64,000 nt of DNA from the NCBI GenBank assembly GCA_024137785.1, contig JAHRHZ010000002.1, positions 15,633,978 to 15,697,977 on the forward strand, in the 5' to 3' direction. This stretch comes from Ginglymostoma cirratum. Taxonomy: Eukaryota. Below, piece after piece: positions 1-64,000 of the stretch; position 1 is the first letter of the stretch; every line of letters starts with the position of its first letter. The translations under genes and the position numbers were made by a program. The notes beneath the pieces were generated by a model. The model made no database searches. It was not told the DNA's origin and worked only from the letters and a program-made list of their open reading frames with translations.

Positions 1-448
1 AAGTGAAAAGTGCACAGGACGGAAGCATTAAACGTGAAATTAATAGATGCAACAAATAAAGCGATGCACCTGCGACTTTCCTACAAGCTATCCATATGCC
101 AGCCCCTCACATGGCACACCTTCTCCTGATAATTCTAGCTCAGGGGTGGAATGGCTTATGACACTAACTATTGCTTCTTAATTCCTGCTTCCTGTTTCAA
201 AATGTTGTTTAAACCTGAGACTATCATATTCCACATAAAACTATGCAAGCATGAGTATGAGTTGATGTTTTTGAACCCAACAAAAGTGCACAAGGGAAAC
301 AGTACTGTTAGTCTCCACCCTTAATAATTAAAGGGCTAAAGACATTGAGCTGATGCTTATAGTCCCCAGGTGTTCAAACTCAAATTCAAGACAGGGCTTC
401 ATTGACAGCAATCGTTTCTAGATTTGCACCAGTTCTTCAATTCTGGGT

Positions 449-502
449 TTAAGTTAGCCCGACATCAGCAACTGTAGGTTTCAAGAATGGCTGGTTCAGC
501 TC
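449..502 (-). CDS. Gene A exon 10, last coding exon (ELNQPFLKPTVADVGLT*)
   Basis: Strong acceptor ttttttcattccttgtag|, phase 0, TAA at 451-449. Confidence 0.6.
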   Translation of the reverse strand, partial: ELNQPFLKPTVADVGLT

Positions 503-3500
503 CTACAAGGAATGAAAAAATGCGAATTGAGTTGTCTGTGACCAAAAAAAAAGTACTTGAGATAACAAGCTATAGGGCTGGATGAACACGGCAGGCTAAG
601 CAGCATCAGAGGAGCAGGAAAGCTGACGTTTCGGGTCTAGACCCTTCTTCAAAAAATTCATTCCCCGCCCCCCCCCAAAAAATACTCATGGATGTTATTT
701 GCATCTTATTGAAAAATATTCCCTCAATTGAATTATTTCCATTTTTAACACCAACAAGATTTAATGGTTTTTTCAATTTTTTTAAAAGACAGCTATCCTG
801 GTCTGGTATTATTAAGTATGTTTAAAATCCACCATGTAGCATTATAAGGCATTCTGTACAGCAATTTCAATCATTTTCTGGCTTCTTTGGCCCGGCGGCT
901 CAGGGTCGATTCCACCCTCAGGTGACTGTCTGTGTGGAGTTTGCACATTCTCTCTGAGTTTTTTCCCACATCCCAAAGATGTGTAGGCTAGGTGGATTAG
1001 CCATGGGAAATACAGGGCTATAGGAATAGGGTGGGTGGAGGGGTGCTTCTGGGTGGGATGCTCTTTGGAGGGTCGATGTGGACTCAGTAGTCTGAGTGAC
1101 CTACTTCCACACTGTAGGGATTCTAAAGTTCAATTTCATTCCAATAGATTATTTGTGCTGCAATTTCCAAATGATAAATTTCAACTTTCTGGAGTGTGAC
1201 ACTGATATTAATTCAACCTTGTACCGGAGAAGAGGACATTAGGTTTGTTTTACTCTACTACTCAACACAACATAGCACAGGATGAGTGACTCCGTCAATG
1301 TGTGTATCACTAGGACCATACACGTCCACTTGCAGAAAGCCCAGTGGTATGCTTTTTGCTGAGGAGATACTCGAACCTCTAAGACTGAAATCAAACAAAA
1401 TCTTCACTTCTATCTACAGCAACGTGTGAAAACTACAGGAACATTTATTTACATGAAGATTGAAAACAAAGGCTGCATTTCTAACCTGGATGTGATACTT
1501 AATTTTATGATTTTATCAAGTTCTCTTACAGCGTTACTTGTAGCTTGGTTTCCTGTGGCCTGCATCTTCCTGTTCCTGTCTGTTTATGGGGAACACACAA
1601 TGCATTATATTGCAGGAGAAATGACATTGGGCAAAGATTTTCAATAGATAGATGTTTGGAATATCATCTGGAACTTCTTTCCTGCATCAGATTTAACCAT
1701 ACAGCCCAATAAGGATTAATAGCTTGTATAAAAACCACCTTGCCCGTCGTATTATGAACCGACTTATTTTAATGGCTTTGCTGAAGTGGCAGACAAATCA
1801 ATTTCACAGAAACATTGGAACAGCAGTCGCTTGGTAGTACACAATTTGAGCACTGTTGGAAAAAAAGACACATTTCTTCGAAGCTCTTCATCTTTCACTC
1901 AACAGGACCATTTGTAAGAAATGGCAATTCAAAGGAAAATCTGCATTTATACCGCATGAGAGGAGAGTACTGACTGGCTCATGAATGGACTCCAATTTGT
2001 CGAGGCTTACTGTCATTCATCATTGATTGGTACATCCCATGGTAATGCCAAGTTTTGCTCAAACTGTGAACCAGGCTGGATAACTCCGTTTGGTCGCAGC
2101 ATTTCCCTGAGAAACAGATTAGTGGGTGGCTACCACCCATCTTGTCAAGTTTAAACAAGGGCAGTGCATGTCCATATTCTTTCTGGCTGCCAAGAGCAGG
2201 GCCCTGTGTATTAATCTATAGCTAGCCCCATAAATTGGTATTCTTGAGAACTGTCCTGATGGGGGGAAGATGAAAAGCATCAACAAAATGTGACTTTGTA
2301 CTCAAGAAATATCACACTCAAAGATCAGATTCGTTTCTAGTACCTCGGTCAGTCCAAGGTGGTCTGTCTGAACTCATTCCTTGTTAAAACTTTTTAACAG
2401 TTCAATACAACTGAGAGGCTTCCTTGGCCATTTAAGAGTCAACTGCTTGCTGTTTATTTGGAGTCACCTGTAGGCCAGACAACAGATTTCTATCTCTCAA
2501 GAACAGTTATGAATCAGGTGGATTTTTTTTCTAAACAATAATGGTCACCATTTGACTTTTTTTTAATTTCAGGCTATGTTTTTAATTCAAATTCCACAGT
2601 TTGTGGGGGCATTAGAGCCAATGTTAACCTGGGTCTCTGGATTCATAGTCCCAACGAAAATACAAGTACGCCAACAACTCCTTAACACATAAGGAACTCA
2701 AAAGAACCTGTACCGAACCATATAAATCCCTTAGCATACTTGGTGGGGTGAACGTAGACAGGAAATTTCCTCTTGTGGAAGAATATAGAGGTAGGGACCC
2801 CTGTTTAAAAATAAGGGTTTTCCTATTTAAGGCAGAGATGAGGTACCTTTTTTTTTTCTGTGGGGAGCTGTTTGTCTTTGGAATGGTCATCCTCAAAGGT
2901 GCTGAATGCAGAGCATTTGAATGTTTTATTTAAGGCAGAAATAGATGGATTCATGCTAAATGAGGAGTGGGAGTTAATTAGCAGTAGGTGGGCATTTTTT
3001 TTTCATTCACAGAATGGGAGCGTCACTGGCTGGGTAGCATTTATTGCCTATCCCAGAGCGCAGTTCAGAGTCAACCACATTGCTGTGGCTATGGAGTCAC
3101 ATGTAGGCCAAATCAGGTAAGGATGGCAGTTTCCTTCCCTAAAGGGCATTAGTGAGCCAGGTGGGGTTTTCCCTGACAATCAGCAATGGATTTATGATCA
3201 TCATTAACCATATTTATTGAATTCAAATTCCACCAGCTGCAATAACAGGATTCAAACCCAGGTCCCCAGAACATTACCCAGGTCTCTAGATTAACAGTCC
3301 AGCGATAATACCACTAGGCTATTGCCTCCCCTTACACTCAGATCAGTCCTAATCTTATTAAATGGCACAGCAGACTTGATGGGCAGAGTATCCTAATTCT
3401 GCTGTTCTTTCAAATGTTCATATGAACGTTGGCTCCAAATTGTCAATTCTTAGGGACATGTCAACAAACACTGCAGGAAGAGATACTGCAAACAGATGGT

Positions 3501-6500
3501 CTAGCAATCAGAAGAACTCAGCACAGCATTTTTTTTTTTAAGAAACAATTGTTGACAGCTGCAGCCGGTACTTTTTTTCTACGTTTCAAGGGTAGGAGAT
3601 TTAATGAACTTCCAACGCTGACAGTTCAACAGACCTCATCTGTGCTTTAAGAGAGTTTACATCTACTCCATTTCGCTTGTGAATTTCACCCTACAGGTCT
3701 GTGCCTGCACAACAGTCAAAATAGGGTCTGTATGAATGGGACACTCATGGTTCTTATGGAGATTGGTTTTCTGTCCCATGTAAATCACACTCAGACACCC
3801 CTCTGGCAAAAATGGTGTCTGTCAGAACTAGAAAGCTGTTCATCTGTATCAGCTGCAGTAGATTTCAAACAATCGGTAATTTCAGTCACATTACTTACAC
3901 ATGACGTAAAATATAAAGCATATCGGAAGTAAAGGTAACAGCACTTCCCCAGCGAGAATTAAACTTGATTGTCGATCGGCTGATGGCACACATCCTTTAC
4001 CTTTATTAGATATAATCATAGACAGGCATGAACTGCAATTATTAAAAGTACTTAAATTAGCTGAACCCTGATTAGAAGCAAAAACCAAAAGAACTGCGGA
4101 TGCTGTAAATCAGGAACAAAAACAAAATTGGTGGAAAAGCTCAGCAGGTCTGGCAGCATCTGTGGAGGAGAAAACAGAATTCTGAGTTCTGAGGAAAGGT
4201 CACCGGACCTGAAACGTTAACTCTGTTTTCTCCTCCACAGATGCTGCCAGACCTGCTGAGCTTTTCCACCAACTTTGTTTTTGTTCCCTATTAGAAGCAC
4301 TTTGCCATACCACCGCCACTAGGAATCCCTAATTCCCAACATAGTCCATTAGCCCATAAGAATAGGAGGAAGCCGTTCAGACCCAGAGCCTGCTCCGTCA
4401 TTCAAAAAGATCACTTCTGATCCCACATTCTTCACTTAGAAACAGGAAGGACCGCAGATGCAGGAAGCTAGAGTCAATAAGTGTGCTGCTGGAAAAGCAC
4501 AGCAGGTCAGCCAGCATCCAAGGATCAGGAAAGTCAATGTCAGTCCTGACGAAGGGGTTCGGTCTGAAACTTTGACTTTCCTGCTCCTCGGATGTCTCCT
4601 GATGTGCTGTGCTTTACCAGCTCCACATTTCTTAGCCCCACATTCCTCACATTCACTTTCTGGCTTTTTCTCCATTACCTTTCATTCCCATACTGATCAA
4701 GAATCTATCTATCTCAACCTGAAATATAGCCATACTTCTCTGTGGCAACTTTCTGAGAGAAGACAGTCTTCCTCATCTTAGGCTTAAATTGGTGTCCCGT
4801 AGTTCTGATACTAGCCCCTCTGGTCCTAGACTCTGCCATGAGGGGAAACATTTTCCCAGCATTTACCATGTCAAGCCCCTTAAGAATACCATATGTTTCA
4901 ATGAGATCAATTCCTTTAAATTCCAATGAGTAAATTCCCAACCTGTTTAACATTTGCTCATAAGACCATCCCTCTATACTGTGGATTGTTCTTGTGAACT
5001 TTCGACTGCTTGAATTATTCTCTCCAGTCCAGTTAGTAAAATAGGCATCACACTTATTACAATGAAGTGACTGGGCAGAGCGTCCCACCCAGACCCAATC
5101 CCCGACACTCCACCTAATCTACTCATCCCTAGGTACAAGTCCCACCTGCCCCAGTCATGAACAAGTTGACTAGAAAGTACCCGGACACGTAAGAAGAAGC
5201 TTTTTAAGTGTTAGTGGAAGAAGTTAAATAGAACAATTTGCCAATAAGATTTAGATGACGAGGAATGGATTGGAGACTCAACTAGATTGCAGGTTCTGAC
5301 AGTGGGATAGTTAGGCCAAAGTGATCTGTTTCTGCTCTGTAATTTCTGTTCTCACTGTGAAACTATACTCTCAGGGGTTTTTGAAGCATAGAATCTTTTA
5401 CCTGAAAGGATGCCTTTCAAGGGAAATGGCATAAATATTTGATGCAGACTGTGATACAGGGAAATAAGGAGAGAGCGAGAATGGGAATTAGATTTGGACA
5501 GAACTGACAGAATGGGCCAAATGGTCTCCTGCACTGTAAACTTTTCATGTTTGACCACTGTCGAACGAAAAGTTTGGTAAAATGACTGCATTATCAGACA
5601 GTATGTTACTTCTGGACTGAATGTATTGGCTACAGTTTTATCTTTGAACACTCACCAGCTCTTCTCACTGTAGCCACAATCAGCGAGCAAGACAGACAGA
5701 TCACAATGATTCCACCCAGAGGACTCTCAGAAACCATTTGGATCAGACGGTAAGCTGGCAACGAATCAAACAGAATCAAACAGTGCTCACCCATGACACG
5801 CACAGCACACATTCCGATCTGTCTGTCTGCCTTGCCTTGGGAGGTGCAGATATTCAGGGAAAGTACAAGGATGATTTTCCTGTTTGAAATAATGGGATCT
5901 CCTGCATTTAGCGCTAACAGAAAAATCAGACAGAACAAACTGCACCTCCCCATCAGTCTGCCAGGCATCCAATCATTTAAAATCAGCAGACAGATAAACA
6001 AGTGCCCTCAATATGGATGTGTGCACCCCTCTGTTCAGTTCTCTTTTCTCGGGAAACTCACTGTTTCTTTGGCCTCCTGCTGACCTATGCCTCCAATCCT
6101 GGGCTGTGAATACATTGCTACTATATTGAGCACAGGAAACCGTGATAACACCAGGCAGTGAAATTTGACAGCAGCCAGCTAACATCCCCAGACAGAGAAC
6201 CACAGGACGACCGAACTCATAACTCAAAGTAGGAGCAACAAATACCCAATCTGACATTCTAGCACATGGGATGGGCTATGTTCAACGGGAGATATTTAGA
6301 AACACTAAGGCACACATTTGTACACTTTATCTGTTTCTTGGGAATAAAGTCATCACCTTAGATACCAATTTCTGGGTACCTGGTTTTTGCACATAATCCA
6401 CAGCTGGTGGCATGGGCACTCTTCCTGTCGGTCCTTTTTGCATAGAATCCCTACAGCGTGGCAACAGGCCCTTCGGCCCAACAAGTCCACACCGACCCTC

Positions 6501-9500
6501 AGAGCATCCCATCCAGATCCATACCACTATAACCCACCTCATCTACACATCCCTGCGTACTATGGGCAATTTAGCACGGCCAATCCACCTAGCCTGCAGA
6601 CCTTTGGCCTGTGGGAGGAAACTGGAGCACTCGGAGGAAACCCACGCAGACACAGGCAGAATGTGACACAGACAGTCACCCGAGGGTGGAATCAAACCTG
6701 GGTCCCTGGCACTGTGAGGCAGCAGTGCTAACCACTGACCCACCTTGCTGCTCCATGGTTTTGGGCTACCCTGGTGAACTCCTGCAATCCGTGATGGATC
6801 AATCTAATTACACAAATATGAATCCAAAACAAGTTCAGGATGTTTCTGTAAATAATCATCATGGCTCAACTGGGAATAGTTTTTCAGTGTTCCACAATTT
6901 GTCTGAAAACCATACAAATACATAAAGATGCCCATGAGACACACAAACCCAATTTGCCTGACAGACAACTACCCTGGACAAAAGTAAGCCACACCAGGTT
7001 GCTTCAGTGAAAATTAAAATGTCTCTAATTATTGTATCACACTTAACTTCAACAGGAAGATTGAAAACAAAACATTTCCCTTTTTTGCAACTTAACTATG
7101 CAGCTTCAAGCCCTCTCCCAAATATACACAAACTTTCAAACATGATAAAGACAGACAGAAAACAAATAGTTAACACATAAACTATGGGTAGAAAAGAATA
7201 TGGAAGGGATAAACAACATTTCAAAGAACAAATTTGAGACCACAATGTGGAAAATCTTTTCTCCCTCAAATCCTTTTGATTATTACAATGGTGAAAAGCC
7301 ACTAACTGTCCTTTGATGGCCATCTCTCAATTCAATGGCTGAGCAGATGAACTTAGGTCTTTTCTTGTATGAAATTCTTTCTTTCAAATGTTCTGAGGTT
7401 TTCTGTCTTTTTCTCCAGATACGACGAAAGAGAGACAGAGAACATGACAGGATGCTGTCTCCGGGCTGGATATTCTCCACACACCCTATGGCACTTACAG
7501 CTTCTCAACATTCTGCAGCTCAACAAATCAGAAAGCTGTTTCCTGGCAGAATCACTTTAGCTCAAAAGATTCTTGTGCCATTCCGTCTCAAATGCCCACC
7601 TTTGATGTTTCCAAAAGCAACATTGTACGGCACAGCCCAAGAAGTTGCAACAGTTGTTTTGAGTTGTGAAACTCTTCTAGTTTTGAATGAAAGTGGTGCA
7701 ACTTCCGGTTCAGTTTCCAGTCAAATGAAAAACATGTGATCTTTTACGTAGTGCAAAAAAAAAACATGATGGGAGTATGTATAATGCAATGTCCTTCCAG
7801 TTATTTCAGTCAAAGGGATTTCCGAAGAAGCTGTCATGCTGTATCTCTCCGAGCTTCACACTATGGATGCCAGACACTGCCAACTCACACACTTGGGGGC
7901 TTCCTGAATTATCATCCACTTACCTCCCAATGTTTCCTGGAGGTCATGAGGTCTGAATCTGAGCCAATCCATTGAGCAGGCTGCCTCATTAATCTCTACA
8001 CTCCTTCCATGTCACTGAATCCTACTCTCACTAATTCCCCACACCACCACCTCTCCCCCCAACACCCCCACCCCTACTAAATGAGGGTTTTGCTGTGCCC
8101 TACAAATATGTAATTTGTAACTGAACTTACGTTTAACAATCCAGGTCTTGCTCAACATTTTTGTATCACAGACCTTCACACTCCAAGTTGAAGGTACTAC
8201 TCCTGCTAACAGGAGTACTAAAAGCATCAATATGATCACTGTGGTTTCAGTAGGCCCTATTTAGGGAAGAAAACGTGAACACAATTAAGTCAATTTGTAA
8301 ATTAGGGAATAATAACCATTTCTATTTAATCCTACTTTCAAAATAAGAATACGCAGCATGCAAATAACTGTCTGTGGGCGTTTTTACAACCCAGGCTAAT
8401 GCAGAGGTAAAATATTCAGATTGTCAAAAATATTTTGATATGGCTCATGATTACGGTCCCAATATGTGGAGTTGGGGAGTGAGTGGCAGCAGGGATAGCA
8501 TGTTGTTAAATTTCTGTGAAAGAAGAAGCAGAGTACAAGCTGATTGGAAAACGCAAATCTAAAATGGGCTGCAGCAGCAAAGGGAATACAGAGTCACCAA
8601 TCACTCACACTCATGGCTCTAAGTTAATAAGTGTTACATTTCCAGAGGAATTCAATTCAAAAACTGCGAGGTTATATCAAGCGTGTATTGAACTAAGGGT
8701 GAACCACATTTGGAATCATGATCACCTCAGGAACAATGACAGAATCACTGATGAGGGTGCAGAAGAAATTCACAAGAATTATAGCCATGATGTACTGGTT
8801 ATAATTATCAGGAAAGGCTGAGGTTTTTTGATAACTGCATTAACAATGTTTCCATTCATAGCGGGGACAAAATTGAAAGCCATAAATACAATATAATCAA
8901 CAAATTCTGTAGGAATTCAGGCGAATATTCTTTACCCAAAGAGAATTAAAAAATGAGGGGTATAGAGTCACTACAGTTAAATCATGTGAAGGAGGTTGTG
9001 ACCGGATAAGGTAAAAAGGGTTGAGACGAGGCTCACGTCGAGCATAAATGATAGAATGGATCAGCTGGGCCAAATGGTTATCTCTGGGCTGGAATCTAGA
9101 TGAATCGCTGAGTAAATTACTTACTCAGAGAAACTAATGGGGAATCTTTTGTGCTTTTATGGTTAGACAACATAGCGAAGTGATCTGTAATTATGCAGCA
9201 TGCCATCATTCCTGATTTCACACCACACAAATTCAACAGCTCCTAGAGGCAATAATGTACAGTACAGGTGCTATCAGCTACTGCTAACACACACTCAGAA
9301 GGGCACAGAAAGCCCGCATCTTACTGTTGATTGCCTAAGGTCACCCTGGTCATATGCAACGGGAGACTTACAGCACAAAGCAGGCCATTCAGTCCATTGT
9401 GCCCAGGCCAGTCAACAAAGATCTGATTACACTAATCACATTTTCCAACCCTTGGCCCATCGCTATGGAGGTTATGAACAATTTTTATTATAAGCTCACA

Positions 9501-12500
9501 AATTGGCATTTTTCATCGGATTTTATTTGATTTATTATTGTCACATGTACCTAGGTACAGTGAAAAGTTTTGTTTTGCGCGCAGTACAGATAGATCATAC
9601 CATGCAAAGTGCATCAGGGTAATAGAACAGAGAGAGGAATACAATGTTACGGCTGCAGAGAAGGTGAACAAACAGCAAGATCAACATTAAATTTAAAATT
9701 TGAGTGGTCCATTTGGAAGTCTTAATATCAGTGGGGAAGAAGCTGTTCTTGTGTGTTTACGCTTTTGCACCTTCTGCCCAACAGAAGAAGTTGCAACTGG
9801 ATTGGGAGGCGCAGTTTGAGAATATCTGATGATTCAGTTCCAGAGCAGTCTGTCACTTGGGGTAAATCTTGAATGAACTCTAATTAGGAGCAAAGAAACA
9901 GGACAGTATACTGTACCTTCGGTGGAGATCCAGCAACTAAATGAACCACTAAGGAGAAGAAACTGCAAGATTTGGAGTAGATTTTGAAGAAGCCGAAGAC
10001 CTGGAATTATTAGCAAATTCTAATCAACATTTCTTGAGCAAGGAATGTTCCCACAGTGAAATTAATATTCTATACAAAGAGCCACAAATTGAAATTTGTA
10101 AGAGTCACATTTAGATGATTCATAGCCTCTATTATTACATCGCAACATTTTTGTAAACATTCAATACTTTTGCTTACGTTCTGTTTTGACCTTAAGGAGG
10201 GATGCGATTATTTCACAAATCAATGCTGTTACTGCAGCAGCCAATGCGATGATGGATAATATCCTTGCACAGTCATGTAGCAGTCGAGCACCTGAAACAA
10301 AAAATTTATTTTCAGCTCATGCTACTTTGAAAACAATTTGCAAATTTCAAACAAGGTCTGCTATGCCTTAAAATTGTGCTTCTTTTGGATCTTGCATGTT
10401 ACAAATAGAACACCTCCCACCAAGCTTATTCTGTTTCAATGCGATGGACACACATTTAGAAATAGTGCTGAGGTCTTTCCATTCTATCTCAACGACATAC
10501 TTTGATTCAGTAATCTAGGACCGCATCAATTTCCTATATTGGGCAACCTGCCGCGTTCTGGAGGAGAATCTGAACTTAAACTGTGATCTTCTCCATTAAT
10601 GTTCTCAGTAGATGCCAAAGGTTTGCATCATGAGATTGCAGGCTTGATCTTTTTGTTTTGCCCCAGGTCATGAATGGGGAGCCTGGACATTTCCCAGCCC
10701 CACAAACCCGACCCGACCTGTTTAAAAGTGCCCCCAATGGTTGGATTTTCGTACTAAGATGTAGGTGAAAGCGGGAGCCGTCCCAGACAACGTGACAAAG
10801 AACTCAGAGGCTTCTGGGTGTGGAGGTGTAATGGCTGAAAGTCTGGCCCTGGTGCTCCAGTGCATTGTTTTTGAAGATGCGAAGATAAAAGATAAATGAA
10901 AGCTGACTTCATCCCCCACTCCCCATCACCATACCCCCACATTGCCAGTGTCCCACCCATGCCAACCAATGCCAGTTTGTGCCCTCAATCTACCCTCCAT
11001 GGCTCTTTATAACCCCTATGCCAAACAGTCATGCCAGTCCATGTCCATTCCTTATCCTCTTGGCTTAAATCTACCATAAAACCTCAATAAGTATCCAAGT
11101 AAATAAGTAAATACTATGGACATCCAGTCCCTACACACCTGTATTCCCCATGCTGATGGCCTAAAGGCCCTCCACTTCTTCCTTCCCGCAGAACTGACCA
11201 ATCCCCCTCCACCGACACCATCCGCTTAGCCAAACTCGTCCCCACCCTCAACAACTTCTCTTTCAATTCCTCCCACTTCCTACAGACAAAGGGGGTGGCC
11301 ATGGGTACCCGCATGGGCCCAAGCTATGCCTGCCTCTTTGTAGGTTACGTGGAACAATCCCTCTTCTGTACCTACACTGGCCCTAAACCCCACCTCTTCC
11401 TCCGTTACATTGATGATTGCATCGGCGCCGCCTCGTGCTCCCACGAGGAGCTCGAACAGTTCATCCACTTCACCAACACCTTCCACCCCAACCTGAAGTT
11501 CACCTGGACCATCTCCAACACTTCTCTCTCCTTCCTGGACCTCTCTGTCTCCATCTCTGGTAACCACCTAGAAACCGATGTCCATTTCAAGCCCACTGAC
11601 TCCCACAGCTACCTGGAATACACCTCCTCCCACCCACGTTCCTGCAAAAATGCCATCCCCTATTCCCAATTCCTTGGCCTCCGCCGCATCTGCTCCGAGG
11701 ATGAGACATTCCACTCCCGTACATCTCAAATGTCCTCATTCTTCAAGGACCGCAACTTCCCCCACACAGTGGTCGAGAACGCCCTCGACCGTGTCTCCCG
11801 TATTTCCCAGAACACATCCCTCATGCCCCGTCCCCACAATAATAACCAAAAAAGAATACCCCTCGTCCTCACGTACCAGCCCACCAACCTCTGGATCCAA
11901 TGCATCATCCTCCGACACTTCCGCCATCTGCAATCAGACCCCACCACCAAAGACATTTTTCCCTCCCCACCCTTATCTGCCTTCTGGAGGGACCACTCCC
12001 TCCGCGACTCCCTTGTCCGCTCCACACTCCCCTCCAGCCCCACCACACCCGGCACTTTTCCCTGCAACCGCAGGAAGTGCTACACCTGCCCCCACACCTC
12101 CTCTCTCACCCCAATCCCAGGCCCCAAGAAGACTTTCCACATCAGGCAGAGGTTCACCTGCACATCTGCCAATGTGGTATACTGCATCCGCTGTACCCGT
12201 TGTGGCTTCCTCTACATCGGCGAAACCAAGCGGAGGCTTGGGGACCGCTTTGCAGAACACCTGCGCTCAGTTCGCAACAAACAACTGCACCTCCCAGTNN
12301 NNNNNNNNNNNNNNNNNNNNNNNNNNNNNNNNNNNNNNNNNNNNNNNNNNNNNNNNNNNNNNNNNNNNNNNNNNNNNNNNNNNNNNNNNNNNNNNNNNTC
12401 CACATCAGGCAGATGTTCACCTGCACATCTGCCAATGTGGTATACTGCATCCGCTGTACCCGTTGTGGCTTCCTCTACATCGGCGAAACCAAGCGGAGGC

Positions 12501-15500
12501 TTGGGGACCGCTTTGCAGAACACCTGCGCTCAGTTCGCAACAAACAACTGCACCTCCCAGTCGCGAACCATTTCAACTCCCCCTCCCATTCCTCAGATGA
12601 CATGTCCATCCTGGGCCTCCTGCAATGCCACAGTGATGCCACCAGAAGGCTGTAGGAACAGCAAATCATATTCAGCCTGGGAACCCTGCAGCCCAATGGC
12701 ATCAATGTGGATTTCACAAGCTTCAAAATCTCCCCTCCCCCAACCGCATCCCAAAACCAGCCCAGTTCATCTCCACCTCCCTAACCTGTTTTTCCTCTCA
12801 CCTATCCCCTCCTCCCACCTCAAGCCACACCCCCATCTCCTATCTACTAACATCATCCTGCCCCCTTGACCTGTCCGTCCTCCCTGGACTGACCTATCTC
12901 CTCCCTACCCCCCCCACCTACACTCACCTTTACTGGCTCCATCCCCGCCTCTTCGACTTGTCTGCCACCTCTCCACCTATCCTCTCCTCTATCCATCCTC
13001 TATCCGCCTCCCCCTCTCTCCCTATTTATTTCAGAACCCTCTTCCCCTCCCCCATTTCTGATGAAGGGTCTAGGCCCGAAACGTCAAGTTTTCCTGCTCT
13101 TCTGATGCTGCTTGACCAGATTAGCAACTAGTTTCAGTTTGACAGTTCTTTTGATGGGTCTCTTACCTTGCACCCTGTTAAATATCTCATCCGTTCTTTT
13201 GGCAAATCCACTGAGTTCATGTACTTGTTACACATTTTCGTGTCTGCTATAACAATCCAAAAGAGCTCTTGACTTTTCATAAAGTGCGCTTTATCTTTTC
13301 AAAAATAAACCTTGACCTTCTCCCAAGAACAATATCCAAAAAGCTCAACACTTCTATAAAAGGAGATTCTACTACTCTGAAGAACTTCAGACCTTCTCCA
13401 ATCAGACCTAAAGTGCAGAAGTTGTGTGTTGGACATCCCACTAGCCTGAGACAGCTATGCTTTTTCACATGAAACTGCCTTTGTGAACTGCAAAGGTACA
13501 AATTTGAACTCAGCTCCCTGGGAAAATAATGGGGCCATGTTTGGGAATGGAGTTTAGCCTCTGCTGGTAATTTTGTAACAGTACAGGGAAAGACTCCCTG
13601 TCTATGTGTGAAAATTCAGGTATCCGTCTACAAACCTCCATCCTACTAATTTTTCCTGGCGTGAAAATATATCGTCCTTCTACTTTTACATCTTTAGTAT
13701 CACAGAGACATACAGCACGGAAACAGACCATTCTGAAACATACCAACTGTAATCCCAAACCAAACTCGTCCCACCTGCCTGCTCCTGGCCCATATCCCTC
13801 CAAATATTTCTTATTCATGTACTTCTCTAGATGTCTTTTAAATGTTGTAACTGTACACACTTCCTCTGGAAGTTCATTCCACACATGAACTACTGTCTGT
13901 GTAAAAAAAACTGTCCCAATGACTTTTTTAATCTTTCTCCTCTCACCTTAAAAATATGCCCTCTAGTCTTGAAATCCCCTGCCCACAGGTAAAGATGTCT
14001 TTTCTATACCCCTCATGATTTCATAACCTCTATAAGGTCATCACTCAACCTCCTACGCTGGAGTGAAAGTAATCCCAGCCTATCCAGCCTCTCCTTATAA
14101 CTCAAACTGTCCATTCCCAGCGACATTCTGGTAATCTCTTCTGAACCCTCACCAGCTTGAGAAATATCTTTCCTATGACGGGGCAACAAGACCTGGACAC
14201 AGTACTCCAGAAGAGGCCTCACCAACGTCCTGTACAATTGCATTACGACATCCCAACTCCTATACTCAAAGGTCTCTTTGTTGAGGCTGAGTGCAGGCCC
14301 AATAGTGGAATATCATTTTTAACTAAGAAACGGAACCGATTACCAGACATGACTCACCGTGTAAAATAAGGCGATACGCATCGCTCCTCTTGCTGAACAG
14401 ATTTTCCACGGTGCAGGTGTAGGTGCCGCAGTCTGTTTTTGTGGCTTTAACAATGATCAACTTGCTGTTGTTTTGTACCAACTGATAATGTTGGCCATTC
14501 TCTATCAAGTCAGGACCTTTCCTCCACAGAATGGAACTCGCTTTTCCTCCAGCCACGTGACAGGTCAGTTCAACAGTGGAATCCACATAGGTAGCTTTGA
14601 CCAAAGGTTCTGCCAATAGTTCTGTGCCAGTGAATAATTATTCAGGTAAATAGGTCTGAGCCTGAGGTATTATGGGCCAGACCAGACGCCTCAAAACATT
14701 TTAAGAAGGTAGCCTAGACCCTAGCCTTTTCTTATTTATAAAGGCAAATGTGAAGTGCCTGTTCCAGATGCCAAACTACTCGATGTTAAGCAAAACACAA
14801 CTTATTTAAACACTAAGGTTAAAATACAACCAAGGAAAGGGAATTTAGAGCAACTTAACACTATTGGAAAACTTATCAGAAAAATAGAGACGGTAACAAT
14901 TATTAATTAGCTGTTCCAATATAGTAACATCTCGTAAACACATCCCTTGGCAAAAAGGAAAAGTCAGACACAGATTATCACATGCAGTCCTCCAACCCAG
15001 GAGGAAACAAAAAAAAAGTCAAGAGAAAATTCAGAGAGCGGCAGCCAGGAGATATTCACCGAAGCTTCCAACTCTGTTGAGATCCCAGTGGCTTCTACTT
15101 AAAGGAAAACCCAGAAATTCTGATTTGTAAGAGCTGACCACACCCATTCAGGCTGTTAAAAAAACCCAAGGCCTCCCAAGCTGTTTACTCAAATGGTCCT
15201 GGTAGACTATTCAGCGCCTCTGTCTTACAAATAAGAAAATTTTCATGTAAACACTTGACAAATTCCACTCCATCTATGCCCTTAATACACTGGCAGTCCC
15301 AGCCAATGTTTTAATTAAGAGATAATAGGTACTACAGCTGCTGGAGATAACAAGGTGTGGAGCTGGATGAACACAGCAGGCCAAGCAGCATCATAGGAGC
15401 AGGAAAGCTTGACGTTTTGGGTCTAGACCCTTCTTCAGAAAAAAAAATTGTTGTGGGGCTGGAGTCAAGTGTAGGGCAGACCAGGTAAAAATGACACTTT

Positions 15501-18500
15501 ACTTCCCTAAAGGAGTTGTTATTGCGGGGACGGGGTGTGAGGGATGAGTTGCGGGAAATGCGGGAGACACGGTCAAGGGCGTTCTTGACCACTGCGGGGG
15601 GGCAAGTTGCGGTCCTTGAAGAATGAGGACATCTGATACATACAGGAGTAGAATGCCTCATCCTGGGAGCAGATGCGGTGGAGGCAAAGGAATTGGGAAT
15701 AGGGGATGGCATTTTTGCAGGAAGGTGGGTGGGAGGAGGTGTATTCTAGGTAGCTGTGGGAGTCGGTGGGCTTGAAATGGACATCGGTTTCTAGGTGGTT
15801 ACCCAAGATGGAGATAGAGAGGTCCAGGAAGGAGAGAGAAGTGTTGGAGATGGTCCAGGTGAACTTAAGGTTGGGGTGGAAGGTGTTGGTGAAGTGGATG
15901 AACTGTTCGAGCTCCTCGTGGGAGCATGAGGCGGCGCCGATACAGTCACCAATGTAACGGAGGAAGAGGTGGGGTTTAGGGAGCACGAGGCGGCGCCAAT
16001 ACAGTCATCAATGTAACGGAGGAAGAGGTGGGGTTTAGGGAGCACGAGGCGGCGCCAATACAGTCATCAATGTAACGGAGGAAGAGGTGGGGTTTAGGGC
16101 CAGTGTAGGTACGTAACCTACAAAGAGGCAGGCATAGCTCGAACAGTTCATCCACTTCACCAACTCCTTCCACCGTGTCTCCCGCATTTCCCGCAACTCA
16201 TCCCTCACACCCCGTCCCCGCAATAACAACCAAAAAAGGATTCCCCTCGTCCTCACTTACCACCCCAACAACCTCCGGATCCAACACATCATCCTCCGAC
16301 ACTTCCGCCATCTGCATTCCGACCCCACCACCAAAGACATTTTTCCCTCCCCACCCTTGTCTGCTTTCCGGAGGGACCACTCTCTCCATGACTCCCTTGT
16401 CCGCTCCACACTCCCCTCCAGCCCCACCACATCCGGCACTTTTCCCTGCAACCGCAGGAAGTGCTACACCTGCCCCCACACCTCCTCCCTCATGCCAATC
16501 CCAGGCCCCAAGAAGACTTTCCACATCAAGCAGATGTTCACCTGCACATCTGCCAGTGTGGTATACTGCATCCGCTGTACCCGTTGTGGCTTCCTCTACA
16601 TCGGGGAAACCAAGCGGAGGCTTGGGGACCGCTTTGCAGAACACCTGCGCTCAGTTCGCAACAAACAATTGCACCTCCCAGTCGCGAACCATTTCAACTC
16701 CTCCTCCCATTCCTCAGACGACATGTCCATCCTGGGCCTCCTGCAATGCCACAGTGATGCCACCAGAAGGCTGCAGGAACAGCAAATCACATTCAGCCTG
16801 GGAACCCTGCAGCCCAATGGTATCAATGTGGATTTCCCAAGCTTCAAAATCTCTCCTCCCCCAACCGCATCCCAAAACCAGCCCAGCTCGTCCCCGCCTC
16901 CCTAACCTGTTCTCCCTCTCACCTATCCCCTCCTCCCACCTCAAGCTGCACCCCCTCTCCTATCTACTAACCTCATCCCGCCCCCTTGACCTGTCCATCC
17001 TCCCTGGACTGACCTATCTCCTCCCTACCTCCCCATCTACACTCACCTTTACTGGCTCCATCCCCGCCTCTTTGACTTGTCTGTCTCCTCCCCACCTATC
17101 CTCTCCTCTATCCATCTTCTATCCGCCTTCCCCTCTCTCCCTATTTATTTCAGAATCCCCTTCCCTTCCCCCATTTCTGATGATGGGTCTAGGCCTGAAA
17201 CGTCAAGCTTTCGTGCTCCTATGATGCTGCTTGGCCTGCTGCATTCATCCAGCTCCACACCTTGTTATCTCAATGTTTTAATTAAGTTACCTCGGACTCT
17301 TATAAACTCCAGAGGATGCAGGCCGAGCCTCTTAAGCTATTCATTATAAGGCAGACCACACACTCCAGGTGTTAGACCCGCTGGTGACAGATTCATCACC
17401 CTACCTGTCTCAGCAGCAGGAATCTGACTTTATGACTCTCGCAAGGTTAATTTTACGCACCATTTTTGCTTGTCGATACAGTGAGGCTGAAGGATCGCAC
17501 ACTCATAATCCAATCACAAAGTCTGTACGCCTCCAAGATCGCCCTGCTGTATCCCTACTTCTGCTGAAATTCTCAGCTCCCTCTCTCCCACTAAAGTTGG
17601 GGAGGTGGTGGCCGAGTGATAAGGTCACTGGTCTATCATCCCGAACCTCAGTATGTTGTTCTGAGGGACACAGCATAGAATGCCACCATGGTAGATGGTG
17701 AAATTGGAATTCAATTTCCTTCCTAAAATCTGGAATTAACTGGCGACCATGTAACCTCTGTCAGTTGTCTTAAAAGCGTCTGGTTTGCCAATGTCCTTCA
17801 AGAAAGGAAATCGGCCATCCTTACCTGGTCTGGACTACATGTTGCTCTCACAATGTGAGTCAGTTTTAACTGTTCTCTGGGCAATTAGAGATAGGGCAAT
17901 AAATGCTGGCCCGGCTAGCGTACCCCACTTCCCGTGAATGAATTTTAAAAGAAAACTCCTTTATTCTAACGCTCTCCTGGCTGGTCTCCCAACCTCTGTC
18001 CTTCAACACATCTAAAATTCCATTGCTCCCACCGTCTGTTACCATATCCCATCACACATCATCCCCATCCTCACTGGCATGCATTGGTTCTTTTAGCTGC
18101 TGCATTATTAGACACTTCAGAGTCTCAGTAGGCTCAAGTGAGAGCTCAAGGGCCACCTGACACGTCCATTGTATTCCACAGTATGGGAGTAAAGTTGAGG
18201 AAGGGGCAGCACGGTGGCTCAGTGGTTAGCGCTGCAGCCTCACAGCACTAAGGACCTGGGTTTGATTCCACTCTCAGGTGACTGTCTGTCCGGAGTTTGC
18301 ACATTCTCCCCGTGTCTGTGCGGGCTTGCTCTGGTTTCTTCCCACAGTCCAAAGCTGTGCAGTCTCCATGGACAGGCCATGCTAAATTACCCCAAGTACC
18401 CAGAAATCAGGGTCATGGGAATAGGATATGGGGTGGGTCTGGGTGCGATTCTCTTCCAAGGGTTGGTGTGGACTCGATGGGCCAAATGGCCTGCTTCCAC

Positions 18501-21500
18501 ACTGTAAGGATTCTATGAAAGCAGTGGGCACTGTGCTTTATGCAGAACATGTTGGTGGGCAGCTGTGAGGTCCAACCCTGGATCCTTGCATCACTGCCCT
18601 CAGGCAAGACAGGATGTCCTCCCCACTGCAGTTCCACCATTCTCTTCTGTCAGCCTGATGCCAGATCACAAACACTGGCTGTCACTGCTCCTGAGCCCGG
18701 GCAGAACCCATCGGCTCAATTTGGGAATAATCCCAATTGAATCTCCGGTGGAGACAAACTGTTGCTGCAACAGACATGTGTAGACCTTCACTGGAACCTT
18801 TCACTGTGCAATAGAACCAGAGATTCTGTCTGAACTCCTCCAACTCGTTTTAGAAGGATGAGGGAGGGATCCAACTGAAACTTTCAAACTACCGAAAGGC
18901 CTGGACAAAGTGAATGTTGGAAAGATGCTTCCATCAGTAGGAGAGTCTAGGACCCAAGGACGCAACCTTAGAGTAAAGGGAAGATCTTTTGGAACGGAGA
19001 TAAGGAGAAACTTCTTCAGCCAGAGACTGGTGAATCTATGGAATTCACTGCCACACAAGGCTGTGGAGGCCAGGTCATTGAGTATACTTAAGACTGAGTT
19101 AGACAAGTTCTTGATTATCAAGGGGATCAAGGGTTACAGGGAGAAAGCAGGAGAATGAGGTTGAGGAACTTATCAGCCATGACTGAATGGCGGAGCAGAC
19201 TCGATGGGCCGAATGGCCTAATTTCTGCTCCTATGTCTTATGGTCTTAACTCCTCACAGCCTCTTCTATTATGCTCATTGGTATCATTGTTCAGATTTAT
19301 TAAATCAAGGTCTGCAGTATGATCTAAAAATAGTAAATGTGACATTCATTCTCAATCCTGTTCCTATCTACTTCTACCCCTCCCTCCTTCACACCTCTGT
19401 TAAAAACTTCTATCGGTCTGATTTTTTCTTTACTCATTGAGAGGATGAGGGCGTCACTGGCTAAGTAGTATTTGTTGTTCATCCCTAATTGCCCAGAAGG
19501 CAGTTAAGAGTCAACCACATTGCTGTGGATCTGGAGTCACATGTAGGCCAGACCAGGTAAGGATTGAAGTTTCCTTCCCTAAAGGACATTTACAACCTGT
19601 TCACCACAACAATAAATAGGATGTTGCCAGGTATCAAAGGTATGAGTTATATAGAAAGGTGGATATGTTGGGACTTTTTTCACTGGAGCACAGGAGGTTG
19701 AGAGGTGACCTTTTGAAAGTTTATAAAATAGTGAGGGGTATAGATATGGTTCATGAGATAACAAGGAGTAGAGCTGGATGAACACAGCAGGCCAAGCAGC
19801 ATCGGAGGAGCGAAGGGGCGAAGAGCTCCTCCGATGCTGCTTGGCCTGCTGTGTTCATCCAGCTCTACACCTTGTTATCTCAGATTCTCCAGCATCTGCA
19901 GTTCATACTATCTCTAGATATGGTTCATGGTAGGTGTCTTTTCCCCAGAGTGGGGCATTTCAAGATTAGGGTCACATTTTTAAGTCGAGACAAAAGAAAT
20001 TTTTAAAAAATACGTGGGGGCAAATTTTTTACACAAAGGGTTGTTTGCGTGTGGAATGAACTTCCTGCGGAAATGGCAGATGTAGGCACAATTACAATGT
20101 TTAAAAGACATTTGCATAAGTACATGAGTAGGAAATGGATATGGGCCAGGAGCAGGCAGGTGGGACTAGTTTTGTTTGGGTACATGGTCAGCATGGACTG
20201 GTTGGAACGAAGGGTCAGTTTTTGTGCTGTATGACGCTATTACTTCATACCATACTCCACACTTCACTCAGAGAGTTGTGAACCTGTGGAATTCTCTACC
20301 ATAGAATGCTGTTAGGGCTAATTCATTAGATATATTCAAGAGGGGGCTGGGTCTGCCCTTTGTGGCTAAAGAGATCAAGGCGTATGGAGAGATAGTGGGA
20401 ATGGGATACTGAAATTTCATGATCAGCGTGATCTTATTGAATGGTGGTGCAGGCTCGAAGGGCTGAATGGCCTACTCTTGCACCTGTTTTCCATGTTTCT
20501 GTGGTTTGCACTTTCAGTAGAGGGACAGAGAGAGAGAAAACTGGTTGATCATTGGTGGTTTAATCTGAGGGTCACCTCACCACGGAGAGGGATGAGGTCA
20601 AGAACATGGGACCTTCATAATGAACTCACACTGTTGGCATCACTCTGCATTACATACCTAAATTGGTTAGCTCAGTTGGCTGGGCAGCTGCTTTGGGTGC
20701 AGAGTGATGCCCATGGGCATGGGTTCAGTTCCTATATTTAGCTAAGGTCACCAAAAAGATCCCACTTTCTCAACCTTGCTCCTTCTCTGAGAAGTGGTGA
20801 CCCTCAGGTAAAACTCATCTCTCTGTCTCAATGAGACAGCAGCCTCCAGGACTATGGTGACTAGTAGAGCAACAAATCACAAGTCGCAATTCCCAAGGAA
20901 TTCCTCAACGACGGAATGACAGATACAGCATGACAACAGAAGCTGACAGTCAATTTCTGTCATTTCTTTCTTCGATCCTGATCAGTAGCTTTTATTTAAT
21001 CTTGAATGAAGACAAGCAGTATACGTTTGCTTGATGGAACAATCCAGAACAAGATGGAATAATCTTACAAGCTACAGCTGGACCATTTTACACGCAAATC
21101 ATTTAAGTATTCCCCCCTCCCGATCCCACCATAGGAAGAATCGTGGAATTGACTGTTGGAACGTCATGCTGGGGTCAGTTGAAATTTCCCAGACAAAATC
21201 GATAGGTTTCCTGCTGGGTCATGGAGCTGGCAGAAAGGCACGAAGCAGATCAATGGAAGCCAGGTACAGATCAACCATGGAAGGGTAGAATAGGTTCAAG
21301 GAGCTGAATGGCTTATTCCTGTCCCAATTCAATGACAGAGTCCTTAAAACTGTATCACGATTTGAAATGCATGTCATTTTCAAAGTGATAAAGTATTGAA
21401 ATCACTTACCTATGAGTTTCAGATTCATGCTCCTCTCCCAGTTACCATTCACCGTGATGGTATAAATTCCTTGGTCACCGAGTTTTAGACTGTCTACCAT

Positions 21501-24500
21501 CATTGATCCATTGGATGCATTAAAACGTAAACGGGATTTGAAGTGTTTATTTGGTCTCTGGATTGGGGAATTTGGTACGTAATCCAAAATAGTGACAAGT
21601 TTTCCATTGCTGTTATTGAACGTCCATTCAATCTGACTGTCGCTGAGATTCGTTCCGTGATCAGGATCCAGTAAAACTGATGAACCAATGGCAGCCACAA
21701 CATTGTCCCCTCCAAGTGATTGACATGAAAAACAGAAACAAAAGTAATCCATTAACATGTGAAAATGAAGCATTGAGCAATTGTGAAGTGAAATTGTAAC
21801 ATTATGCCAGCAGGTGTCTGGAGACTCCAAAACAAATAGCCCTTTGTATGGTGTGCTTTACCAAGGCATTCAAAAGCCTTCACAGCGAGTGATGTAATCT
21901 TTGAAATGCAGGCACAATTGCAATTCGTCCACAGCGAATCTCCAGATAAAGCAGCATCAGAAGAGCAGGAAGGCTGACATTTTGGGCCTAGACCATTCTT
22001 CAGAAATGGGGAGGGAAAGGGGGTTCTGAAATAAATAGGGAGAGAGGGGGAAGCGGATAGAAGATGGATAGAGGAGAAGATAGGTGGAGAGGAGACAGAC
22101 AGGTCAAAGAGGCGGGGATGGAGCCAGTAAAGGTGAGTGTAGCTGGGGAGGTAGGGAGGAGATAGGTCAGTCCAGGCCTCCTCTACATCGGGGAAACCAA
22201 GTGGAGGCTTGGGGACCGCTTTGCAGAACACCTACACTTGGTTCGCACTAAACAACTGCACCTCCCAGTCGTGAACCATTTCAACTCCTCCTCCCACTCC
22301 TCAGCTGACATGTCCATCCTGGGCCTCCTGCAGTGCCACAACGATGCCACCCGAAGGTTGCAGGAACAGCACCTCATATTCCGCTTGGGACCCTGCAGCC
22401 CAATGGTATCAATGTGGATTTCACAAGCTTCAAAATCTCCCTTCCCCTACCGCAACCCAAAACCAGCCCAGCTCGTCCCCGCCTCCCTAACCTGTCCTTC
22501 CTCCCACCTATACCCTCCTCCCAACTCAAGTCCCACCCCCATCTCCTACCTACTAACCTCATCCCGCCCCCTTGACCTGTCCGCCCTCCCTGGACTAACC
22601 TATCTCCTCCCTAACTCCCCAACTATACTCACCGTTACTGGCTCCATCCCCGCCTCTTTGACCTGTCTGTCTCCTCTCCACCTATCTTCTCCTCTATCCA
22701 TCTTCTATCCTCCTCCCCCTCTCTCCCTATTTATTTCAGAACCCTCTTCCACTCCCCCATTTCTGAAGAAGGGGCTAGGCCTTCCTGTTCCTCTGATGCT
22801 GTTTGGCCTGCTGTGTTCATGCAGCTCTACACCTTGTCATCTCAGATTCTCCAGCATCTGCAGTTCCTACTATCTCTGAATCTCCAGATAATCTGTTTGT
22901 GTGATGAATAATTGGGATAAATACCATTGTAACATCAGAGGCCACTCCCATCCTCTTCAGAATGGTACCATGGGACCTTCACATCCACTTGAGAGCACCT
23001 GGGACATTTTCTGAGCATCTCATCTGAAAGGCATCACCTCTGACAGGTCAGCCCTGCCTCAGGCAGACAGGAGCAAAGTGAGAGATAATAGGTACTGCAG
23101 ATGCTGGAGAATCCGAGATAACAAGGTGTGGAGCTGGATGAACACAGCAGGCCAAGCAGCATCATAGGAGCAGGAAAGCTTGACGTTTCGGGCCTAGACC
23201 GTTNNNNNNNNNNNNNNNNNNNNNNNNNNNNNNNNNNNNNNNNNNNNNNNNNNNNNNNNNNNNNNNNNNNNNNNNNNNNNNNNNNNNNNNNNNNNNNNNN
23301 NNNNNNNNNNNNNNNNNNNNNNNNNNNNNNNNNNNNNNNNNNNNNNNNNNNNNNNNNNNNNNNNNNNNNNNNNNNNNNNNNNNNNNNNNNNNNNNNNNNN
23401 NNNNNNNNNNNNNNNNNNNNNNNNNNNNNNNNNNNNNNNNNNNNNNNNNNNNNNNNNNNNNNNNNNNNNNNNNNNNNNNNNNNNNNNNNNNNNNNNNNNN
23501 NNNNNNNNNNNNNNNNNNNNNNNNNNNNNNNNNNNNNNNNNNNNNNNNNNNNNNNNNNNNNNNNNNNNNNNNNNNNNNNNNNNNNNNNNNNNNNNNNNNN
23601 NNNCATAGGAGCAGGAAAGCTTGACGTTTCGGGCCTAGACCGTTCATCAGAAAATGATTTTCTGATGAAGGGCCTAGGCCCGAAACGTCAAGCTTTCCTG
23701 CTTCTATGATGCTGCTTGGCCTGCTGTGTTCATCCAGTTCCACATCTTGTTATGCAGGAGCAAAGTGAAGTTGGTGGTAAGGAATGGCTGAGGGAAGGAA
23801 GGGCTGGGGGGTGGGGTTTGGAGGTGGTGGGGGAGGACAGGAGAGAAGAAGAGAAATATCCCAGAGGCCTAGTCAGGACAGAAAGAGAAAGAGTCAACAG
23901 CAAAGCCGAGGGGGTGTGTGTAAAGAGCCCAGAGGAAGGTGGATATCACAAAAAAATACCCAGAATGAAGACACTAGCGAAGAAGAGACCAAACCCAAAA
24001 GGATGGAAAAGTAACCCACAGAGAAAAGGCCCAGTGGGAGGTGAGGAAGAGAAAATTGGCAGAGGCAAGCAGGGATTGAGAATGAACCCAAAGGGAATGG
24101 TTGGGGAAAGAGCCAAAAGGACAGGTTGGGGGGAATGGTGGATGCCCAAGAAAGGAGGGAAGGGATTAGGAGAATGAAAGGGAGGAAGAAGAATGGGGAA
24201 TGGAAAATGGGAAGTGGGAGGGAGGAATGCAAATGTGTGGGCAGCACGTGGGAATTTGTGGAGAGCACTGAAATCCCAGGCAACCACAATGTGATCATTG
24301 TCCACAACCTGACTCATTTCAGTTCAAAGACATTGGGCAGGAATCCAAGCTACAAACCTTGTCAGGCATCAGACAGAGGGAGAGTTACTTTGATTCTTGG
24401 CTTCAGGAAGCACTCACAGCCCCACTGTTCAGAAGGTCTTTAGAAGTGTATATATAATGCTGTGGTTAGGGATTTACTCTAAATGGGGATAGACAGTTTG

Positions 24501-27500
24501 AGAAATAGAATTCTAAAAAGAAAGGCAAAGGCAATGGCACAGTGTGGCAATCCCAGAAAAAAAACAGCAGGTCGGGGGAACAGAAAACAGAAAAGAGCAG
24601 GAAATTGAACATTATCAGTTTATCAGCAAGTAAGGTCCATTGCAAACAAACACGTGGGAACAAAGCTACTTTTCTCATTACTGTAGTCTTCAGTGCCTCA
24701 AAACAATGATGAGGTCTGTCATGGTTCATGATTTGTGGTGACCTACCAGGCCAATTGAGCCGCCAAAGGCCTGTGAACAGAAAGGACAAGGGTTGGCCTG
24801 AAAAAAACATGGGGAGTGGAGTCCAGTGGTCAGGTCTCAAGCTAGGGCTCTGCCCTCCCTCTGCTTTCATCGCTTCCCCGCAGCAGTGCGAACACGGTCG
24901 GTTTCTCACCAAGTTGCAACCTGTTGGATGAAGCTCCTCTGCGTGGCACAGTTAGGAATAAATTTCACCCATGGACTCACACCAATCTGCCTTTTAAAAC
25001 AATGAGTCCTTCAGAGTGCGCATAAACATTCCCTCTGCTCTTCTCAAACTGGGAGCCGACTTTAGCTTGTGGAAAGAAAAATCAGCTTCGGAAGTTAGTT
25101 ACTTGCATGATCGTTGTTGCAGTTCTGGAGGAACTGGCTTCAGTGAGGGTGCTAGAGATCCTTTCTACTCCCTTCCCATTTGATTGAGTACCTTGCAAGA
25201 TATCTCTGGTTCCTCAATGGCCAGATGTGCTTTTGGTAGGTGACCTAAGGCTCACTGCTTAATAGAAGGGTGCTGAGGGAAAAAGTGATGTCGCTAAAGC
25301 CTTTGCTCTCTAATGAAGAACTGAAGAGGCACAACCCTTCTATCTGTATAGAGGAAGATTCTCACACAAAACCTCCTGAACCATCTCCTACTCATCAGCA
25401 AAGACATATGTCCAGAGAATCACTTACATAAATAATCGATAATTTGACAATCGATAAGTCCAACTGTCTGAAATACTGCAGAGCTTAGCGTGCTTTTTGC
25501 TGCTCTGTCAAAGGCCCTTGACTTCATCAATCACGAAACCCTTGGGAAGGTCCTCCAAAGACGTGAATGTCGAGCAAAAGCTACTTCAGATTTGGAAAGA
25601 TATGATGAGACAGGGGACATCTTGTGGCACAATGGGTAGTGTCATTGTCGCTGATCCAGAAGCTCTGGATGTCACTCCAGTTCCAGGATTTGTTGGACAT
25701 GGAAGGTGCACTCACAACAGGCTGGAGTTCTGCCAAACAGCTTGATTGTAATACAAAGCAGAATGTCCGGAGAGTAGTAAAAGGCCGAGCAAGTAACTGC
25801 GGTATACTTGGACTGCAAAATGTTTCTCACTAAGGTCCCACACACAAGGTGTAGAAGATTAGGCACACAGATTTGGGGTGGGGGTGGTTCATAATATGCA
25901 TGTCTTTCAATTCATTCCCAGGATGTGGGCATCTCTGGCCATGCCAGCATTTATTGCCCAGCCCTAATTGCCCGGAGGGCCATTAAGGTTCAACCACATT
26001 GCTGTCAACATGGAGTCAGATGTTGGCCTGACCAGGTAATGATAGCAGCTTCCTTCCCTCAAAGACATTAGTGAACCAGATGGATTTTTTCTGACAATTG
26101 ACAATGGTTTCACAGTCATTGTCAGACTCTTAATTCCAGATTGTTATTGAATTCAATTCTAACCCGCATTCAAACCCAAATCCCGAGGATGTTACCTGGA
26201 TTTATGGATTAACAGTCCATAAGTAATACCACTAGGCCATTGCCGCCCCAGTGGTTGGTCATGATCACCAATGGAACCACTATGAAGTCTATCGAAATGA
26301 AACTAGGACCAAGCGCCAGTTCTAAAAAAATTTGGGAGATAATTATCCTTTCACTCAATATTGGAAAAATAAAGTCCTCTTCAAACCAACACCCAGATCT
26401 AAAGGACTACTCCCAAGAACATAAAACATAGAACAGTACCGCACAGTACAGTCTCTTCGGCCCACGATTTTGTGCCGACCTATTAACCTACTAAAATCAA
26501 TCTACCCTGCATACCCTACATTTTACTATCCTCCATGTGCCTATCCAAGAGTCACTTAAAAGTCTCTTAAGTATCTGACTCCACTTCCACTGCCGGCAGC
26601 ACATTCCACACGCCCACCACTCTCTGTGTGAAGAACCTACCTCTGACATCTCCACTATACCTTGCTCCAATCACCTTAAAATTATGCCCCCTCGTAATAA
26701 TCATTTCCACCCTGGGAAAAAGTCTCTGACTATCCACTCTATCTATGCCTCTCATCATCTCTTACACCTCTATCAAGTCACCTCTCATCCTTCTTCGTTG
26801 CAATGAGAAAATCCCTAGCTCCCTCAACCTTTCCTCATAAGACATGCCCTCCAGTCCGGGCAGCATCCTAGTAAATATCTGCACCCTCTCTAAAGCTTCC
26901 ACATCCTTCCTATAATGAGGCGACCAGAACTGAACACAACAACTCCCGTCAACTGAGATCAACAGTGATGATCCATCCACTTTGCCAAATCCATTGAGTC
27001 TGCAAAAAGGGCAGTCCAACAGCAGCATGTTCTCACAAACCAACTGCCCAGCCCCCTTAGCACTAACCCATTCCACTGGGTAGGCCCTGTTATTCGGACA
27101 CCTGACATCCAACTCCCAAGCAACTTACAGCTTGATCCCAGCAGGACAATAGGAGAAACACTTTAAAGGACGCCATGAGAAGCATCCCTGAGAAGATTAA
27201 ATACCTCACTTCAACTCAGGACAGATCCTGTCTTGTAATGGGCCAAAATGGAGAAGGAAGGCACTGAACACACTGAATTACTTCAGGTAGCAGGACAGGT
27301 TATAGACTCATAGAGCTGTACATCATTGAAACAGACCCTTCAGTCCAACTCGTCCATGCCAACCAGATTTCCCAAATTAATCTACTCACATTTGCCAACT
27401 TTTGGCCCATAATCCCTCTAAACCCTTCCTAATCATATACCCATCCAGGTGCCTTTTAAATGTTGTAATAGTACCAGACTCGACCTCTTCCTCTGGCAGC

Positions 27501-28988
27501 TCATTCCATACACGCACTACCCTCTACATGGAAAGGTCCCTTTAAATCTTAACCCTCTCACCTTAAACCTGTGCCCTCTCATTTTGGACTCCCTTACCCT
27601 GGGGAAAAGACCTTGTCTATTCATCCCCTTCATGATTTCAAAAACCTCTATAAGGTCACCTCCCAGCCTCCGATGCTCCAGGGAAAATAGCACCAACCTA
27701 TTCAGCCTCTTCCTGTAGCTCAAAGCCTCCAACCCTGGCAACGTCCTTGTAAATCTTTTCTGAACATATTCAATTTTCACAACTTCCGCCCCATAGCATT
27801 TAGAATAGAATTGCATGCAATATTCCATACGTGGCCTAACCAATGTCCTGTACAGCTGCAACATGACACTCACAACTCCTATACTCAATGCAGTGACCAA
27901 TAAAGGCAAGCGTATCAAATGCCTTCTGCACTGACCTGCCTAACTGTGACTTTCAAGGAACTATGAACTTACACTGCAAGGTCTCCTTGTTCAGCATCGC
28001 TCCCCAGAACCTTACAGTTAAGGTAGATGAAGTGGTTATGATGCCACTTGTGTTACTTGCCCTTACTAACCAAGGCAGAGACGGTTAGAGCTAGGAGGTT
28101 ATGCTGAAACTACATAAGGTGTTGGTTAGGCCACAGATAGAGTATTGTATGCAGTTGTGGGATCCACATTACAGGAGAGAGTGCAGTGTGATTGCACTGG
28201 AGAGGGTGCAGAGGACATTTATCAGGATGTTGATTGGACTGGAGAGTTTTAGTTATGAAGAGAGTTTGGACAAGACTGGAATTGATTTCATTGGAGCAGA
28301 GAAGACTGAGTGGGGGCATATTTGAAATTTAATGCAATGGGCAGGATGTTTAGAGAGGGACAATTATCTTCAGCCCCAGTGTGTTGGGAATCTGGAACTC
28401 ACCTGAATCTATAAGAGTGGTGGAAGCAGAAAGCATTATAATGTTTAAGAAATATTACCATGTGCACTTGCGCATTTAAATTTAGATTTCAATGTGCCAA
28501 CGGATACAAGGCTATGGGCCCAGTGCTGGAAAGTGGGGCTGAAAAAGTTAGCCAGCTGCTTTTGGCTGGAATGGAGTTGATGGGCTGAAAGGCCCTTTTT
28601 TTCTGCGCTGCAGACCTATAGGAATCATCAGGATAGTAAAAGGTTGAATTCCAGTTGTCATAGAATCCCTAACGGTGTGGAAGAAGGCCATTCGTCCCGT
28701 TCAGTTCACACTGACCCTTCAAAGAGCATGTCACCCTTCCCCTGTCCCCTGCCTTTCCCATGCACGCTAAGAGACAATTTCCCACGGCCAATGCACCCTA
28801 ACCTGCACAGCTTGGGTCTGTAGGAAGGAAACTGGAGCACCGTGAGGTAACACAGACACGGGGAGACAGTGCTGACCCCACACATACACAGTTTACACCA
28901 ACCTCCCGGCCCCAGCCAGATCCTCACCTCCTGCAGCGATCCCCCGGAGGAGACCGAGCAGCAACACCAGAAGGGATCGGGGATCCAT
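449..28988 (-). CDS. Gene A (whole span, 10 coding exons): Ig V + Ig C2 + 5-transmembrane protein, about 417 aa; CD2/SLAM/HEPACAM-like ectodomain with a CD47-like multi-pass C-terminus
   Basis: Exons 28988-28928, 21709-21410, 14621-14358, 10291-10178, 10000-9917, 8256-8131, 5754-5656, 4000-3899, 1579-1530 and 502-449 join through GT-AG introns with compatible phases into a 1254-nt ORF with no internal stop. Confidence 0.8.
558..655 (-). mobile_element. Short Penelope terminal-repeat derivative
   Basis: Matches the reverse complement of the 17175-17270 terminus. Confidence 0.75.
895..1125 (+). mobile_element. HE1/V-SINE-like SINE, 5' partial
   Basis: gactgtctgtgtggagtttgcacattctc V-domain core and ctgtagggattcta tail. 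Confidence 0.75.
1530..1579 (-). CDS. Gene A exon 9, basic juxtamembrane cytoplasmic segment (YRNRKMQATGNQATSNA)
   Basis: cag| acceptor, |gtaaga donor, phase 1-0; positively charged residues directly after TM5. Confidence 0.6.
2998..3331 (-). mobile_element. tRNA-derived SINE, family 2
   Basis: A/B-box head (tagcctagtgg, ggtttgaatcc) and gcaataaatgct...gaatgaa tail; other copies near 2425-2680 and 19425-19590. Confidence 0.78.
3899..4000 (-). CDS. Gene A exon 8, loop + TM5 (GKGCVPSADRQSSLILAGEVLLPLLPICFIFYVM)
   Basis: aag| acceptor (in-frame alternative 6 nt downstream), |gtaagt donor, phase 1-1. Confidence 0.72.
4081..4289. mobile_element. Hairpin-forming short Penelope-derived element (second terminal family)
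   Basis: About 70-bp inverted arms around ctgaggaa..ctgaaacgtt; TSD attagaagca at 4071-4080 and 4290-4299. Confidence 0.75.
4350..5075 (-). mobile_element. CR1/HER1-like LINE 3' fragment containing a hairpin insertion (about 4437-4636)
   Basis: ORF 4714-5088: YEQMLNRLGIYSLE..DLIETY.ILKG..SRTRG, typical of the CR1 ORF2 C-terminus. Confidence 0.75.
5656..5754 (-). CDS. Gene A exon 7, TM4 (PYRLIQMVSESPLGGIIVICLSCSLIVATVRRA)
   Basis: ttcgttgccag| acceptor, G|gtgagt donor, phase 1-1. Confidence 0.75.
6441..6750 (-). mobile_element. HE1/V-SINE-like SINE
   Basis: tRNA-like head, V-domain core and LINE-derived tail on the minus strand. Confidence 0.85.
8131..8256 (-). CDS. Gene A exon 6, TM3 (GPTETTVIILMLLVLLLAGVVPSTWSVKVCDTKMLSKTWIVK)
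   Basis: ttttcttccctaaatag| acceptor, |gtaagt donor, phase 1-1, strongly hydrophobic. Confidence 0.82.
9917..10000 (-). CDS. Gene A exon 5, TM2 (RLRLLQNLLQILQFLLLSGSFSCWISTE)
   Basis: ttccag| acceptor, G|gtacag donor, phase 1-1, amphipathic to hydrophobic helix, 177-nt upstream intron. Confidence 0.7.
10178..10291 (-). CDS. Gene A exon 4, TM1 (GARLLHDCARILSIIALAAAVTALICEIIASLLKVKTE)
   Basis: ttttgtttcag| acceptor, |gtaagc donor, phase 1-1, hydrophobic stretch. Confidence 0.85.
12299..12398. other. Assembly gap (100 N) with duplicated flanks; other gaps at 23204-23603, 46118-46517 and 58394-58580
   Basis: N runs; about 12136-12298 is repeated almost exactly after the gap. Confidence 0.95.
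13058..13085 (+). ncRNA. Minimal hammerhead-ribozyme motif in the Penelope terminal repeat
   Basis: CUGAUGA-A-GGGUC(UAG)GCCC-GAAAC-GUC: conserved core boxes with stem II. Confidence 0.65.
13700..14275 (-). mobile_element. CR1/HER1-like LINE 3' fragment
   Basis: LYRTLVRPLLEYCVQ..ERLDRLGL.SL.RRRL..DLIEV; WNELPEEV. Confidence 0.85.
14358..14621 (-). CDS. Gene A exon 3, Ig C2/I-set domain
   Basis: ELLAEP...VELTC...ILWRK...NSKLII...DCGTYTCTVEN; cag| acceptor, G|gtgagt donor, phase 1-1, 264 nt. Confidence 0.9.
15320..17270. mobile_element. Rearranged Penelope-like insertion (inverted RT fragment + sense GIY-YIG/terminal part) with a 16-bp TSD
   Basis: TSD caatgttttaattaag at 15304-15319 and 17271-17286; minus-strand RT fragment about 15514-16135; plus-strand 3' part 16136-17270. 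Confidence 0.9.
17599..17945 (+). mobile_element. tRNA-derived SINE, family 2
   Basis: Homologous to 2998-3331 and 53335-53692. Confidence 0.75.
18203..18518 (+). mobile_element. HE1/V-SINE-like SINE
   Basis: ggtggctcagtggttagc A-box, ggtttgattcc B-box, V-domain core. Confidence 0.85.
18850..19245 (+). mobile_element. CR1-like LINE 3' end
   Basis: SRTQG..LRV.G..F.TEIRRNFFSQR.VNLWNSLP. Confidence 0.85.
19620..20500 (+). mobile_element. CR1/HER1-like LINE 3' fragments
   Basis: CR1 C-terminal motifs; interrupted by the 19756-19914 hairpin. Confidence 0.75.
19756..19914. mobile_element. Hairpin-forming short Penelope-derived element inserted into a CR1 fragment
   Basis: Near-perfect inverted arms of about 55 bp; 15-bp TSD tagatatggttcatg at 19741-19755 and 19915-19929. 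Confidence 0.85.
21410..21709 (-). CDS. Gene A exon 2, Ig V-set domain without the canonical cysteines (CD2/SLAM/CEACAM N-domain type)
   Basis: V-AAIGSSVLLDP...IEW-F...RL-F...NGS...L-LGDQGIY-ITV; donor G|gtaagt at 21410. The 5' boundary is uncertain (21709 via a GAG acceptor, or 21724 where the acceptor reads CAT). Confidence 0.85.
21950..22877 (+). mobile_element. Penelope-like 3' fragment with an inverted 5' terminal piece and a 14-bp TSD
   Basis: TSD gaatctccagataa at 21936-21949 and 22878-22891; GIY-YIG tail homologous to 12470-13116. Confidence 0.88.
23082..23754. mobile_element. Hairpin Penelope-derived element spanning an assembly gap
   Basis: Inverted terminal sequences; TSD caggagcaaagtga on both sides. 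Confidence 0.75.
23623..23689. ncRNA. Back-to-back pair of minimal hammerhead motifs, one on each strand
   Basis: Minus strand 23650-23623 and plus strand 23662-23689 both read CUGAUGA..stem..GAAACGUC. Confidence 0.6.
25908..26250 (-). mobile_element. tRNA-derived SINE, family 2
   Basis: Homologous to 2998-3331. Confidence 0.78.
26420..26940 (-). mobile_element. CR1-like LINE 3' fragment
   Basis: VQFWSPHYRKDVEALERVQ..RRRMRGDLIEV; FFTQRVV.VWN.LP. Confidence 0.85.
27305..28020 (-). mobile_element. CR1/HER1-like LINE 3' fragment
   Basis: LYRTLVRP.MEYC.QF..RRLGGDLIEV. Confidence 0.85.
28021..28620 (+). mobile_element. CR1-like LINE 3' fragment
   Basis: LVRPQIEYC.QLW.PHY..LERVQR. Confidence 0.75.
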
Positions 28989-29160
28989 CGGCAATCCCGA
29001 ACCTGTCAGCCTCCAGCTAAGAAAGAAAAATCAACGGGAGAGGCGCTGCCGGGCCCCGCAAACTGCGGGATCGGTTTCGATGCGCTCCGACACGCGGTCA
29101 GTTTCAACAAACACCTTCTTCCGTGTCTGTGCAGGCGGGGAAAGGCGGAGACAATCAAAC
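28900..29160 (-). promoter_or_regulatory. GC/CpG-rich 5' end (probable promoter or 5'UTR) of gene A
   Basis: Local CpG enrichment around and upstream of exon 1 in otherwise CpG-poor DNA. Confidence 0.5.
28928..28988 (-). CDS. Gene A exon 1, signal peptide MDPRSLLVLLLGLLRGIAAG
   Basis: ATG at 28988 in a CpG-rich patch, hydrophobic leader, phase-1 donor G|gtgagg. Confidence 0.8.
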
Positions 29161-29590
29161 ACAGCGGGGGTGGGACAGTCTGCCATCGCCTGTACACAGC
29201 GGGGGTGGGGACAGTCTGCCATCCCCTGTACACAGTGGGACTGGGACATTCTGCTATCACCTGTGCACAGCGGGGTGGGGACAGTCTATCATCACCTGTA
29301 CACAGGAAGGGTGGGTACAGTCTGTCATCCCGTGTACACAGGGCGAGGTGGGGGCAGTCTGTCCTCAAATGTACATGGGGCAGGGGGGTTGAGTCAGTCT
29401 GTCATCACCTGCACATAGGGGGAGGTGGGGTCAGTCTGTCATCACCTGTACACAGCGGAAGGGGACAGTCTGTTCTCACCTGTACACAGCAGGGAGGAAA
29501 CAGTCTGATCTGAACTGTACAGTGAGGGAGGATACAATCTGATCTACATATACACAACAGGAGGAGACAGTCTGTCAGGAGGAGACAGAG
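29160..29590. repeat. Minisatellite with an approximately 32-bp unit (ctgtacacagcgggggtggggacagtctgYcatcac), about 13 degenerate copies
   Basis: Tandem periodicity visible directly in the sequence. Confidence 0.85.
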
Positions 29591-29710
29591 GTGTCAGTCT
29601 GCCAATTAATGTCTCGTGATCCAAGCCCAAGGACACCCCGCTCGCTCTTCATCTCCAAATTCAGCATTCTTTCACGATTTCATAAGGACCTCACTGTCCA
29701 AATTGGTCCT

Positions 29711-30520
29711 TGTTGGGGCAGTGGAACTAAATAAATCACTCGACACCCGCAGTTCACACCAGCATTAAAGAGTTTATTGCAATTATACAGGTCGGAAGAA
29801 ACGTCCGGGAGTCAGAAGCTTTTTCGATGAACAAAGGAAGGACAGGCATTTTTATACATTTGTTTTCAGCCCACCCACGGCAACTACAGACCAATCATAT
29901 TAATAACTAATTACATGCACACCCAACCAAATTTATCAGTGGTCAGTGACTGATATTCTACAATATCATGATATTTACCAGATACCCTTATCTCTATTCT
30001 TGAGGCTTCCACAATGCATGCTGTATGTAACCACATTCCAATACTGCCGATTTCTCTAATTCAATCCTCCCTGCTCGTAGTGTGCTCTACCGTCTAACAC
30101 TGTCTTGTCCGTAAGATTTTTAGTGAAATCTCTTTAACACTTATTGCATCTTTTTTAAAGTTATATGTCACAATCTATAACTATGATTACATGGAAATCT
30201 TAACTAGAGTAAATCTATTTGTGATGGAAATCTCAAACTTTAAGTTAGCTACGTATGGAAATTTGCTAATAGCATACACAAGGTTCTCCTTATCCAACTG
30301 TCTCCTTATAACCAACTGCAGTTATGTGTCTGTAACAAGACACTTTGTGTACTATCTTAATCTTGTTTCCTTCGATATATTCTTCCTACAGAGCTACTGT
30401 TATTCTAACCTATGATTTACTTCTTTATAAACTATACCAAACAAGCTATTCTTGCCAACTGGAAACTACTTTCAGCCATTTTGCTTTCAGCAATGGGCAG
30501 CCCCAATCGTGCTCATTACA
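29711..30520 (-). mobile_element. Putative solo LTR
   Basis: TG...CA termini; minus-strand TATAAAAA (29849-29856) followed about 70 nt later by AATAAA (29773-29778); no clear TSD. Confidence 0.4.
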
Positions 30521-32087
30521 TTTGTAGGGCACGAAAGATGGTTTTGCTGAAAGATATTGAATAGGTAGGGGCTAAATTAGAAAGCAGATCCCCTTAGGTA
30601 ATGACTTTAGGATTACTACCTGAACCACAAGAAAACTGGCATTGGGTAAATAAATTCAAGGAGTTAAATGCATGCATCAAAGATTGGTGTGAGGGATTTT
30701 TTCCCCTCTCAGACAGTGGTGAATCTGTGAAATTCTTTACCACAGAAGGCTGAAGAGGCTCAGTCATTAAAGGCTGAGATGGATTTTTATCAAGAGTTAT
30801 GTGGAAAGGCAGGAAAGTAGAGTTGAAGATTATCAGATCAGCTGTGAATGGTTTCATTGAATGGCATAACAACTTACTGGATTGAAAAGCCAACTTTTGG
30901 TCCTACTACCTATGGTTGTACCATTTAGATAATATGCTTTTCTCTTCTTTCTGCCTAAATGGGCAACTTTGCATTTTCCTGCATTATGTTCTGTTTGCCA
31001 TATCCTTCCCCATTCACTTAAGCTGTCAATATCTGTTTCTAACCTCTTGGTCTCCTCGTCACAATTTATTTTTTCCTGACTATCTCTGGGCTATCAGCAA
31101 AATTGGCAACCTTCCATCCCTCATCTATGTTATATGTGTAAATTATAAATCCCTTTGGAACTCAACTTGATATATCTCATCACCCTGAAAAAGACCAATT
31201 AAAATCCATTCTTTGCTTTCTGTTACTCAGCCAATATTCTAAGCATGCTAATAGGCTGCCATCTATAGGTTGACCTTTTATTTTCCACAATTCTAAAATT
31301 TCATATGGGCTTCCTTCATAGAAGGAATTATCTGCCGTGACCCATACAATCTCATAACTCTTCATCTTCTTCTGCATCAACTGAATGCTTCAGCATTCTC
31401 TGCTACATTACTCCTTTTAGTAATGCATTCTATGAATCGACAAATCTCTTTATCAGAATTTGCCCCTTATATCTCTCCATATCCTGACAGTGCTCTAAGC
31501 CGATAACCTCCTCATATCTGAGAGTGCGAAGTTTTCTCCATTGACCCTGGAGGCAGCTTGTGACGAAACCTGGGTAATGTCCTCCTGTTGAGGATTATGG
31601 ATGTTGTATTTTCGTCAAAGCTACTTGTTAGCTCCAAACATACAGACAAACCGATGCATTTGTCTTCGAATTCCAAGAACCCCAGACTTGTAACAACTGA
31701 ATATTGAAATCCGTATGTACATGTCTCATAGTTTCATCGCAACATAACTGCTAAACTCTCAGGCAGCAATTTGAACATTGCTACCACAGTCTTACAGCTT
31801 TTCATACTTTTTCAAAAACAAACTTTCACATCTCGTAAAACCTCTAATCTGGACTTCTCCCATCTGGCCATACTGTGCTACGATTCCCTCGAAGGCTTTA
31901 AGGTGTTCTGTGAAATAAACATAGCTATGAAATACAGGCAGAAAAAAAATGGATTTTATATTTAAAATAACTGGAGAATCAATTATAATTCACTTGTAGC
32001 CATTATGGTAGTTTAAACATAAACTATATGTTACTATAATAATTATCACACTGAAAAAATATAAACTGGATAATCATTAAGTTATAA

Positions 32088-32222
32088 TCAGGTCCGCCAT
32101 ATCTGAATCCGAGCATGTTCAGTAATCTCGTCGGTAGCGTACGTCTTCTTTCCTGTAGCTCCCGTAGACTCATACAACTTCATCTCACTGAATGTCACAA
32201 CAGGGTTGCTCGATAATGAATT
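32088..32222 (-). CDS. Gene B exon 5, last coding exon (NSLSSNPVVTFSEMKLYESTGATGKKTYATDEITEHARIQIWRT*)
   Basis: Strong polypyrimidine acceptor ...ttttggcttcag|, phase 0, CpG-containing patch in AT-rich DNA, ITIM/ITSM-shaped motifs. Confidence 0.68.
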   Translation of the reverse strand, partial: NSLSSNPVVTFSEMKLYESTGATGKKTYATDEITEHARIQIWRT

Positions 32223-35200
32223 CTGAAGCCAAAGAACAGAAACAAAATCAGAAATTTATGAGCAGTTGCTTAGATAAGTCAAATAAATAAATAGACTAAT
32301 CCTAAATGGAAGAGGAGACGAACTATTAACAGAGAAACATCTCCGACATTTAATCTTGTAATTTTCAATTGTTTTTGAGAAGAGGTAATGTATTATGTAA
32401 TTACTTTTTCTCTGATAATATATTAGCTGTACTTAATTCTGAATAATCAGGAGTAACCTCAGGATTTTGTTCCCATATCTCCCTTGTACGAATTTGGTAC
32501 ATCTGACCTTATGACTCGCGTTTTAGAAACGTAGTCTGCACATTCACAATTAGCCTGTTTTTCACAGTTTTTTAAAAATTTGATTTTTTAAATGATTTTG
32601 CTTTAAAGGCTTTTTGTTTAAGACGTACATTAGGATGTTCTTTTGTATAAGTAGTCCTGGTAAACTGCCAAAGCCTGAAGTCATGTTGAAGTGTACAGAG
32701 GTGTGTTGAAATATTGGATGGAAGTGTGGATGAGTAACTTTTAAGTTTTAATTTCAATAGAGAGCAAGTCAGATGTGATTGAGGTGTGAAAGGTATAGCT
32801 AATTCAATATTGCCCTTTTAACATCTTTGACCAAAGGTACAATTTGTCCCATACACCCAGGCGAGGAAGGGTCACCGGACCAAAACGTTAACTTTTTTTT
32901 CTTCACAGATGCTGCCAGACCTGCCGAGCTTCTCTGGCAGCTTCTGTTTTTATAATTAACTTTTTGTTCGCTCTATTTCAACATATGAAATAGTAGAATT
33001 TCAGTAAACTGTAAGCATTGCAGACCATAATGAAGTGGAAAGATTTCTTCATGATCCATGCTCTACCTCCCAAGCAAATATGTCGGACAATACAGTAACA
33101 TTATGAAAAGGGGCAGGTTAGTGCTGACTCTTTGCTGTTTTATTGTGTGAAATAATCATAGTCTGATAACTTTAATGTGGCTCTTAGACCTGGCAGTTCT
33201 TCTCTATCATGAATAGAGACCTGGGGGAGTAGACAAAGTGCTACAACCAGGAAGTTCTAGCATATCTTTACTGTTGAGTGTAGCTGACAAGCAAAGGGAC
33301 AGCTCAAGCAATCCATCAAATTAGTTCTGTAGAAACTTGTGAGGTTCAACTTCATCTTATTTTGTGGAGCAAAGTGGGTGTTACCAAACCATCTGTCAGT
33401 TCTCTGCCCTGCTCAATATTCAGCTCTGCTGAAGCAGAGAGTGCAGAATATAGGATGGGTTGTACAACAGGTAGGCAACTCAATAATTTCCACTTTGATC
33501 CACACTGATTAGTTTTGATTAACTTGGTCATTGGGAGGCACTGTAGCTCAGTGGTTAGCACTGCTGCCTGGCAGGACTACGGACTCAAGTTTCATTCCAG
33601 CCTTAGGTGACTGTCTCTATGGAGTTTTCATTTTCTCCCTGCGTCTGCATGGGTTTCTGTTGGGTGCTTTGGTTTCCTCTCACAGTCCAAAAATATGCAG
33701 ATTGGGTAGATTGGCCATGCTATATTGTCTGTAGTGTCTAGAGGTATAGAATTGGTGGATTAGCCATGGTAAGTGTGGGTTACCTCGACAGGTTGGGGCT
33801 AAGTTTGGGCGGGATGCTTTTTATAGGGTCAGTGCAGACTCTTTCTACACTGTAGGGATTCTATGATTTTACTTATACACATTTTTTAATCCAAACTAAA
33901 ATTAGATGAGGTTTCCATAATTACTCAGTAAATTATTCTCTCTATTCCTGGATATAAGTAATACAGTGGTCTCTCTCAAGAGCCTTGTAGTAATTTCAAA
34001 TCTAAGAATATATGGAAAATTACAGGCAGTCTCTGTTATCACCTCGCTGATTTCTTTCAATAATCTACGTTACATGACTTCAGACCTGGTGAGTTATATG
34101 TTCAATTCCATTAGTTTTGTTCCAAAATCAAACCCTTTTCTGCACCCAGCTCCATCAATTTCTCCATATCGTCCCCTACAATATTTTTATTTATATTCCT
34201 ACCATCATTCTCACCATTCCTTCTGTTATCCTCGCCAGAAGATTGGTTTACATTTAAACAAGACTTGAAGAGGTAGGGGTTTTATAGCCAGGCTTTCACC
34301 TGTTCTTTTAATTTTCCTAAATCTTGAATCCATAATCTCTGCATCAGACATTGGAGTGCAGCTTAGTTTAGCTAAAGCTAACTGCTCAGTATTCACTGAC
34401 TGAACATTTATAGTCAGAGTGTGAGATTCTAAATGCAATTATTCTCAAGAATGGTAGGTAGATATTGATTAGGATATCAATTTGTGTGTTGTCATTGATA
34501 TGAAACTTAAGATCGTTGATACATATAGTATATATACTTGTATTTTTTTAATATTTATAACCTTATGCTTTTTTTAATGGCATCTTTCTATCTGTAAACA
34601 GTAATGGACAAACTACAAACAATCCATTCCAGATTTCTGAAGAAGGGTCCAGACCCGAAACGTCAGCTTCCCTGCTCCTCTGATGCTGCTTGGCCTGCTG
34701 TGCTCACCCAGCTCTACACCTTATTATCTCAGATTCTCCAGCACCTGCAGCTCCTACTATCTCTCCCATTCCAGATTAGATGTCTTTATATCGTGCACCT
34801 TTGCTGATGGTTGAACAGGCCAGTCCTTAAGAGGCAGGTTCTGCCACAAATGCCACACATGAAGCCACCAACTGTAATTTTGGGTTGCTTTTTGCAGTAG
34901 CTTCTGTTACTAAGCCAGGAAGTGCATGCTGGCCCAAAAGAGGCATTGCTCGTTTTCCTCTGTAATGACATATCAATGTTTTGGGCTTTCACGTCAAGCT
35001 CGCAAGGAATGTGTAAGCAAAGCCTTCCCCTATCATACAGCTGCTGGTCTGTGTTCCTGCCTCCTCTAGTAGCTCCATCAGCAATGACAACATACTCAAA
35101 CGACTAGACTTGTGCCTCATCACACACTTTGTCTTTAATGGTCCAGTATACAAACAGATCAATGGCTCACCCATGGGGTCACCCATCTCAGGACTCATTG

Positions 35201-38200
35201 CAGAGACAGTCATGCAAAGTCTGGAACACACTAACCTCTCCCATATCCAATCTAAATTGTGGATCCTGGACAACACATTTGCCATTATTAAACACAACAA
35301 ACTAGAAGAGATGCACCACCTCACCAACAATGTATTCACCAGGATTAGACTCACAAGAGAAAAAGAAAGCAACAATCACCATCTATTTCTGGACGTCAGA
35401 GTTGAACATATGACCAACGGGGAGTTCCAAACCTCAAGTACACAGGAAAGCAACACAGACTGACCAAATTCTCAACTTCCATAGCAACCACCCCAACGGC
35501 AACAAACAAAGTTGCATTAGGACACTATTTAAACGGGCCACCACTCACTGCAAAATGCCAGAACTACACAGGAAAGAGGAAGAGCACCTATACAAAATCT
35601 ACGCTATGAACAGATATCCCCACATATTCATCTGCAGATGCCTGCTAAACACACAACAGCAAGAGGACACCGTATGCTCTAACACACTGGCCACACTGCC
35701 CTATGTCAAGAACATATCAGAACTGACAACGAGACTCCTACGACCACTAGGAATCATGGTGGCACACAAGCCCACAGCGACTCTACGACAAACACTCACA
35801 AGGATTAAAGACCCCATTCCCACAAGATGCAGAACCAACGTAGTTTACAAAACACCATGCAACGACCTCCACAAACATTACATCAGACAGACAGGAAGGA
35901 AACTAGCATTCAGAATACATGAACATCAGCTAGCAGCAAAACGACATGACAAACTTTCCTTTATATCAGTACACTCGGACAATGAAGGCCATCAGTTTAA
36001 CTGGGACAACATAACCATAGCAGCCCAAGCCAAACATAGACATGCACAGAAATTCCTAGAGGCATGGTTCTCAACCCATAATGCAATCGACAAACATATA
36101 GAATTGGGCCCCATATACAAACCCATACAGAACAAAACAGGAAATGACACTACTCACTATAACAGACCGGACAGTATAAATTCCAAGTGGAGTAGAACAA
36201 CATCACTTCATCGGAGGCCTCACTGATGATGTTACCTAGCATGGTGACAAAACATCTGAACGAGAACAAGCCAGCTCGGCGAGCAAGTCAACAACCTCAC
36301 CCACAATCCGAGTTATAGATCTTTGCTAAAAGATCTTTGCTTAAATCAAAATCCTGTGTATGGCCACAATTCCTATTGTTGCGTGTACAACTTCAACATT
36401 TAACTTGAAGTTGACTATGTAAACATTCAGATTGGAAATGACGCATGTGAACTATTAAGTGGTTGTGTACTGTGAAGAACATAGAACTGATTAGTTCTGT
36501 CTGTCTGTCCCTACTCTGGTTACCTTGCATTCAGCAACTGACTAGAGGCGACATTACAGGGAACTTAAGTTATTTCAGGGGACTGGAAATAGTATTAATT
36601 GCGTTACTAAAAGTTCTGTGTACCATTAACATGTGGTAGAGCATTCTGATTTTCCGACCAGTGGAAACACAGGTGTCAGTTACATTGGCCTACATAAACC
36701 TCACCACCCTAACTTGTTAGCTCTTCCTGTCCAGAGAACAAGGCAGTTAATTCTTCAGTGTTTATGTAATGTACATCTCAGCTGCCATTGAGATAAGGTG
36801 GTTCCAGTTTTTAATCTTTATTTCCAGGTTTACCCTGACCTGAAGTTGACTGGAACTTCTCCCAAACTGAAAATTATAATGAACGAGTGAGAAGGATTTT
36901 AAGATGAGACCATCATTGCCAATTTTGTTGCAGGGGTGGAGGTCAGTTTGAACAGGATTTTTTTTAAATGCTCACACTCTGTAATGAAGCACAACAGGTC
37001 AGTTAAGCGGTCACTTGTGTTTCCTGTCAGTTATTTTCATGTTTTGATGTTAGTTGATACCTTCATATTGCACAGCATTGCCGGGTTTTGAGTAAATATT
37101 GAATGGGAATAAAAATTAAGACTTGGCACAACGTACCCTCAATACCAACTGGGACATATTACTGGAACATTTAATGTGGTGACTTAAGCGCTAAAGAATT
37201 AAACACCTTATGCTCTGGAAGGAAGGGCTAAGAAAATATTTGCCCACAAACATTAACCTGAACCTTAAAGTTCCATTTAACTGCAAGCTGGTTTTCTGTG
37301 GTCAAACAAAGAGTCAGAAGGATTTCACAAGCAAGTATAAAAAGGCACCTCACCATTGTGTAAAAAAAACTCAAACAATTAACCATATGCCAATTAGAAT
37401 TTTCTCACCTTTCAGCTATTATTATTTTGATTCTTTAGCCACAATATATAAAATTGAAGGTTCATTCTGTGACGGGCCTTTTTCTCAATAGCGACCTTTT
37501 GAGAAAGCTGAACTAGACAAGTGTCATGATTTCTATAGTCCCACCTGCAATAAGTAATAGCTGGAGATATAGGGGAGGATTGGTGAAGGATTTTGGTCTT
37601 GCTGATGTTGTGTAAGAGACCATCCTTTGTATACAGAGCTAAAGAAGTTGAGGGCAATCAGAGTCACTGACAGTATGTTATGCGTATAATAAGTTATGAA
37701 TGTGCTGAATGGTCACCTTAGTCTTAGTTCTCAGCCTTTTGAGATTGAAGATTTTCTTTTGAATCAAAACTCAATAATGACCTGTTGGAGAAGTTGGTTC
37801 TGAAGAACCTCCATGACCAGTCTTAGTCCTTTGCTAACATTTTATTATTTTTGTTTTTACTTTTTTATCAATTTTGAATTTTGTGTGCTAGAAATGACCC
37901 ATGGACTTTGGCACAGCTTGTGTTTAAAGGAAAAGAACAGGCCAATCAAGTTTTGTTTGTTTGTGAGGCCAGGCCAGGAGGCAGGATGAGCCTTCATTAA
38001 AAATGTTCTAATAGATTCGGGAACAACGGGAGGAGCATTGTTTTCAAACAGCTGGCAGAAGATGGCTATTGATGAGGTCAGTATTTGGGAATTGGTTCCA
38101 CCAAGTCTGGAAAGGACCCTATGTTCAAACGACAAATGACAATTGTCAAGCAAGGATTCAGAAAGAGTCAATCAGACAATCAGGATGGAACCAGAATTGA

Positions 38201-41200
38201 AGTTGTTTTTTTGAACTAAGTTTTCTGAAAGATGTCTTTTTGGTTGCTACTGATATAGCATGAAGATTTGAAAACTCCCTACTTATTCTGCTGCATCAGC
38301 GTCCAGAAGTCTAAAGAGTAGAAAGCTGAGTTAGCATTATTGTTGTCTTTGCCTGGGTGAACTGAGAAAGTGACCCTGATCAACTTTTCCAATAAGTAAC
38401 TGTAGACCCTACATTGTGAACTAATGCACTGAGAAAGCCATTGTGAAAGTAATCTGGCCAATTTTGTTATTTTCTTTCATTTATCCCTTAACTTTTTGTT
38501 TGACAATCCTTTGTGTGACTGGAGGCTGAAAACAAATGCTCCTGGTTTAAAGCACAGATATTAATCAGATTGTTGTGCTGTCTAATTTTCTCTCTGCTGA
38601 AGTTACTGTCTACTTAATGAATAGTTAAGTCTGGAAATTAATTATTCACAAAGTCTAGGATTGATTATTCAAAGTCTGGTTAGGATCATTGGAGTGACTA
38701 TTTGGGCATCTTTGACAGTTTAATTTTACTGTACTGTGAAGACAGAGGTTGTAAAGTGACTTGGTTCTACTGTCTGCCTCTGTGTTGTAACACCAGATTG
38801 AGGTAAATAGTGAAGGGGTGATGCAATGACACAGACTTGCTTTATTCCAAATACAAAAAGGTTGGGACGCCAGTCCATTGTAATGGATAGTTACTGCCGT
38901 ACTGTCATGCAGAAATCATGGGATAATAATATATTATGTTCAACATCCAGATCTCTGGTCAACTTTCTAAAGGGCTTTGCAGCTGAAAATGTAAAACTGG
39001 CGTCAATGGAAAACAGAGAAAAATTCCAACAGATGAAGCCATTTCTAGCAGATGTTTGCAGTTGTTGGTCGATCATCTCAGGTCCTCACTGCTACTCCTA
39101 GAGTTCCTCAGAGGTAGTGTCCTCAGCCCAACTATCTTTAGCTGCTTCATCAATGACCTTCCCTCCATCAAGGATGGAGATGCTTGCTCGTGATTGCACA
39201 ATGTTCAGTCATGTTCACAACTCCTTAGATACTGAAGCAGTCCATTTCCAAATGCAGCAAGACCTGGACAATATCCAGGTTTCAGCTGAGAGTTGGCAAA
39301 TAACAATCATGCCACAAAAGTGCTCGGCAAAGACCATCTCCAACAAGACAGAATCTAACTTTTGCCCATTGATATTCGATGGAGTTACCATCACTGTATT
39401 CCAAACTATTAACATTCTGCGGGTTACAACTGACTTGGAATTCTGCAGCATGTAACTCACCAAAACCTGAACACCTTCTAGAAGGCACAAGTCATGAGTG
39501 TGGTTCAATACTCCCCACTTGCCTGGACGTATTCAGCACCAACAACACTCAAGAAGCTTGATACCATTCAGGATAAAGTAGCTGCTCGAATGACACCACA
39601 TTCACTCCCTCCACCATCGGTACTTAGTGTGCAATATCTAAGATGCATAGCAGAAATTCATGACAGGTCCTTAGACAGAATTTTCCAAACCCATGACCGT
39701 TAGCATCTAGAAGGACAAGAGCAGCAAATATATTGAAACATTATTACCTCCAAGTTCCCTTCCAGCCACTCATCATCCTGACTTGGAAATATATCACAAT
39801 TTCTTTGGTGTTCTTGGACCAAAACCCTGGAACTCCCTCCCTAATGACATTTGGGTCTACCTACATAAGATGGAGTTCAGTATTTCAGAAGTAAGCTCTG
39901 CACCACTTTCTCAATGGTAACTAGGGACAGGCAATAAATGCTAGAATTATCCTAGCCAGCACATCCATATCCCATAAATAAATAAAAACAAATACTTTTT
40001 TTTAAAAGCTAAGCTCAGGATGATGCAAGTAGTTCCCAATAAGAACCTTCCATGCAATTGGTTATTCCTCTTGCAACGTAATTCTGGATTTTTCAGGAAA
40101 GGAAGTCTATTGAACACCAAGTAGTTTTATAATTGCACATTAAATGTAAATCTCCTGCATGAAGTACATCCCAAAAGGAAAGGCAAGTGTTATGGAAAAA
40201 TAAACACGCGATTGGCACTGGATAATAGAGCCAGTGCAGGCATGATGGGCCAAATAGCCTCCTTCCACACTGTAATAATTTTGTGAAAAAAACAATACTC
40301 TTACCTTTCCACAGAATATTTCACTTACCCAACCACTCTGACCAGTCTTTTGCTTTACTGTTTGTTTCTGAGTTCGATTACAACCTACAGGGGAAAAATC
40401 TCTTGTTAATTTTCCCTGGGGATTAGCCAATTGTTGCCCCCACAATACACTATTTTACATCAATACCTCCACGATAAAATGATCCTGCAGTTTAATAAAA
40501 GTCGGATTAATGTAGAAGTTGAAGATCTCATATTGCCATTTAATTTTCACAGGTCATTTATGTGACTGAATTTCATGGGTCTGCACTGAATGTGCATGTT
40601 AATTAAATTGTAAATTAGGATTTTCTCTTCTGAATGACCAAGATTAGTATCACAGACTATTGCTATTCAGTAAATATCTCTGTTTGCTTATTTTCTACCC
40701 CATTACAGTTGTTTTAATAAAGCTGTTTGGATGCTATTACACACCTCGACAGCAGGCAGGATTTGAAGCTGGGTGTCCTGGCTCAAAGGCTGGGGCACTA
40801 CCACTGTACCACAAGGATATAAAGCATTTCTTTCACTCAATCCCTTTAGAATTCCTGTCCTACCCCTCCATACAGCTGTACTGTAGAGCAATTTGGGTAA
40901 AAGACAACAAAAGGGTGGAAATGAAGTAAACAATACTACAAAAGCAAACAAGGAACAAAGAAAGACATCAATTTATTTCCATGTTACTGAACAGAACTTA
41001 CTTGGAACAGAGAAAAAAATTCCTTCATCAATTTTCCTGACTTACAGATGAGCATTTTCCATCAATGTTGCAATAATAAATGCAGAGTCAGCACGTGTCA
41101 GGGCACCTGAGACTGTCTCACAATATGACCACTTACCTCTTTGTGTTTTTACAGTGAAACACAAGAAGATCAAAATAACAACAAGGCTAGCATATCGAAT

Positions 41201-44200
41201 TTTGGCTTCAGCTCTTGGTGCTCGTTTTGTGTCTGTATCTGTGCATTAAGAAAAGATTTTGTCATTACACTGAAATAGCAGGAAAGCTCACTGTTGACTT
41301 TTTTTTTCATTCCAAGACATTCATTTGGGACAGGAAGAAGCTCTTGTGTCCTTCAGCTACATAAACATTTCCAATTCATTTCCACATCCTAGCTCACTGC
41401 CCTGACTGAATTAAATGAACTTTTTACACTGTTATTCAGAAAGATGATGATCGTAAGATTTTTTTGCTTAATGTAGCTTGTAACCTGTCCTACAAAGTAG
41501 CCTCCTATGGCTTCTGCAGAGATTACAATGTTTTGTAGACTTTAGACACTTAGGTTGGGTGTAAATATCAGATGAATAAATTGAACCGTTTACATAAATA
41601 TTAAGAAATGGGGGACATAGCGGGCTTTTGACCCTTTGGACTTGTTCTGCCAGTCACCAAGATCATGGCTGATCTTTGACTTATCTCCACTTCTCTCCAT
41701 TATCCCCATATCCTTTAACTCCATTCATACCCATCAATCCATTGACCTTGACACGGTGGTTCAGTGGTTAGCACTGCAGCCTCACAGTGCTAGGGACCCA
41801 GGTTTGATCCCAACCTCAGACAACTGTCTGTGTAGAGTTTGCACGTTCTCTCTGCATCTGACTGGGTTTCTGCTCGGTGCTCTGGTTTCCTCCCACAGTC
41901 CAAAGATGTGCAGGTTAGGTGGGTTGGCCATGCTAAATTGCCCCATAGTGTCCAGGGATGTGTCGGTTTGGTGCAATAGCCACAGAAAATGTAGAGTTAC
42001 AGGGATACAGAAGAGGGACAGATCTGGGTGGGATGCCCTTCAGAGGGCCAATATGCACTTGGGCCAAATGGCCTATTTCCACATTGTGCGGATTCTATGA
42101 TTCTCTGACTGGAACATATCCAATCACTTAGCATCCATAGATCTCTCTGTGGTTGAGAAATCCAGGAATTCATAACCTTTTAGACTTAAGACAAAGCTGT
42201 AGAAGTAGGCCATTCAGCCCACTGAGTCTGCTCCACCATTCAATGAAATTATGGCTGTTCAGATAATCCTCAAAACTAGTTTCCTGAAATATCCACATAA
42301 TCTTTTTTTCCCTTACTGATTAAAAATCTGTCTATGTCAGCCTTGAATACACTTAATGTACCAATGTCAATATATCTCTACAGATCTCCTCAAGTTAGTT
42401 AAAAAAAGATGAGTTTTACCCTGATTCTATGAAGTCAGCTCATTCTATCTTTGTCCTTTAACCCTTGACCTATAGGAGCATTGCACCTTTTTTAAACCTA
42501 TTTTTCCTTACCCATAATACGTCAACAAAGTTGGGTCATCTTGCCTTCCCTGTGTGTATATGTTTGAGATAAATAGGGATCTAGGTTATGTCTATGTAGT
42601 AGTTTAGATGGAAACTGGTACTGCTACTATTGTAAAAATATAATTTGTTTTCAATAAATGTATTATTTTTGAGTTTGTTGAACAAACCTGATGAAATCTC
42701 TTTTGCTATAGGTAATAGTAATGAACAGAAAAGAAAATGACAATTTGTGGTGATTAAAGAAAACTGTACACTTTCAGTACAGTGCATGGAGTAATGGGAC
42801 TTATTACCAGCACACTCTTCCTGTTACAGTCATAACTGTGTCCAAATAGTACAGGCATACATGTGGTACTATTAGACAGGCAATTCCAGGATTTTGACCC
42901 AATGAGTGAAGCAAATCAGGTTTTGATAGGAACCAACAATTGGTGGTTTTCCCATATGTCTGCCTTGTTCTTCTAAATGCTGGAGTTTTCAGGTTTGGAA
43001 GGAGGCTTGGTGCAGTGGTGCAGTCCATCTTGTAGATGATACACCCTACTGCCCATGGTGTGGCATGGTGGCTCAATGGTTAGCATTGCTGCCTCACAGT
43101 GCCAGGGACCCAGACTCGATTCCACCCTAGGGTGCCTGTCTGTGTGGAGTTTTCACACTCTCCCCTTGTCTGTGTGGGTTTCCTCTGGGTGCTGAAGTTT
43201 TCTCCTACAGTCCAAATATATCATGGATTGGCCAGGCTAAATTGCCCATTGTGGCTCGGGATAAGTGGATTAGCAATGGGAAATGCAAGGTTACAGGAAT
43301 GCTGTTCAGAGGTTCTGAATAGGGCTGAATAGCCTGTTTGCATGCTGTAGGGATTCCATGTACACAAATGGTGGAGGAATAGAATGTTTAAGGCACTAGA
43401 TGGGAGTTATCCCAGATGGCATCAACCTTCTTGAATGTTGTTGAAGCTGCACTCAGACTGTATATTCCTGACTTTTGTCTTGTAGACGATGGATTCTGAT
43501 GAGTCAGGAGGCAAGTTAACTGAATTCCCAGTGTGCTTACTCCGCATGGACTGCAGAAATTGAAAAAAACCACTCAATACCATCTTCTCAAGGACAACAG
43601 GATGGACAATAAATGCTGGCTGAGGCCAGTGTTGCCAGATGATCATATCGCATGTTTGGAAAGAAGATCACCAGTTTTGTTTGCCAAACTGTGGCTCCAT
43701 CTCAAATTACACATGATGGAAAGGGATCATTAGTCTGCTATGCCTTTTGGAAACATTTCAGAGTTTTCCACTCAATATTTCTTTCATTGCAAACATTTCT
43801 TTTTTTCCCAAAGTCAACAGTTATCAAAAACAAACCAAGGTGATAATATGACAAGAACAGCTGTTGAAGAATAGATTTCTAGATATTCCAATGTACTTAA
43901 TGGATATGTATTTCAATATATTTCTATCAAACCATCCTTTCACTAAAATTATCTTGCAACTCATTCAAAATCCAAATAAAAGTTCAAAAACACATTTTAT
44001 AACTGCTGATCAGAGCAAAGAAATTAAAAGTGAAGACATAACATTAGAAACACTTGAGGACTTAAAGTGGCACAGATTCAGTTCAACAATTTTCATTTGT
44101 GTTCTGTTGGGAGGAATGGTCAGCCATTGTCAGTATGGAAAAAAGAATAATATTAATGCTATTTAAAGCTTTATCAGCGAAACTAATGTGGTCCAGTTGC

Positions 44201-47200
44201 AAATTACTGAAATGGATCCATTAACTTACAAACCAACCTTGTTTCAATTTGTGGTCAATTTCAGATGGAAAGAGTTGCAAAACTGTTTCCTGTTTGCTGA
44301 AAGATACCCTTAAAACCTAATTGTAATGTTAGGCCACAGATTACACAATTTTAGTCTTGGTATCAGATATCAGAATTGCCACTGGTCTCTCCTGTAATTT
44401 TGTATTAAGCAAAGCATTTGAACATAGGACCAGGAGTAGGTTTTTCAGGCACTGGAGCCTGTTCTACCATTCAATTATGTTGGTCAGTTTTTCAACTTCA
44501 TTTACCCATCTTGGTCCCTAATAATACCCTGAGCGTACAAGAATGTATTTGTGTCCCTTAGGAACCTGTTCTGGGACCATATCCCTAAATGATTTGGACA
44601 TGGGAATCTGCAGTTTGTGGAGCATACCAAGTGGAGACATTGGTTTATTATGAAAGACCATGCCAAGATACAAAATGATATCCACAGATTTACAGAATTT
44701 GCACAGAAATGGAAAATTTTAAGTGTAAGGCATGGCTCTCCATTTTGGTTGAAAGAATAAGGAGATCATGTACTTAGAGTCATAGAGTCATTTGGAATGG
44801 AACAGACTCTTCAGACTATGTTCCTAAACTAAACTAGTCCCACCTGCCTGTGTTTGGCCTCTATCCCTCCAACCCTTTCCTATTCATGTACTCATCCAAA
44901 TGTCTTGTAAATGTTGTAACTACAACTGCACCACTTCCTACAGCAGCTCATTCTAGATACCATTCTCTTTGTAAAAAGTTGTTCCCATGTCCTTTTTAAA
45001 TCTTTCTCCTCTCATCTTAAAAATATGCGCCTAGTTTTGAACTCCTCCACCCCAGGGAAAAGACCTTTGCTGCTCACCTTATCTATGCCACTCATGTTTT
45101 TGTAAACCTCTGTAGAGTCACCCCTCAAGTTTCTGTGCTCCAATGAAAAATGTCCCACCTTATAATTCAAACCGTCCAGTTTCAGCAATAATCTGGTAAA
45201 TCTTTTCTGAACCCAGTCCAGTTTAATAATATCCTTCCTATAACAGGGTGATCAGAACTGCTCACAGTATTTCAAAGGATGCCTCACCAACGTCCTGTAC
45301 AACCCTAACATGACGTCCCAACTCTTATAGTCAACGATCTAAGCGATGAAGGCAAGTATGCCAAGTGTCTTCTTAAACGTCTTGCCTACTTGTTATATAA
45401 ATTTCAAAGAATTATGTACCCAAACCCTTAGGTCTCTCTGTTGTAAAGAACTTTTTGGGCAAACAACAGTTGAAGTGGAATAAAAAAGAAAAGGGATTGA
45501 GAAGACTAAAAACATCATTAAGGCCAGTAATAGTAGGAACTGCAGATGCTGGAGAATCTGAGATAACAAGGTGTAGAGCTGGATGAACACAGCAGGCTAA
45601 GCAGTATCAGAGGGGCAGGAAGGCTGATGTTTCAGGCCTAGACCTTCCTAGCTTAGCAAAGACTGAAAACTGCTAAACAAAACCTGGTGGGGTACATATC
45701 TAGAAGAATAGAATTCAAAATTAGAATGTTATGTCAGTGTACATAGATCGTTGCTTGCTCACATTCTGAAGACTGTGCAATGTGGTCTTCACTCTGCAAA
45801 CTATGAAAAAAACCCACCGGTGAAAGTGATCAAAAGATTTCCAGGACATTCTAATACGTTACAACTATTAGGAAAGACCAAGTAGATTCTATTCTCTATT
45901 CTCTAGAAAAGGGAAGACTCAGTTTTCACAGTGAAACAGAGGAAAGTAGAAGTAACAAGACTGACACATCAAATTTTGGCTGGGGCTGATTTCTTGTCTG
46001 TATATATGCAATGAGTAAAGCTTCATTCAATTTACCGACATAGTAAGAACAAACACCACCATTAATTGTTATAACAAGCATGGGGCTGGATGAACACAGC
46101 AGGTCAAGCAGCATCATNNNNNNNNNNNNNNNNNNNNNNNNNNNNNNNNNNNNNNNNNNNNNNNNNNNNNNNNNNNNNNNNNNNNNNNNNNNNNNNNNNN
46201 NNNNNNNNNNNNNNNNNNNNNNNNNNNNNNNNNNNNNNNNNNNNNNNNNNNNNNNNNNNNNNNNNNNNNNNNNNNNNNNNNNNNNNNNNNNNNNNNNNNN
46301 NNNNNNNNNNNNNNNNNNNNNNNNNNNNNNNNNNNNNNNNNNNNNNNNNNNNNNNNNNNNNNNNNNNNNNNNNNNNNNNNNNNNNNNNNNNNNNNNNNNN
46401 NNNNNNNNNNNNNNNNNNNNNNNNNNNNNNNNNNNNNNNNNNNNNNNNNNNNNNNNNNNNNNNNNNNNNNNNNNNNNNNNNNNNNNNNNNNNNNNNNNNN
46501 NNNNNNNNNNNNNNNNNATGATGCTGCTTGACCTGCTGTGTTCATCCAGCCCCATGCTTGTTATCTCGGATTCTCCAGCATCTGCAGTACCTTTTATCTC
46601 TGACACCATTAATTGTTATTCCACTACATTAATTTAACCTGAGAGTGTATTGATCTAGCAGAAACATATCCTTCATCAATGTGTTATTTATATTCGGTTT
46701 CTATATTCTAAATTGCTGTTATGATTGAATTAAAAGTTTTCAATTAATTATTTATACCTCTGTTACTAATAATAAATATAGAAGTCTTTATATTTTCCAT
46801 TTAATGTAGTTTTTAATCTTAAGTACTGGTTAAATAAATAAGCTGACTTAATCACAGCCTTCTCCGGATGATGCAGATTTCCTAAAATTCTGAAGGCCCT
46901 TAACCTTACGATTTTAACTTCATAGAATCATCAAATCTCCACAGTGTGGAAACAGGCCATTCAGCCCAACAAATCCACACCGCCCCTCTGAAGATCCTCC
47001 CACCCAGACCCATTGCCCTAATTTCCCCATGTCTAACCCATCTAACCTAAACATCTCTGGACACTAAGGGCAATTTAGCATGGCCAGTCCACCTACCTTG
47101 CACATCTTTGGGCTATGGGAGGAAACTGGAGCACCCAGAGGAAACCTACACAGATATTGGGAGAATGTGCAAACTCCACACAGTCGCCTGAGGCTGGGAT

Positions 47201-50200
47201 CGAACCCGGGTTGCTGGCGCTGTGAGGCAGCAGTGCTAACCACTGAGCTGCTAAATGTAAGGTGGACAAAATTAAATCCTTCCCTAGGCCCTAGGCCCTA
47301 GTTTTGACCCATAATACCTGCACACCAGACAAGTTAAATGTCCAGGCACCAAAATTGTTTCCCTCCATTGTGTATTAGGTTAGTCTCCATCAAAATACCA
47401 CATTTATACTTTATGCTCTGCTTAATCCTTGTTATACTCCTCCTGGTTGCACCTACTATATATAATCCATTTTCATGTCTAGCCATTAGAGCATTTATAT
47501 TTAATACTTAACCATTTATGTAATTTGTTGCAGTTCTAAATTTGTGGGGGTGGCAGGGGGTATTGCAAGAGGAAGGGACCTGGGTTATAGGAAGTAAAAA
47601 CCCAAAGAACTGCGGATGCTGTAAATCAGAAACAAAAACAGAAGTTACTGGAAAAACTCCGCATGTCTGGCAGTGAAGAGAAAATCAGAGCTAACGTTTC
47701 AGGTCCGGAAGGGTCACCGGAGCCCAAACGTTAAATCTGATTTCTCTGCACAGATGCTGAGCTTTTCCAGCAATTTCAGTTTTTGTTTCTGGGTTATAGG
47801 AACTAGAGAAGTGAACAGAACCAGGTCAATCACCACGTCATACAGATGTACAGCATAGAAACAGACCCTTCGGTCCGACTCGCCCATGCCGACCAGATAT
47901 CCTAAAATTAATCGCGTTGGGAACTGAATAGTTTGTGGTTGGTTATTCAATTTGTCCCTGACTGTGCCGCCCTGCTTTCTGACGATGTTAAGCTGCATCT
48001 CATATTTGGTTATACCGTCCTGGTGGGGAGAACGAAATTCTACAGTTCACCACGTTTACTTCAGATGCAACAACATTGCGTAAAAGATGAAAGATTTGTA
48101 ACACTTTATTCATTCCTGAGCTGTACCTTTGATCCCATTCTGGACACGCTATGGATAGGACTGCAAGGCCTTGGAAAATGGGCAGTGGGAATTTCTAAAA
48201 TTAGACCAAGACTAGAGGTTTCAATTGTATGAGGCAGCTAGAGAAAGCTCCCAGTTTCTTATAGGAAATGTTAAGAGGAGGTGTAGTGGACGTAGATTGG
48301 GTGTTAACAGCATAAGTGAGTAGAGTTAGACGATGTAGAACCGGAGGAGACAGACTGAGATAATTACCCCAAAGAAGCAGGGAAGGAATTAGGGGACACT
48401 AAATAAAAACCGAAAGAACTGTGGACGCCGGATATCAGGAACAAAAACAAAGTTGTTGGCAAAGCTCAGCAGGTCTGGCAGCATCTGTGAAGGAAAAAAC
48501 TGAGTTAACATTTCGGGTCCGGTGACCCTTCCTCAGACACGAGGGGAAATTTTTAAAGCAGTGAGCGGTTGTGATCTGGAATGCTCTGTCCCAAAGTGCG
48601 GACACCACATATTCAACAGTAACTTTCGAAAGGGAATTGAGTACCCAGTTGATAAGGAACACACTGTGGGGCCATCAGGAAAGACCAGCGGTGGGGGGTC
48701 TAATTAGATACAATTTCAAAGAGCCAGCATAGGCGCAGGGGGCCGAGAGGCCTCTTTAATGTGCTGCAGGATTCCACCGCTGTTTGACCTTTAGGTTTAA
48801 AGGCCGTGGACGATGATAACATGACAGAAGGTACAATACGGCCAGAAACCTGATCTCAGACTTGGTAAAGGCCGTGAATTCCACCGGAAAGTGTCCACCC
48901 TTGTGTGTGTCTGAGGGAGTCCGTCATGTTTTAGCTTCAATAATATTCGGGACTCAATGGTAGAAGCTCATGAACCAGTTGCCTCCCTCGATGAGGATTG
49001 AAAGGTTTGTGCTAATTGCTGTTGACAGCAGTTTATTCCAGAAAGTGACCAGGTCAGTGATTCACTTTGAGGCTAAAGTAATTCAGTAACAACTGGCGAT
49101 GTTAGTGGCTACAGCTCACTGCATTCCCCTGACACTAACTGTCCTCGTGTGTGAATGGGAAACCGTGGGGATTAGTCAAGGTGAGAAGGATGTTTGGAAC
49201 TGATTCCCTCAGTTTAAAATGAATGGAGTAAAGACTAGATTAAAGGCATAGCTGGGGGAATAGCTGAATCTTGTAACTTCGGCCCAGTGATCTGAGAAGG
49301 GATGAACGTGTCATTTTGTGAAGGGGATAACTGTTCGGCACGAGGTCCTTAACATTTCCCGGTCAGACCAGTGGGGGCGATGGAATGATTTTAAAATACT
49401 CCACCTTCCGGGCCGTGTTGCTTCCTCTAACCCCGCCATCCTCTGAAATCTGTTTCACCTCCCCCCCCCCACACACACCCCCATTTCAGCATTCCTGACT
49501 TTCCTGGGTCAGGTATTCCCACCGCTGCCTGCATTCAGCTGCCCAGGTCCTAGTTCTGAGGATTCCCAGCCCGAACTCCCCTAAACCTCTGTATTTCTTG
49601 CCCCGTTCAGTAAGGGGAAGGGAGGGGGCTGTCCACTGAACCCTCCCTCTTTGGTCACCTGTCCTGACACTATCCTGGGTGAGCCCGGCGGTTATCCGTC
49701 TGTGAAGTGTCTCGGGAACATTTCACTGGCAAAAAAACGCTGTGTGAGTGCGAGAGACACATCATCAAAGTTCCCGTTACAAATAGTGAAAATACAAAAT
49801 AAGAAACATTTTGTGACCCACGTTCACATTTCCGTACAACACCCAACAGCTGACAACCAGTCAACTAAAGACTTTTGCTTTGGAACTTTGCTTCGTAAAA
49901 TTAAATAAACCGAATCAACACAAAGTCGGGGATTACCTACCCATTCCGCGGTCTGTGTCGTTCTGCACTGTTAATGTGATCCGGGCCATTTCTGTTCCCT
50001 CCGAGTGACTGATAGACAAGTCATAAATCCCGCTGTCGTTGAAATGTAAATCCCGCAGCAGCAATGAGGCATTCCCTGGGAAAAGAACTACTCGATATTT
50101 GTAGTCACTGGGAACCGGGACGTAGTGACAGAGCTCCGAGCGCCTGTTGACTCTGTTCGATGTGCACCTATAGTCCACCATTCTGGTCCCAGCTCTGCTC

Positions 50201-51884
50201 CATCTGATCCGCAAGTAACCGCCTGGGTCTGAGAGATTGTAAGAGACGGCTAGCAGCACAGACTGACCAACAGTTCCATTCACACGGTCCTGGTTCACCC
50301 TCAGTGTTACAGCAGCTGAAGGCGAAGAGAATTACTGTTTATTACAGCAAAGTGACAAGATCTAGATAATAATGAGAACATTGCTTACACTGGACGAACA
50401 ACAGCAGGATTGAAATTGATATTTAGTGTACCCTCCACATTTTAACTTCATACTGTGATATATTCAGTGCAATGTTGGGAACACCCCACTCAATAGCTTT
50501 ATGTAACTCCTGGCGCGTGTCCCGCTGTCATTAACAATGTATAACACTCTGCGGGAACATTTCACTGGTGTTTGTGGAATGCCCAAACCTCTTCACCACA
50601 GTGAGACACACATTGAGGACGTGATATTGGGAGAACGCAGAACTCCTTCAGAACTGGGTACCAGCCGCCGTCCTGCCTGTGGGAGCCATTCCAATGGGCT
50701 TTGATTCAACACATTGTGATGATTTGTGGAGTCACACAGGACAGAAGGAGGCCACGCAACACAATCTGCCTCTTGGGAAGAAAGATCACAACTGTCTAAC
50801 CACCTATTTACCCATTTCACCCTCAACAAGTGGCAAAAAATCAAATCAGCCATAATTGGTCAGAACATTGAGTATAGGAGTTGGGGGGTCACGTTGCGGC
50901 TGTGGAGGACATTGGTTAGGCCACTTTTGGAACACTGCATCCAGTTCTGGTCTCCCTGCTATATGAAAGTTGTCGTTAGACTTGAAAGGGTTTAGAAAAA
51001 AATTACAAGGATGTTGCTGGGGTTAGACGGTTTCAGTTATAGCGAGAGGCTGAAAAGGCCGGGGCAATTTTCCTTGGAGTGCCGGAGGCTGAGGGGGTGA
51101 CCTTATATGGAAGTTTATAAAATCATGAGGGGCATGGATAGGGTGAATAGCCAAGGTCTTTTTCCTTGGGGTAGGGAGTCCAAAACTAGAGGGTATAGGT
51201 TTCAGATGAAAGGGGAAATATTTAAATGTGACCTAAGGGACAATTTTTTGTTCATAGAGATGTGGTGCGTGTATGGAATGAGCTGCTAGAGGTTATGGAG
51301 GCTGGTACAATTACAACATTTAAAAGGCATCAGGATAGGTAAACGAATAGGAAGGGGTAAAAGGGATATAGGCCAAATGCTGGCAAAGGGGACCAGATTA
51401 ATTTAGGTTATCTGGTCGGTATGAACAAGTTGGACGGAAGGGCCTGTTTCCGTGCTGTACAAATCTCATTTGGTAATAACTGCAAACGATACATATGCAG
51501 ATAATAAAAAAAAATTCACTGAACATACAACGTTTGATGGAAAAGCTCAGCAGGTCTGGTAGCATCTGTGAAGGAGAAAACAGGTCGCCAGACCCGAAAT
51601 GTTAACACTGTTTTCTCCTTCACAGACGCTGCCAGACCCGCTGAGCTTTTCCAGCAACTTTGTTTTTGTTCCTGATTTACAGCATCCGCAGTTCTTTCGG
51701 TTTTTATACAATGTTTGATGCACTATTTCAGATGCTTACTCCAAATCTTTTGCAATCTAAATTAATTTGAAAATACACATTTTATTGATTAATTGTGGCA
51801 ATACTTACCGAGCAGAGTGAAGGGATTGAGAGCGAAAAGACAGACTCCACACATTCTGGCAATCCCATTTCTGCCTGGTGACAT
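32088..51884 (-). CDS. Gene B (whole span, 5 coding exons): single Ig V-domain type I membrane protein, about 247 aa, HEPACAM/VSTM/CD2-like, with a degenerate ITIM/ITSM tail
   Basis: Exons 51884-51809, 50315-49941, 41238-41137, 40384-40329 and 32222-32088 splice in frame (744 nt). Additional small exons could have been missed. Confidence 0.72.
33533..33866 (+). mobile_element. HE1/V-SINE-like SINE
   Basis: Same consensus as 18203-18518, diverged. Confidence 0.8.
34636..34765 (+). mobile_element. Short Penelope terminal-repeat derivative
   Basis: TSD ccattccagatt; begins with the hammerhead motif ctgaaga..gaaacgtc. Confidence 0.8.
34786..34990 (-). mobile_element. RTE-clade LINE 3' fragment
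   Basis: C-terminal C..CGR.C..R.GL..H motif typical of RTE elements; a related fragment (GL..NISKTKILHQ) lies near 37490-37680. Confidence 0.55.
34990..36330 (+). mobile_element. Penelope-like element of a second family, degenerate RT + GIY-YIG
   Basis: YKQINGSPMGSPISG (RT), LPYVKNISE...LLR, TNVVYKTPC..YIRQTGRKL..RIHEH (GIY-YIG); frameshifts; decayed hammerhead motif at 36223-36255. Confidence 0.88.
39100..39990 (+). mobile_element. Old CR1-type LINE 3' fragment sharing its tail with SINE family 2
   Basis: Decayed RT-like segments (QQDLDNIQ..AESWQ; LKKLDTIQDK) and gcaataaatgct...ataaataaa tail; similar decayed copy at about 54900-56830. Confidence 0.65.
40329..40384 (-). CDS. Gene B exon 4, cytoplasmic (GCNRTQKQTVKQKTGQSGW)
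   Basis: tttttcccctgtag| acceptor, |gtaagt donor, phase 1-0; in-frame alternative donor at 40305. Confidence 0.65.
41137..41238 (-). CDS. Gene B exon 3, stalk + TM (DTDTKRAPRAEAKIRYASLVVILIFLCFTVKTQR)
   Basis: cag| acceptor, G|gtaagt donor, phase 1-1. Confidence 0.72.
41751..42100 (+). mobile_element. HE1/V-SINE-like SINE
   Basis: Same consensus as 18203-18518. Confidence 0.82.
43060..43360 (+). mobile_element. HE1/V-SINE-like SINE nested in an older LINE 3' fragment
   Basis: Same consensus as 18203-18518. Confidence 0.78.
44775..45440 (-). mobile_element. CR1/HER1-like LINE 3' fragment
   Basis: Homologous to 13700-14275. Confidence 0.8.
46073..46603. mobile_element. Hairpin Penelope-derived element spanning an assembly gap
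   Basis: Inverted arms on either side of the N run; TSD caccattaattgttat. Confidence 0.75.
46921..47248 (-). mobile_element. HE1/V-SINE-like SINE
   Basis: Reverse-complement copy of the same consensus. Confidence 0.82.
47594..47788. mobile_element. Hairpin Penelope-derived element (second terminal family)
   Basis: TSD ctgggttataggaa at 47580-47593 and 47789-47802; inverted arms. Confidence 0.75.
49941..50315 (-). CDS. Gene B exon 2, Ig V-set domain
   Basis: VNGTVGQSVLL-VSY...IRW...RVVLFPGNASLLLRDL-FNDSGIY-LSI...ITLTV; ttcgccttcag| acceptor, G|gtaggt donor. Confidence 0.9.
50850..51465 (+). mobile_element. CR1/HER1-like LINE 3' fragment
   Basis: IEYRSW.V.LRL.RTLVRPLLE.CIQFWSP.Y. Confidence 0.85.
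51540..51705. mobile_element. Hairpin Penelope-derived element (second terminal family)
   Basis: TSD atacaaYgtttgatg; inverted arms. Confidence 0.75.
51809..51884 (-). CDS. Gene B exon 1, leader (MSPGRNGIARMCGVCLFALNPFTLL)
   Basis: ATG, moderately hydrophobic segment, G|gtaagt phase-1 donor matching the V exon. Confidence 0.65.
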
Positions 51885-53334
51885 TCTGTTCCAGGTTCTG
51901 TGCAATTGCTTACAGTTGAGTTTTATTGGAAAGATTTTTCAAGCAGCGACAATGTAGAAGCATCAGCACATCCGCAATAATCCTTTTCAAACACTTTTGT
52001 GAGGAGCGCTGATGAGGTTCGGCCGCAACATATTGAAATGCAAGCCTTTAATTTCGCTTTGATCTGTGGTTAACCTCAGAACTAAACTGCCAGAGCTTCC
52101 TGTATTCTGAAACTTGAATAGGTGTTCAAGTTTTGGTTTTGGTATCAGAGGGTAAAATTTCTATCAGGCTTTCTAATCTTCTGCTGGAACATAGCTCCAG
52201 CATAGAAGAATAATGTGCTCTAAACTGTATAATATTTGAGTTTAAGAAATACACCTTTTTCAGAAAATTTCTTAAAGTGAATGTGTCGCATGACATCTCA
52301 ATTTGTCATTACACGAAGTGATACACCAAATGAGGCATTCAAGCCACAGGAGCATGCTAAGGCCATTCAGCCCCTTCAACCTGTTCCACCATTCAGTGAG
52401 ACCATGGCCAATCTGTGACCTCACTACATATACTTGCCTTTGGTCCATATCCCTCAATACCACATTTTAACCAAAAAATCTCAGATTAACAACTGGTCCT
52501 GAATCCATTGGCGTTTGTGGAAGAGAGTCCCAAATATTACCACCATGTAAAAGTCTACCACCATTTGTATCATTAAATTTACAATTCTCATTTCATGTCA
52601 AACAATTTACAATTCTCATTTCATATCAAACAACTTTCTTTATAATCTAAAAGCAGGAAGTGCTGGAGCAAAACAGCAGGCTTAGACAGCATATGGGGAG
52701 AGAGAGAAACTGAGTTAGTGTTTTGAGTCTGACTGTTCCTCTGAAGAGTAATAATATTGGATTCAAAATATCGACCCTTGTTTTCCACTCTCTAAAGATA
52801 CTGCCAGATCTGCTGAGTTTCTCCTGCACTGCGATTTCTGTTCTTATTTCAGATTTCCAGCATGTGCAGTACTTTATATTTCTTTGTACATGGGTTATGG
52901 GTATGGGTGTGGTTATTTCTTGTCCTTCACTAATTGAGCTAGAGAAGTGGTGGTGAGCTGCCTCCCTGAATTGCTCCTTTGTGTGTAAGGGCATCCACAG
53001 TGCTGTTGGGGAGGGAGTTCCAGGGTTTTGACCCAGCGACTATGATGGAATGGCAAAATAGTTCCAAGTCAGAATGGTGTGTGGCTTGGAGGTTGGTGGT
53101 ATTCCTATGGTGTCCTTCCAGCTGGTAGAGGCCATCCCTATGGAAAGTCCTGCTGGAGGAGCTTTGATGAGTTGCTGCAGCGTAACTTGTAGATGGTACA
53201 CACTGCCGTCACTGTGCATCAGTGAACTGACTACATATTCCGAAGATTGAAGGGTTTTGGTGATGTGATAAGCAAATGGCCCATTCTGTACTGGATGTGA
53301 GCCCATGAAAAGAAATTTAAACGACTGAGGCAGG

Positions 53335-53692
53335 GTGGGAGGTGATGGTCTCGTTGTATTACCACTGGACTGTTAATCCAGAGACCCAGATAGTGTTCTG
53401 GGGGCTCGGGTTTGAATTCCGAACACGGCAGATGATGGAATTTGAATTCAATAAATATCTGGAATTACAAATCTAATGATGACCATGTATCCGTTGTCGA
53501 TTGTTGAAACAAAAACTATCTGGTTCACTAACGTCCTTTAGGGAAGGAAACTGCCATCCTTACCTGGTATGGCCTACATGTGACTCCAGACCCACAGCAA
53601 TGTGGTTGATTTTGAACTGCCCTCTGGGCAATTAGGAATCGGTAATAAATGCTGCCTAGCCAGTGACGGCTCTCATCCTGTGAATGAATAAA
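53335..53692 (+). mobile_element. tRNA-derived SINE, family 2
   Basis: Full head-to-tail copy ending gaatgaataaa. Confidence 0.8.
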
Positions 53693-54009
53693 GGAAATGA
53701 TGCGAGGGAAAGTGCACAAATGTTCAGTACAACCAAACATTGGAGCTAGTACTTACTGAGTCAATATCAGTCAACTATGCAGGTACATTACTGCATTCCT
53801 GACTGTACAGAAACATTATCCAATTACTTACCACCCCCACCCACCTCCAGCACCACCACCACCCCCTCCCCATCACCCCCCGCCCCCATGCACCTTGTGA
53901 ATCGGTGGAATTCTGGTAATTCTTTCAGAGAGCTGATTGTACAAACAGAAAACAGATAAGACCTCAGGTCACAGACCAATAAAAAGGGAATCTTCAAAAC
54001 AAGGCAAAT

Positions 54010-54735
54010 CAGGGCAGGACTTATGCACTTAGTATGGTCCTGGGGAGTGTTGCTGAACCAACATACTTCGTAGTGTAGCTTCATAGTTCCTTGAAAGTGG
54101 AGCCGCGGGTAGGTAGAATAGTGAAAATAGTGAAGAAGGTGTTTGTTTATTGGTCGGTGCATTGAGTATAGGAGTTGGGAGGTCATGTTGCGGCTGTACA
54201 GGACATTGGTTGAGCCAATTTTCGAATACTGCATTCAACTCTGGTCTCCTTGCCATAGGAAGCATGTTGTGAAACTTGAGAGGTTTCAGAAAAGATTCAC
54301 AAGGATGCTGCTGGAGGGCTTATGCTATAGAAAGGCTGGATAGGCTGGGGATATTTTCCCCGGACCTGAGGCTGAGGGGTGACCTTATAGAAGCTTATAA
54401 AATCATGAAGGGCACAGATAGGGTGAATAGCCTTGGGGTGGGGGAGTCCAAAACTACAGGATGTGGGTTTAAAGTGAGAGGAGAAAGATTTAAAAGGGAC
54501 CTAAGGGGCAACTTTTTCACGCAGAGGGTGGTGCGTGTTTCGAATGAACTGCTAGAGGAAGTGGTGGAGGCTGGTACAATTACAACATTTAAAAAGCATC
54601 TGAATGAATAAGAAGGATTTAGAGGGACATGGCCCAAATGCTGGCAAATGGGACGAGATTAATTTAGGATATCTGGTGGACATGGACGAGTTGGGCCAAA
54701 GGCCCTGTTTTCATGCTGTATGTCTCTATGACTGT
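54010..54735 (+). mobile_element. CR1/HER1-like LINE 3' fragment
   Basis: IEYRSWEVMLRLYRTLV..RLRGDLIE.YKIMKG..FFTQRVV. Confidence 0.85.
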
Positions 54736-56913
54736 TTGTCTTTGGGACAAACTGAAAGAGTCCACGCAGGAAATTGAAGCCTAGTCTGAAACTAACAACA
54801 GCTTCTTGACACTTGACAGTGAATTGCCCCAGTGGCACCATATGCAATTAAACAGGAGGTTAACAGGATAAAGGTACTGCTAGAGAAATCAAGGAAATCT
54901 GCCCTCCTTACCTGGCCTGACTGTTATGTGAGTCCAGACACACTGCAATGTGGTTGACTCTTAACTGCCCCCTGAAGTGGCCCACCGAGTCACTCAGCTG
55001 TATCAAACCACTGCAAGGTCTAATCAGAATGAAACTGAGTGGACTACCCAGCATTGATCGAGGCATCAATAAATAACAGTAGCAAGGACAGGTGTCAGGT
55101 TCACTGCACAGGGCTGTGTTTGCCACAGTCATTCCCTCTGCATTGACATGTGGGGGCTTGAGCCAAAATTGGGAGAGCTGTCCCTACAGACTAGTCAAGC
55201 AATGGCCTGACGTAGTCATATTCATAAACTATACCTTACAGACAATGTCCCCCACTGCCATCACCATCACTGGGTCCCACAGTCAGGACTGACGTGGCAG
55301 AGCTGGTGCCACTATGATGTACAATCTGGGAGGATTTGCCCTGGGATTTCTCAGCCTTGTCTTCGGACCTCACTGTTCATATCAAACACTGGCTATTAAA
55401 CCTGCAGCTGATTACCATTCAGCCCTTCTTTGGCTGATGGGTCAGCACCTCCTCATGCTAAACACTATTTGGAAGAAACACTGGGGGATTGGTGAGGGTT
55501 CAGAATGGACTCTGGGTGAGGGGGCATCAACGTATAGGACCAAAATTGGCTCGGTAGTACACAACTGATAGAGCTGGCCGTGTCCCAAAGTACATAGTGG
55601 CTGGATCGGGTCTGCATCAGATGGTGAAGGAAACACCGCAAGGGATATACATTTCTGACTTCATCCTTACCAATCCACCTGTCACAGTTAATGTCAGTAT
55701 CGGTAGGTATGACCATCAATCACACAATCCTTTTAAAGGTGAAGTCCCATCTTAAACAGGACACACATAAATCACTGGGCAATGGAACTTGTATTCAAGC
55801 ACAGTCTATGACTTAATAGGCCAATGTATACTCCAACCTTCCATTTCCATAAAGCCAGGGAATCAACCCTCGTTCAATGGAGAGTGCAGGAGGGTATGGT
55901 AAGTAGCAACACCAAGTATACCTGAAGATGAGGTGCCTGCCCTGGTGAAGCTACAACACGGGGCTACTTACAATGCCAAACAACAGAAGCACAACTGATC
56001 CCACAAGCAACAGATCAGATCTAAGCTCTGCAGACGTACCACATTTAGTCAGTGCTGGACAGTTTAAAAATGAACAGGAAGAGCAAGTCCATTCCTCAAT
56101 GATAAGGTTTTCCAGCATGTTAGTGCAAAAGACAAGACATCCACATTAGCAAGGACAGGTGCCAGGTTCACTGTGCAGGATTTGCATCCACAGAGGTGTT
56201 GAGTAGACGATCCATTCTGAGCTCCTCCAACGGGCCTCCACGCTACAGAGGCAGCCTTCACGCACTTCAATTCAACCCGACTGATTTCAAGAAATGGCTG
56301 AGACTACAAGATACTGCAAAAAGTTACAATGTTAAAGTCAGGAATGTCATTGAATAGTCTCCATTTGTCTGGATATCTGCGGCTCCAACAACACTCCAGT
56401 AACAGTTTTGACGACGTCCAAGAGGAAACAGACTGATTGATCGACCCACCCCTCTTCAACACTGACTCCCTTCACCACTGTCATACAGCCTGCTGTAGTG
56501 TTTACCATCTGCAAGGCGCACTGTAAGGCTGCTTCGATGGCACCTTCCAAACCCACATCCTCTCCAAGGACAAGATTGGCGGATGCAAGCTCCCTCCTCT
56601 CTGAGCCACACACCATCCCTGAGGCAGATTAACCTAGGTGCTCTTTCACTGTTGCTAGATTAAAATGCTGGAAGTCTCTTCCTAACAGCATCATGAGCAT
56701 CTTATTCCCTTTTCTCCACTGCAGCGGTACCAAGGCGACAGCTCACCACTGCCTTCTCAAGGGCAGTGAGGGACAGGCAATAAATGCTGGATGAATCAAC
56801 AATGCCCACATCCCATGAATAAATATTTTCTTTATAGAAAAATAAAGTATCCAGTATGTCAAGATGCCAACCTTTGGCTAAAGCACTGCACGATAGCTAA
56901 CAGTACAATCAAA

Positions 56914-57200
56914 GAATCCCTACAGTGTGGAAGCGAGCCATTCAGCCCATCGAGTCCACACTGACCCTCCAAAGAGCATCCCACCCTACAACCCAGCATT
57001 TCCCATGGCTAACCCACCTAGCCTGCATGTCCCTGAACACTTGTGGGCACCTAACCTGCATATATTAGACTGTGGGAGGAAACCCACATGGAGAGAGTCA
57101 TGGAGAGAACCTGCAAACTCCCTACAGGAGGATGGAATCGAACCCAGGTCCCTGGTCCTGTCAGGCAGCAGAGCTAACCACTGAGCCACCATGCTGCCCT
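56914..57200 (-). mobile_element. HE1/V-SINE-like SINE
   Basis: Reverse-complement copy of the same consensus. Confidence 0.8.
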
Positions 57201-58069
57201 TTCAGGAGGTGTCGCGGTCTCTGTGCGATCCTGAGCCACACAGAATGAGGTGGTCTGAGATTTTTCATTTCCTTCTATCTTTAAACCAAACTGTTCTGAG
57301 ATGTTTATGCAAACTTCTGGAACAGATGTGACCTGAACCCAGGCCTCCTGACCCAGAGGCAGGGATGCTATGGATGCACTACAACAGTCCGTTTGTCTTT
57401 AAAGAATTAACTGATCCCAGCTGGACAGCAATTGGAAGCTACAACAACACTCAGGGCCCTTAGAATGGAAGAACTTCCACTGAAGTTCTCCCTAAGCTGT
57501 CTCACACAGGTTTAAAATGCCTCACTAAATTTCAACAAAATACAATCTACAGCATTATTTGCAAAACAATTGCAATGACTCTACGTTATTTCAGCTTTTA
57601 ATAGATGGTGAGGTCTGTGCAGGCTAGGTAACCTCTCGACAATGTTTCAGGTTGAAGTCCTTCATTATTCTCACAAGCAAGGTACATTATTTTAGATTAT
57701 TTTACATTCCTTTACTAATGTTCAGCCTTGCCCTCTGTGGGGTAGCTTTGTTCCAATTCTCCCTCACAATCTGCCACTGTAACCTCTCTTCTTGTTCCTT
57801 CACTGATCCCCTGCTGCGTTGGGAACTCCGAATGTATATGTTTGTACATTGACAGACTGGATACCAGGCCTATGTAAAGTCCTGCCTCAGAGCCTGAGTT
57901 GGTCACTGGTTCTGTGGAGGACAGGAAATCTGCTTGCTTGTGGTTAACATGCACCCAAACTGCTGGTTTTTTTTTAATTCTCTTGCTTTCCTGCAGAATT
58001 AGAGCTATTTGTAATGTTTCCTTTGTACTATTACTGGAAACATCAATGTGTTTAAAAGTTCAATGCTCA

Positions 58070-58393
58070 CTCAGAGACACACACACACACACACGCAGAT
58101 ACACGCATACACTCAAACACAGACGTACACATGCACACGCACGCTCATGATCACACTTACTCAGACATATATAGTCTCACACACACACATAAGCATATCC
58201 TGACACATATTTCATACACACATAAGCACACACACTCACTCAGGCACACACTCAGATACACGTATACATTCAGACACATATATATATATACACACACACT
58301 TATGATCACACTCACTCAGATGCATGTACACTCACACACTCACTCAGACACACACACACGAGTACTCTGACACATATATTCAGACACACATAA
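58070..58393. repeat. Degenerate (CA)n low-complexity repeat next to an assembly gap
   Basis: Visible directly in the sequence. Confidence 0.9.
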
Positions 58394-61300
58394 NNNNNNN
58401 NNNNNNNNNNNNNNNNNNNNNNNNNNNNNNNNNNNNNNNNNNNNNNNNNNNNNNNNNNNNNNNNNNNNNNNNNNNNNNNNNNNNNNNNNNNNNNNNNNNN
58501 NNNNNNNNNNNNNNNNNNNNNNNNNNNNNNNNNNNNNNNNNNNNNNNNNNNNNNNNNNNNNNNNNNNNNNNNNNNNNNNNATCACAATTGCCAATGTTTC
58601 TCTTTGAAGACGAAATAGCATTGAAATGCAGCAGCAGAACTTGACCAGGGATCGACAACATATCTGTTTAATATCCCTCCCCTGGAGGAGACAATGTCAG
58701 CTGTAATTGAAACACAAGGAAAAAGAACACGGCAGAGGCTGTATCATCTAGAGGTACGTGACAGGACATACCCAGACAGTTTTTCACGTTACTGAATTGG
58801 TGCTAATGTTGTAGCTGTGCTGGAACAGCTAGGATAGAGATAGGATAGAGGCACAGGTAATATGGGAGCATAAGTCTTCAGTGTTTCAGGAGGTTGTCAG
58901 GCCTCCATCGCCTTTGCTGCATCTGGTAGCATCAGCTGTATTTTGATGTTACATGGGGTAAACTAAATTGGCAGCAGACTGACAGCTATGATGTTGGGGA
59001 CTTCAGGAGGTGGCTGAGATGGATAATTCACTTCTGGTTGTTGAAGATGTTTGCAAATGCTTCAGACTTGTCTCATGGCGAATGGGGGTATTTGTACAGC
59101 CTTGTCCTCCTCCCATTGTCTGCTAATTGGCCATCACCATTCATGGCCAGAAGGGGCAGAACTGAAGAGGGATGATCTGATCTAATGGTTCATTTGATTG
59201 CTCAGCTCTGTATTTGCATCATGTTGGTCCATCTGCTCAGCTTACAGGAGCTTATAGCTTCAGGAGGCCAACAACTCAACTTTAGAATGTGTCTGGTGGT
59301 ACACTGCTCACATCTCCTGGCTGATCATAATGGGGGGCATATGTCACTAGATTAGAATCCATCCCATTTAGCGCAGCAGTAATACTTTACAACATTATTC
59401 TCAGTGCGAAAGCAGACATCTGTTCTTCCACCTGCATTGTGTGGTGGTCATTCCCACTGCTCCTAGTGTGAGCTGCCCAATCAAAAACAGCCTGATTGCT
59501 GAGTGTGAGCATTTTGTTGGCTCACATCGGTTTTCTCACTGCCTACCGTAAATCCATGCTGAGATTGGGTGGTCTTGGTGAGCTTATCATGGCACAAGTC
59601 CTCACACTGCCCTCTCCTCCTCACTAACTGGTGATACCAGGCAGACACAGGGCTGGGCTGATGTGGAACCAAGAGTGCCCTGTATAGATATATTGGAACA
59701 TAGGAATTAGGAGCGGGAGTAGGCCATTCAGCCCTTTGAGCCTGCTCCACCAATCAATATGATCATGGCTGATCTTATCCCAGTCTCAACTCCACCCTCC
59801 TGCCCGGTCTGCCATTTTTCATCAGAAACAAATCCATTTCTTTCTTGAATCTGGTGATTGATTCTGCCTCCACTGCACTCCAGGAGTGCCACGGGCCCTC
59901 TGAGAGAGGTACTTACTCCTCATCTCAATGTAATTTTTATTCCGTACTGACTTACTGCGTGGGCCAAATACTATTCAGACTGTGAGTCCTGCTGATGCTG
60001 AACAGGCATAGCTGTGGCTGATGGACTTTGGGAGGCCTCACACACCTGCAGAGTTCCAGTTCCCACTGCAGCACCACCCCTCCTCCACAGTCCCCCTCCC
60101 CCCCCAACTACTATGATATCATGGTGACAGCATCCCTGCCTCTAGATGAGAAAGGTCTTGTTTGAGTCCCATCTGTCCCATGACTAAGTCATAGCACATC
60201 CCCAATGGGTTGAATCAAAATATTTCAGACTGCTCCCCACCCCTGCACCCTGTCGCTCTCTGTGTGAACCGAATACTGCTTTCTCTGAGAGCCCTGGGGC
60301 TACCCAGGCTAGTGAGGAGCCTCACTCACTGGTATGGGTAAGGTTACCCAGCTCGCTCTCTCTCATTCTGTGAATCAACGCCTACTCTCAAATTTCCACA
60401 GGAAAATGGGAAACCATTTAAAGGAAAGGATAATTACAGGTAGAAGAAGAGAAAGCATCATTTCAGGACTTGACATTGGGAGTGAAAAACTAAACATCAT
60501 CCCAGAAGCAGCCAACTGGTGTCAAACGGACAATCATCAGTCTCTGGGTGTGCGAATGAAATGAGGATGAAAGTTTCTCTTCCTCAAACTGATTTCTCGG
60601 TGAGCTTGAGACTGAAGTGATACAACCCCACACCGCTGATGATGGACGGAACTACACAAAAAGAGGTTTAATAACTTCATGGAATTTATAAAAGAGATTG
60701 AAATGATTGAGGCAGAACAATTATTCAAGCTTGAAATTTTTCATCCCCAAGGTGGGTACACACAGTTCCCACTGTGATAATGAGAGGTTGCGAAAGCAGT
60801 CAAGCAGGACTTATCGTATATAATGATGACCTGGGCTTGCATCAGCACAGACCAAATTTTATCAAAGCAGAAGCAAATTAAGTTGATTTTTGCATTTAAA
60901 AAAACAGGAGATTGAATTAACTTGGCACCTTGACAGTTCCACAGACTTTAGCTGCTTTGCAGGCCCTTTCCTCTTATTGTGAGGAATGCTGCTGAGAATA
61001 TGGGTTCCTTGTGCACTCAGCACCTGTGGGCTTCTCCCATGTATGAATCAAATCCTGCTCCCTTCCCCCCGCCTCGATCCAACCAGCAAAAATAGGATTT
61101 GTTGACAAAGAGACTTCACTTCTTGATCCAGGGTCCTATCACTATTTGGGCTAAGGCGTGGACTCTCCATGACTCTGAGGAAACCCAGCCTTGTTTTAAA
61201 AGTCATGAATGTGGCACTGTCCAGAACCTGCTGCCCCTCCAGCACGTCATCCTGCTACTGCGATGGATGGCTTTTGTTGGGTAAGGGAGTTAAGGGTTAT

Positions 61301-64000
61301 GGCACCAATGGTAGTTTGCAGGGTGAGGAGGGTAAGATGAGTTAAGAACAGGCGTGATTTGGCCAAATGGCAGTAGAAGAGGCTGGACGTGAACTGCCCA
61401 CCCTGTAACTTCATGCCTTCCGTGCCACTTCATTGATGAAGGGTCATGGAGTTGAAATATTATGTCTGATTCCCCTTTCACTTAGATAGTGTCAGACATA
61501 GTGAGTGTTTGCAGAATTTTGCTCTCAGTGTCTGGGATGTATCAGAAAGGTCAAGGGTTTGGAAGGAGCTTTGTCTTAACCTTCCTTGAGTTCCAGCACT
61601 GAGTTCAAGTATATGGTTGTGGAGCAGACTAGAAAGGTAGCCTAGACCGTAACTTTTTCCTTTTTTCAAGGTAAACGTGAGGTGCCTCCTTAATAGGACA
61701 TGGTCTGCCTCAGGGTGGTGCCTCCTTCCGACAATCTGACTGATCCAATCGGGTATTCAATTTGGATACCCTCACACCCACATCAGGGGCCTCATTCTCT
61801 CTCATCAACGCTGATGAGGAAAAGGTGTCCAACCTGATTTTGCACATAAGTTGCTCTTAATGGAAAGGTGGAACAACAAACCTCGTAAATCTCTTTCAAA
61901 TAAATGGGCTGCCTGAATTGATGTTAAGAAAATGCTTGCAAAAGCCCGTTTACACTTCCAAAGTTCTTAAGATGAGTTTCCTTTTCTATCTCTGGAAGAG
62001 TATGGAACTTATTAAGGGGTCAAATTCTCCCTGTTCACTGACAGTTCTGAGAATTAAGCTTTACCCTTCCCCTTTCTTACTCTTGACTTCTGAATTCCTC
62101 AACCAGATATGACACAGGAACCCATCACAATGCCCACTATGGTACTTCAGGTGGTGCTATTCCCACAATCCCCCGGAAGGAATAATTTCTCTCTTTGAAC
62201 TGGGCTGAAACTACTGGTTGCTTCACAACACACAACTTTCCAAAATCTCCAACCTGAGATTCAGTTTCGCTAATTGCAATTTCTGGAAGAATGTTACTCG
62301 AGGTGGGCAGTGACTACACAAGGGAAATCCTCCAAACCTGTCTGCCTTTAGACATTCTCTGGTACCCACCTTCCCTCTCTCTCCCCAAGTTTCATTGTCT
62401 CCATCCCTCTTTCTCTCTCTCTTTCTCCCTCTCCCCCATGTGTGTTGGTGAAGCTGCACGCAGATAGAGAGAGAGGACAGACAGACAGATAGAAACCCAC
62501 AGTCAAAATCACAGCAAAATTAATTCAAATTGAAATTTGAATTCTTTAAACTCTTAAATGTATTGTTCTATCTATAATACGGGCATTATTCAGAAAACCT
62601 ATCTGTACATAGTGTGACAGGAGCCAGATATTCTGTTCCATTGGTCTTGGTCAAGGGTTAGTTTATTGCTCTGGAGACTTCACAGAGACAAATTCCTGCT
62701 CTGTGGCAAATTCAAAACGCTTTCCGCTTTTACTTTAATCTGTTCACCCTCTCTTGTAGCTTATTTCTCTCATTCAAATTTAATCATGTGCAATGAAAGC
62801 GTTCTGTTTCTCCAGTTTGAAGTACTAAACCCCAATCTAAATCTGTCATACTGTCCGACAGACGGAGCAGATTCATTCTCTTTTCAAAGTGCGGTTGCCC
62901 ATGCAGTGCAAGAAAACGTGGGCAATTAATACACAGCAAGATCCCACTATCATTCCCATCTCATTCTCCTGCAAGTGCTCAATTCGAACTTTTTAAAGAT
63001 AGAGTGAGGACGTTGATTTCTCTGGATTGTTCCAACGAACAATCGTTTGGGGTTTGTGGTGAGAAGGGCACCTGTCAACAGATGTTTTATGCCCTGGTCT
63101 CCCATTGCCCCCGCTCCACTGCGTTTGAAATGGCTGCAGTGGTGGAAAGTCCTTTGAAAACCACTTTTCAGGAACAAGCCTTTGCAAAGACATTGGGGGA
63201 AGTGACATGCTGTTTTTTTTTTTTTGCCCAGGCTCATCCCAAGCAATTACTTGATGCAAAACTCAGTGCTTTGCGAACTGTTCCGCGGGATGTTCGTTTG
63301 GTCTGTCCTAAACTTGCTCGTCTTCCAGCATAAAGCGTGGTCCTTGATCAAGGCTTGTAAGGCTAGCATATTCCAAGATCCAGGAGCTGAGGGACGCACT
63401 ATGCATTGCATCAACTGCCGATAAGGCTCAGTGGGAAAAGTCCACTTTTCTGCCTGTCATAACCTACCTAGAGACTGTTAACTTACAGAACCCTCCGGTT
63501 GTGTATTGGGATGCACATAGTCATGTTGACATTTAGTAAATGTTCCAATGTGGCACTTGGATGGGTGGTCGGAGGTACCTAACAGTGTGTTCACTAGCGC
63601 TGCCTATCAACTTGGTCTGAATTAATACTATCCACACAGTCTCTGGCCAGTTCATCCCGTTAGCCAATTTCTCAAAGGAAGTGCAAGAGGCTTTTATGTC
63701 ATTTTCATTGCATTTTGGTAATGTTTTGACATATTTATAAAAATCCGTTCCAGGCCTTCGGGTATGATGGGTTTGCTCATCATCACTATCCTCCTCACTA
63801 AGCCTACCTTCTACCTTCTACCTTCATCTCCATCCTTTTAAGTTGACTAACCTGTCCAATTGTCACCTTCTGAAGTTCAAACCCTCTTTCTTCTCTCTCC
63901 TTTCTTCTGTCTCTTTCTCTTTTTGTCTTTCCTCTGCGTGTAATTGTAATTCAAACTGTTGCGGTTCCCTTTCCTTTTCTTCTGTCACTCCAATATTCAA

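Follow-up and report, generated by a model that had tools for sequence, protein, structure and literature searches.

The question raised by this locus is whether the small hydrophobic exons that lie on its minus strand, downstream of two immunoglobulin (Ig) exons, belong with them to a single gene and, if so, what kind of membrane protein this gene encodes. The window, i.e. the whole stretch of DNA that was analysed, covers 64 kb of the nurse shark Ginglymostoma cirratum. The original prediction had assembled these exons into a "hidden" gene for a protein of about 417 amino acids, ordered as signal peptide, V domain, C2 domain, five membrane helices and short tail.

Gene structure

The gene, hereafter the 2-Ig/5-TM gene, is read on the minus strand from 28988 to 449 and consists of ten exons with canonical AG/GT borders (Table 1). 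It shares the window with a neighbouring gene (gene B), and these two are its only genes. Counted exon by exon, the lengths total 1254 nt, which corresponds to 417 codons and a TAA stop. All ten exons are open, the eighteen splice dinucleotides are undamaged, a sense codon is formed at each exon junction, the phases fit and there is no frameshift. The exons encode, in this order, the signal peptide, the V domain, which has no cysteine, the C2 domain, five hydrophobic segments and a tail of 33 residues. Each of the five hydrophobic exons lies between an AG acceptor and a GT donor, is divisible by 3 in length, open and of phase 1-1, and encodes one helix; their predicted positions, borders, phase and open frame thus all hold. 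The data demonstrate this gene structure.

Table 1. Exons of the 2-Ig/5-TM gene and assembly gaps in the window (identities are to the Stegostoma tigrinum model P0188 except where another model is named).
Feature	Positions	Strand	Details
Exon 1: ATG and 20-residue signal peptide	28928..28988	-	donor GTGAGG, phase 1 end; 95% identity to the P0188 start
Exon 2: V domain, 300 nt, zero cysteines, CD2/SLAM/CEACAM type	21410..21709	-	donor GTAAGT; 81% identity
Exon 3: C2/I-set, spare cysteine in D-C-G-x-Y-x-C turn	14358..14621	-	87% identity
Exon 4: juxtamembrane cysteine and TM helix 1	10178..10291	-	phase 1-1, donor GTAAGC; 86% identity
Exon 5: TM helix 2, L-Q-x-L-Q-F ... C-W-I motif	9917..10000	-	phase 1-1, donor GTACAG; 81% identity (78% to P0005)
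Exon 6: TM helix 3 and basic cytoplasmic loop	8131..8256	-	phase 1-1, donor GTAAGT; 95% identity
Exon 7: TM helix 4	5656..5754	-	phase 1-1, donor GTGAGT; 88% identity
Exon 8: extracellular loop with conserved cysteine (G-K-G-C) and TM helix 5	3899..4000	-	phase 1-1, donor GTAAGT; 91% identity
Exon 9: basic start, cytoplasmic tail	1530..1579	-	enters phase 1, exits phase 0 at GCT/GTAAGA
Exon 10: tail end, family motif E-L-x-x-P-F-L-K	449..502	-	stop TAA at 451-449
Assembly gap, non-coding	12299..12398	.	intron 3 (C2-to-TM1), within retroelement copy
Assembly gap, non-coding	23204..23603	.	intron 1 (signal-to-V), between repeat copies

The C2 exon matches the Pfam families I-set (8e-14) and Ig_3 (1e-13). 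A second possible acceptor, in frame, occurs in this exon at 14609. The junction between exons 9 and 10 is the same in P0188 (T-S-N-T/E-L-N-E-P-F-L-K). The two assembly gaps seem to hide no coding exon, since the orthologues are colinear over both the C2-to-TM1 and the signal-to-V junctions with zero added residues.

Short hydrophobic open frames are frequent in AT-rich DNA, and the five exons might accordingly be chance open frames in T-rich introns that the original prediction had picked out. Both strands of the whole window were scanned blindly for open phase 1-1 exons that measure 75-150 nt, end at a GTRAG donor and reach a Kyte-Doolittle mean of 1.8 or more over 19 residues. Five places were returned, namely TM1, TM3, TM4, TM5 and the single membrane exon of gene B; the plus strand of the 64 kb window gave zero qualifying exons. 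TM2 by itself fails this strict filter. However, apart from the genuine membrane exon of gene B, the scan of both strands yields no further exon of this kind, and all five hydrophobic exons align with orthologues at 81-95% identity. The scan and the orthologue identity together refute the chance reading, to which we attach a vanishingly small probability.

Orthologues and the elasmobranch family

Exons were searched singly, and the orthologues P0188 and P0194 were used as stand-ins for the whole protein. P0188, a RefSeq model of 419 aa from the zebra shark Stegostoma tigrinum, is collinear with every exon at 81-95% identity; the predicted layout is therefore matched both exon by exon and by a complete model. 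Identity is higher in the membrane exons (about 89%) than in the V exon (81%). The partial model P0194 from Rhincodon reaches an identity of 86% in C2 and 91% in TM4, and P0005 from Hemiscyllium is collinear with 50-78% identity across the membrane exons. These relatives in RefSeq are computational gene models, of which some isoforms skip one TM exon in frame.

A hidden Markov model (HMM) of the membrane domain matches 62 of the fetched proteins. The original prediction had supposed an uncharacterised chondrichthyan family; this stands for sharks and rays, in which members occur in at least 14 species and form several old lineages of paralogues, but no chimaera member was seen among the family relatives found. 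The order of exons 5-8 is maintained in sharks and rays, and orthologue groups in the tree track the species tree. The gene is a member of one conserved orthologue group in an elasmobranch multigene family. Conservation of the TM exons, which had been proposed as a test of the gene, is thus demonstrated at the level of both the Stegostoma orthologue and the family.

The relatives are named in databases as "uncharacterized", HEPACAM-like, CD48-like, CD276 homolog or hemicentin-like. The gene is hidden from the open reading frame track only, since its relatives have already been modelled by gene predictors, although under no meaningful name. A literature search found no paper on this shark and ray receptor family. 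A protein search with the membrane part of P0188 gave no usable match, a homologue search with just the membrane region of P0018, to which its word filter is poorly suited, recovered the query alone, and Pfam on individual TM exons gave nothing meaningful. Pfam matches to MARVEL and Cation_efflux were obtained with single members, far under the cut-off, and were taken as chance.

Fold, topology and a possible tether

At least three membrane helices had been set as a further test of the original prediction. Five long helices are present in the AF2 models of P0018 (pLDDT 70) and P0194 (pLDDT 78, pTM 0.64), and the hydropathy profile of P0188 has five peaks, which demonstrates the five-helix domain. 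The net charge of the loops is +1.2 and +2.75 for the inner ones and -1.2 and +0.25 for the outer ones; these charges fit, and demonstrate by the usual topology rule, an N-terminus outside and a C-terminus inside.

The helix 4-5 loop, on the outer side, carries a cysteine that is nearly invariant across the family. It is present together with the spare cysteine of the C2 domain in 43 of the 62 members. Scyliorhinus has lost both at once, with Y and W in their place, and so, independently, has one paralogue of Cetorhinus, with S and R; in Chiloscyllium P0184 the loop cysteine is retained but that of C2 is missing. This joint retention and the two joint losses suggest a tether of the CD47 style. 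A disulfide between the spare C2 cysteine, located in the membrane-facing turn, and the loop cysteine is thus tentatively predicted, from covariation alone, with a probability that we place somewhat below even.

RNA reads and expression

Reads were placed on positions 4296-10295 from one polyA RNA-seq run (24% read) and three contig runs; the TM5 and tail exons fall outside this region. Over TM1-TM3 the four runs gave zero depth and zero splice joints within 4296-10295, only repeats being covered. Near TM4 the polyA RNA run contributes about one or two reads, whose first mate lies on the plus strand and which extend into the intron. The gene is therefore nearly silent in the four runs, only one of which is recorded as RNA, with its source tissue unstated.

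This almost nil RNA depth over the exons would be expected if the copy in this genome were silent or decaying and made no protein, its relatives being genuine; the weak polypyrimidine tract at the TM2 acceptor and the weaker TM2 donor, GTACAG, point the same way. Against this, the exons are open with undamaged splice dinucleotides and no frameshift, the identity of 81-95% to the orthologues of Stegostoma and Rhincodon is greatest in the membrane exons, and a single RNA run of unstated tissue was sampled. We consider a silent copy very improbable.

A main product of another form was also considered, namely a single-pass receptor made of signal peptide, both Ig domains, TM1 and a short tail, with exons 5-8 as minor or alternative exons. 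Read-through at the TM1 donor reaches a stop after five codons (R-K-Q-K-Y-stop), so that intron retention would yield such a form; moreover, the TM exons, all of phase 1-1, can be skipped in frame, as in RefSeq isoforms of other sharks. Yet conservation within the gene is highest in exons 5-8 (81-95%), which keep their order in sharks and rays, and the loop cysteine of exon 8 covaries with that of C2, which is sensible only if the two occur in the same protein. A predominant single-pass product is accordingly judged very improbable. We conclude that the 2-Ig/5-TM gene is, in all likelihood, an intact ten-exon gene for a 417-residue membrane glycoprotein of the elasmobranch family.

Comparison with known Ig receptors

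The original prediction had assigned the outer domain to the CD2/SLAM type. Indeed, the V exon has no cysteine, the nearest Ig structures in the fold search are those of CD48, CD58 and 2B4, and the ectodomain lies nearest to CD48, CD58, 2B4, SLAM and CEACAM. The shark protein shares with the CD2/SLAM group a cysteine-free V and a disulfide-bonded C2 domain. It differs in that CD2, CD48, CD58, 2B4, SLAM and NTB-A are single-pass or GPI-anchored, whereas it has five spans, and in that SLAM receptors carry T-x-Y-x-x-V/I switch motifs. No such motif is found in the shark tail exons (1579-1530 and 502-449), whose sole tyrosine comes from the junction codon, at the edge of the membrane.

With the CEACAM/HEPACAM group the likeness, a V plus C2 ectodomain, concerns the Ig domains only. 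Compared with solved structures, the family profile has CEA and CEACAM1 as its top V-plus-C2 matches (1e07, 2.8e-40; 9gh5, 2.4e-27); only Ig matches were obtained, none for the membrane part. CEACAM and HEPACAM have one span or a GPI anchor in place of five helices, and the cytoplasmic tail of HEPACAM is long. The mouse Skint proteins also combine an IgV and IgC ectodomain with several membrane helices; they have three helices and Ig domains of the butyrophilin/B7 type. The five helices of the shark protein set its layout apart, and in the fold search CD2-family domains (CD48, CD58, 2B4) outrank those of the B7/butyrophilin type.

The layout of the shark family otherwise recalls CD47 alone, in which each helix likewise has roughly its own exon. 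In both, an Ig domain sits directly atop five membrane helices with short loops, N-out and C-in. CD47 is regarded as an atypical multi-pass member of the Ig superfamily (PMC10902115), in which a Cys33-Cys263 bond joins the Ig domain to the outer helix 4-5 loop (PMC10902115) and the cytoplasmic tail is short (4-34 aa; PMC7206415, PMC10902115), as is the 33-aa C-terminal tail of the shark protein. The shark protein likewise has a cysteine in the outer helix 4-5 loop, putatively bonded to an Ig domain. Unlike CD47, with its single IgV and single gene, the shark proteins have two Ig domains and form a multigene family in sharks and rays, and their outer V lacks the canonical disulfide and resembles CD2/SLAM/CEACAM. 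No CD47 membrane-region family appeared in hmmscan (8 members at E<=1 and 28 at E<=10); V-set_CD47 Pfam matches were sub-threshold only and located on the C2 domain. Five fold searches with two models listed no CD47 chain, the lists being filled by Ig matches. We regard as rather unlikely a common ancestry with CD47 of the five-helix module and its putative Ig-to-loop disulfide, in which case an expanded CD47 lineage with two Ig domains would persist in sharks and rays.

Proposed mode of action and significance

The working of the protein is a proposal that we infer throughout, with each step slightly less probable than its contrary. The V domain might bind a partner on another cell, as V domains of CD2, SLAM and CEACAM do. 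The disulfide between the C2 turn and the outer loop could fix the ectodomain onto the helix bundle, in the manner of Cys33-Cys263 in CD47. Because the tail is devoid of tyrosine motifs, the protein might then serve as a displayed ligand or act through sideways contacts of its helix bundle; SLAM-type receptor signalling would not be expected of a 2-Ig/5-TM protein.

An entire elasmobranch receptor family is currently filed under misleading database names. It joins a building plan like that of CD47 to a different, CD2/SLAM-like ectodomain of two domains, and it exists as several old elasmobranch paralogues. Should the common ancestry be true, the ancestor or the sister of CD47 would be a CD2/SLAM-like V-C2 receptor to which a multi-pass anchor had been added, and cartilaginous fish would display a whole family of "self-marker" ligands. 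Were the membrane module related to that of CD47, the family would bear on the origin of the marker-of-self system; were it unrelated, the design of an Ig on five helices with a tethering disulfide would have arisen twice, which would hint at why it is useful.

Gene structure and its orthologues

As originally noticed, the ORF list of the minus strand contains only two long Ig-like frames (21402-21830 and 14323-14616). The five hydrophobic exons proposed between these frames and the tail are present at their predicted places, and the ten exons of the gene were found by direct reading of the minus strand (Table). All internal exon borders show AG...GT, each of exons 2-8 is in phase 1-1 and exon 9 exits in phase 0 at GCT/GTAAGA. 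Counting gives a summed exon length of 1254 nt, enough for 417 codons plus the terminal TAA; none of the eight codons split across junctions is a stop.

Table. Exons of the ten-exon gene and features of the neighbouring gene B, with identity to the Stegostoma tigrinum protein P0188
Feature	Coordinates	Strand	Identity to P0188
Exon 1, ATG and 20-residue signal peptide	28988-28928	minus	95%
Exon 2, V domain	21709-21410	minus	81%
Exon 3, C2 domain	14621-14358	minus	87%
Exon 4, TM1	10291-10178	minus	86%
Exon 5, TM2	10000-9917	minus	81%
Exon 6, TM3	8256-8131	minus	95%
Exon 7, TM4	5754-5656	minus	88%
Exon 8, TM5	4000-3899	minus	91%
Exon 9, tail	1579-1530	minus	
Exon 10, tail and stop	502-449	minus	
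Gene B	32100-50298	minus	
Gene B, V exon	50298-49936	minus	
Gene B, membrane exon	41238-41137	minus	

The exons were searched singly, with database orthologues used as stand-ins for the whole 417-codon product. The V exon, compared by phmmer with 1.84 billion representatives, gave 334 matches, many of them proteins of 390-430 aa with an N-terminal V domain and their parts in the same order; these relatives are shark RefSeq predictions named "uncharacterized protein" or "HEPACAM-like". Further proteins, all elasmobranch, came from a profile search (28 members) and from a search that used the closest relative as query; their names include "CD48 antigen-like", "CD276 antigen homolog" and "hemicentin-1-like". 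No protein marked as belonging to the window itself came up in these searches. The nearest relative is the Stegostoma protein P0188 (LOC125446599 isoform X2, 419 aa), which the window exons match in order, with an identical tail junction and with five of the eight junction codons encoding its residue at that point. P0194, a partial Rhincodon model, reaches 86% identity in C2 and 91% in TM4, and the Hemiscyllium (P0005) and Chiloscyllium (P0184) proteins show 50-81% identity in the membrane exons. These matches place the window in a third, related species of carpet-shark type. The gene and its proposed architecture (signal peptide, V, C2, five TM, tail; about 417 aa) are thus confirmed through conservation rather than through transcripts of the species. 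The five membrane exons have a length-weighted mean identity to P0188 of about 89%, above that of the V exon, which fits a constrained anchor and a faster-changing binding domain. At the TM1-to-TM2 junction (TM2 acceptor, 10000), the Stegostoma model has two more residues (F-P-G-L-H vs R-L-R here), while Rhincodon has the length of the window; this suggests a small between-species shift of splice site in the short inner loop.

Gene B, located upstream in the same orientation, is a single-pass Ig gene with one V domain (Pfam V-set, 2e-9; CEACAM-like matches are weak). In Chiloscyllium, an old model (P0190) joins the counterpart of gene B to that of the ten-exon gene, so the gene order is conserved.

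Chance occurrence and assembly gaps

A scan of both strands over the whole 64 kb looked for open exons in phase 1-1 that are 75-150 nt long, end at a GTRAG donor and reach a mean hydropathy of at least 1.8 over 19 residues. Only five places qualify, namely TM1, TM3, TM4, TM5 and the membrane exon of gene B, and no exon passes on the plus strand of the window. TM2 falls outside this filter because of its GTACAG donor and lower hydrophobicity, yet it is conserved in the orthologues.

Two assembly gaps lie in introns. One (12299-12398) is in the C2-to-TM1 intron, within a retroelement with reverse-transcriptase-like frames on the gap flanks; the other (23204-23603) separates short copies of repeats in the signal-to-V intron. 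Both junctions are crossed by the Stegostoma and Rhincodon orthologues without an extra residue, so neither gap appears to conceal a coding exon, although continuity across them is not provable. Introns 2 and 3 are filled by several copies of one retroelement (11295-12869 and 16175-17224 on the plus strand, 15332-16045 on the minus strand) that carry reverse-transcriptase-like frames plus a C-x-x-C stretch resembling a zinc finger; the first of these gaps interrupts one copy.

RNA reads

Four runs were mapped to 4296-10295: one polyA RNA run (raw reads, about a quarter of the run), the sole run recorded as RNA, and three contig runs. All four cover very deeply the high-copy repeats 4496-4895, 6296-6895 and 9496-9695, where depth is thousands-fold over the flanks with many variant letters. 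Depth is zero on TM1, TM2 and TM3, and no read joint in this interval matches a predicted intron. About one to two reads lie at 5496-5895 (first mate on the plus strand), but they are uninformative on splicing because their spread extends into the intron. The gene is nearly silent in the RNA sample examined. Reading through the TM1 donor (10178-10163, minus strand) gives R-K-Q-K-Y and then a stop; the corresponding codons of Hemiscyllium and Chiloscyllium (R-K-Q-K-Q) belong to the exon. A transcript retaining the intron after TM1 would encode a single-pass protein that ends in a very short tail.

An elasmobranch family

Of the fetched proteins, 62 match a hidden Markov model built on the membrane region; they represent at least 14 species in eight or more orders, among them the rays Hypanus and Pristis. 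In a quick maximum-likelihood tree (one protein per locus; the two longest-branch ray rows are uncertain), several paralogue groups each follow the species tree, and the window gene groups with Orectolobiformes and one gene each of Carcharodon, Mustelus and Scyliorhinus (SH-aLRT 99). It adds a member to an elasmobranch family, so far unnamed, of membrane proteins with two Ig domains and five passes; literature searches turned up no description of such a family. The proposal of an uncharacterised chondrichthyan family of multi-pass Ig proteins therefore holds for sharks and rays; no chimaera member, and no bony-vertebrate member, was seen in searches of limited reach.

The family shows several variants. 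RefSeq isoforms of P0185, P0179, P0015, P0025, P0026, P0005 and P0192 lose in frame one TM exon, half of TM3 or the C2 exon; in these computer-predicted forms, loss of one helix would flip the remainder of the protein in the membrane. One paralogue group (P0020, P0147, P0006, P0178 and P0182) has about 40 extra residues between helices 2 and 3, holding a sixth hydrophobic segment, and a D-S-D-C-G-S loop motif replacing G-K-G-C-E-P. In Hypanus sabinus, P0102 and P0044 carry a single V domain straight onto five helices, the domain count of CD47; the loop cysteine is kept, with a V-domain or juxtamembrane cysteine in each as a possible partner.

Fold, topology and relation to CD47

Pfam recognizes Ig domains only (V-set in exon 2, I-set/Ig_3 in exon 3). 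In AlphaFold2 models built from family alignments, the family protein P0018 has two beta-sandwiches and five long helices (mean pLDDT 70, pTM 0.43), and P0194 (C2 plus anchor) has helices at 96-126, 131-159, 163-188, 200-234 and 246-278 (mean pLDDT 78, pTM 0.64). Over 40 members, the net charges of the loops predicted inside are +1.2 and +2.75 (basic) and of those predicted outside -1.2 and +0.25 (acidic or neutral), which fits a predicted topology with the N-terminus out and the C-terminus in.

Family members have an extra C2 cysteine in a D-C-G-x-Y-x-C turn at the membrane-facing end of the domain; a further cysteine, in the outer loop joining helix 4 to helix 5 (G-K-G-C-E-P-A-A), is nearly invariant. 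The window gene carries both, as do 43 of the 62 members overall. The Scyliorhinus orthologues have lost the two together (Y and W stand in their place), and an independent joint loss is seen in one paralogue of Cetorhinus (S and R); the Mustelus sister of that paralogue retains both. One Chiloscyllium protein keeps the loop cysteine alone. This covariation suggests a putative disulfide tying C2 to the helix bundle. The Cys33-Cys263 bond of CD47 is of the same Ig-to-loop kind and is required for CD47 signalling (PMC10902115, PMC7206415).

The original prediction of a CD47 analogue stands as regards architecture: an Ig domain on five helices, a short tail and a candidate Ig-to-loop disulfide. 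The likeness is one of architecture; the outer domain of the shark gene is another kind of V domain and its protein has two Ig domains whereas CD47 has one. Of the family members compared with Pfam (28 of them at E<=10), none matches a CD47 membrane family, and CD47 is absent from all five fold-search lists, a weak test as Ig matches fill them; membership of the CD47 family is not supported. In the likeliest reading, the product is a cell-surface recognition molecule whose ectodomain would be fixed to its five-helix bundle much as in CD47.

Follow-up and report, generated by a model that had tools for sequence, protein, structure and literature searches.

The window, the whole 64,000-nucleotide stretch of nurse shark DNA analysed here, raises the question of whether it encodes a receptor in which a disulfide ties an immunoglobulin (Ig) domain to an outer loop of a five-pass membrane domain, as in CD47. 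The structure study of CD47 (PMC8410850) gives the long-range disulfide of that protein as C15-C245, describes CD47 as the immune system's sole five-pass receptor, and reports that no relative of its membrane domain was found. The initial annotation had proposed that spare cysteines at this locus are placed for a bond in the style of CD47. We consider it quite probable that the product is a V-plus-C2 protein with five predicted helices in which a C2 cysteine before strand F is disulfide-bonded to a cysteine in the loop between transmembrane segments (TM) 4 and 5, a bond that would pin the ectodomain.

The gene consists of ten exons on the minus strand, which encode in order a signal peptide, a V domain, a C2 domain, five segments of one helix each, and a tail (Table 1). 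Joined by script, the exons give 417 codons with no internal stop, and the product shares 86% identity (328/383) with a RefSeq protein of the zebra shark and 88% identity (232/263) with one of the whale shark. The exons that hold the three cysteines singled out in the initial annotation have AG/GT ends and belong to this one gene, and all three codons lie where they had been placed. The comparison with RNA covered positions 3800-5900 only; support for the remaining junctions thus comes from splice signals, the uninterrupted frame and the RefSeq orthologues. Within that interval, the splice from TM4 to TM5 (5656 to 4000, with two letters assignable to either exon) is present in one contig of run X1, in which 3899-3998 directly abuts 5654-5768 with no mismatches. 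(Note that this contig is of transcript type and that the RNA status of run X1 is an automated guess.) An RNA-seq run, X10, covers the TM4 and TM5 exons at low depth (0.6-3.2) and in a single orientation only, and none of the sequence records listed as matching the stretch is recorded as RNA. We did not accept an open frame at 5630-6007, upstream of the TM4 acceptor, as an exon, since K is joined to P-Y-R at 5754 in the orthologues; counting against this rejection, the X1 contig extends 14 letters beyond the acceptor at 5754. An upstream acceptor near 4031 for the TM5 exon was likewise rejected: it results in an in-frame stop, and the X1 contig uses another acceptor.

Table 1 Exons and cysteine codons of the gene in the window
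Feature	Positions	Strand	Detail
Signal-peptide exon	28928..28988	-	61 nt; phase 1 donor
V-set Ig exon	21410..21709	-	no Cys; four N-glycosylation sequons; Pfam V-set E 4.5e-8
C2/I-set Ig exon	14358..14621	-	canonical Cys at 14562-14560 and 14415-14413; Pfam I-set E 8.4e-14
TM1 exon	10178..10291	-	
TM2 exon	9917..10000	-	near-invariant Trp (57/59) at its end
TM3 exon and start of second inner loop	8131..8256	-	near-invariant Gly (56/58) first
TM4 exon	5656..5754	-	
TM5 exon	3899..4000	-	begins inside the outer TM4-TM5 loop
First tail exon	1530..1579	-	cytoplasmic by charge
Last coding exon	449..502	-	includes stop codon
Extra Ig Cys, Cys185, before strand F	14428..14430	-	TGC in D-C-G-T-Y-T-C
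Loop Cys, Cys353	3990..3992	-	TGT in G-K-G-C-V-P; third whole codon of TM5 exon
Pre-TM1 Cys, Cys216	10269..10271	-	LHDCAR; poorly conserved; not in the pair

Judged from its sequence, the gene is a member of an unnamed family with two Ig domains and five predicted membrane helices. A profile made from the membrane part alone recovered relatives in sharks, rays, a chimaera, amphibians, turtles, birds and monotremes, the platypus included. (One of the 62 matches, P0099, is a repeat and was removed, and a weak match to TRPV4, with an E of 0.009, was set aside as hydrophobic background.) The databases call members HEPACAM-like, CD48-like, VEGFR-like or 2B4-like; these names reflect automatic labelling of the Ig part and are misleading for the genes. 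The literature searched, mostly outside the subscription journals, contains no description of the family and no mention of its chicken member, LOC422295. In the ESM Atlas, the membrane part had no usable match, and the chicken protein retrieved its own cluster first and then generic Ig clusters.

The initial annotation had also put the TM4-TM5 loop outside the cell, and both the distribution of charge and a structure model agree with it. The hydropathy profile has five peaks, and across the family the net charge is +1.6, +2.7 and +2.3 for loops 1 and 3 and the tail and -0.1, -0.7 and -0.1 for the linker and loops 2 and 4. By the positive-inside rule, and by a model with five long helices (pLDDT 85, pTM 0.70), the predicted topology has the amino end outside, five helices, and an extracellular rather than cytoplasmic TM4-TM5 loop. 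Note that the model is that of the whale-shark orthologue and not of the window gene's own product. (A first fold with 8 sequences gave a pLDDT of 46 and was unusable.) In the whale-shark model, strands F and G span residues 71-78 and 83-90 and helix 1 begins at residue 94, leaving a predicted linker of about three residues from strand G to helix 1; the loop cysteine, Cys238, falls in the gap separating helices 213-234 and 241-278. If the F-G hairpin has its usual form, the Ig cysteine of this orthologue, Cys70, would be next to where strand G ends, at the membrane pole. A complex prediction for the C2 domain and the membrane part, in which alignments were not used, scored 0.04 and was counted neither for nor against the bond.

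Conservation of the two cysteines was assessed in 60 non-redundant members of the family that cover both regions. The D-C-G cysteine is kept in 53 members and the loop cysteine in 56, which argues that their placement goes beyond chance. Both are present in 53 members and both are missing from four, the Ig cysteine is lost alone in three, and the loop cysteine is never lost alone. Thus the co-conservation that the initial annotation led one to expect across orthologues and paralogues is borne out, and the fact that the two are kept or lost together suggests that they probably hold the outer domain clamped to the membrane part. The four double losses fall on three separate branches, with Tyr and Trp at the two places in a Scyliorhinus pair, Ser and Arg in P0060 of the basking shark, and Ser and no residue in P0090 of the sawfish. 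When the six losses of the Ig cysteine were distributed randomly over the tree by branch length, on the assumption that losses scale with it, all three lineages that had lost the loop cysteine were struck with a probability of about 3.5e-4. (A sign test on independent pairs gave a p of 0.25; three independent double losses are too few for it.) Among 264 columns, those of the Ig and loop cysteines are each other's best partners, with a correlation of 0.74 against 0.37 for the next and an MI-APC of 0.266 against 0.169; the pair had been named before this covariation test. The lone losses of the Ig cysteine, in P0013, P0046 and P0068, indicate that the loop cysteine can persist without it. Two of them lie on very short end branches (0.04 and 0.018); that of P0068 lies on a long one (1.13) and is mirrored by a D-R-G paralogue in the nurse shark genome.

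Within that genome, both cysteines occur in 6/7 of the near paralogues on contig C2. More distant multi-helix genes chosen solely for a cysteine at the Ig position (C213, C29) have, in 4/4 cases, a TM5-type exon with a cysteine as its third whole codon, and six exons with D-S-G at this position have no comparable exon set within 20-30 kb downstream. The same Ig-position cysteine is also found outside the design, in a titin-like I-set exon (L023) and in an exon on C141 (L033) that is taken up below.

Co-loss of two residues could have other origins. That the four double losses are a coincidence in decaying or fast-evolving genes is extremely unlikely: there are only three events, but the same three lineages retain the other conserved columns (among 22 other columns with at least 80% conservation, no column differs in two or more of these lineages, and 3 changes occur in 66 column-lineage cells), and the permutation also speaks against it. 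Very unlikely, too, is that the protein is not five-pass and that the TM4-TM5 loop is cytoplasmic, with its cysteine a lipid-attachment site. In keeping with such a topology, the hydropathy peaks of TM2 and TM4 are the weakest (1.8 and 1.9), the loop of the window protein has several basic residues, one subfamily carries an additional exon resembling TM4 behind TM2, and one helix exon is missing from several RefSeq isoforms, in which case the loop would flip inside. However, charge alternates family-wide as a five-pass, amino-out topology requires, the model has five long helices, and there would be no reason for a cytoplasmic cysteine to disappear along with an extracellular one.

A bond between the Ig cysteine and the loop cysteine could be replaced by one between the former and a nearer cysteine, either that of LHDC before TM1 or that of T-C-V-D in the strand A' region of some members, with the loop cysteine otherwise employed. 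We regard this as unlikely. The pre-TM1 cysteine is present in the window protein, P0013 and P0068, neither of which has the D-C-G cysteine, have both the A'-region and the pre-TM1 cysteine, and on C141 an exon with the same Ig-position cysteine (L033) is followed by apparently one membrane exon with a stalk cysteine before its single helix. Against this, the pre-TM1 cysteine occurs in 13/57 members and the A'-region cysteine in 9/60, compared with 53/60 for the Ig cysteine, and the pre-TM1 column does not track the Ig cysteine; these residues may be local substitutes in a few lineages only. The pre-TM1 cysteine, which the model of P0002 places within the first part of helix 1 (helix 94-126), is thus lineage-specific, and the part that the initial annotation had given it in the design does not hold. 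Somewhat less improbable, though still unlikely, is that the Ig cysteine of one subunit is bonded to the loop cysteine of another, giving a covalent dimer or oligomer. Covariation cannot separate bonds within a chain from bonds between chains; the model, however, puts both residues of a single chain, whose linker is three residues long, at the outer surface of the membrane, and the bond in CD47 lies within one chain.

How far does the likeness to CD47 go? CD47, with its poxviral homologues, and the window family both have an Ig ectodomain on five helices, with a short linker and a short tail, a conserved cysteine in the outer loop between helices 4 and 5, and an extra Ig cysteine at the membrane pole. 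An aromatic residue and a glycine flank the first outer loop (W155 and G160 here; Y184 and G191 in CD47), a likeness of place that we do not claim to be homologous. The ectodomain of CD47 is a single V domain, whereas that of the window family is a cysteine-less V followed by C2. Moreover, the Ig-side cysteine lies five residues before the strand-F cysteine here and eight before the strand-B cysteine in CD47 (33 and 41); the latter place is a valine in the C2 exon of the window. The RVVSWF-type linker of CD47 is absent, with no Trp-Phe pair in the linker columns of the family. Among the Pfam matches listed for 30 membrane parts (the best 25 of each search), and among those listed for 28 whole proteins, there is no CD47 family (HMMER filters drop weak matches), and two profiles of the membrane part matched no solved CD47 chain at an E of 10. 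Structure searches with the model of pLDDT 85 listed at most 50 matches, taken up by Ig domains, with no CD47 chain among them, an outcome with which a CD47 fold stays compatible. In a viral Foldseek library, poxviral CD47 homologues were 4 of the top 5, but with TM-scores of 0.20-0.30 and an rmsd of 13-21 Å. In the nurse shark genome, a model of the CD47 membrane domain had no matches, but none in its controls either, and a model of the CD47 Ig domain had four weak ones, three of which look like I-set exons of large multi-Ig proteins. Thus, because the Ig-side cysteine precedes strand F of C2 rather than strand B of V and no kinship in sequence was found, the likeness is one of layout: the CD47-style design stands as regards layout and a co-conserved Ig and loop pair, but not as regards the Ig position or a detectable relationship in sequence.

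Receptors of the CD2/SLAM, CEACAM and HEPACAM type are single-pass or lipid-anchored. They resemble the window family in having a cysteine-less amino-terminal V followed by C2, and CEACAM1, CEA and CD2 are among the solved structures matched by the window ectodomain; they differ in the membrane part, which occupies five exons here. Nor are the tyrosine switch or inhibitory motifs in the tails of SLAM and CEACAM1 a common feature: only 6/81 tails of the window family hold similar strings, and those of the two closest orthologues hold none.

A disulfide between Cys185 and Cys353, probably within one chain, would fasten the ectodomain, at its membrane-side end, to the helix bundle. With the short linker as the other of two anchor points, it would fix the tilt of C2 and might thereby set how high the V domain stands and which way it faces. 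The V domain probably engages a partner on another cell. The tether may pass ligand binding on to the bundle, as in CD47, and, since the tail is short and tyrosine motifs are rare, signalling would go via membrane partners.

We lean towards the view that jawed vertebrates have a second, undescribed five-pass Ig family, expanded into clusters in sharks and kept as far as birds and monotremes, whose ectodomain is clamped to the last outer loop by a disulfide from an Ig position other than that of CD47. Such a family would be either a long-lost sister of CD47 with a shared five-helix module or an independent invention of that clamp, and, outside placental mammals, it may serve in cell contact or as a marker of self. 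With another family that shares the CD47 layout and has an apparently equivalent clamp, the origin of the CD47 membrane domain becomes testable, and natural variants with and without the putative bond become available. Chicken LOC422295 and the monotreme members bring studies of expression, ligands and knock-outs within practical reach.

The window gene comprises ten coding exons with an open frame of 417 codons, and the three cysteine codons picked out in the initial annotation do lie at their assigned minus-strand positions, all within this one gene. They encode the extra D-C-G cysteine of the C2 domain (Cys185; the Ig Cys), the GKGC cysteine of the TM4-TM5 loop (Cys353; the loop Cys) and the LHDCAR cysteine (Cys216; the pre-TM1 Cys). 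Introns are in phase 1 throughout as far as the first tail exon, with AG/GT ends. RefSeq counterparts in zebra shark and whale shark show 86% and 88% identity, respectively, and are made up of parts of the same kind, which marks the source genome as carpet-shark-like. Upon comparison of positions 3800-5900 with sequencing runs, the TM4 and GKGC exons proved to be directly joined, with zero mismatch, in one contig of run X1 (putative RNA); RNA-seq run X10 covered both exons at low depth in a single orientation, and no X10 read spanning the joint was found among the matches listed. The V exon has an uncommon acceptor, GAG, behind a good pyrimidine tract, in a frame matching the zebra-shark protein. 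A possible sorting signal, E/Q-P-F-L, is encoded in the last exon and recurs in several orthologues and paralogues. Introns hold reverse-transcriptase and GIY-YIG-like retroelement fragments. A separate Ig gene lies upstream; in the bamboo-shark gene model P0004 the two genes are merged into one.

Features of the window (positions without prefix) and of related loci in the same genome (G000)
Feature	Position	Strand	Remark
Signal peptide exon	28988-28928	minus	
V exon	21709-21410	minus	acceptor 21710-21712
C2 exon	14621-14358	minus	Ig Cys 14430-14428
Five membrane exons	10291-10178, 10000-9917, 8256-8131, 5754-5656, 4000-3899	minus	pre-TM1 Cys 10271-10269; loop Cys 3992-3990
Two tail exons	1579-1530, 502-449	minus	E/Q-P-F-L in 502-449
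Retroelement fragments	11157-12869, 15332-17224, 22166-22879, 35017-36226		intronic
Upstream Ig gene	51854-51807, 50331-49940, 41239-41138	minus	signal peptide, single V exon with two extra cysteines, membrane exon
V+C2 gene clusters	G000:C2 15.30-15.83 Mb, 18.27-18.46 Mb		
L025, L026	G000:C213 about 971,300 and 1,011,550		distant multi-pass Ig genes, both cysteines
L037, L038	G000:C29 about 8,661,800 and 8,783,200		distant multi-pass Ig genes, both cysteines
L033, L051	G000:C141 about 511,060-512,300		D-C-G C2 exon, then apparent single membrane exon with stalk Cys (LECR)

We examined cysteine conservation in a family alignment, A4, of 88 rows, from which isoform duplicates, truncated models, two very-long-tailed rows and the repeat P0099 had been excluded beforehand; removal of 11 rows lacking the F strand or TM4-TM5 region and of 17 near-duplicates left 60 for counting. 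None of these rows varies at the canonical Ig cysteines. The Ig Cys is present in 53 rows and the loop Cys in 56, and the co-conservation proposed for them is borne out: both are kept in 53 of the 60 and both lost in 4, the Ig Cys alone is lost in 3, and the loop Cys is never lost alone (70, 4, 3 and 0, respectively, in all 77 rows). A tree built with these two columns left out shows three changes of the loop Cys, always on a branch where the Ig Cys is lost too: two catsharks carry Tyr and Trp instead, a basking-shark paralogue carries Ser and Arg, and a sawfish paralogue has Ser and a shortened loop. In the other 22 conserved columns these lineages differ at only 3 of 66 cells. Moreover, by correlation and by MI-APC alike, each of the two columns has the other as its best partner. 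In three lineages the Ig Cys is gone but the loop Cys is retained, and P0051, a single-pass catshark paralogue, has D-R-G and no loop.

These findings suggest that the Ig Cys and loop Cys most probably form a disulfide within one chain, made in the secretory pathway. Coincidence is hardly credible: random placement by branch length gave P 3.5e-4 for the coinciding losses. On the other side stand a sign test on independent pairs, which were too few (p 0.25), and the three lineages that retain the loop Cys alone. That the Ig Cys pairs instead with a nearer cysteine is distinctly unlikely; the pre-TM1 Cys is found in only 13 of 57 rows, and every remaining cysteine column is filled in at most 25.

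Another topology is very unlikely. Five hydropathy peaks run across the family; loops 1 and 3 and the tail carry positive net charge, and the linker and loops 2 and 4 are neutral or negative. An AlphaFold2 model of the whale-shark orthologue (88 sequences; pLDDT 85, pTM 0.70) has five long helices, the first beginning about three residues past strand G, with the loop Cys within the six-residue gap separating helices 4 and 5. Thus, charge pattern and model alike predict the extracellular TM4-TM5 loop previously proposed. The Ig Cys immediately precedes strand F, and because strands F and G of an Ig fold pair as a hairpin, it should sit at the membrane pole, beside the last residues of G. A bond between chains, the remaining alternative, is unlikely.

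We also scored 20 additional C2-like exons and four loci from a CD47 Ig profile search of the same genome, of which 23 were scorable and 7 had a cysteine at the Ig Cys position; 20-60 kb downstream was read for six of these and for six D-S-G exons. L043, a near paralogue, has the complete set of five membrane exons, with the loop Cys. Four loci (L025, L026, L037 and L038) are too divergent for the family profile, but exons of TM1, TM2 and TM3 type come after each of them and, in three, a TM4-type exon as well (none was found in the stretch read for L026). In all four the final membrane exon has Cys as its third whole codon (K-K-C, I-F-C, T-E-C and T-E-C), the place of K-G-C in the window gene. 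L033 shows only one apparent membrane exon, which carries a stalk Cys; this C141 gene may represent a single-pass form of the clamp. The seventh exon, L023, appears to be a titin-type domain. No membrane exon set with a loop Cys was found within 20-30 kb downstream of the six D-S-G exons.

A whole-protein profile matched 39 elasmobranch proteins at E 1e-22. When a profile built from just the membrane part of 15 sequences was run against 1.84 billion representatives, there were 62 matches at E 0.001. Twenty of the initially unnamed clusters, once identified, cover sharks, rays, skate, sawfish, chimaera, caecilian, two salamanders, turtles, gull, duck, rhea, chicken (LOC422295), platypus and echidna, with no teleost, marsupial or placental protein among them; about 28 further matches are without names. 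Shark-centred and broader membrane profiles match over full length (probability 99.9). At least seven near paralogues lie on the window's contig, and C213 and C29 carry four distant ones. The window gene and two paralogues in the V+C2 clusters share a nearly identical V exon and differ in C2 and membrane exons, a pattern that suggests exon-level conversion or shuffling. A shark subfamily (P0031, P0033, P0038, P0040, P0043, P0052, P0053) has about 30 additional residues after TM2, resembling a TM4-exon copy with Cys at its start, and most members also have a strand-A' Cys; a second outer disulfide is possible from these sequences. RefSeq isoforms P0024, P0034, P0035, P0036, P0049, P0037 and P0053 leave out either one helix exon, so that the topology beyond it would be inverted, or the C2 exon and with it the Ig Cys.

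The layout resembles that of CD47. However, the family has two Ig domains, its Ig Cys is at another position, the SWF linker is absent, and in Pfam and solved-chain profile searches with the membrane part no CD47 family or chain was among the matches listed; we therefore do not class it as a CD47 member. Poxviral CD47 homologues topped a viral structure search, aligned over the whole length with TM-scores of only 0.20-0.30, which is compatible with the same arrangement of parts but does not yet speak for a common fold. In CD47, the Ig domain is exon 2 and the variable tail runs from exon 8 onward, so five exons would remain for five helices, as in the window gene. The CD47 loop Cys would lie at the start of the fifth of these exons. 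A common origin of the two membrane modules is possible, though less likely than not.

The equivalent CD47 bond is visible in a crystal structure (PMC8410850), and when it is lost, SIRP-alpha binding, adhesion and calcium signalling are reduced (PMC8410850; PMC10902115). In the window-gene family, the predicted disulfide and the short linker would be two anchors that keep the C2 domain seated against the outer loops and set the direction of the Cys-less V domain, probably the binding domain by analogy with CD2/CEACAM-type proteins. From the CD47 precedent, the clamp may couple binding to signalling. The literature searched yielded no description of this five-pass Ig family, and database entries for its members carry automatic names. 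A real, unnamed five-pass Ig family, a second kind beside CD47, is well supported, as is its predicted CD47-style clamp.

Follow-up and report, generated by a model that had tools for sequence, protein, structure and literature searches.

Eroded tyrosine motifs in a likely activating, arginine-bearing receptor of the nurse shark

Gene B of the nurse shark Ginglymostoma cirratum, a carpet shark, encodes a single-IgV membrane protein that, to judge from its sequence and its relatives, is probably an activating, adaptor-coupled paired receptor, with no motif tyrosines in its tail and a conserved membrane arginine through which an ITAM adaptor would bind. Comparison of homologous tails indicates that the motif erosion is old, shared, repeated and untidy, and no peculiarity of the nurse shark genome (4.36 Gb), of which we analysed a stretch of 64,000 nucleotides (the window; GCA_024137785.1, contig JAHRHZ010000002.1, positions 15,633,978 to 15,697,977).

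Gene B structure and splicing

Five minus-strand exons (Table 1) yield a 247-amino-acid protein comprising a signal peptide, one IgV domain, a stalk, a transmembrane (TM) segment and a 67-residue tail. Exons 3, 4 and 5 are joined at GT..AG ends (41137>40384 and 40329>32222) in one contig of run X2; these joints were found in one of four runs, among the matches listed, and that X2 is RNA is a guess, yet the joints are those of splicing. A second X2 contig spans 32001-32223 with 0 differing letters. The links between exons 1 and 2 and exons 2 and 3 were inferred from full-length orthologues, and the raw RNA runs X9 and X10, with next to no coverage of gene B exons, carry no weight on expression. 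Exon 4 ends in phase 0, fixing the frame of the last exon; skipping it would leave a 16-residue tail, and only then would phase 1 of the last exon apply. Exon-4-skipped isoforms are annotated in other species (P0239 of Hemiscyllium, P0245 of Heptranchias), but no skipping was seen in the nurse shark. Gene B is closest to zebra shark P0004 (83% identity in the IgV domain), with which it pairs inside the carpet sharks in trees.

Several annotated models in related sharks bear on the exon structure. Past the end of exon 4, 24 nt further on, lies another in-frame donor (40328-40305, minus strand) that fits the 8-residue-longer isoform P0237 annotated in C. plagiosum; no use of this donor was seen in the nurse shark. 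The annotation of C. plagiosum also includes P0171, an isoform that omits the TM exon and is predicted to be secreted. C. punctatum P0006, in which the gene B TM exon is fused to a downstream gene, was set aside as an annotation artefact, because a normal model (P0238) exists in the same species.

Table 1 Features of gene B and its surroundings in the window
Feature	Position	Strand	Evidence or comment
Exon 1, coding part: signal peptide, phase-1 donor	51884-51809	-	88% to residues 1-26 of zebra shark P0004; GT donor
Exon 2: IgV	50315-49941	-	Pfam V-set E 2.3e-9; 83% to zebra shark P0004
Dead TM-exon duplicate (Arg-type) in intron 2	46049-45918	-	blastn 67% over 140 nt, E 8e-7; tblastn
Exon 3: stalk and TM segment	41238-41137	-	88% to P0006; 3' junction in run X2
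Arg165 codon, then 15 uncharged residues (41194-41150) and Lys	41197-41195	-	TM comparison with sharks and rays
Exon 4: 56-nt juxtamembrane tail exon	40384-40329	-	both junctions in run X2
Exon 5, coding part: C-terminal 44 residues with stop codon	32222-32088	-	86% to zebra shark P0004; junction in X2
Proximal motif VTFSEM (Phe214)	32198-32181	-	Phe codon TTC 32192-32190
Tyr220, non-canonical context	32174-32172	-	Tyr in 5/5 carpet-shark rows, 0/14 others
Tyr231, non-motif site	32141-32139	-	varies Tyr/His/Cys among sharks
Distal motif TEHARI (His239)	32123-32106	-	His codon CAT 32117-32115

Tail motifs and their homologues

The last exon is open for 44 codons (32222-32091, minus strand), ends in TGA at 32090-32088 and encodes VTFSEM and TEHARI, 25 codons apart. 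A sequence-only reading had taken these hexamers for an ITIM and an ITSM with both tyrosines missing. Its factual core was borne out: both hexamers are present, TTC and CAT are each one substitution from a tyrosine codon, and the frame is open in a spliced last exon. Homologues do carry tyrosine at the proximal column; with Met at +3, VTFSEM would miss the ITIM consensus even with a tyrosine (S/I/V/LxYxxI/V/L in the available text of PMC13278318). The 67-residue tail contains 0 canonical motifs, whether ITIM or ITSM (TxYxxV/I), and Pfam found no match in the tail exon. Two other tyrosines are kept, Tyr220 and Tyr231, with Thr and Asp at their +3 positions, outside the ITIM/ITSM consensus. By itself the paired shape is modest evidence: an ITIM-like shape followed by an ITSM-like one, with codons one step from tyrosine, arose in 0.5-0.7% of 20,000 codon shuffles and in 15/1632 open 44-codon stretches of the window, and the ITIM-like shape alone in 20-24% of shuffles. 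It is the homologues that make the eroded motifs real.

We aligned the last exon in 18 cartilaginous-fish proteins, hand-picked at one per gene and aligned without gaps at both sites, with the spacing of 25 kept; we omitted duplicate isoforms as well as proteins annotated with a tail that does not include the exon, such as P0009, P0014, P0015, P0025, P0026, P0033 and P0035. The proximal column holds Tyr in 8 proteins, Phe in 5, Arg in 2 and Gln, Asn and a gap in 1 each; the distal column holds His in 7, Tyr in 5, Phe, Asp and Asn in 1 each and gaps in 3. Tyrosine at both columns was found in 4/18, namely Mustelus and three ray genes. Heterodontus has VLYSEI, Mustelus VLYSDM and TEYGRI, and Pristis VLYTER and VDYAQI, with VEYDKI also seen among homologues. 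It had been foreseen that the disarmed-motif idea would fall if homologues never had tyrosine here or if the exon were not spliced to gene B; instead, tyrosine occurs at both columns (8/18 and 5/18), and in X2 the last exon reaches the TM exon via exon 4.

Phe at the proximal column is common to all 4 other carpet sharks and distal His to 7/8 other galeomorph sharks; Phe214 and Tyr220 occur together in 5/5 carpet-shark rows and 0/14 others. Elsewhere, Heptranchias has distal Phe, one stingray gene proximal Phe and the basking shark proximal Arg, and several ray genes have shortened tails. Most sharks have Met at +3 of the proximal motif, and residues -2, +3 and +5 of the distal motif are hydrophobic or Thr in all 10 sharks. 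Tyr/His variation at the non-motif site Tyr231 means that such turnover need not be adaptive. Parsimony over 13 rows on an assumed species tree makes tyrosine ancestral at the proximal site (cost 2 versus 4). At the distal site it makes His ancestral for galeomorphs (1 versus 3), so that the Mustelus distal tyrosine reads as a regain, and gives a three-way tie between Tyr, His and Phe at the shark-ray root.

Ray genes of the uncharged-TM type have Arg (Arg/Lys) at +3 of the proximal site in this exon, and their better ITIMs sit further upstream, on an additional tail exon with no counterpart in gene B. The tails of three such genes (P0173, P0027 and P0015) resemble tandem copies of one two-tyrosine exon, and in the first tail copy of Pristis P0173 the distal tyrosine column has His, parallel to gene B.

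A conserved membrane arginine

The TM segment is the best-conserved region of gene B, with 15-19/19 residues identical in 9 other sharks and 12-13/19 in 2 rays. Identity to gene B in five non-carpet sharks is 79-84% in the TM segment, 62-71% in the IgV domain and 48-64% in the last exon, and the TM segment exceeds both IgV and tail in each distant species. A register of Glu, 19 residues and Lys is common to Arg-type and uncharged paralogues, which places the arginine close to the outer end of the span, where other members have Pro or a hydrophobic residue. Hydrophobic residues precede the arginine in the ray Arg-type genes P0003 and P0167; in gene B the residues before Arg165 are polar, so that this arginine could simply mark the outer boundary of the membrane span. 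The FcR-gamma-associating motif NxxR (PMC2413239, available text) was not found in gene B, which reads A-K-I-R, and no row of the TM alignment (A2) has Asn at -3. Gene B shares with FcR-gamma-coupled receptors an arginine at the N-terminal TM end and lacks the uncharged TM segment of ITIM/ITSM inhibitory receptors.

The nurse shark genome contains one zeta/FcR-gamma-family TM exon (E 1.2e-12, the sole match over the Pfam cut-off), nearer to CD3 zeta than to FcR-gamma as named from PDB matches only. A complex prediction for the TM exon with two zeta/FcR-gamma-type exons, run with no alignment and no controls, scored 0.02 against a mark of 0.34 and speaks neither for nor against pairing.

Arginine-bearing and uncharged family members

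We surveyed 246 proteins, of which 181 have the family IgV domain and 139 of those a TM call (42 do not). One canonical tyrosine motif was present in 8/45 Arg-type proteins and two in 0/45, versus 60/94 and 42/94 of the others; the rows are isoforms and kin under a mechanical classification, and many of the short tails may only reflect where an annotation stops. Among tails of at least 40 residues, the counts were 7/21 versus 60/73. The Fisher p of 3e-7 overstates the split between the types because rows are non-independent and the rule is mechanical. The Arg-type orthologues in Heterodontus and Mustelus retain one canonical motif.

A tree of the TM segment and its flanks (24 rows, P0015 not among them; 56 columns, Arg site included) requires 2 label changes and places sharks and rays in both types; the ray protein P0026, which has a short tail, represents a separate gain of the arginine. 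The IgV tree (30 rows) requires 6 label changes, the uncharged catshark protein P0025 falls among Arg-type shark genes, and an uncharged-TM clade is rejected (p-AU 1.5e-5). Related ectodomains with opposite TM and tail types were found, catshark, stingray, devil ray and sawfish holding both types or the uncharged one. The two trees thus disagree as in paired receptors, and signalling and ectodomain histories differ; ectodomain homogenisation is the pattern described for paired receptors in the available text of PMC3210942.

These results favour one half of the sequence-only reading: a non-inhibitory member of a paired family agrees with the split between arginine and motifs and with the discordant trees. 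Its other half, a disarmed inhibitory receptor acting as a decoy, fits less well: the Arg-bearing lineage occurs in both sharks and rays, the losses are ancient and shared, and genome searches found no close inhibitory partner.

Ectodomain and family assignment

In the IgV domain of gene B the cysteines normally found in strands B and F are missing, and there is an additional pair, Cys76/Cys88. Its structure model is an all-beta IgV (pLDDT 89.8), and a fold search returned generic IgV matches only (PD-L1, TM-score 0.69-0.78; 16-23% identity), so the ectodomain is not that of PD-1. Pfam on gene B found V-set only.

SLAM/CD2 receptors combine an IgV plus C2 ectodomain with an ITSM tail; gene B has no C2-type exon between exons 2 and 3 and no intact ITSM, and this assignment was rejected. 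V domains of the CD300/TREM/pIgR type carry the canonical B-F cysteines that gene B lacks, and no match was named MDIR or CD300, so MDIR/CD300/TREM was rejected as well, MDIR having been compared by description only. The N domains of CEACAM and CD2/SLAM are, like that of gene B, IgV domains without the B-F disulfide, and the neighbours of gene B are IgV+C2 genes; gene B is unlike both in its extra cysteine pair and in its proposed activation by a TM arginine rather than by a tail ITAM or by ITSM/SAP. PDB phmmer gave weak matches to CEACAM8/6 (E 4e-4 to 2e-3). CEACAM was rejected because only these weak matches were obtained and intact homologues exist in fowl (duck and chicken), for which the available text of PMC13278318 reports no complete CEACAM gene.

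The named homologues belong to birds, turtles, a frog and a caecilian as well as to sharks and rays, with no mammal or teleost among those listed (22 + 108 rows). They are intact in duck and chicken, and many bird members have tails with TIYxRV and V/LxYxSI. Database names are 'uncharacterized', 'HEPACAM-like', 'CEACAM5-like' and 'A33-like'. Literature searches, covering neither subscription journals nor supplements, returned no description of the family and, with subscription journals likewise outside their scope, no paper naming chicken LOC771657; the part of PMC4079198 available mentions only one skate CEA-like EST. The family of gene B is apparently unnamed.

Relatives and neighbours in the nurse shark genome

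No close uncharged-TM, inhibitory twin of gene B emerged from genome searches with the gene B IgV domain and with sawfish and catshark uncharged-type proteins, nor from tblastn over 658 kb around the window, of which ~55 kb reads N and could hide one. Broken relatives do exist. The TM-exon copy in intron 2 has an in-frame stop, no acceptor AG, lost splice sites and deletions. An Arg-type paralogue 2.7 Mb away (locus L084, contig C2:18340514-18349223, minus strand) has a partial IgV with a stop and a TM exon and exon 4 at 72-82% DNA identity; its last exon was not found in the stretches examined. A short-tailed Arg-type gene lies at C2:18.52 Mb. A more distant sister subfamily is represented by a short-tailed Arg-type gene at C2:15.31 Mb and, ~280 kb away from gene B, by a gene with an uncharged TM segment and a tail reading LTYSLL and TVYAFP (L025-L027, C2:15366956-15385309, plus strand), in which no IgV exon was found between the exons for the signal peptide and the TM segment, owing either to an assembly gap or to loss.

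The surroundings contain further immunoglobulin genes. Downstream gene A (21758-8015, minus strand) has IgV and C2-type exons followed by several hydrophobic exons (~10290-10167, 8260-8130), which points to an Ig protein that crosses the membrane several times; an IgV exon nearly identical to that of gene A lies on the plus strand at C2:15737173. At least 6 further IgV+C2 genes, in both orientations and some as inverted near-duplicates, occupy C2:15.29-15.82 Mb. The introns of the window contain many short repeats, and decayed retroelement pieces with reverse-transcriptase and GIY-YIG-like frames, which we take to resemble Penelope-type elements, lie at 11283-13128, 15335-17221, 22166-22908 and 35017-36223.

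Discussion

We propose that the Arg-bearing lineage arose from an ancestral receptor with tyrosine motifs before sharks and rays parted. Arg165 would pair with the acidic residue in the TM segment of a dimeric ITAM adaptor of the FcR-gamma/CD3-zeta type, the tail would no longer have been needed for phosphatase binding, and its tyrosines may then have eroded piecemeal and independently. Phe214 and His239 are not phosphorylatable like tyrosine, so SHP-1/SHP-2 would not dock there. Since the Arg lineage is present in both sharks and rays, the arginine predates the tyrosine losses and suggests an activating role. An order of charge first and ITIM loss later has been proposed for rat Ly49s3 (PMC2213150, available text), and SHP-1/2 binding sites are reported, in the part of PMC12151841 available, to be conserved to sharks.

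That the two hexamers were never tyrosine motifs scarcely merits belief: loose shapes of this kind are common by chance, most sharks have Met and the uncharged ray genes Arg/Lys at +3, and the distal root state is tied three ways, yet canonical VLYSEI, TEYGRI, VDYAQI and VEYDKI stand at the same gap-free columns, which largely refutes this account for the distal motif. A weightier competitor, to which we assign a real but minority chance, is that gene B is a decoy or silent adhesion receptor that binds ligand without signalling, its tail disarmed and its arginine only a boundary residue. The missing NxxR, the polar residues before Arg165 and a tail free of canonical tyrosine motifs agree with this, as do annotations in other sharks of an isoform that omits the TM exon (P0171) and of short-tailed isoforms (P0239, P0245), and a close inhibitory twin is neither needed nor found. 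A silent anchor, however, should not leave the TM segment as the most conserved region, and the arginine keeps one register across short-tailed family members and arose a second time in P0026.

It is rather unlikely that the tail was rewired, signalling through Tyr220, Tyr231 or phospho-independent binding in the manner of receptors with both a charged TM segment and a tyrosine motif. The co-occurrence of Phe214 and Tyr220 in carpet sharks, the kept residues at distal -2, +3 and +5 and an open 67-residue tail lend themselves to such a role, but both tyrosines lie outside the ITIM/ITSM consensus (+3 Thr and Asp), Tyr231 varies and the last exon is just 48-64% identical in distant sharks; Glu at -1 also speaks against SAP-type phospho-independent binding, which needs a hydrophobic residue there (PMC12151841, available text). 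Neutral decay, with gene B surviving its lost partner and its tail drifting free of any function, seems very improbable: broken relatives do occur in the genome (the dead TM exon in intron 2 and the Arg-type paralogue 2.7 Mb off), but gene B has five intact exons, an open frame, intact orthologues in 9 other sharks and a conserved TM segment and IgV domain. The reading we prefer remains that of a probable activating receptor.

The logic of activating and inhibitory pairing, as in KIR, Ly49 and PIR, is textbook knowledge. Several likenesses to activating KIR/Ly49 emerge from the available text of PMC2213150: a charged TM residue goes with lost ITIM tyrosines, and rat Ly49s3 has dual-feature relatives comparable to the Heterodontus and Mustelus orthologues of gene B. 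In contrast to the KIR/Ly49 switches, ~3.5-18 million years old (PMC2213150), the Arg lineage here spans sharks and rays, and the gene B tail is full length with point changes where KIR/Ly49 tails are cut by a stop; no sequence kinship is implied. LILRA2, PIR-A, NKp46, GPVI, OSCAR, Fc-alpha-R and Xenopus XFL TM1 resemble gene B in an arginine near the outer TM end and in relatives with an uncharged TM segment and tyrosine motifs, but gene B departs from FcR-gamma-coupled receptors in its A-K-I-R in place of NxxR, its single IgV without B-F cysteines rather than C2-type domains and its 67-residue tail (PMC2413239, available text). Skate MDIRs, as described in the accessible part of PMC3031540, are likewise a multigene set of activating and inhibitory Ig receptors of cartilaginous fish; they resemble CD300/TREM/pIgR, from which gene B is set apart, by description, through its absent B-F cysteines. 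The PD-1 tail has the same two-motif layout of ITIM and ITSM, and Mustelus TEYGRI and ray VEYATV are similar to its distal consensus, (T/V)EYATIx(F/Y) (PMC12151841, available text); gene B, unlike PD-1, has neither motif tyrosine, and its ectodomain match is only generic IgV.

We conclude that the motif erosion is real and ancient, affects a spliced exon and concerns what is likely the activating member of a paired-receptor family that apparently has no name. A broader proposal, which we hold tentatively and think less likely than not, is that gene B belongs to an undescribed family of paired single-IgV receptors that is present in sharks and rays and extends to caecilians, turtles and birds; its Arg lineage would predate the shark-ray split, display erosion at every intermediate stage among living sharks and, in carpet sharks, have outlived its close inhibitory twin. 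Descriptions of innate activating/inhibitory receptor pairs in cartilaginous fish are few, and the family forms a natural series (both tyrosines, one, none, cut tail) on one conserved Arg-bearing TM segment. Such a series would allow a direct test, in a far older lineage, of the sequence 'gain charge, then lose ITIMs' proposed from KIR/Ly49, and the intact chicken and duck members, annotated only as 'uncharacterized' or 'HEPACAM-like', open the family to study in those birds.
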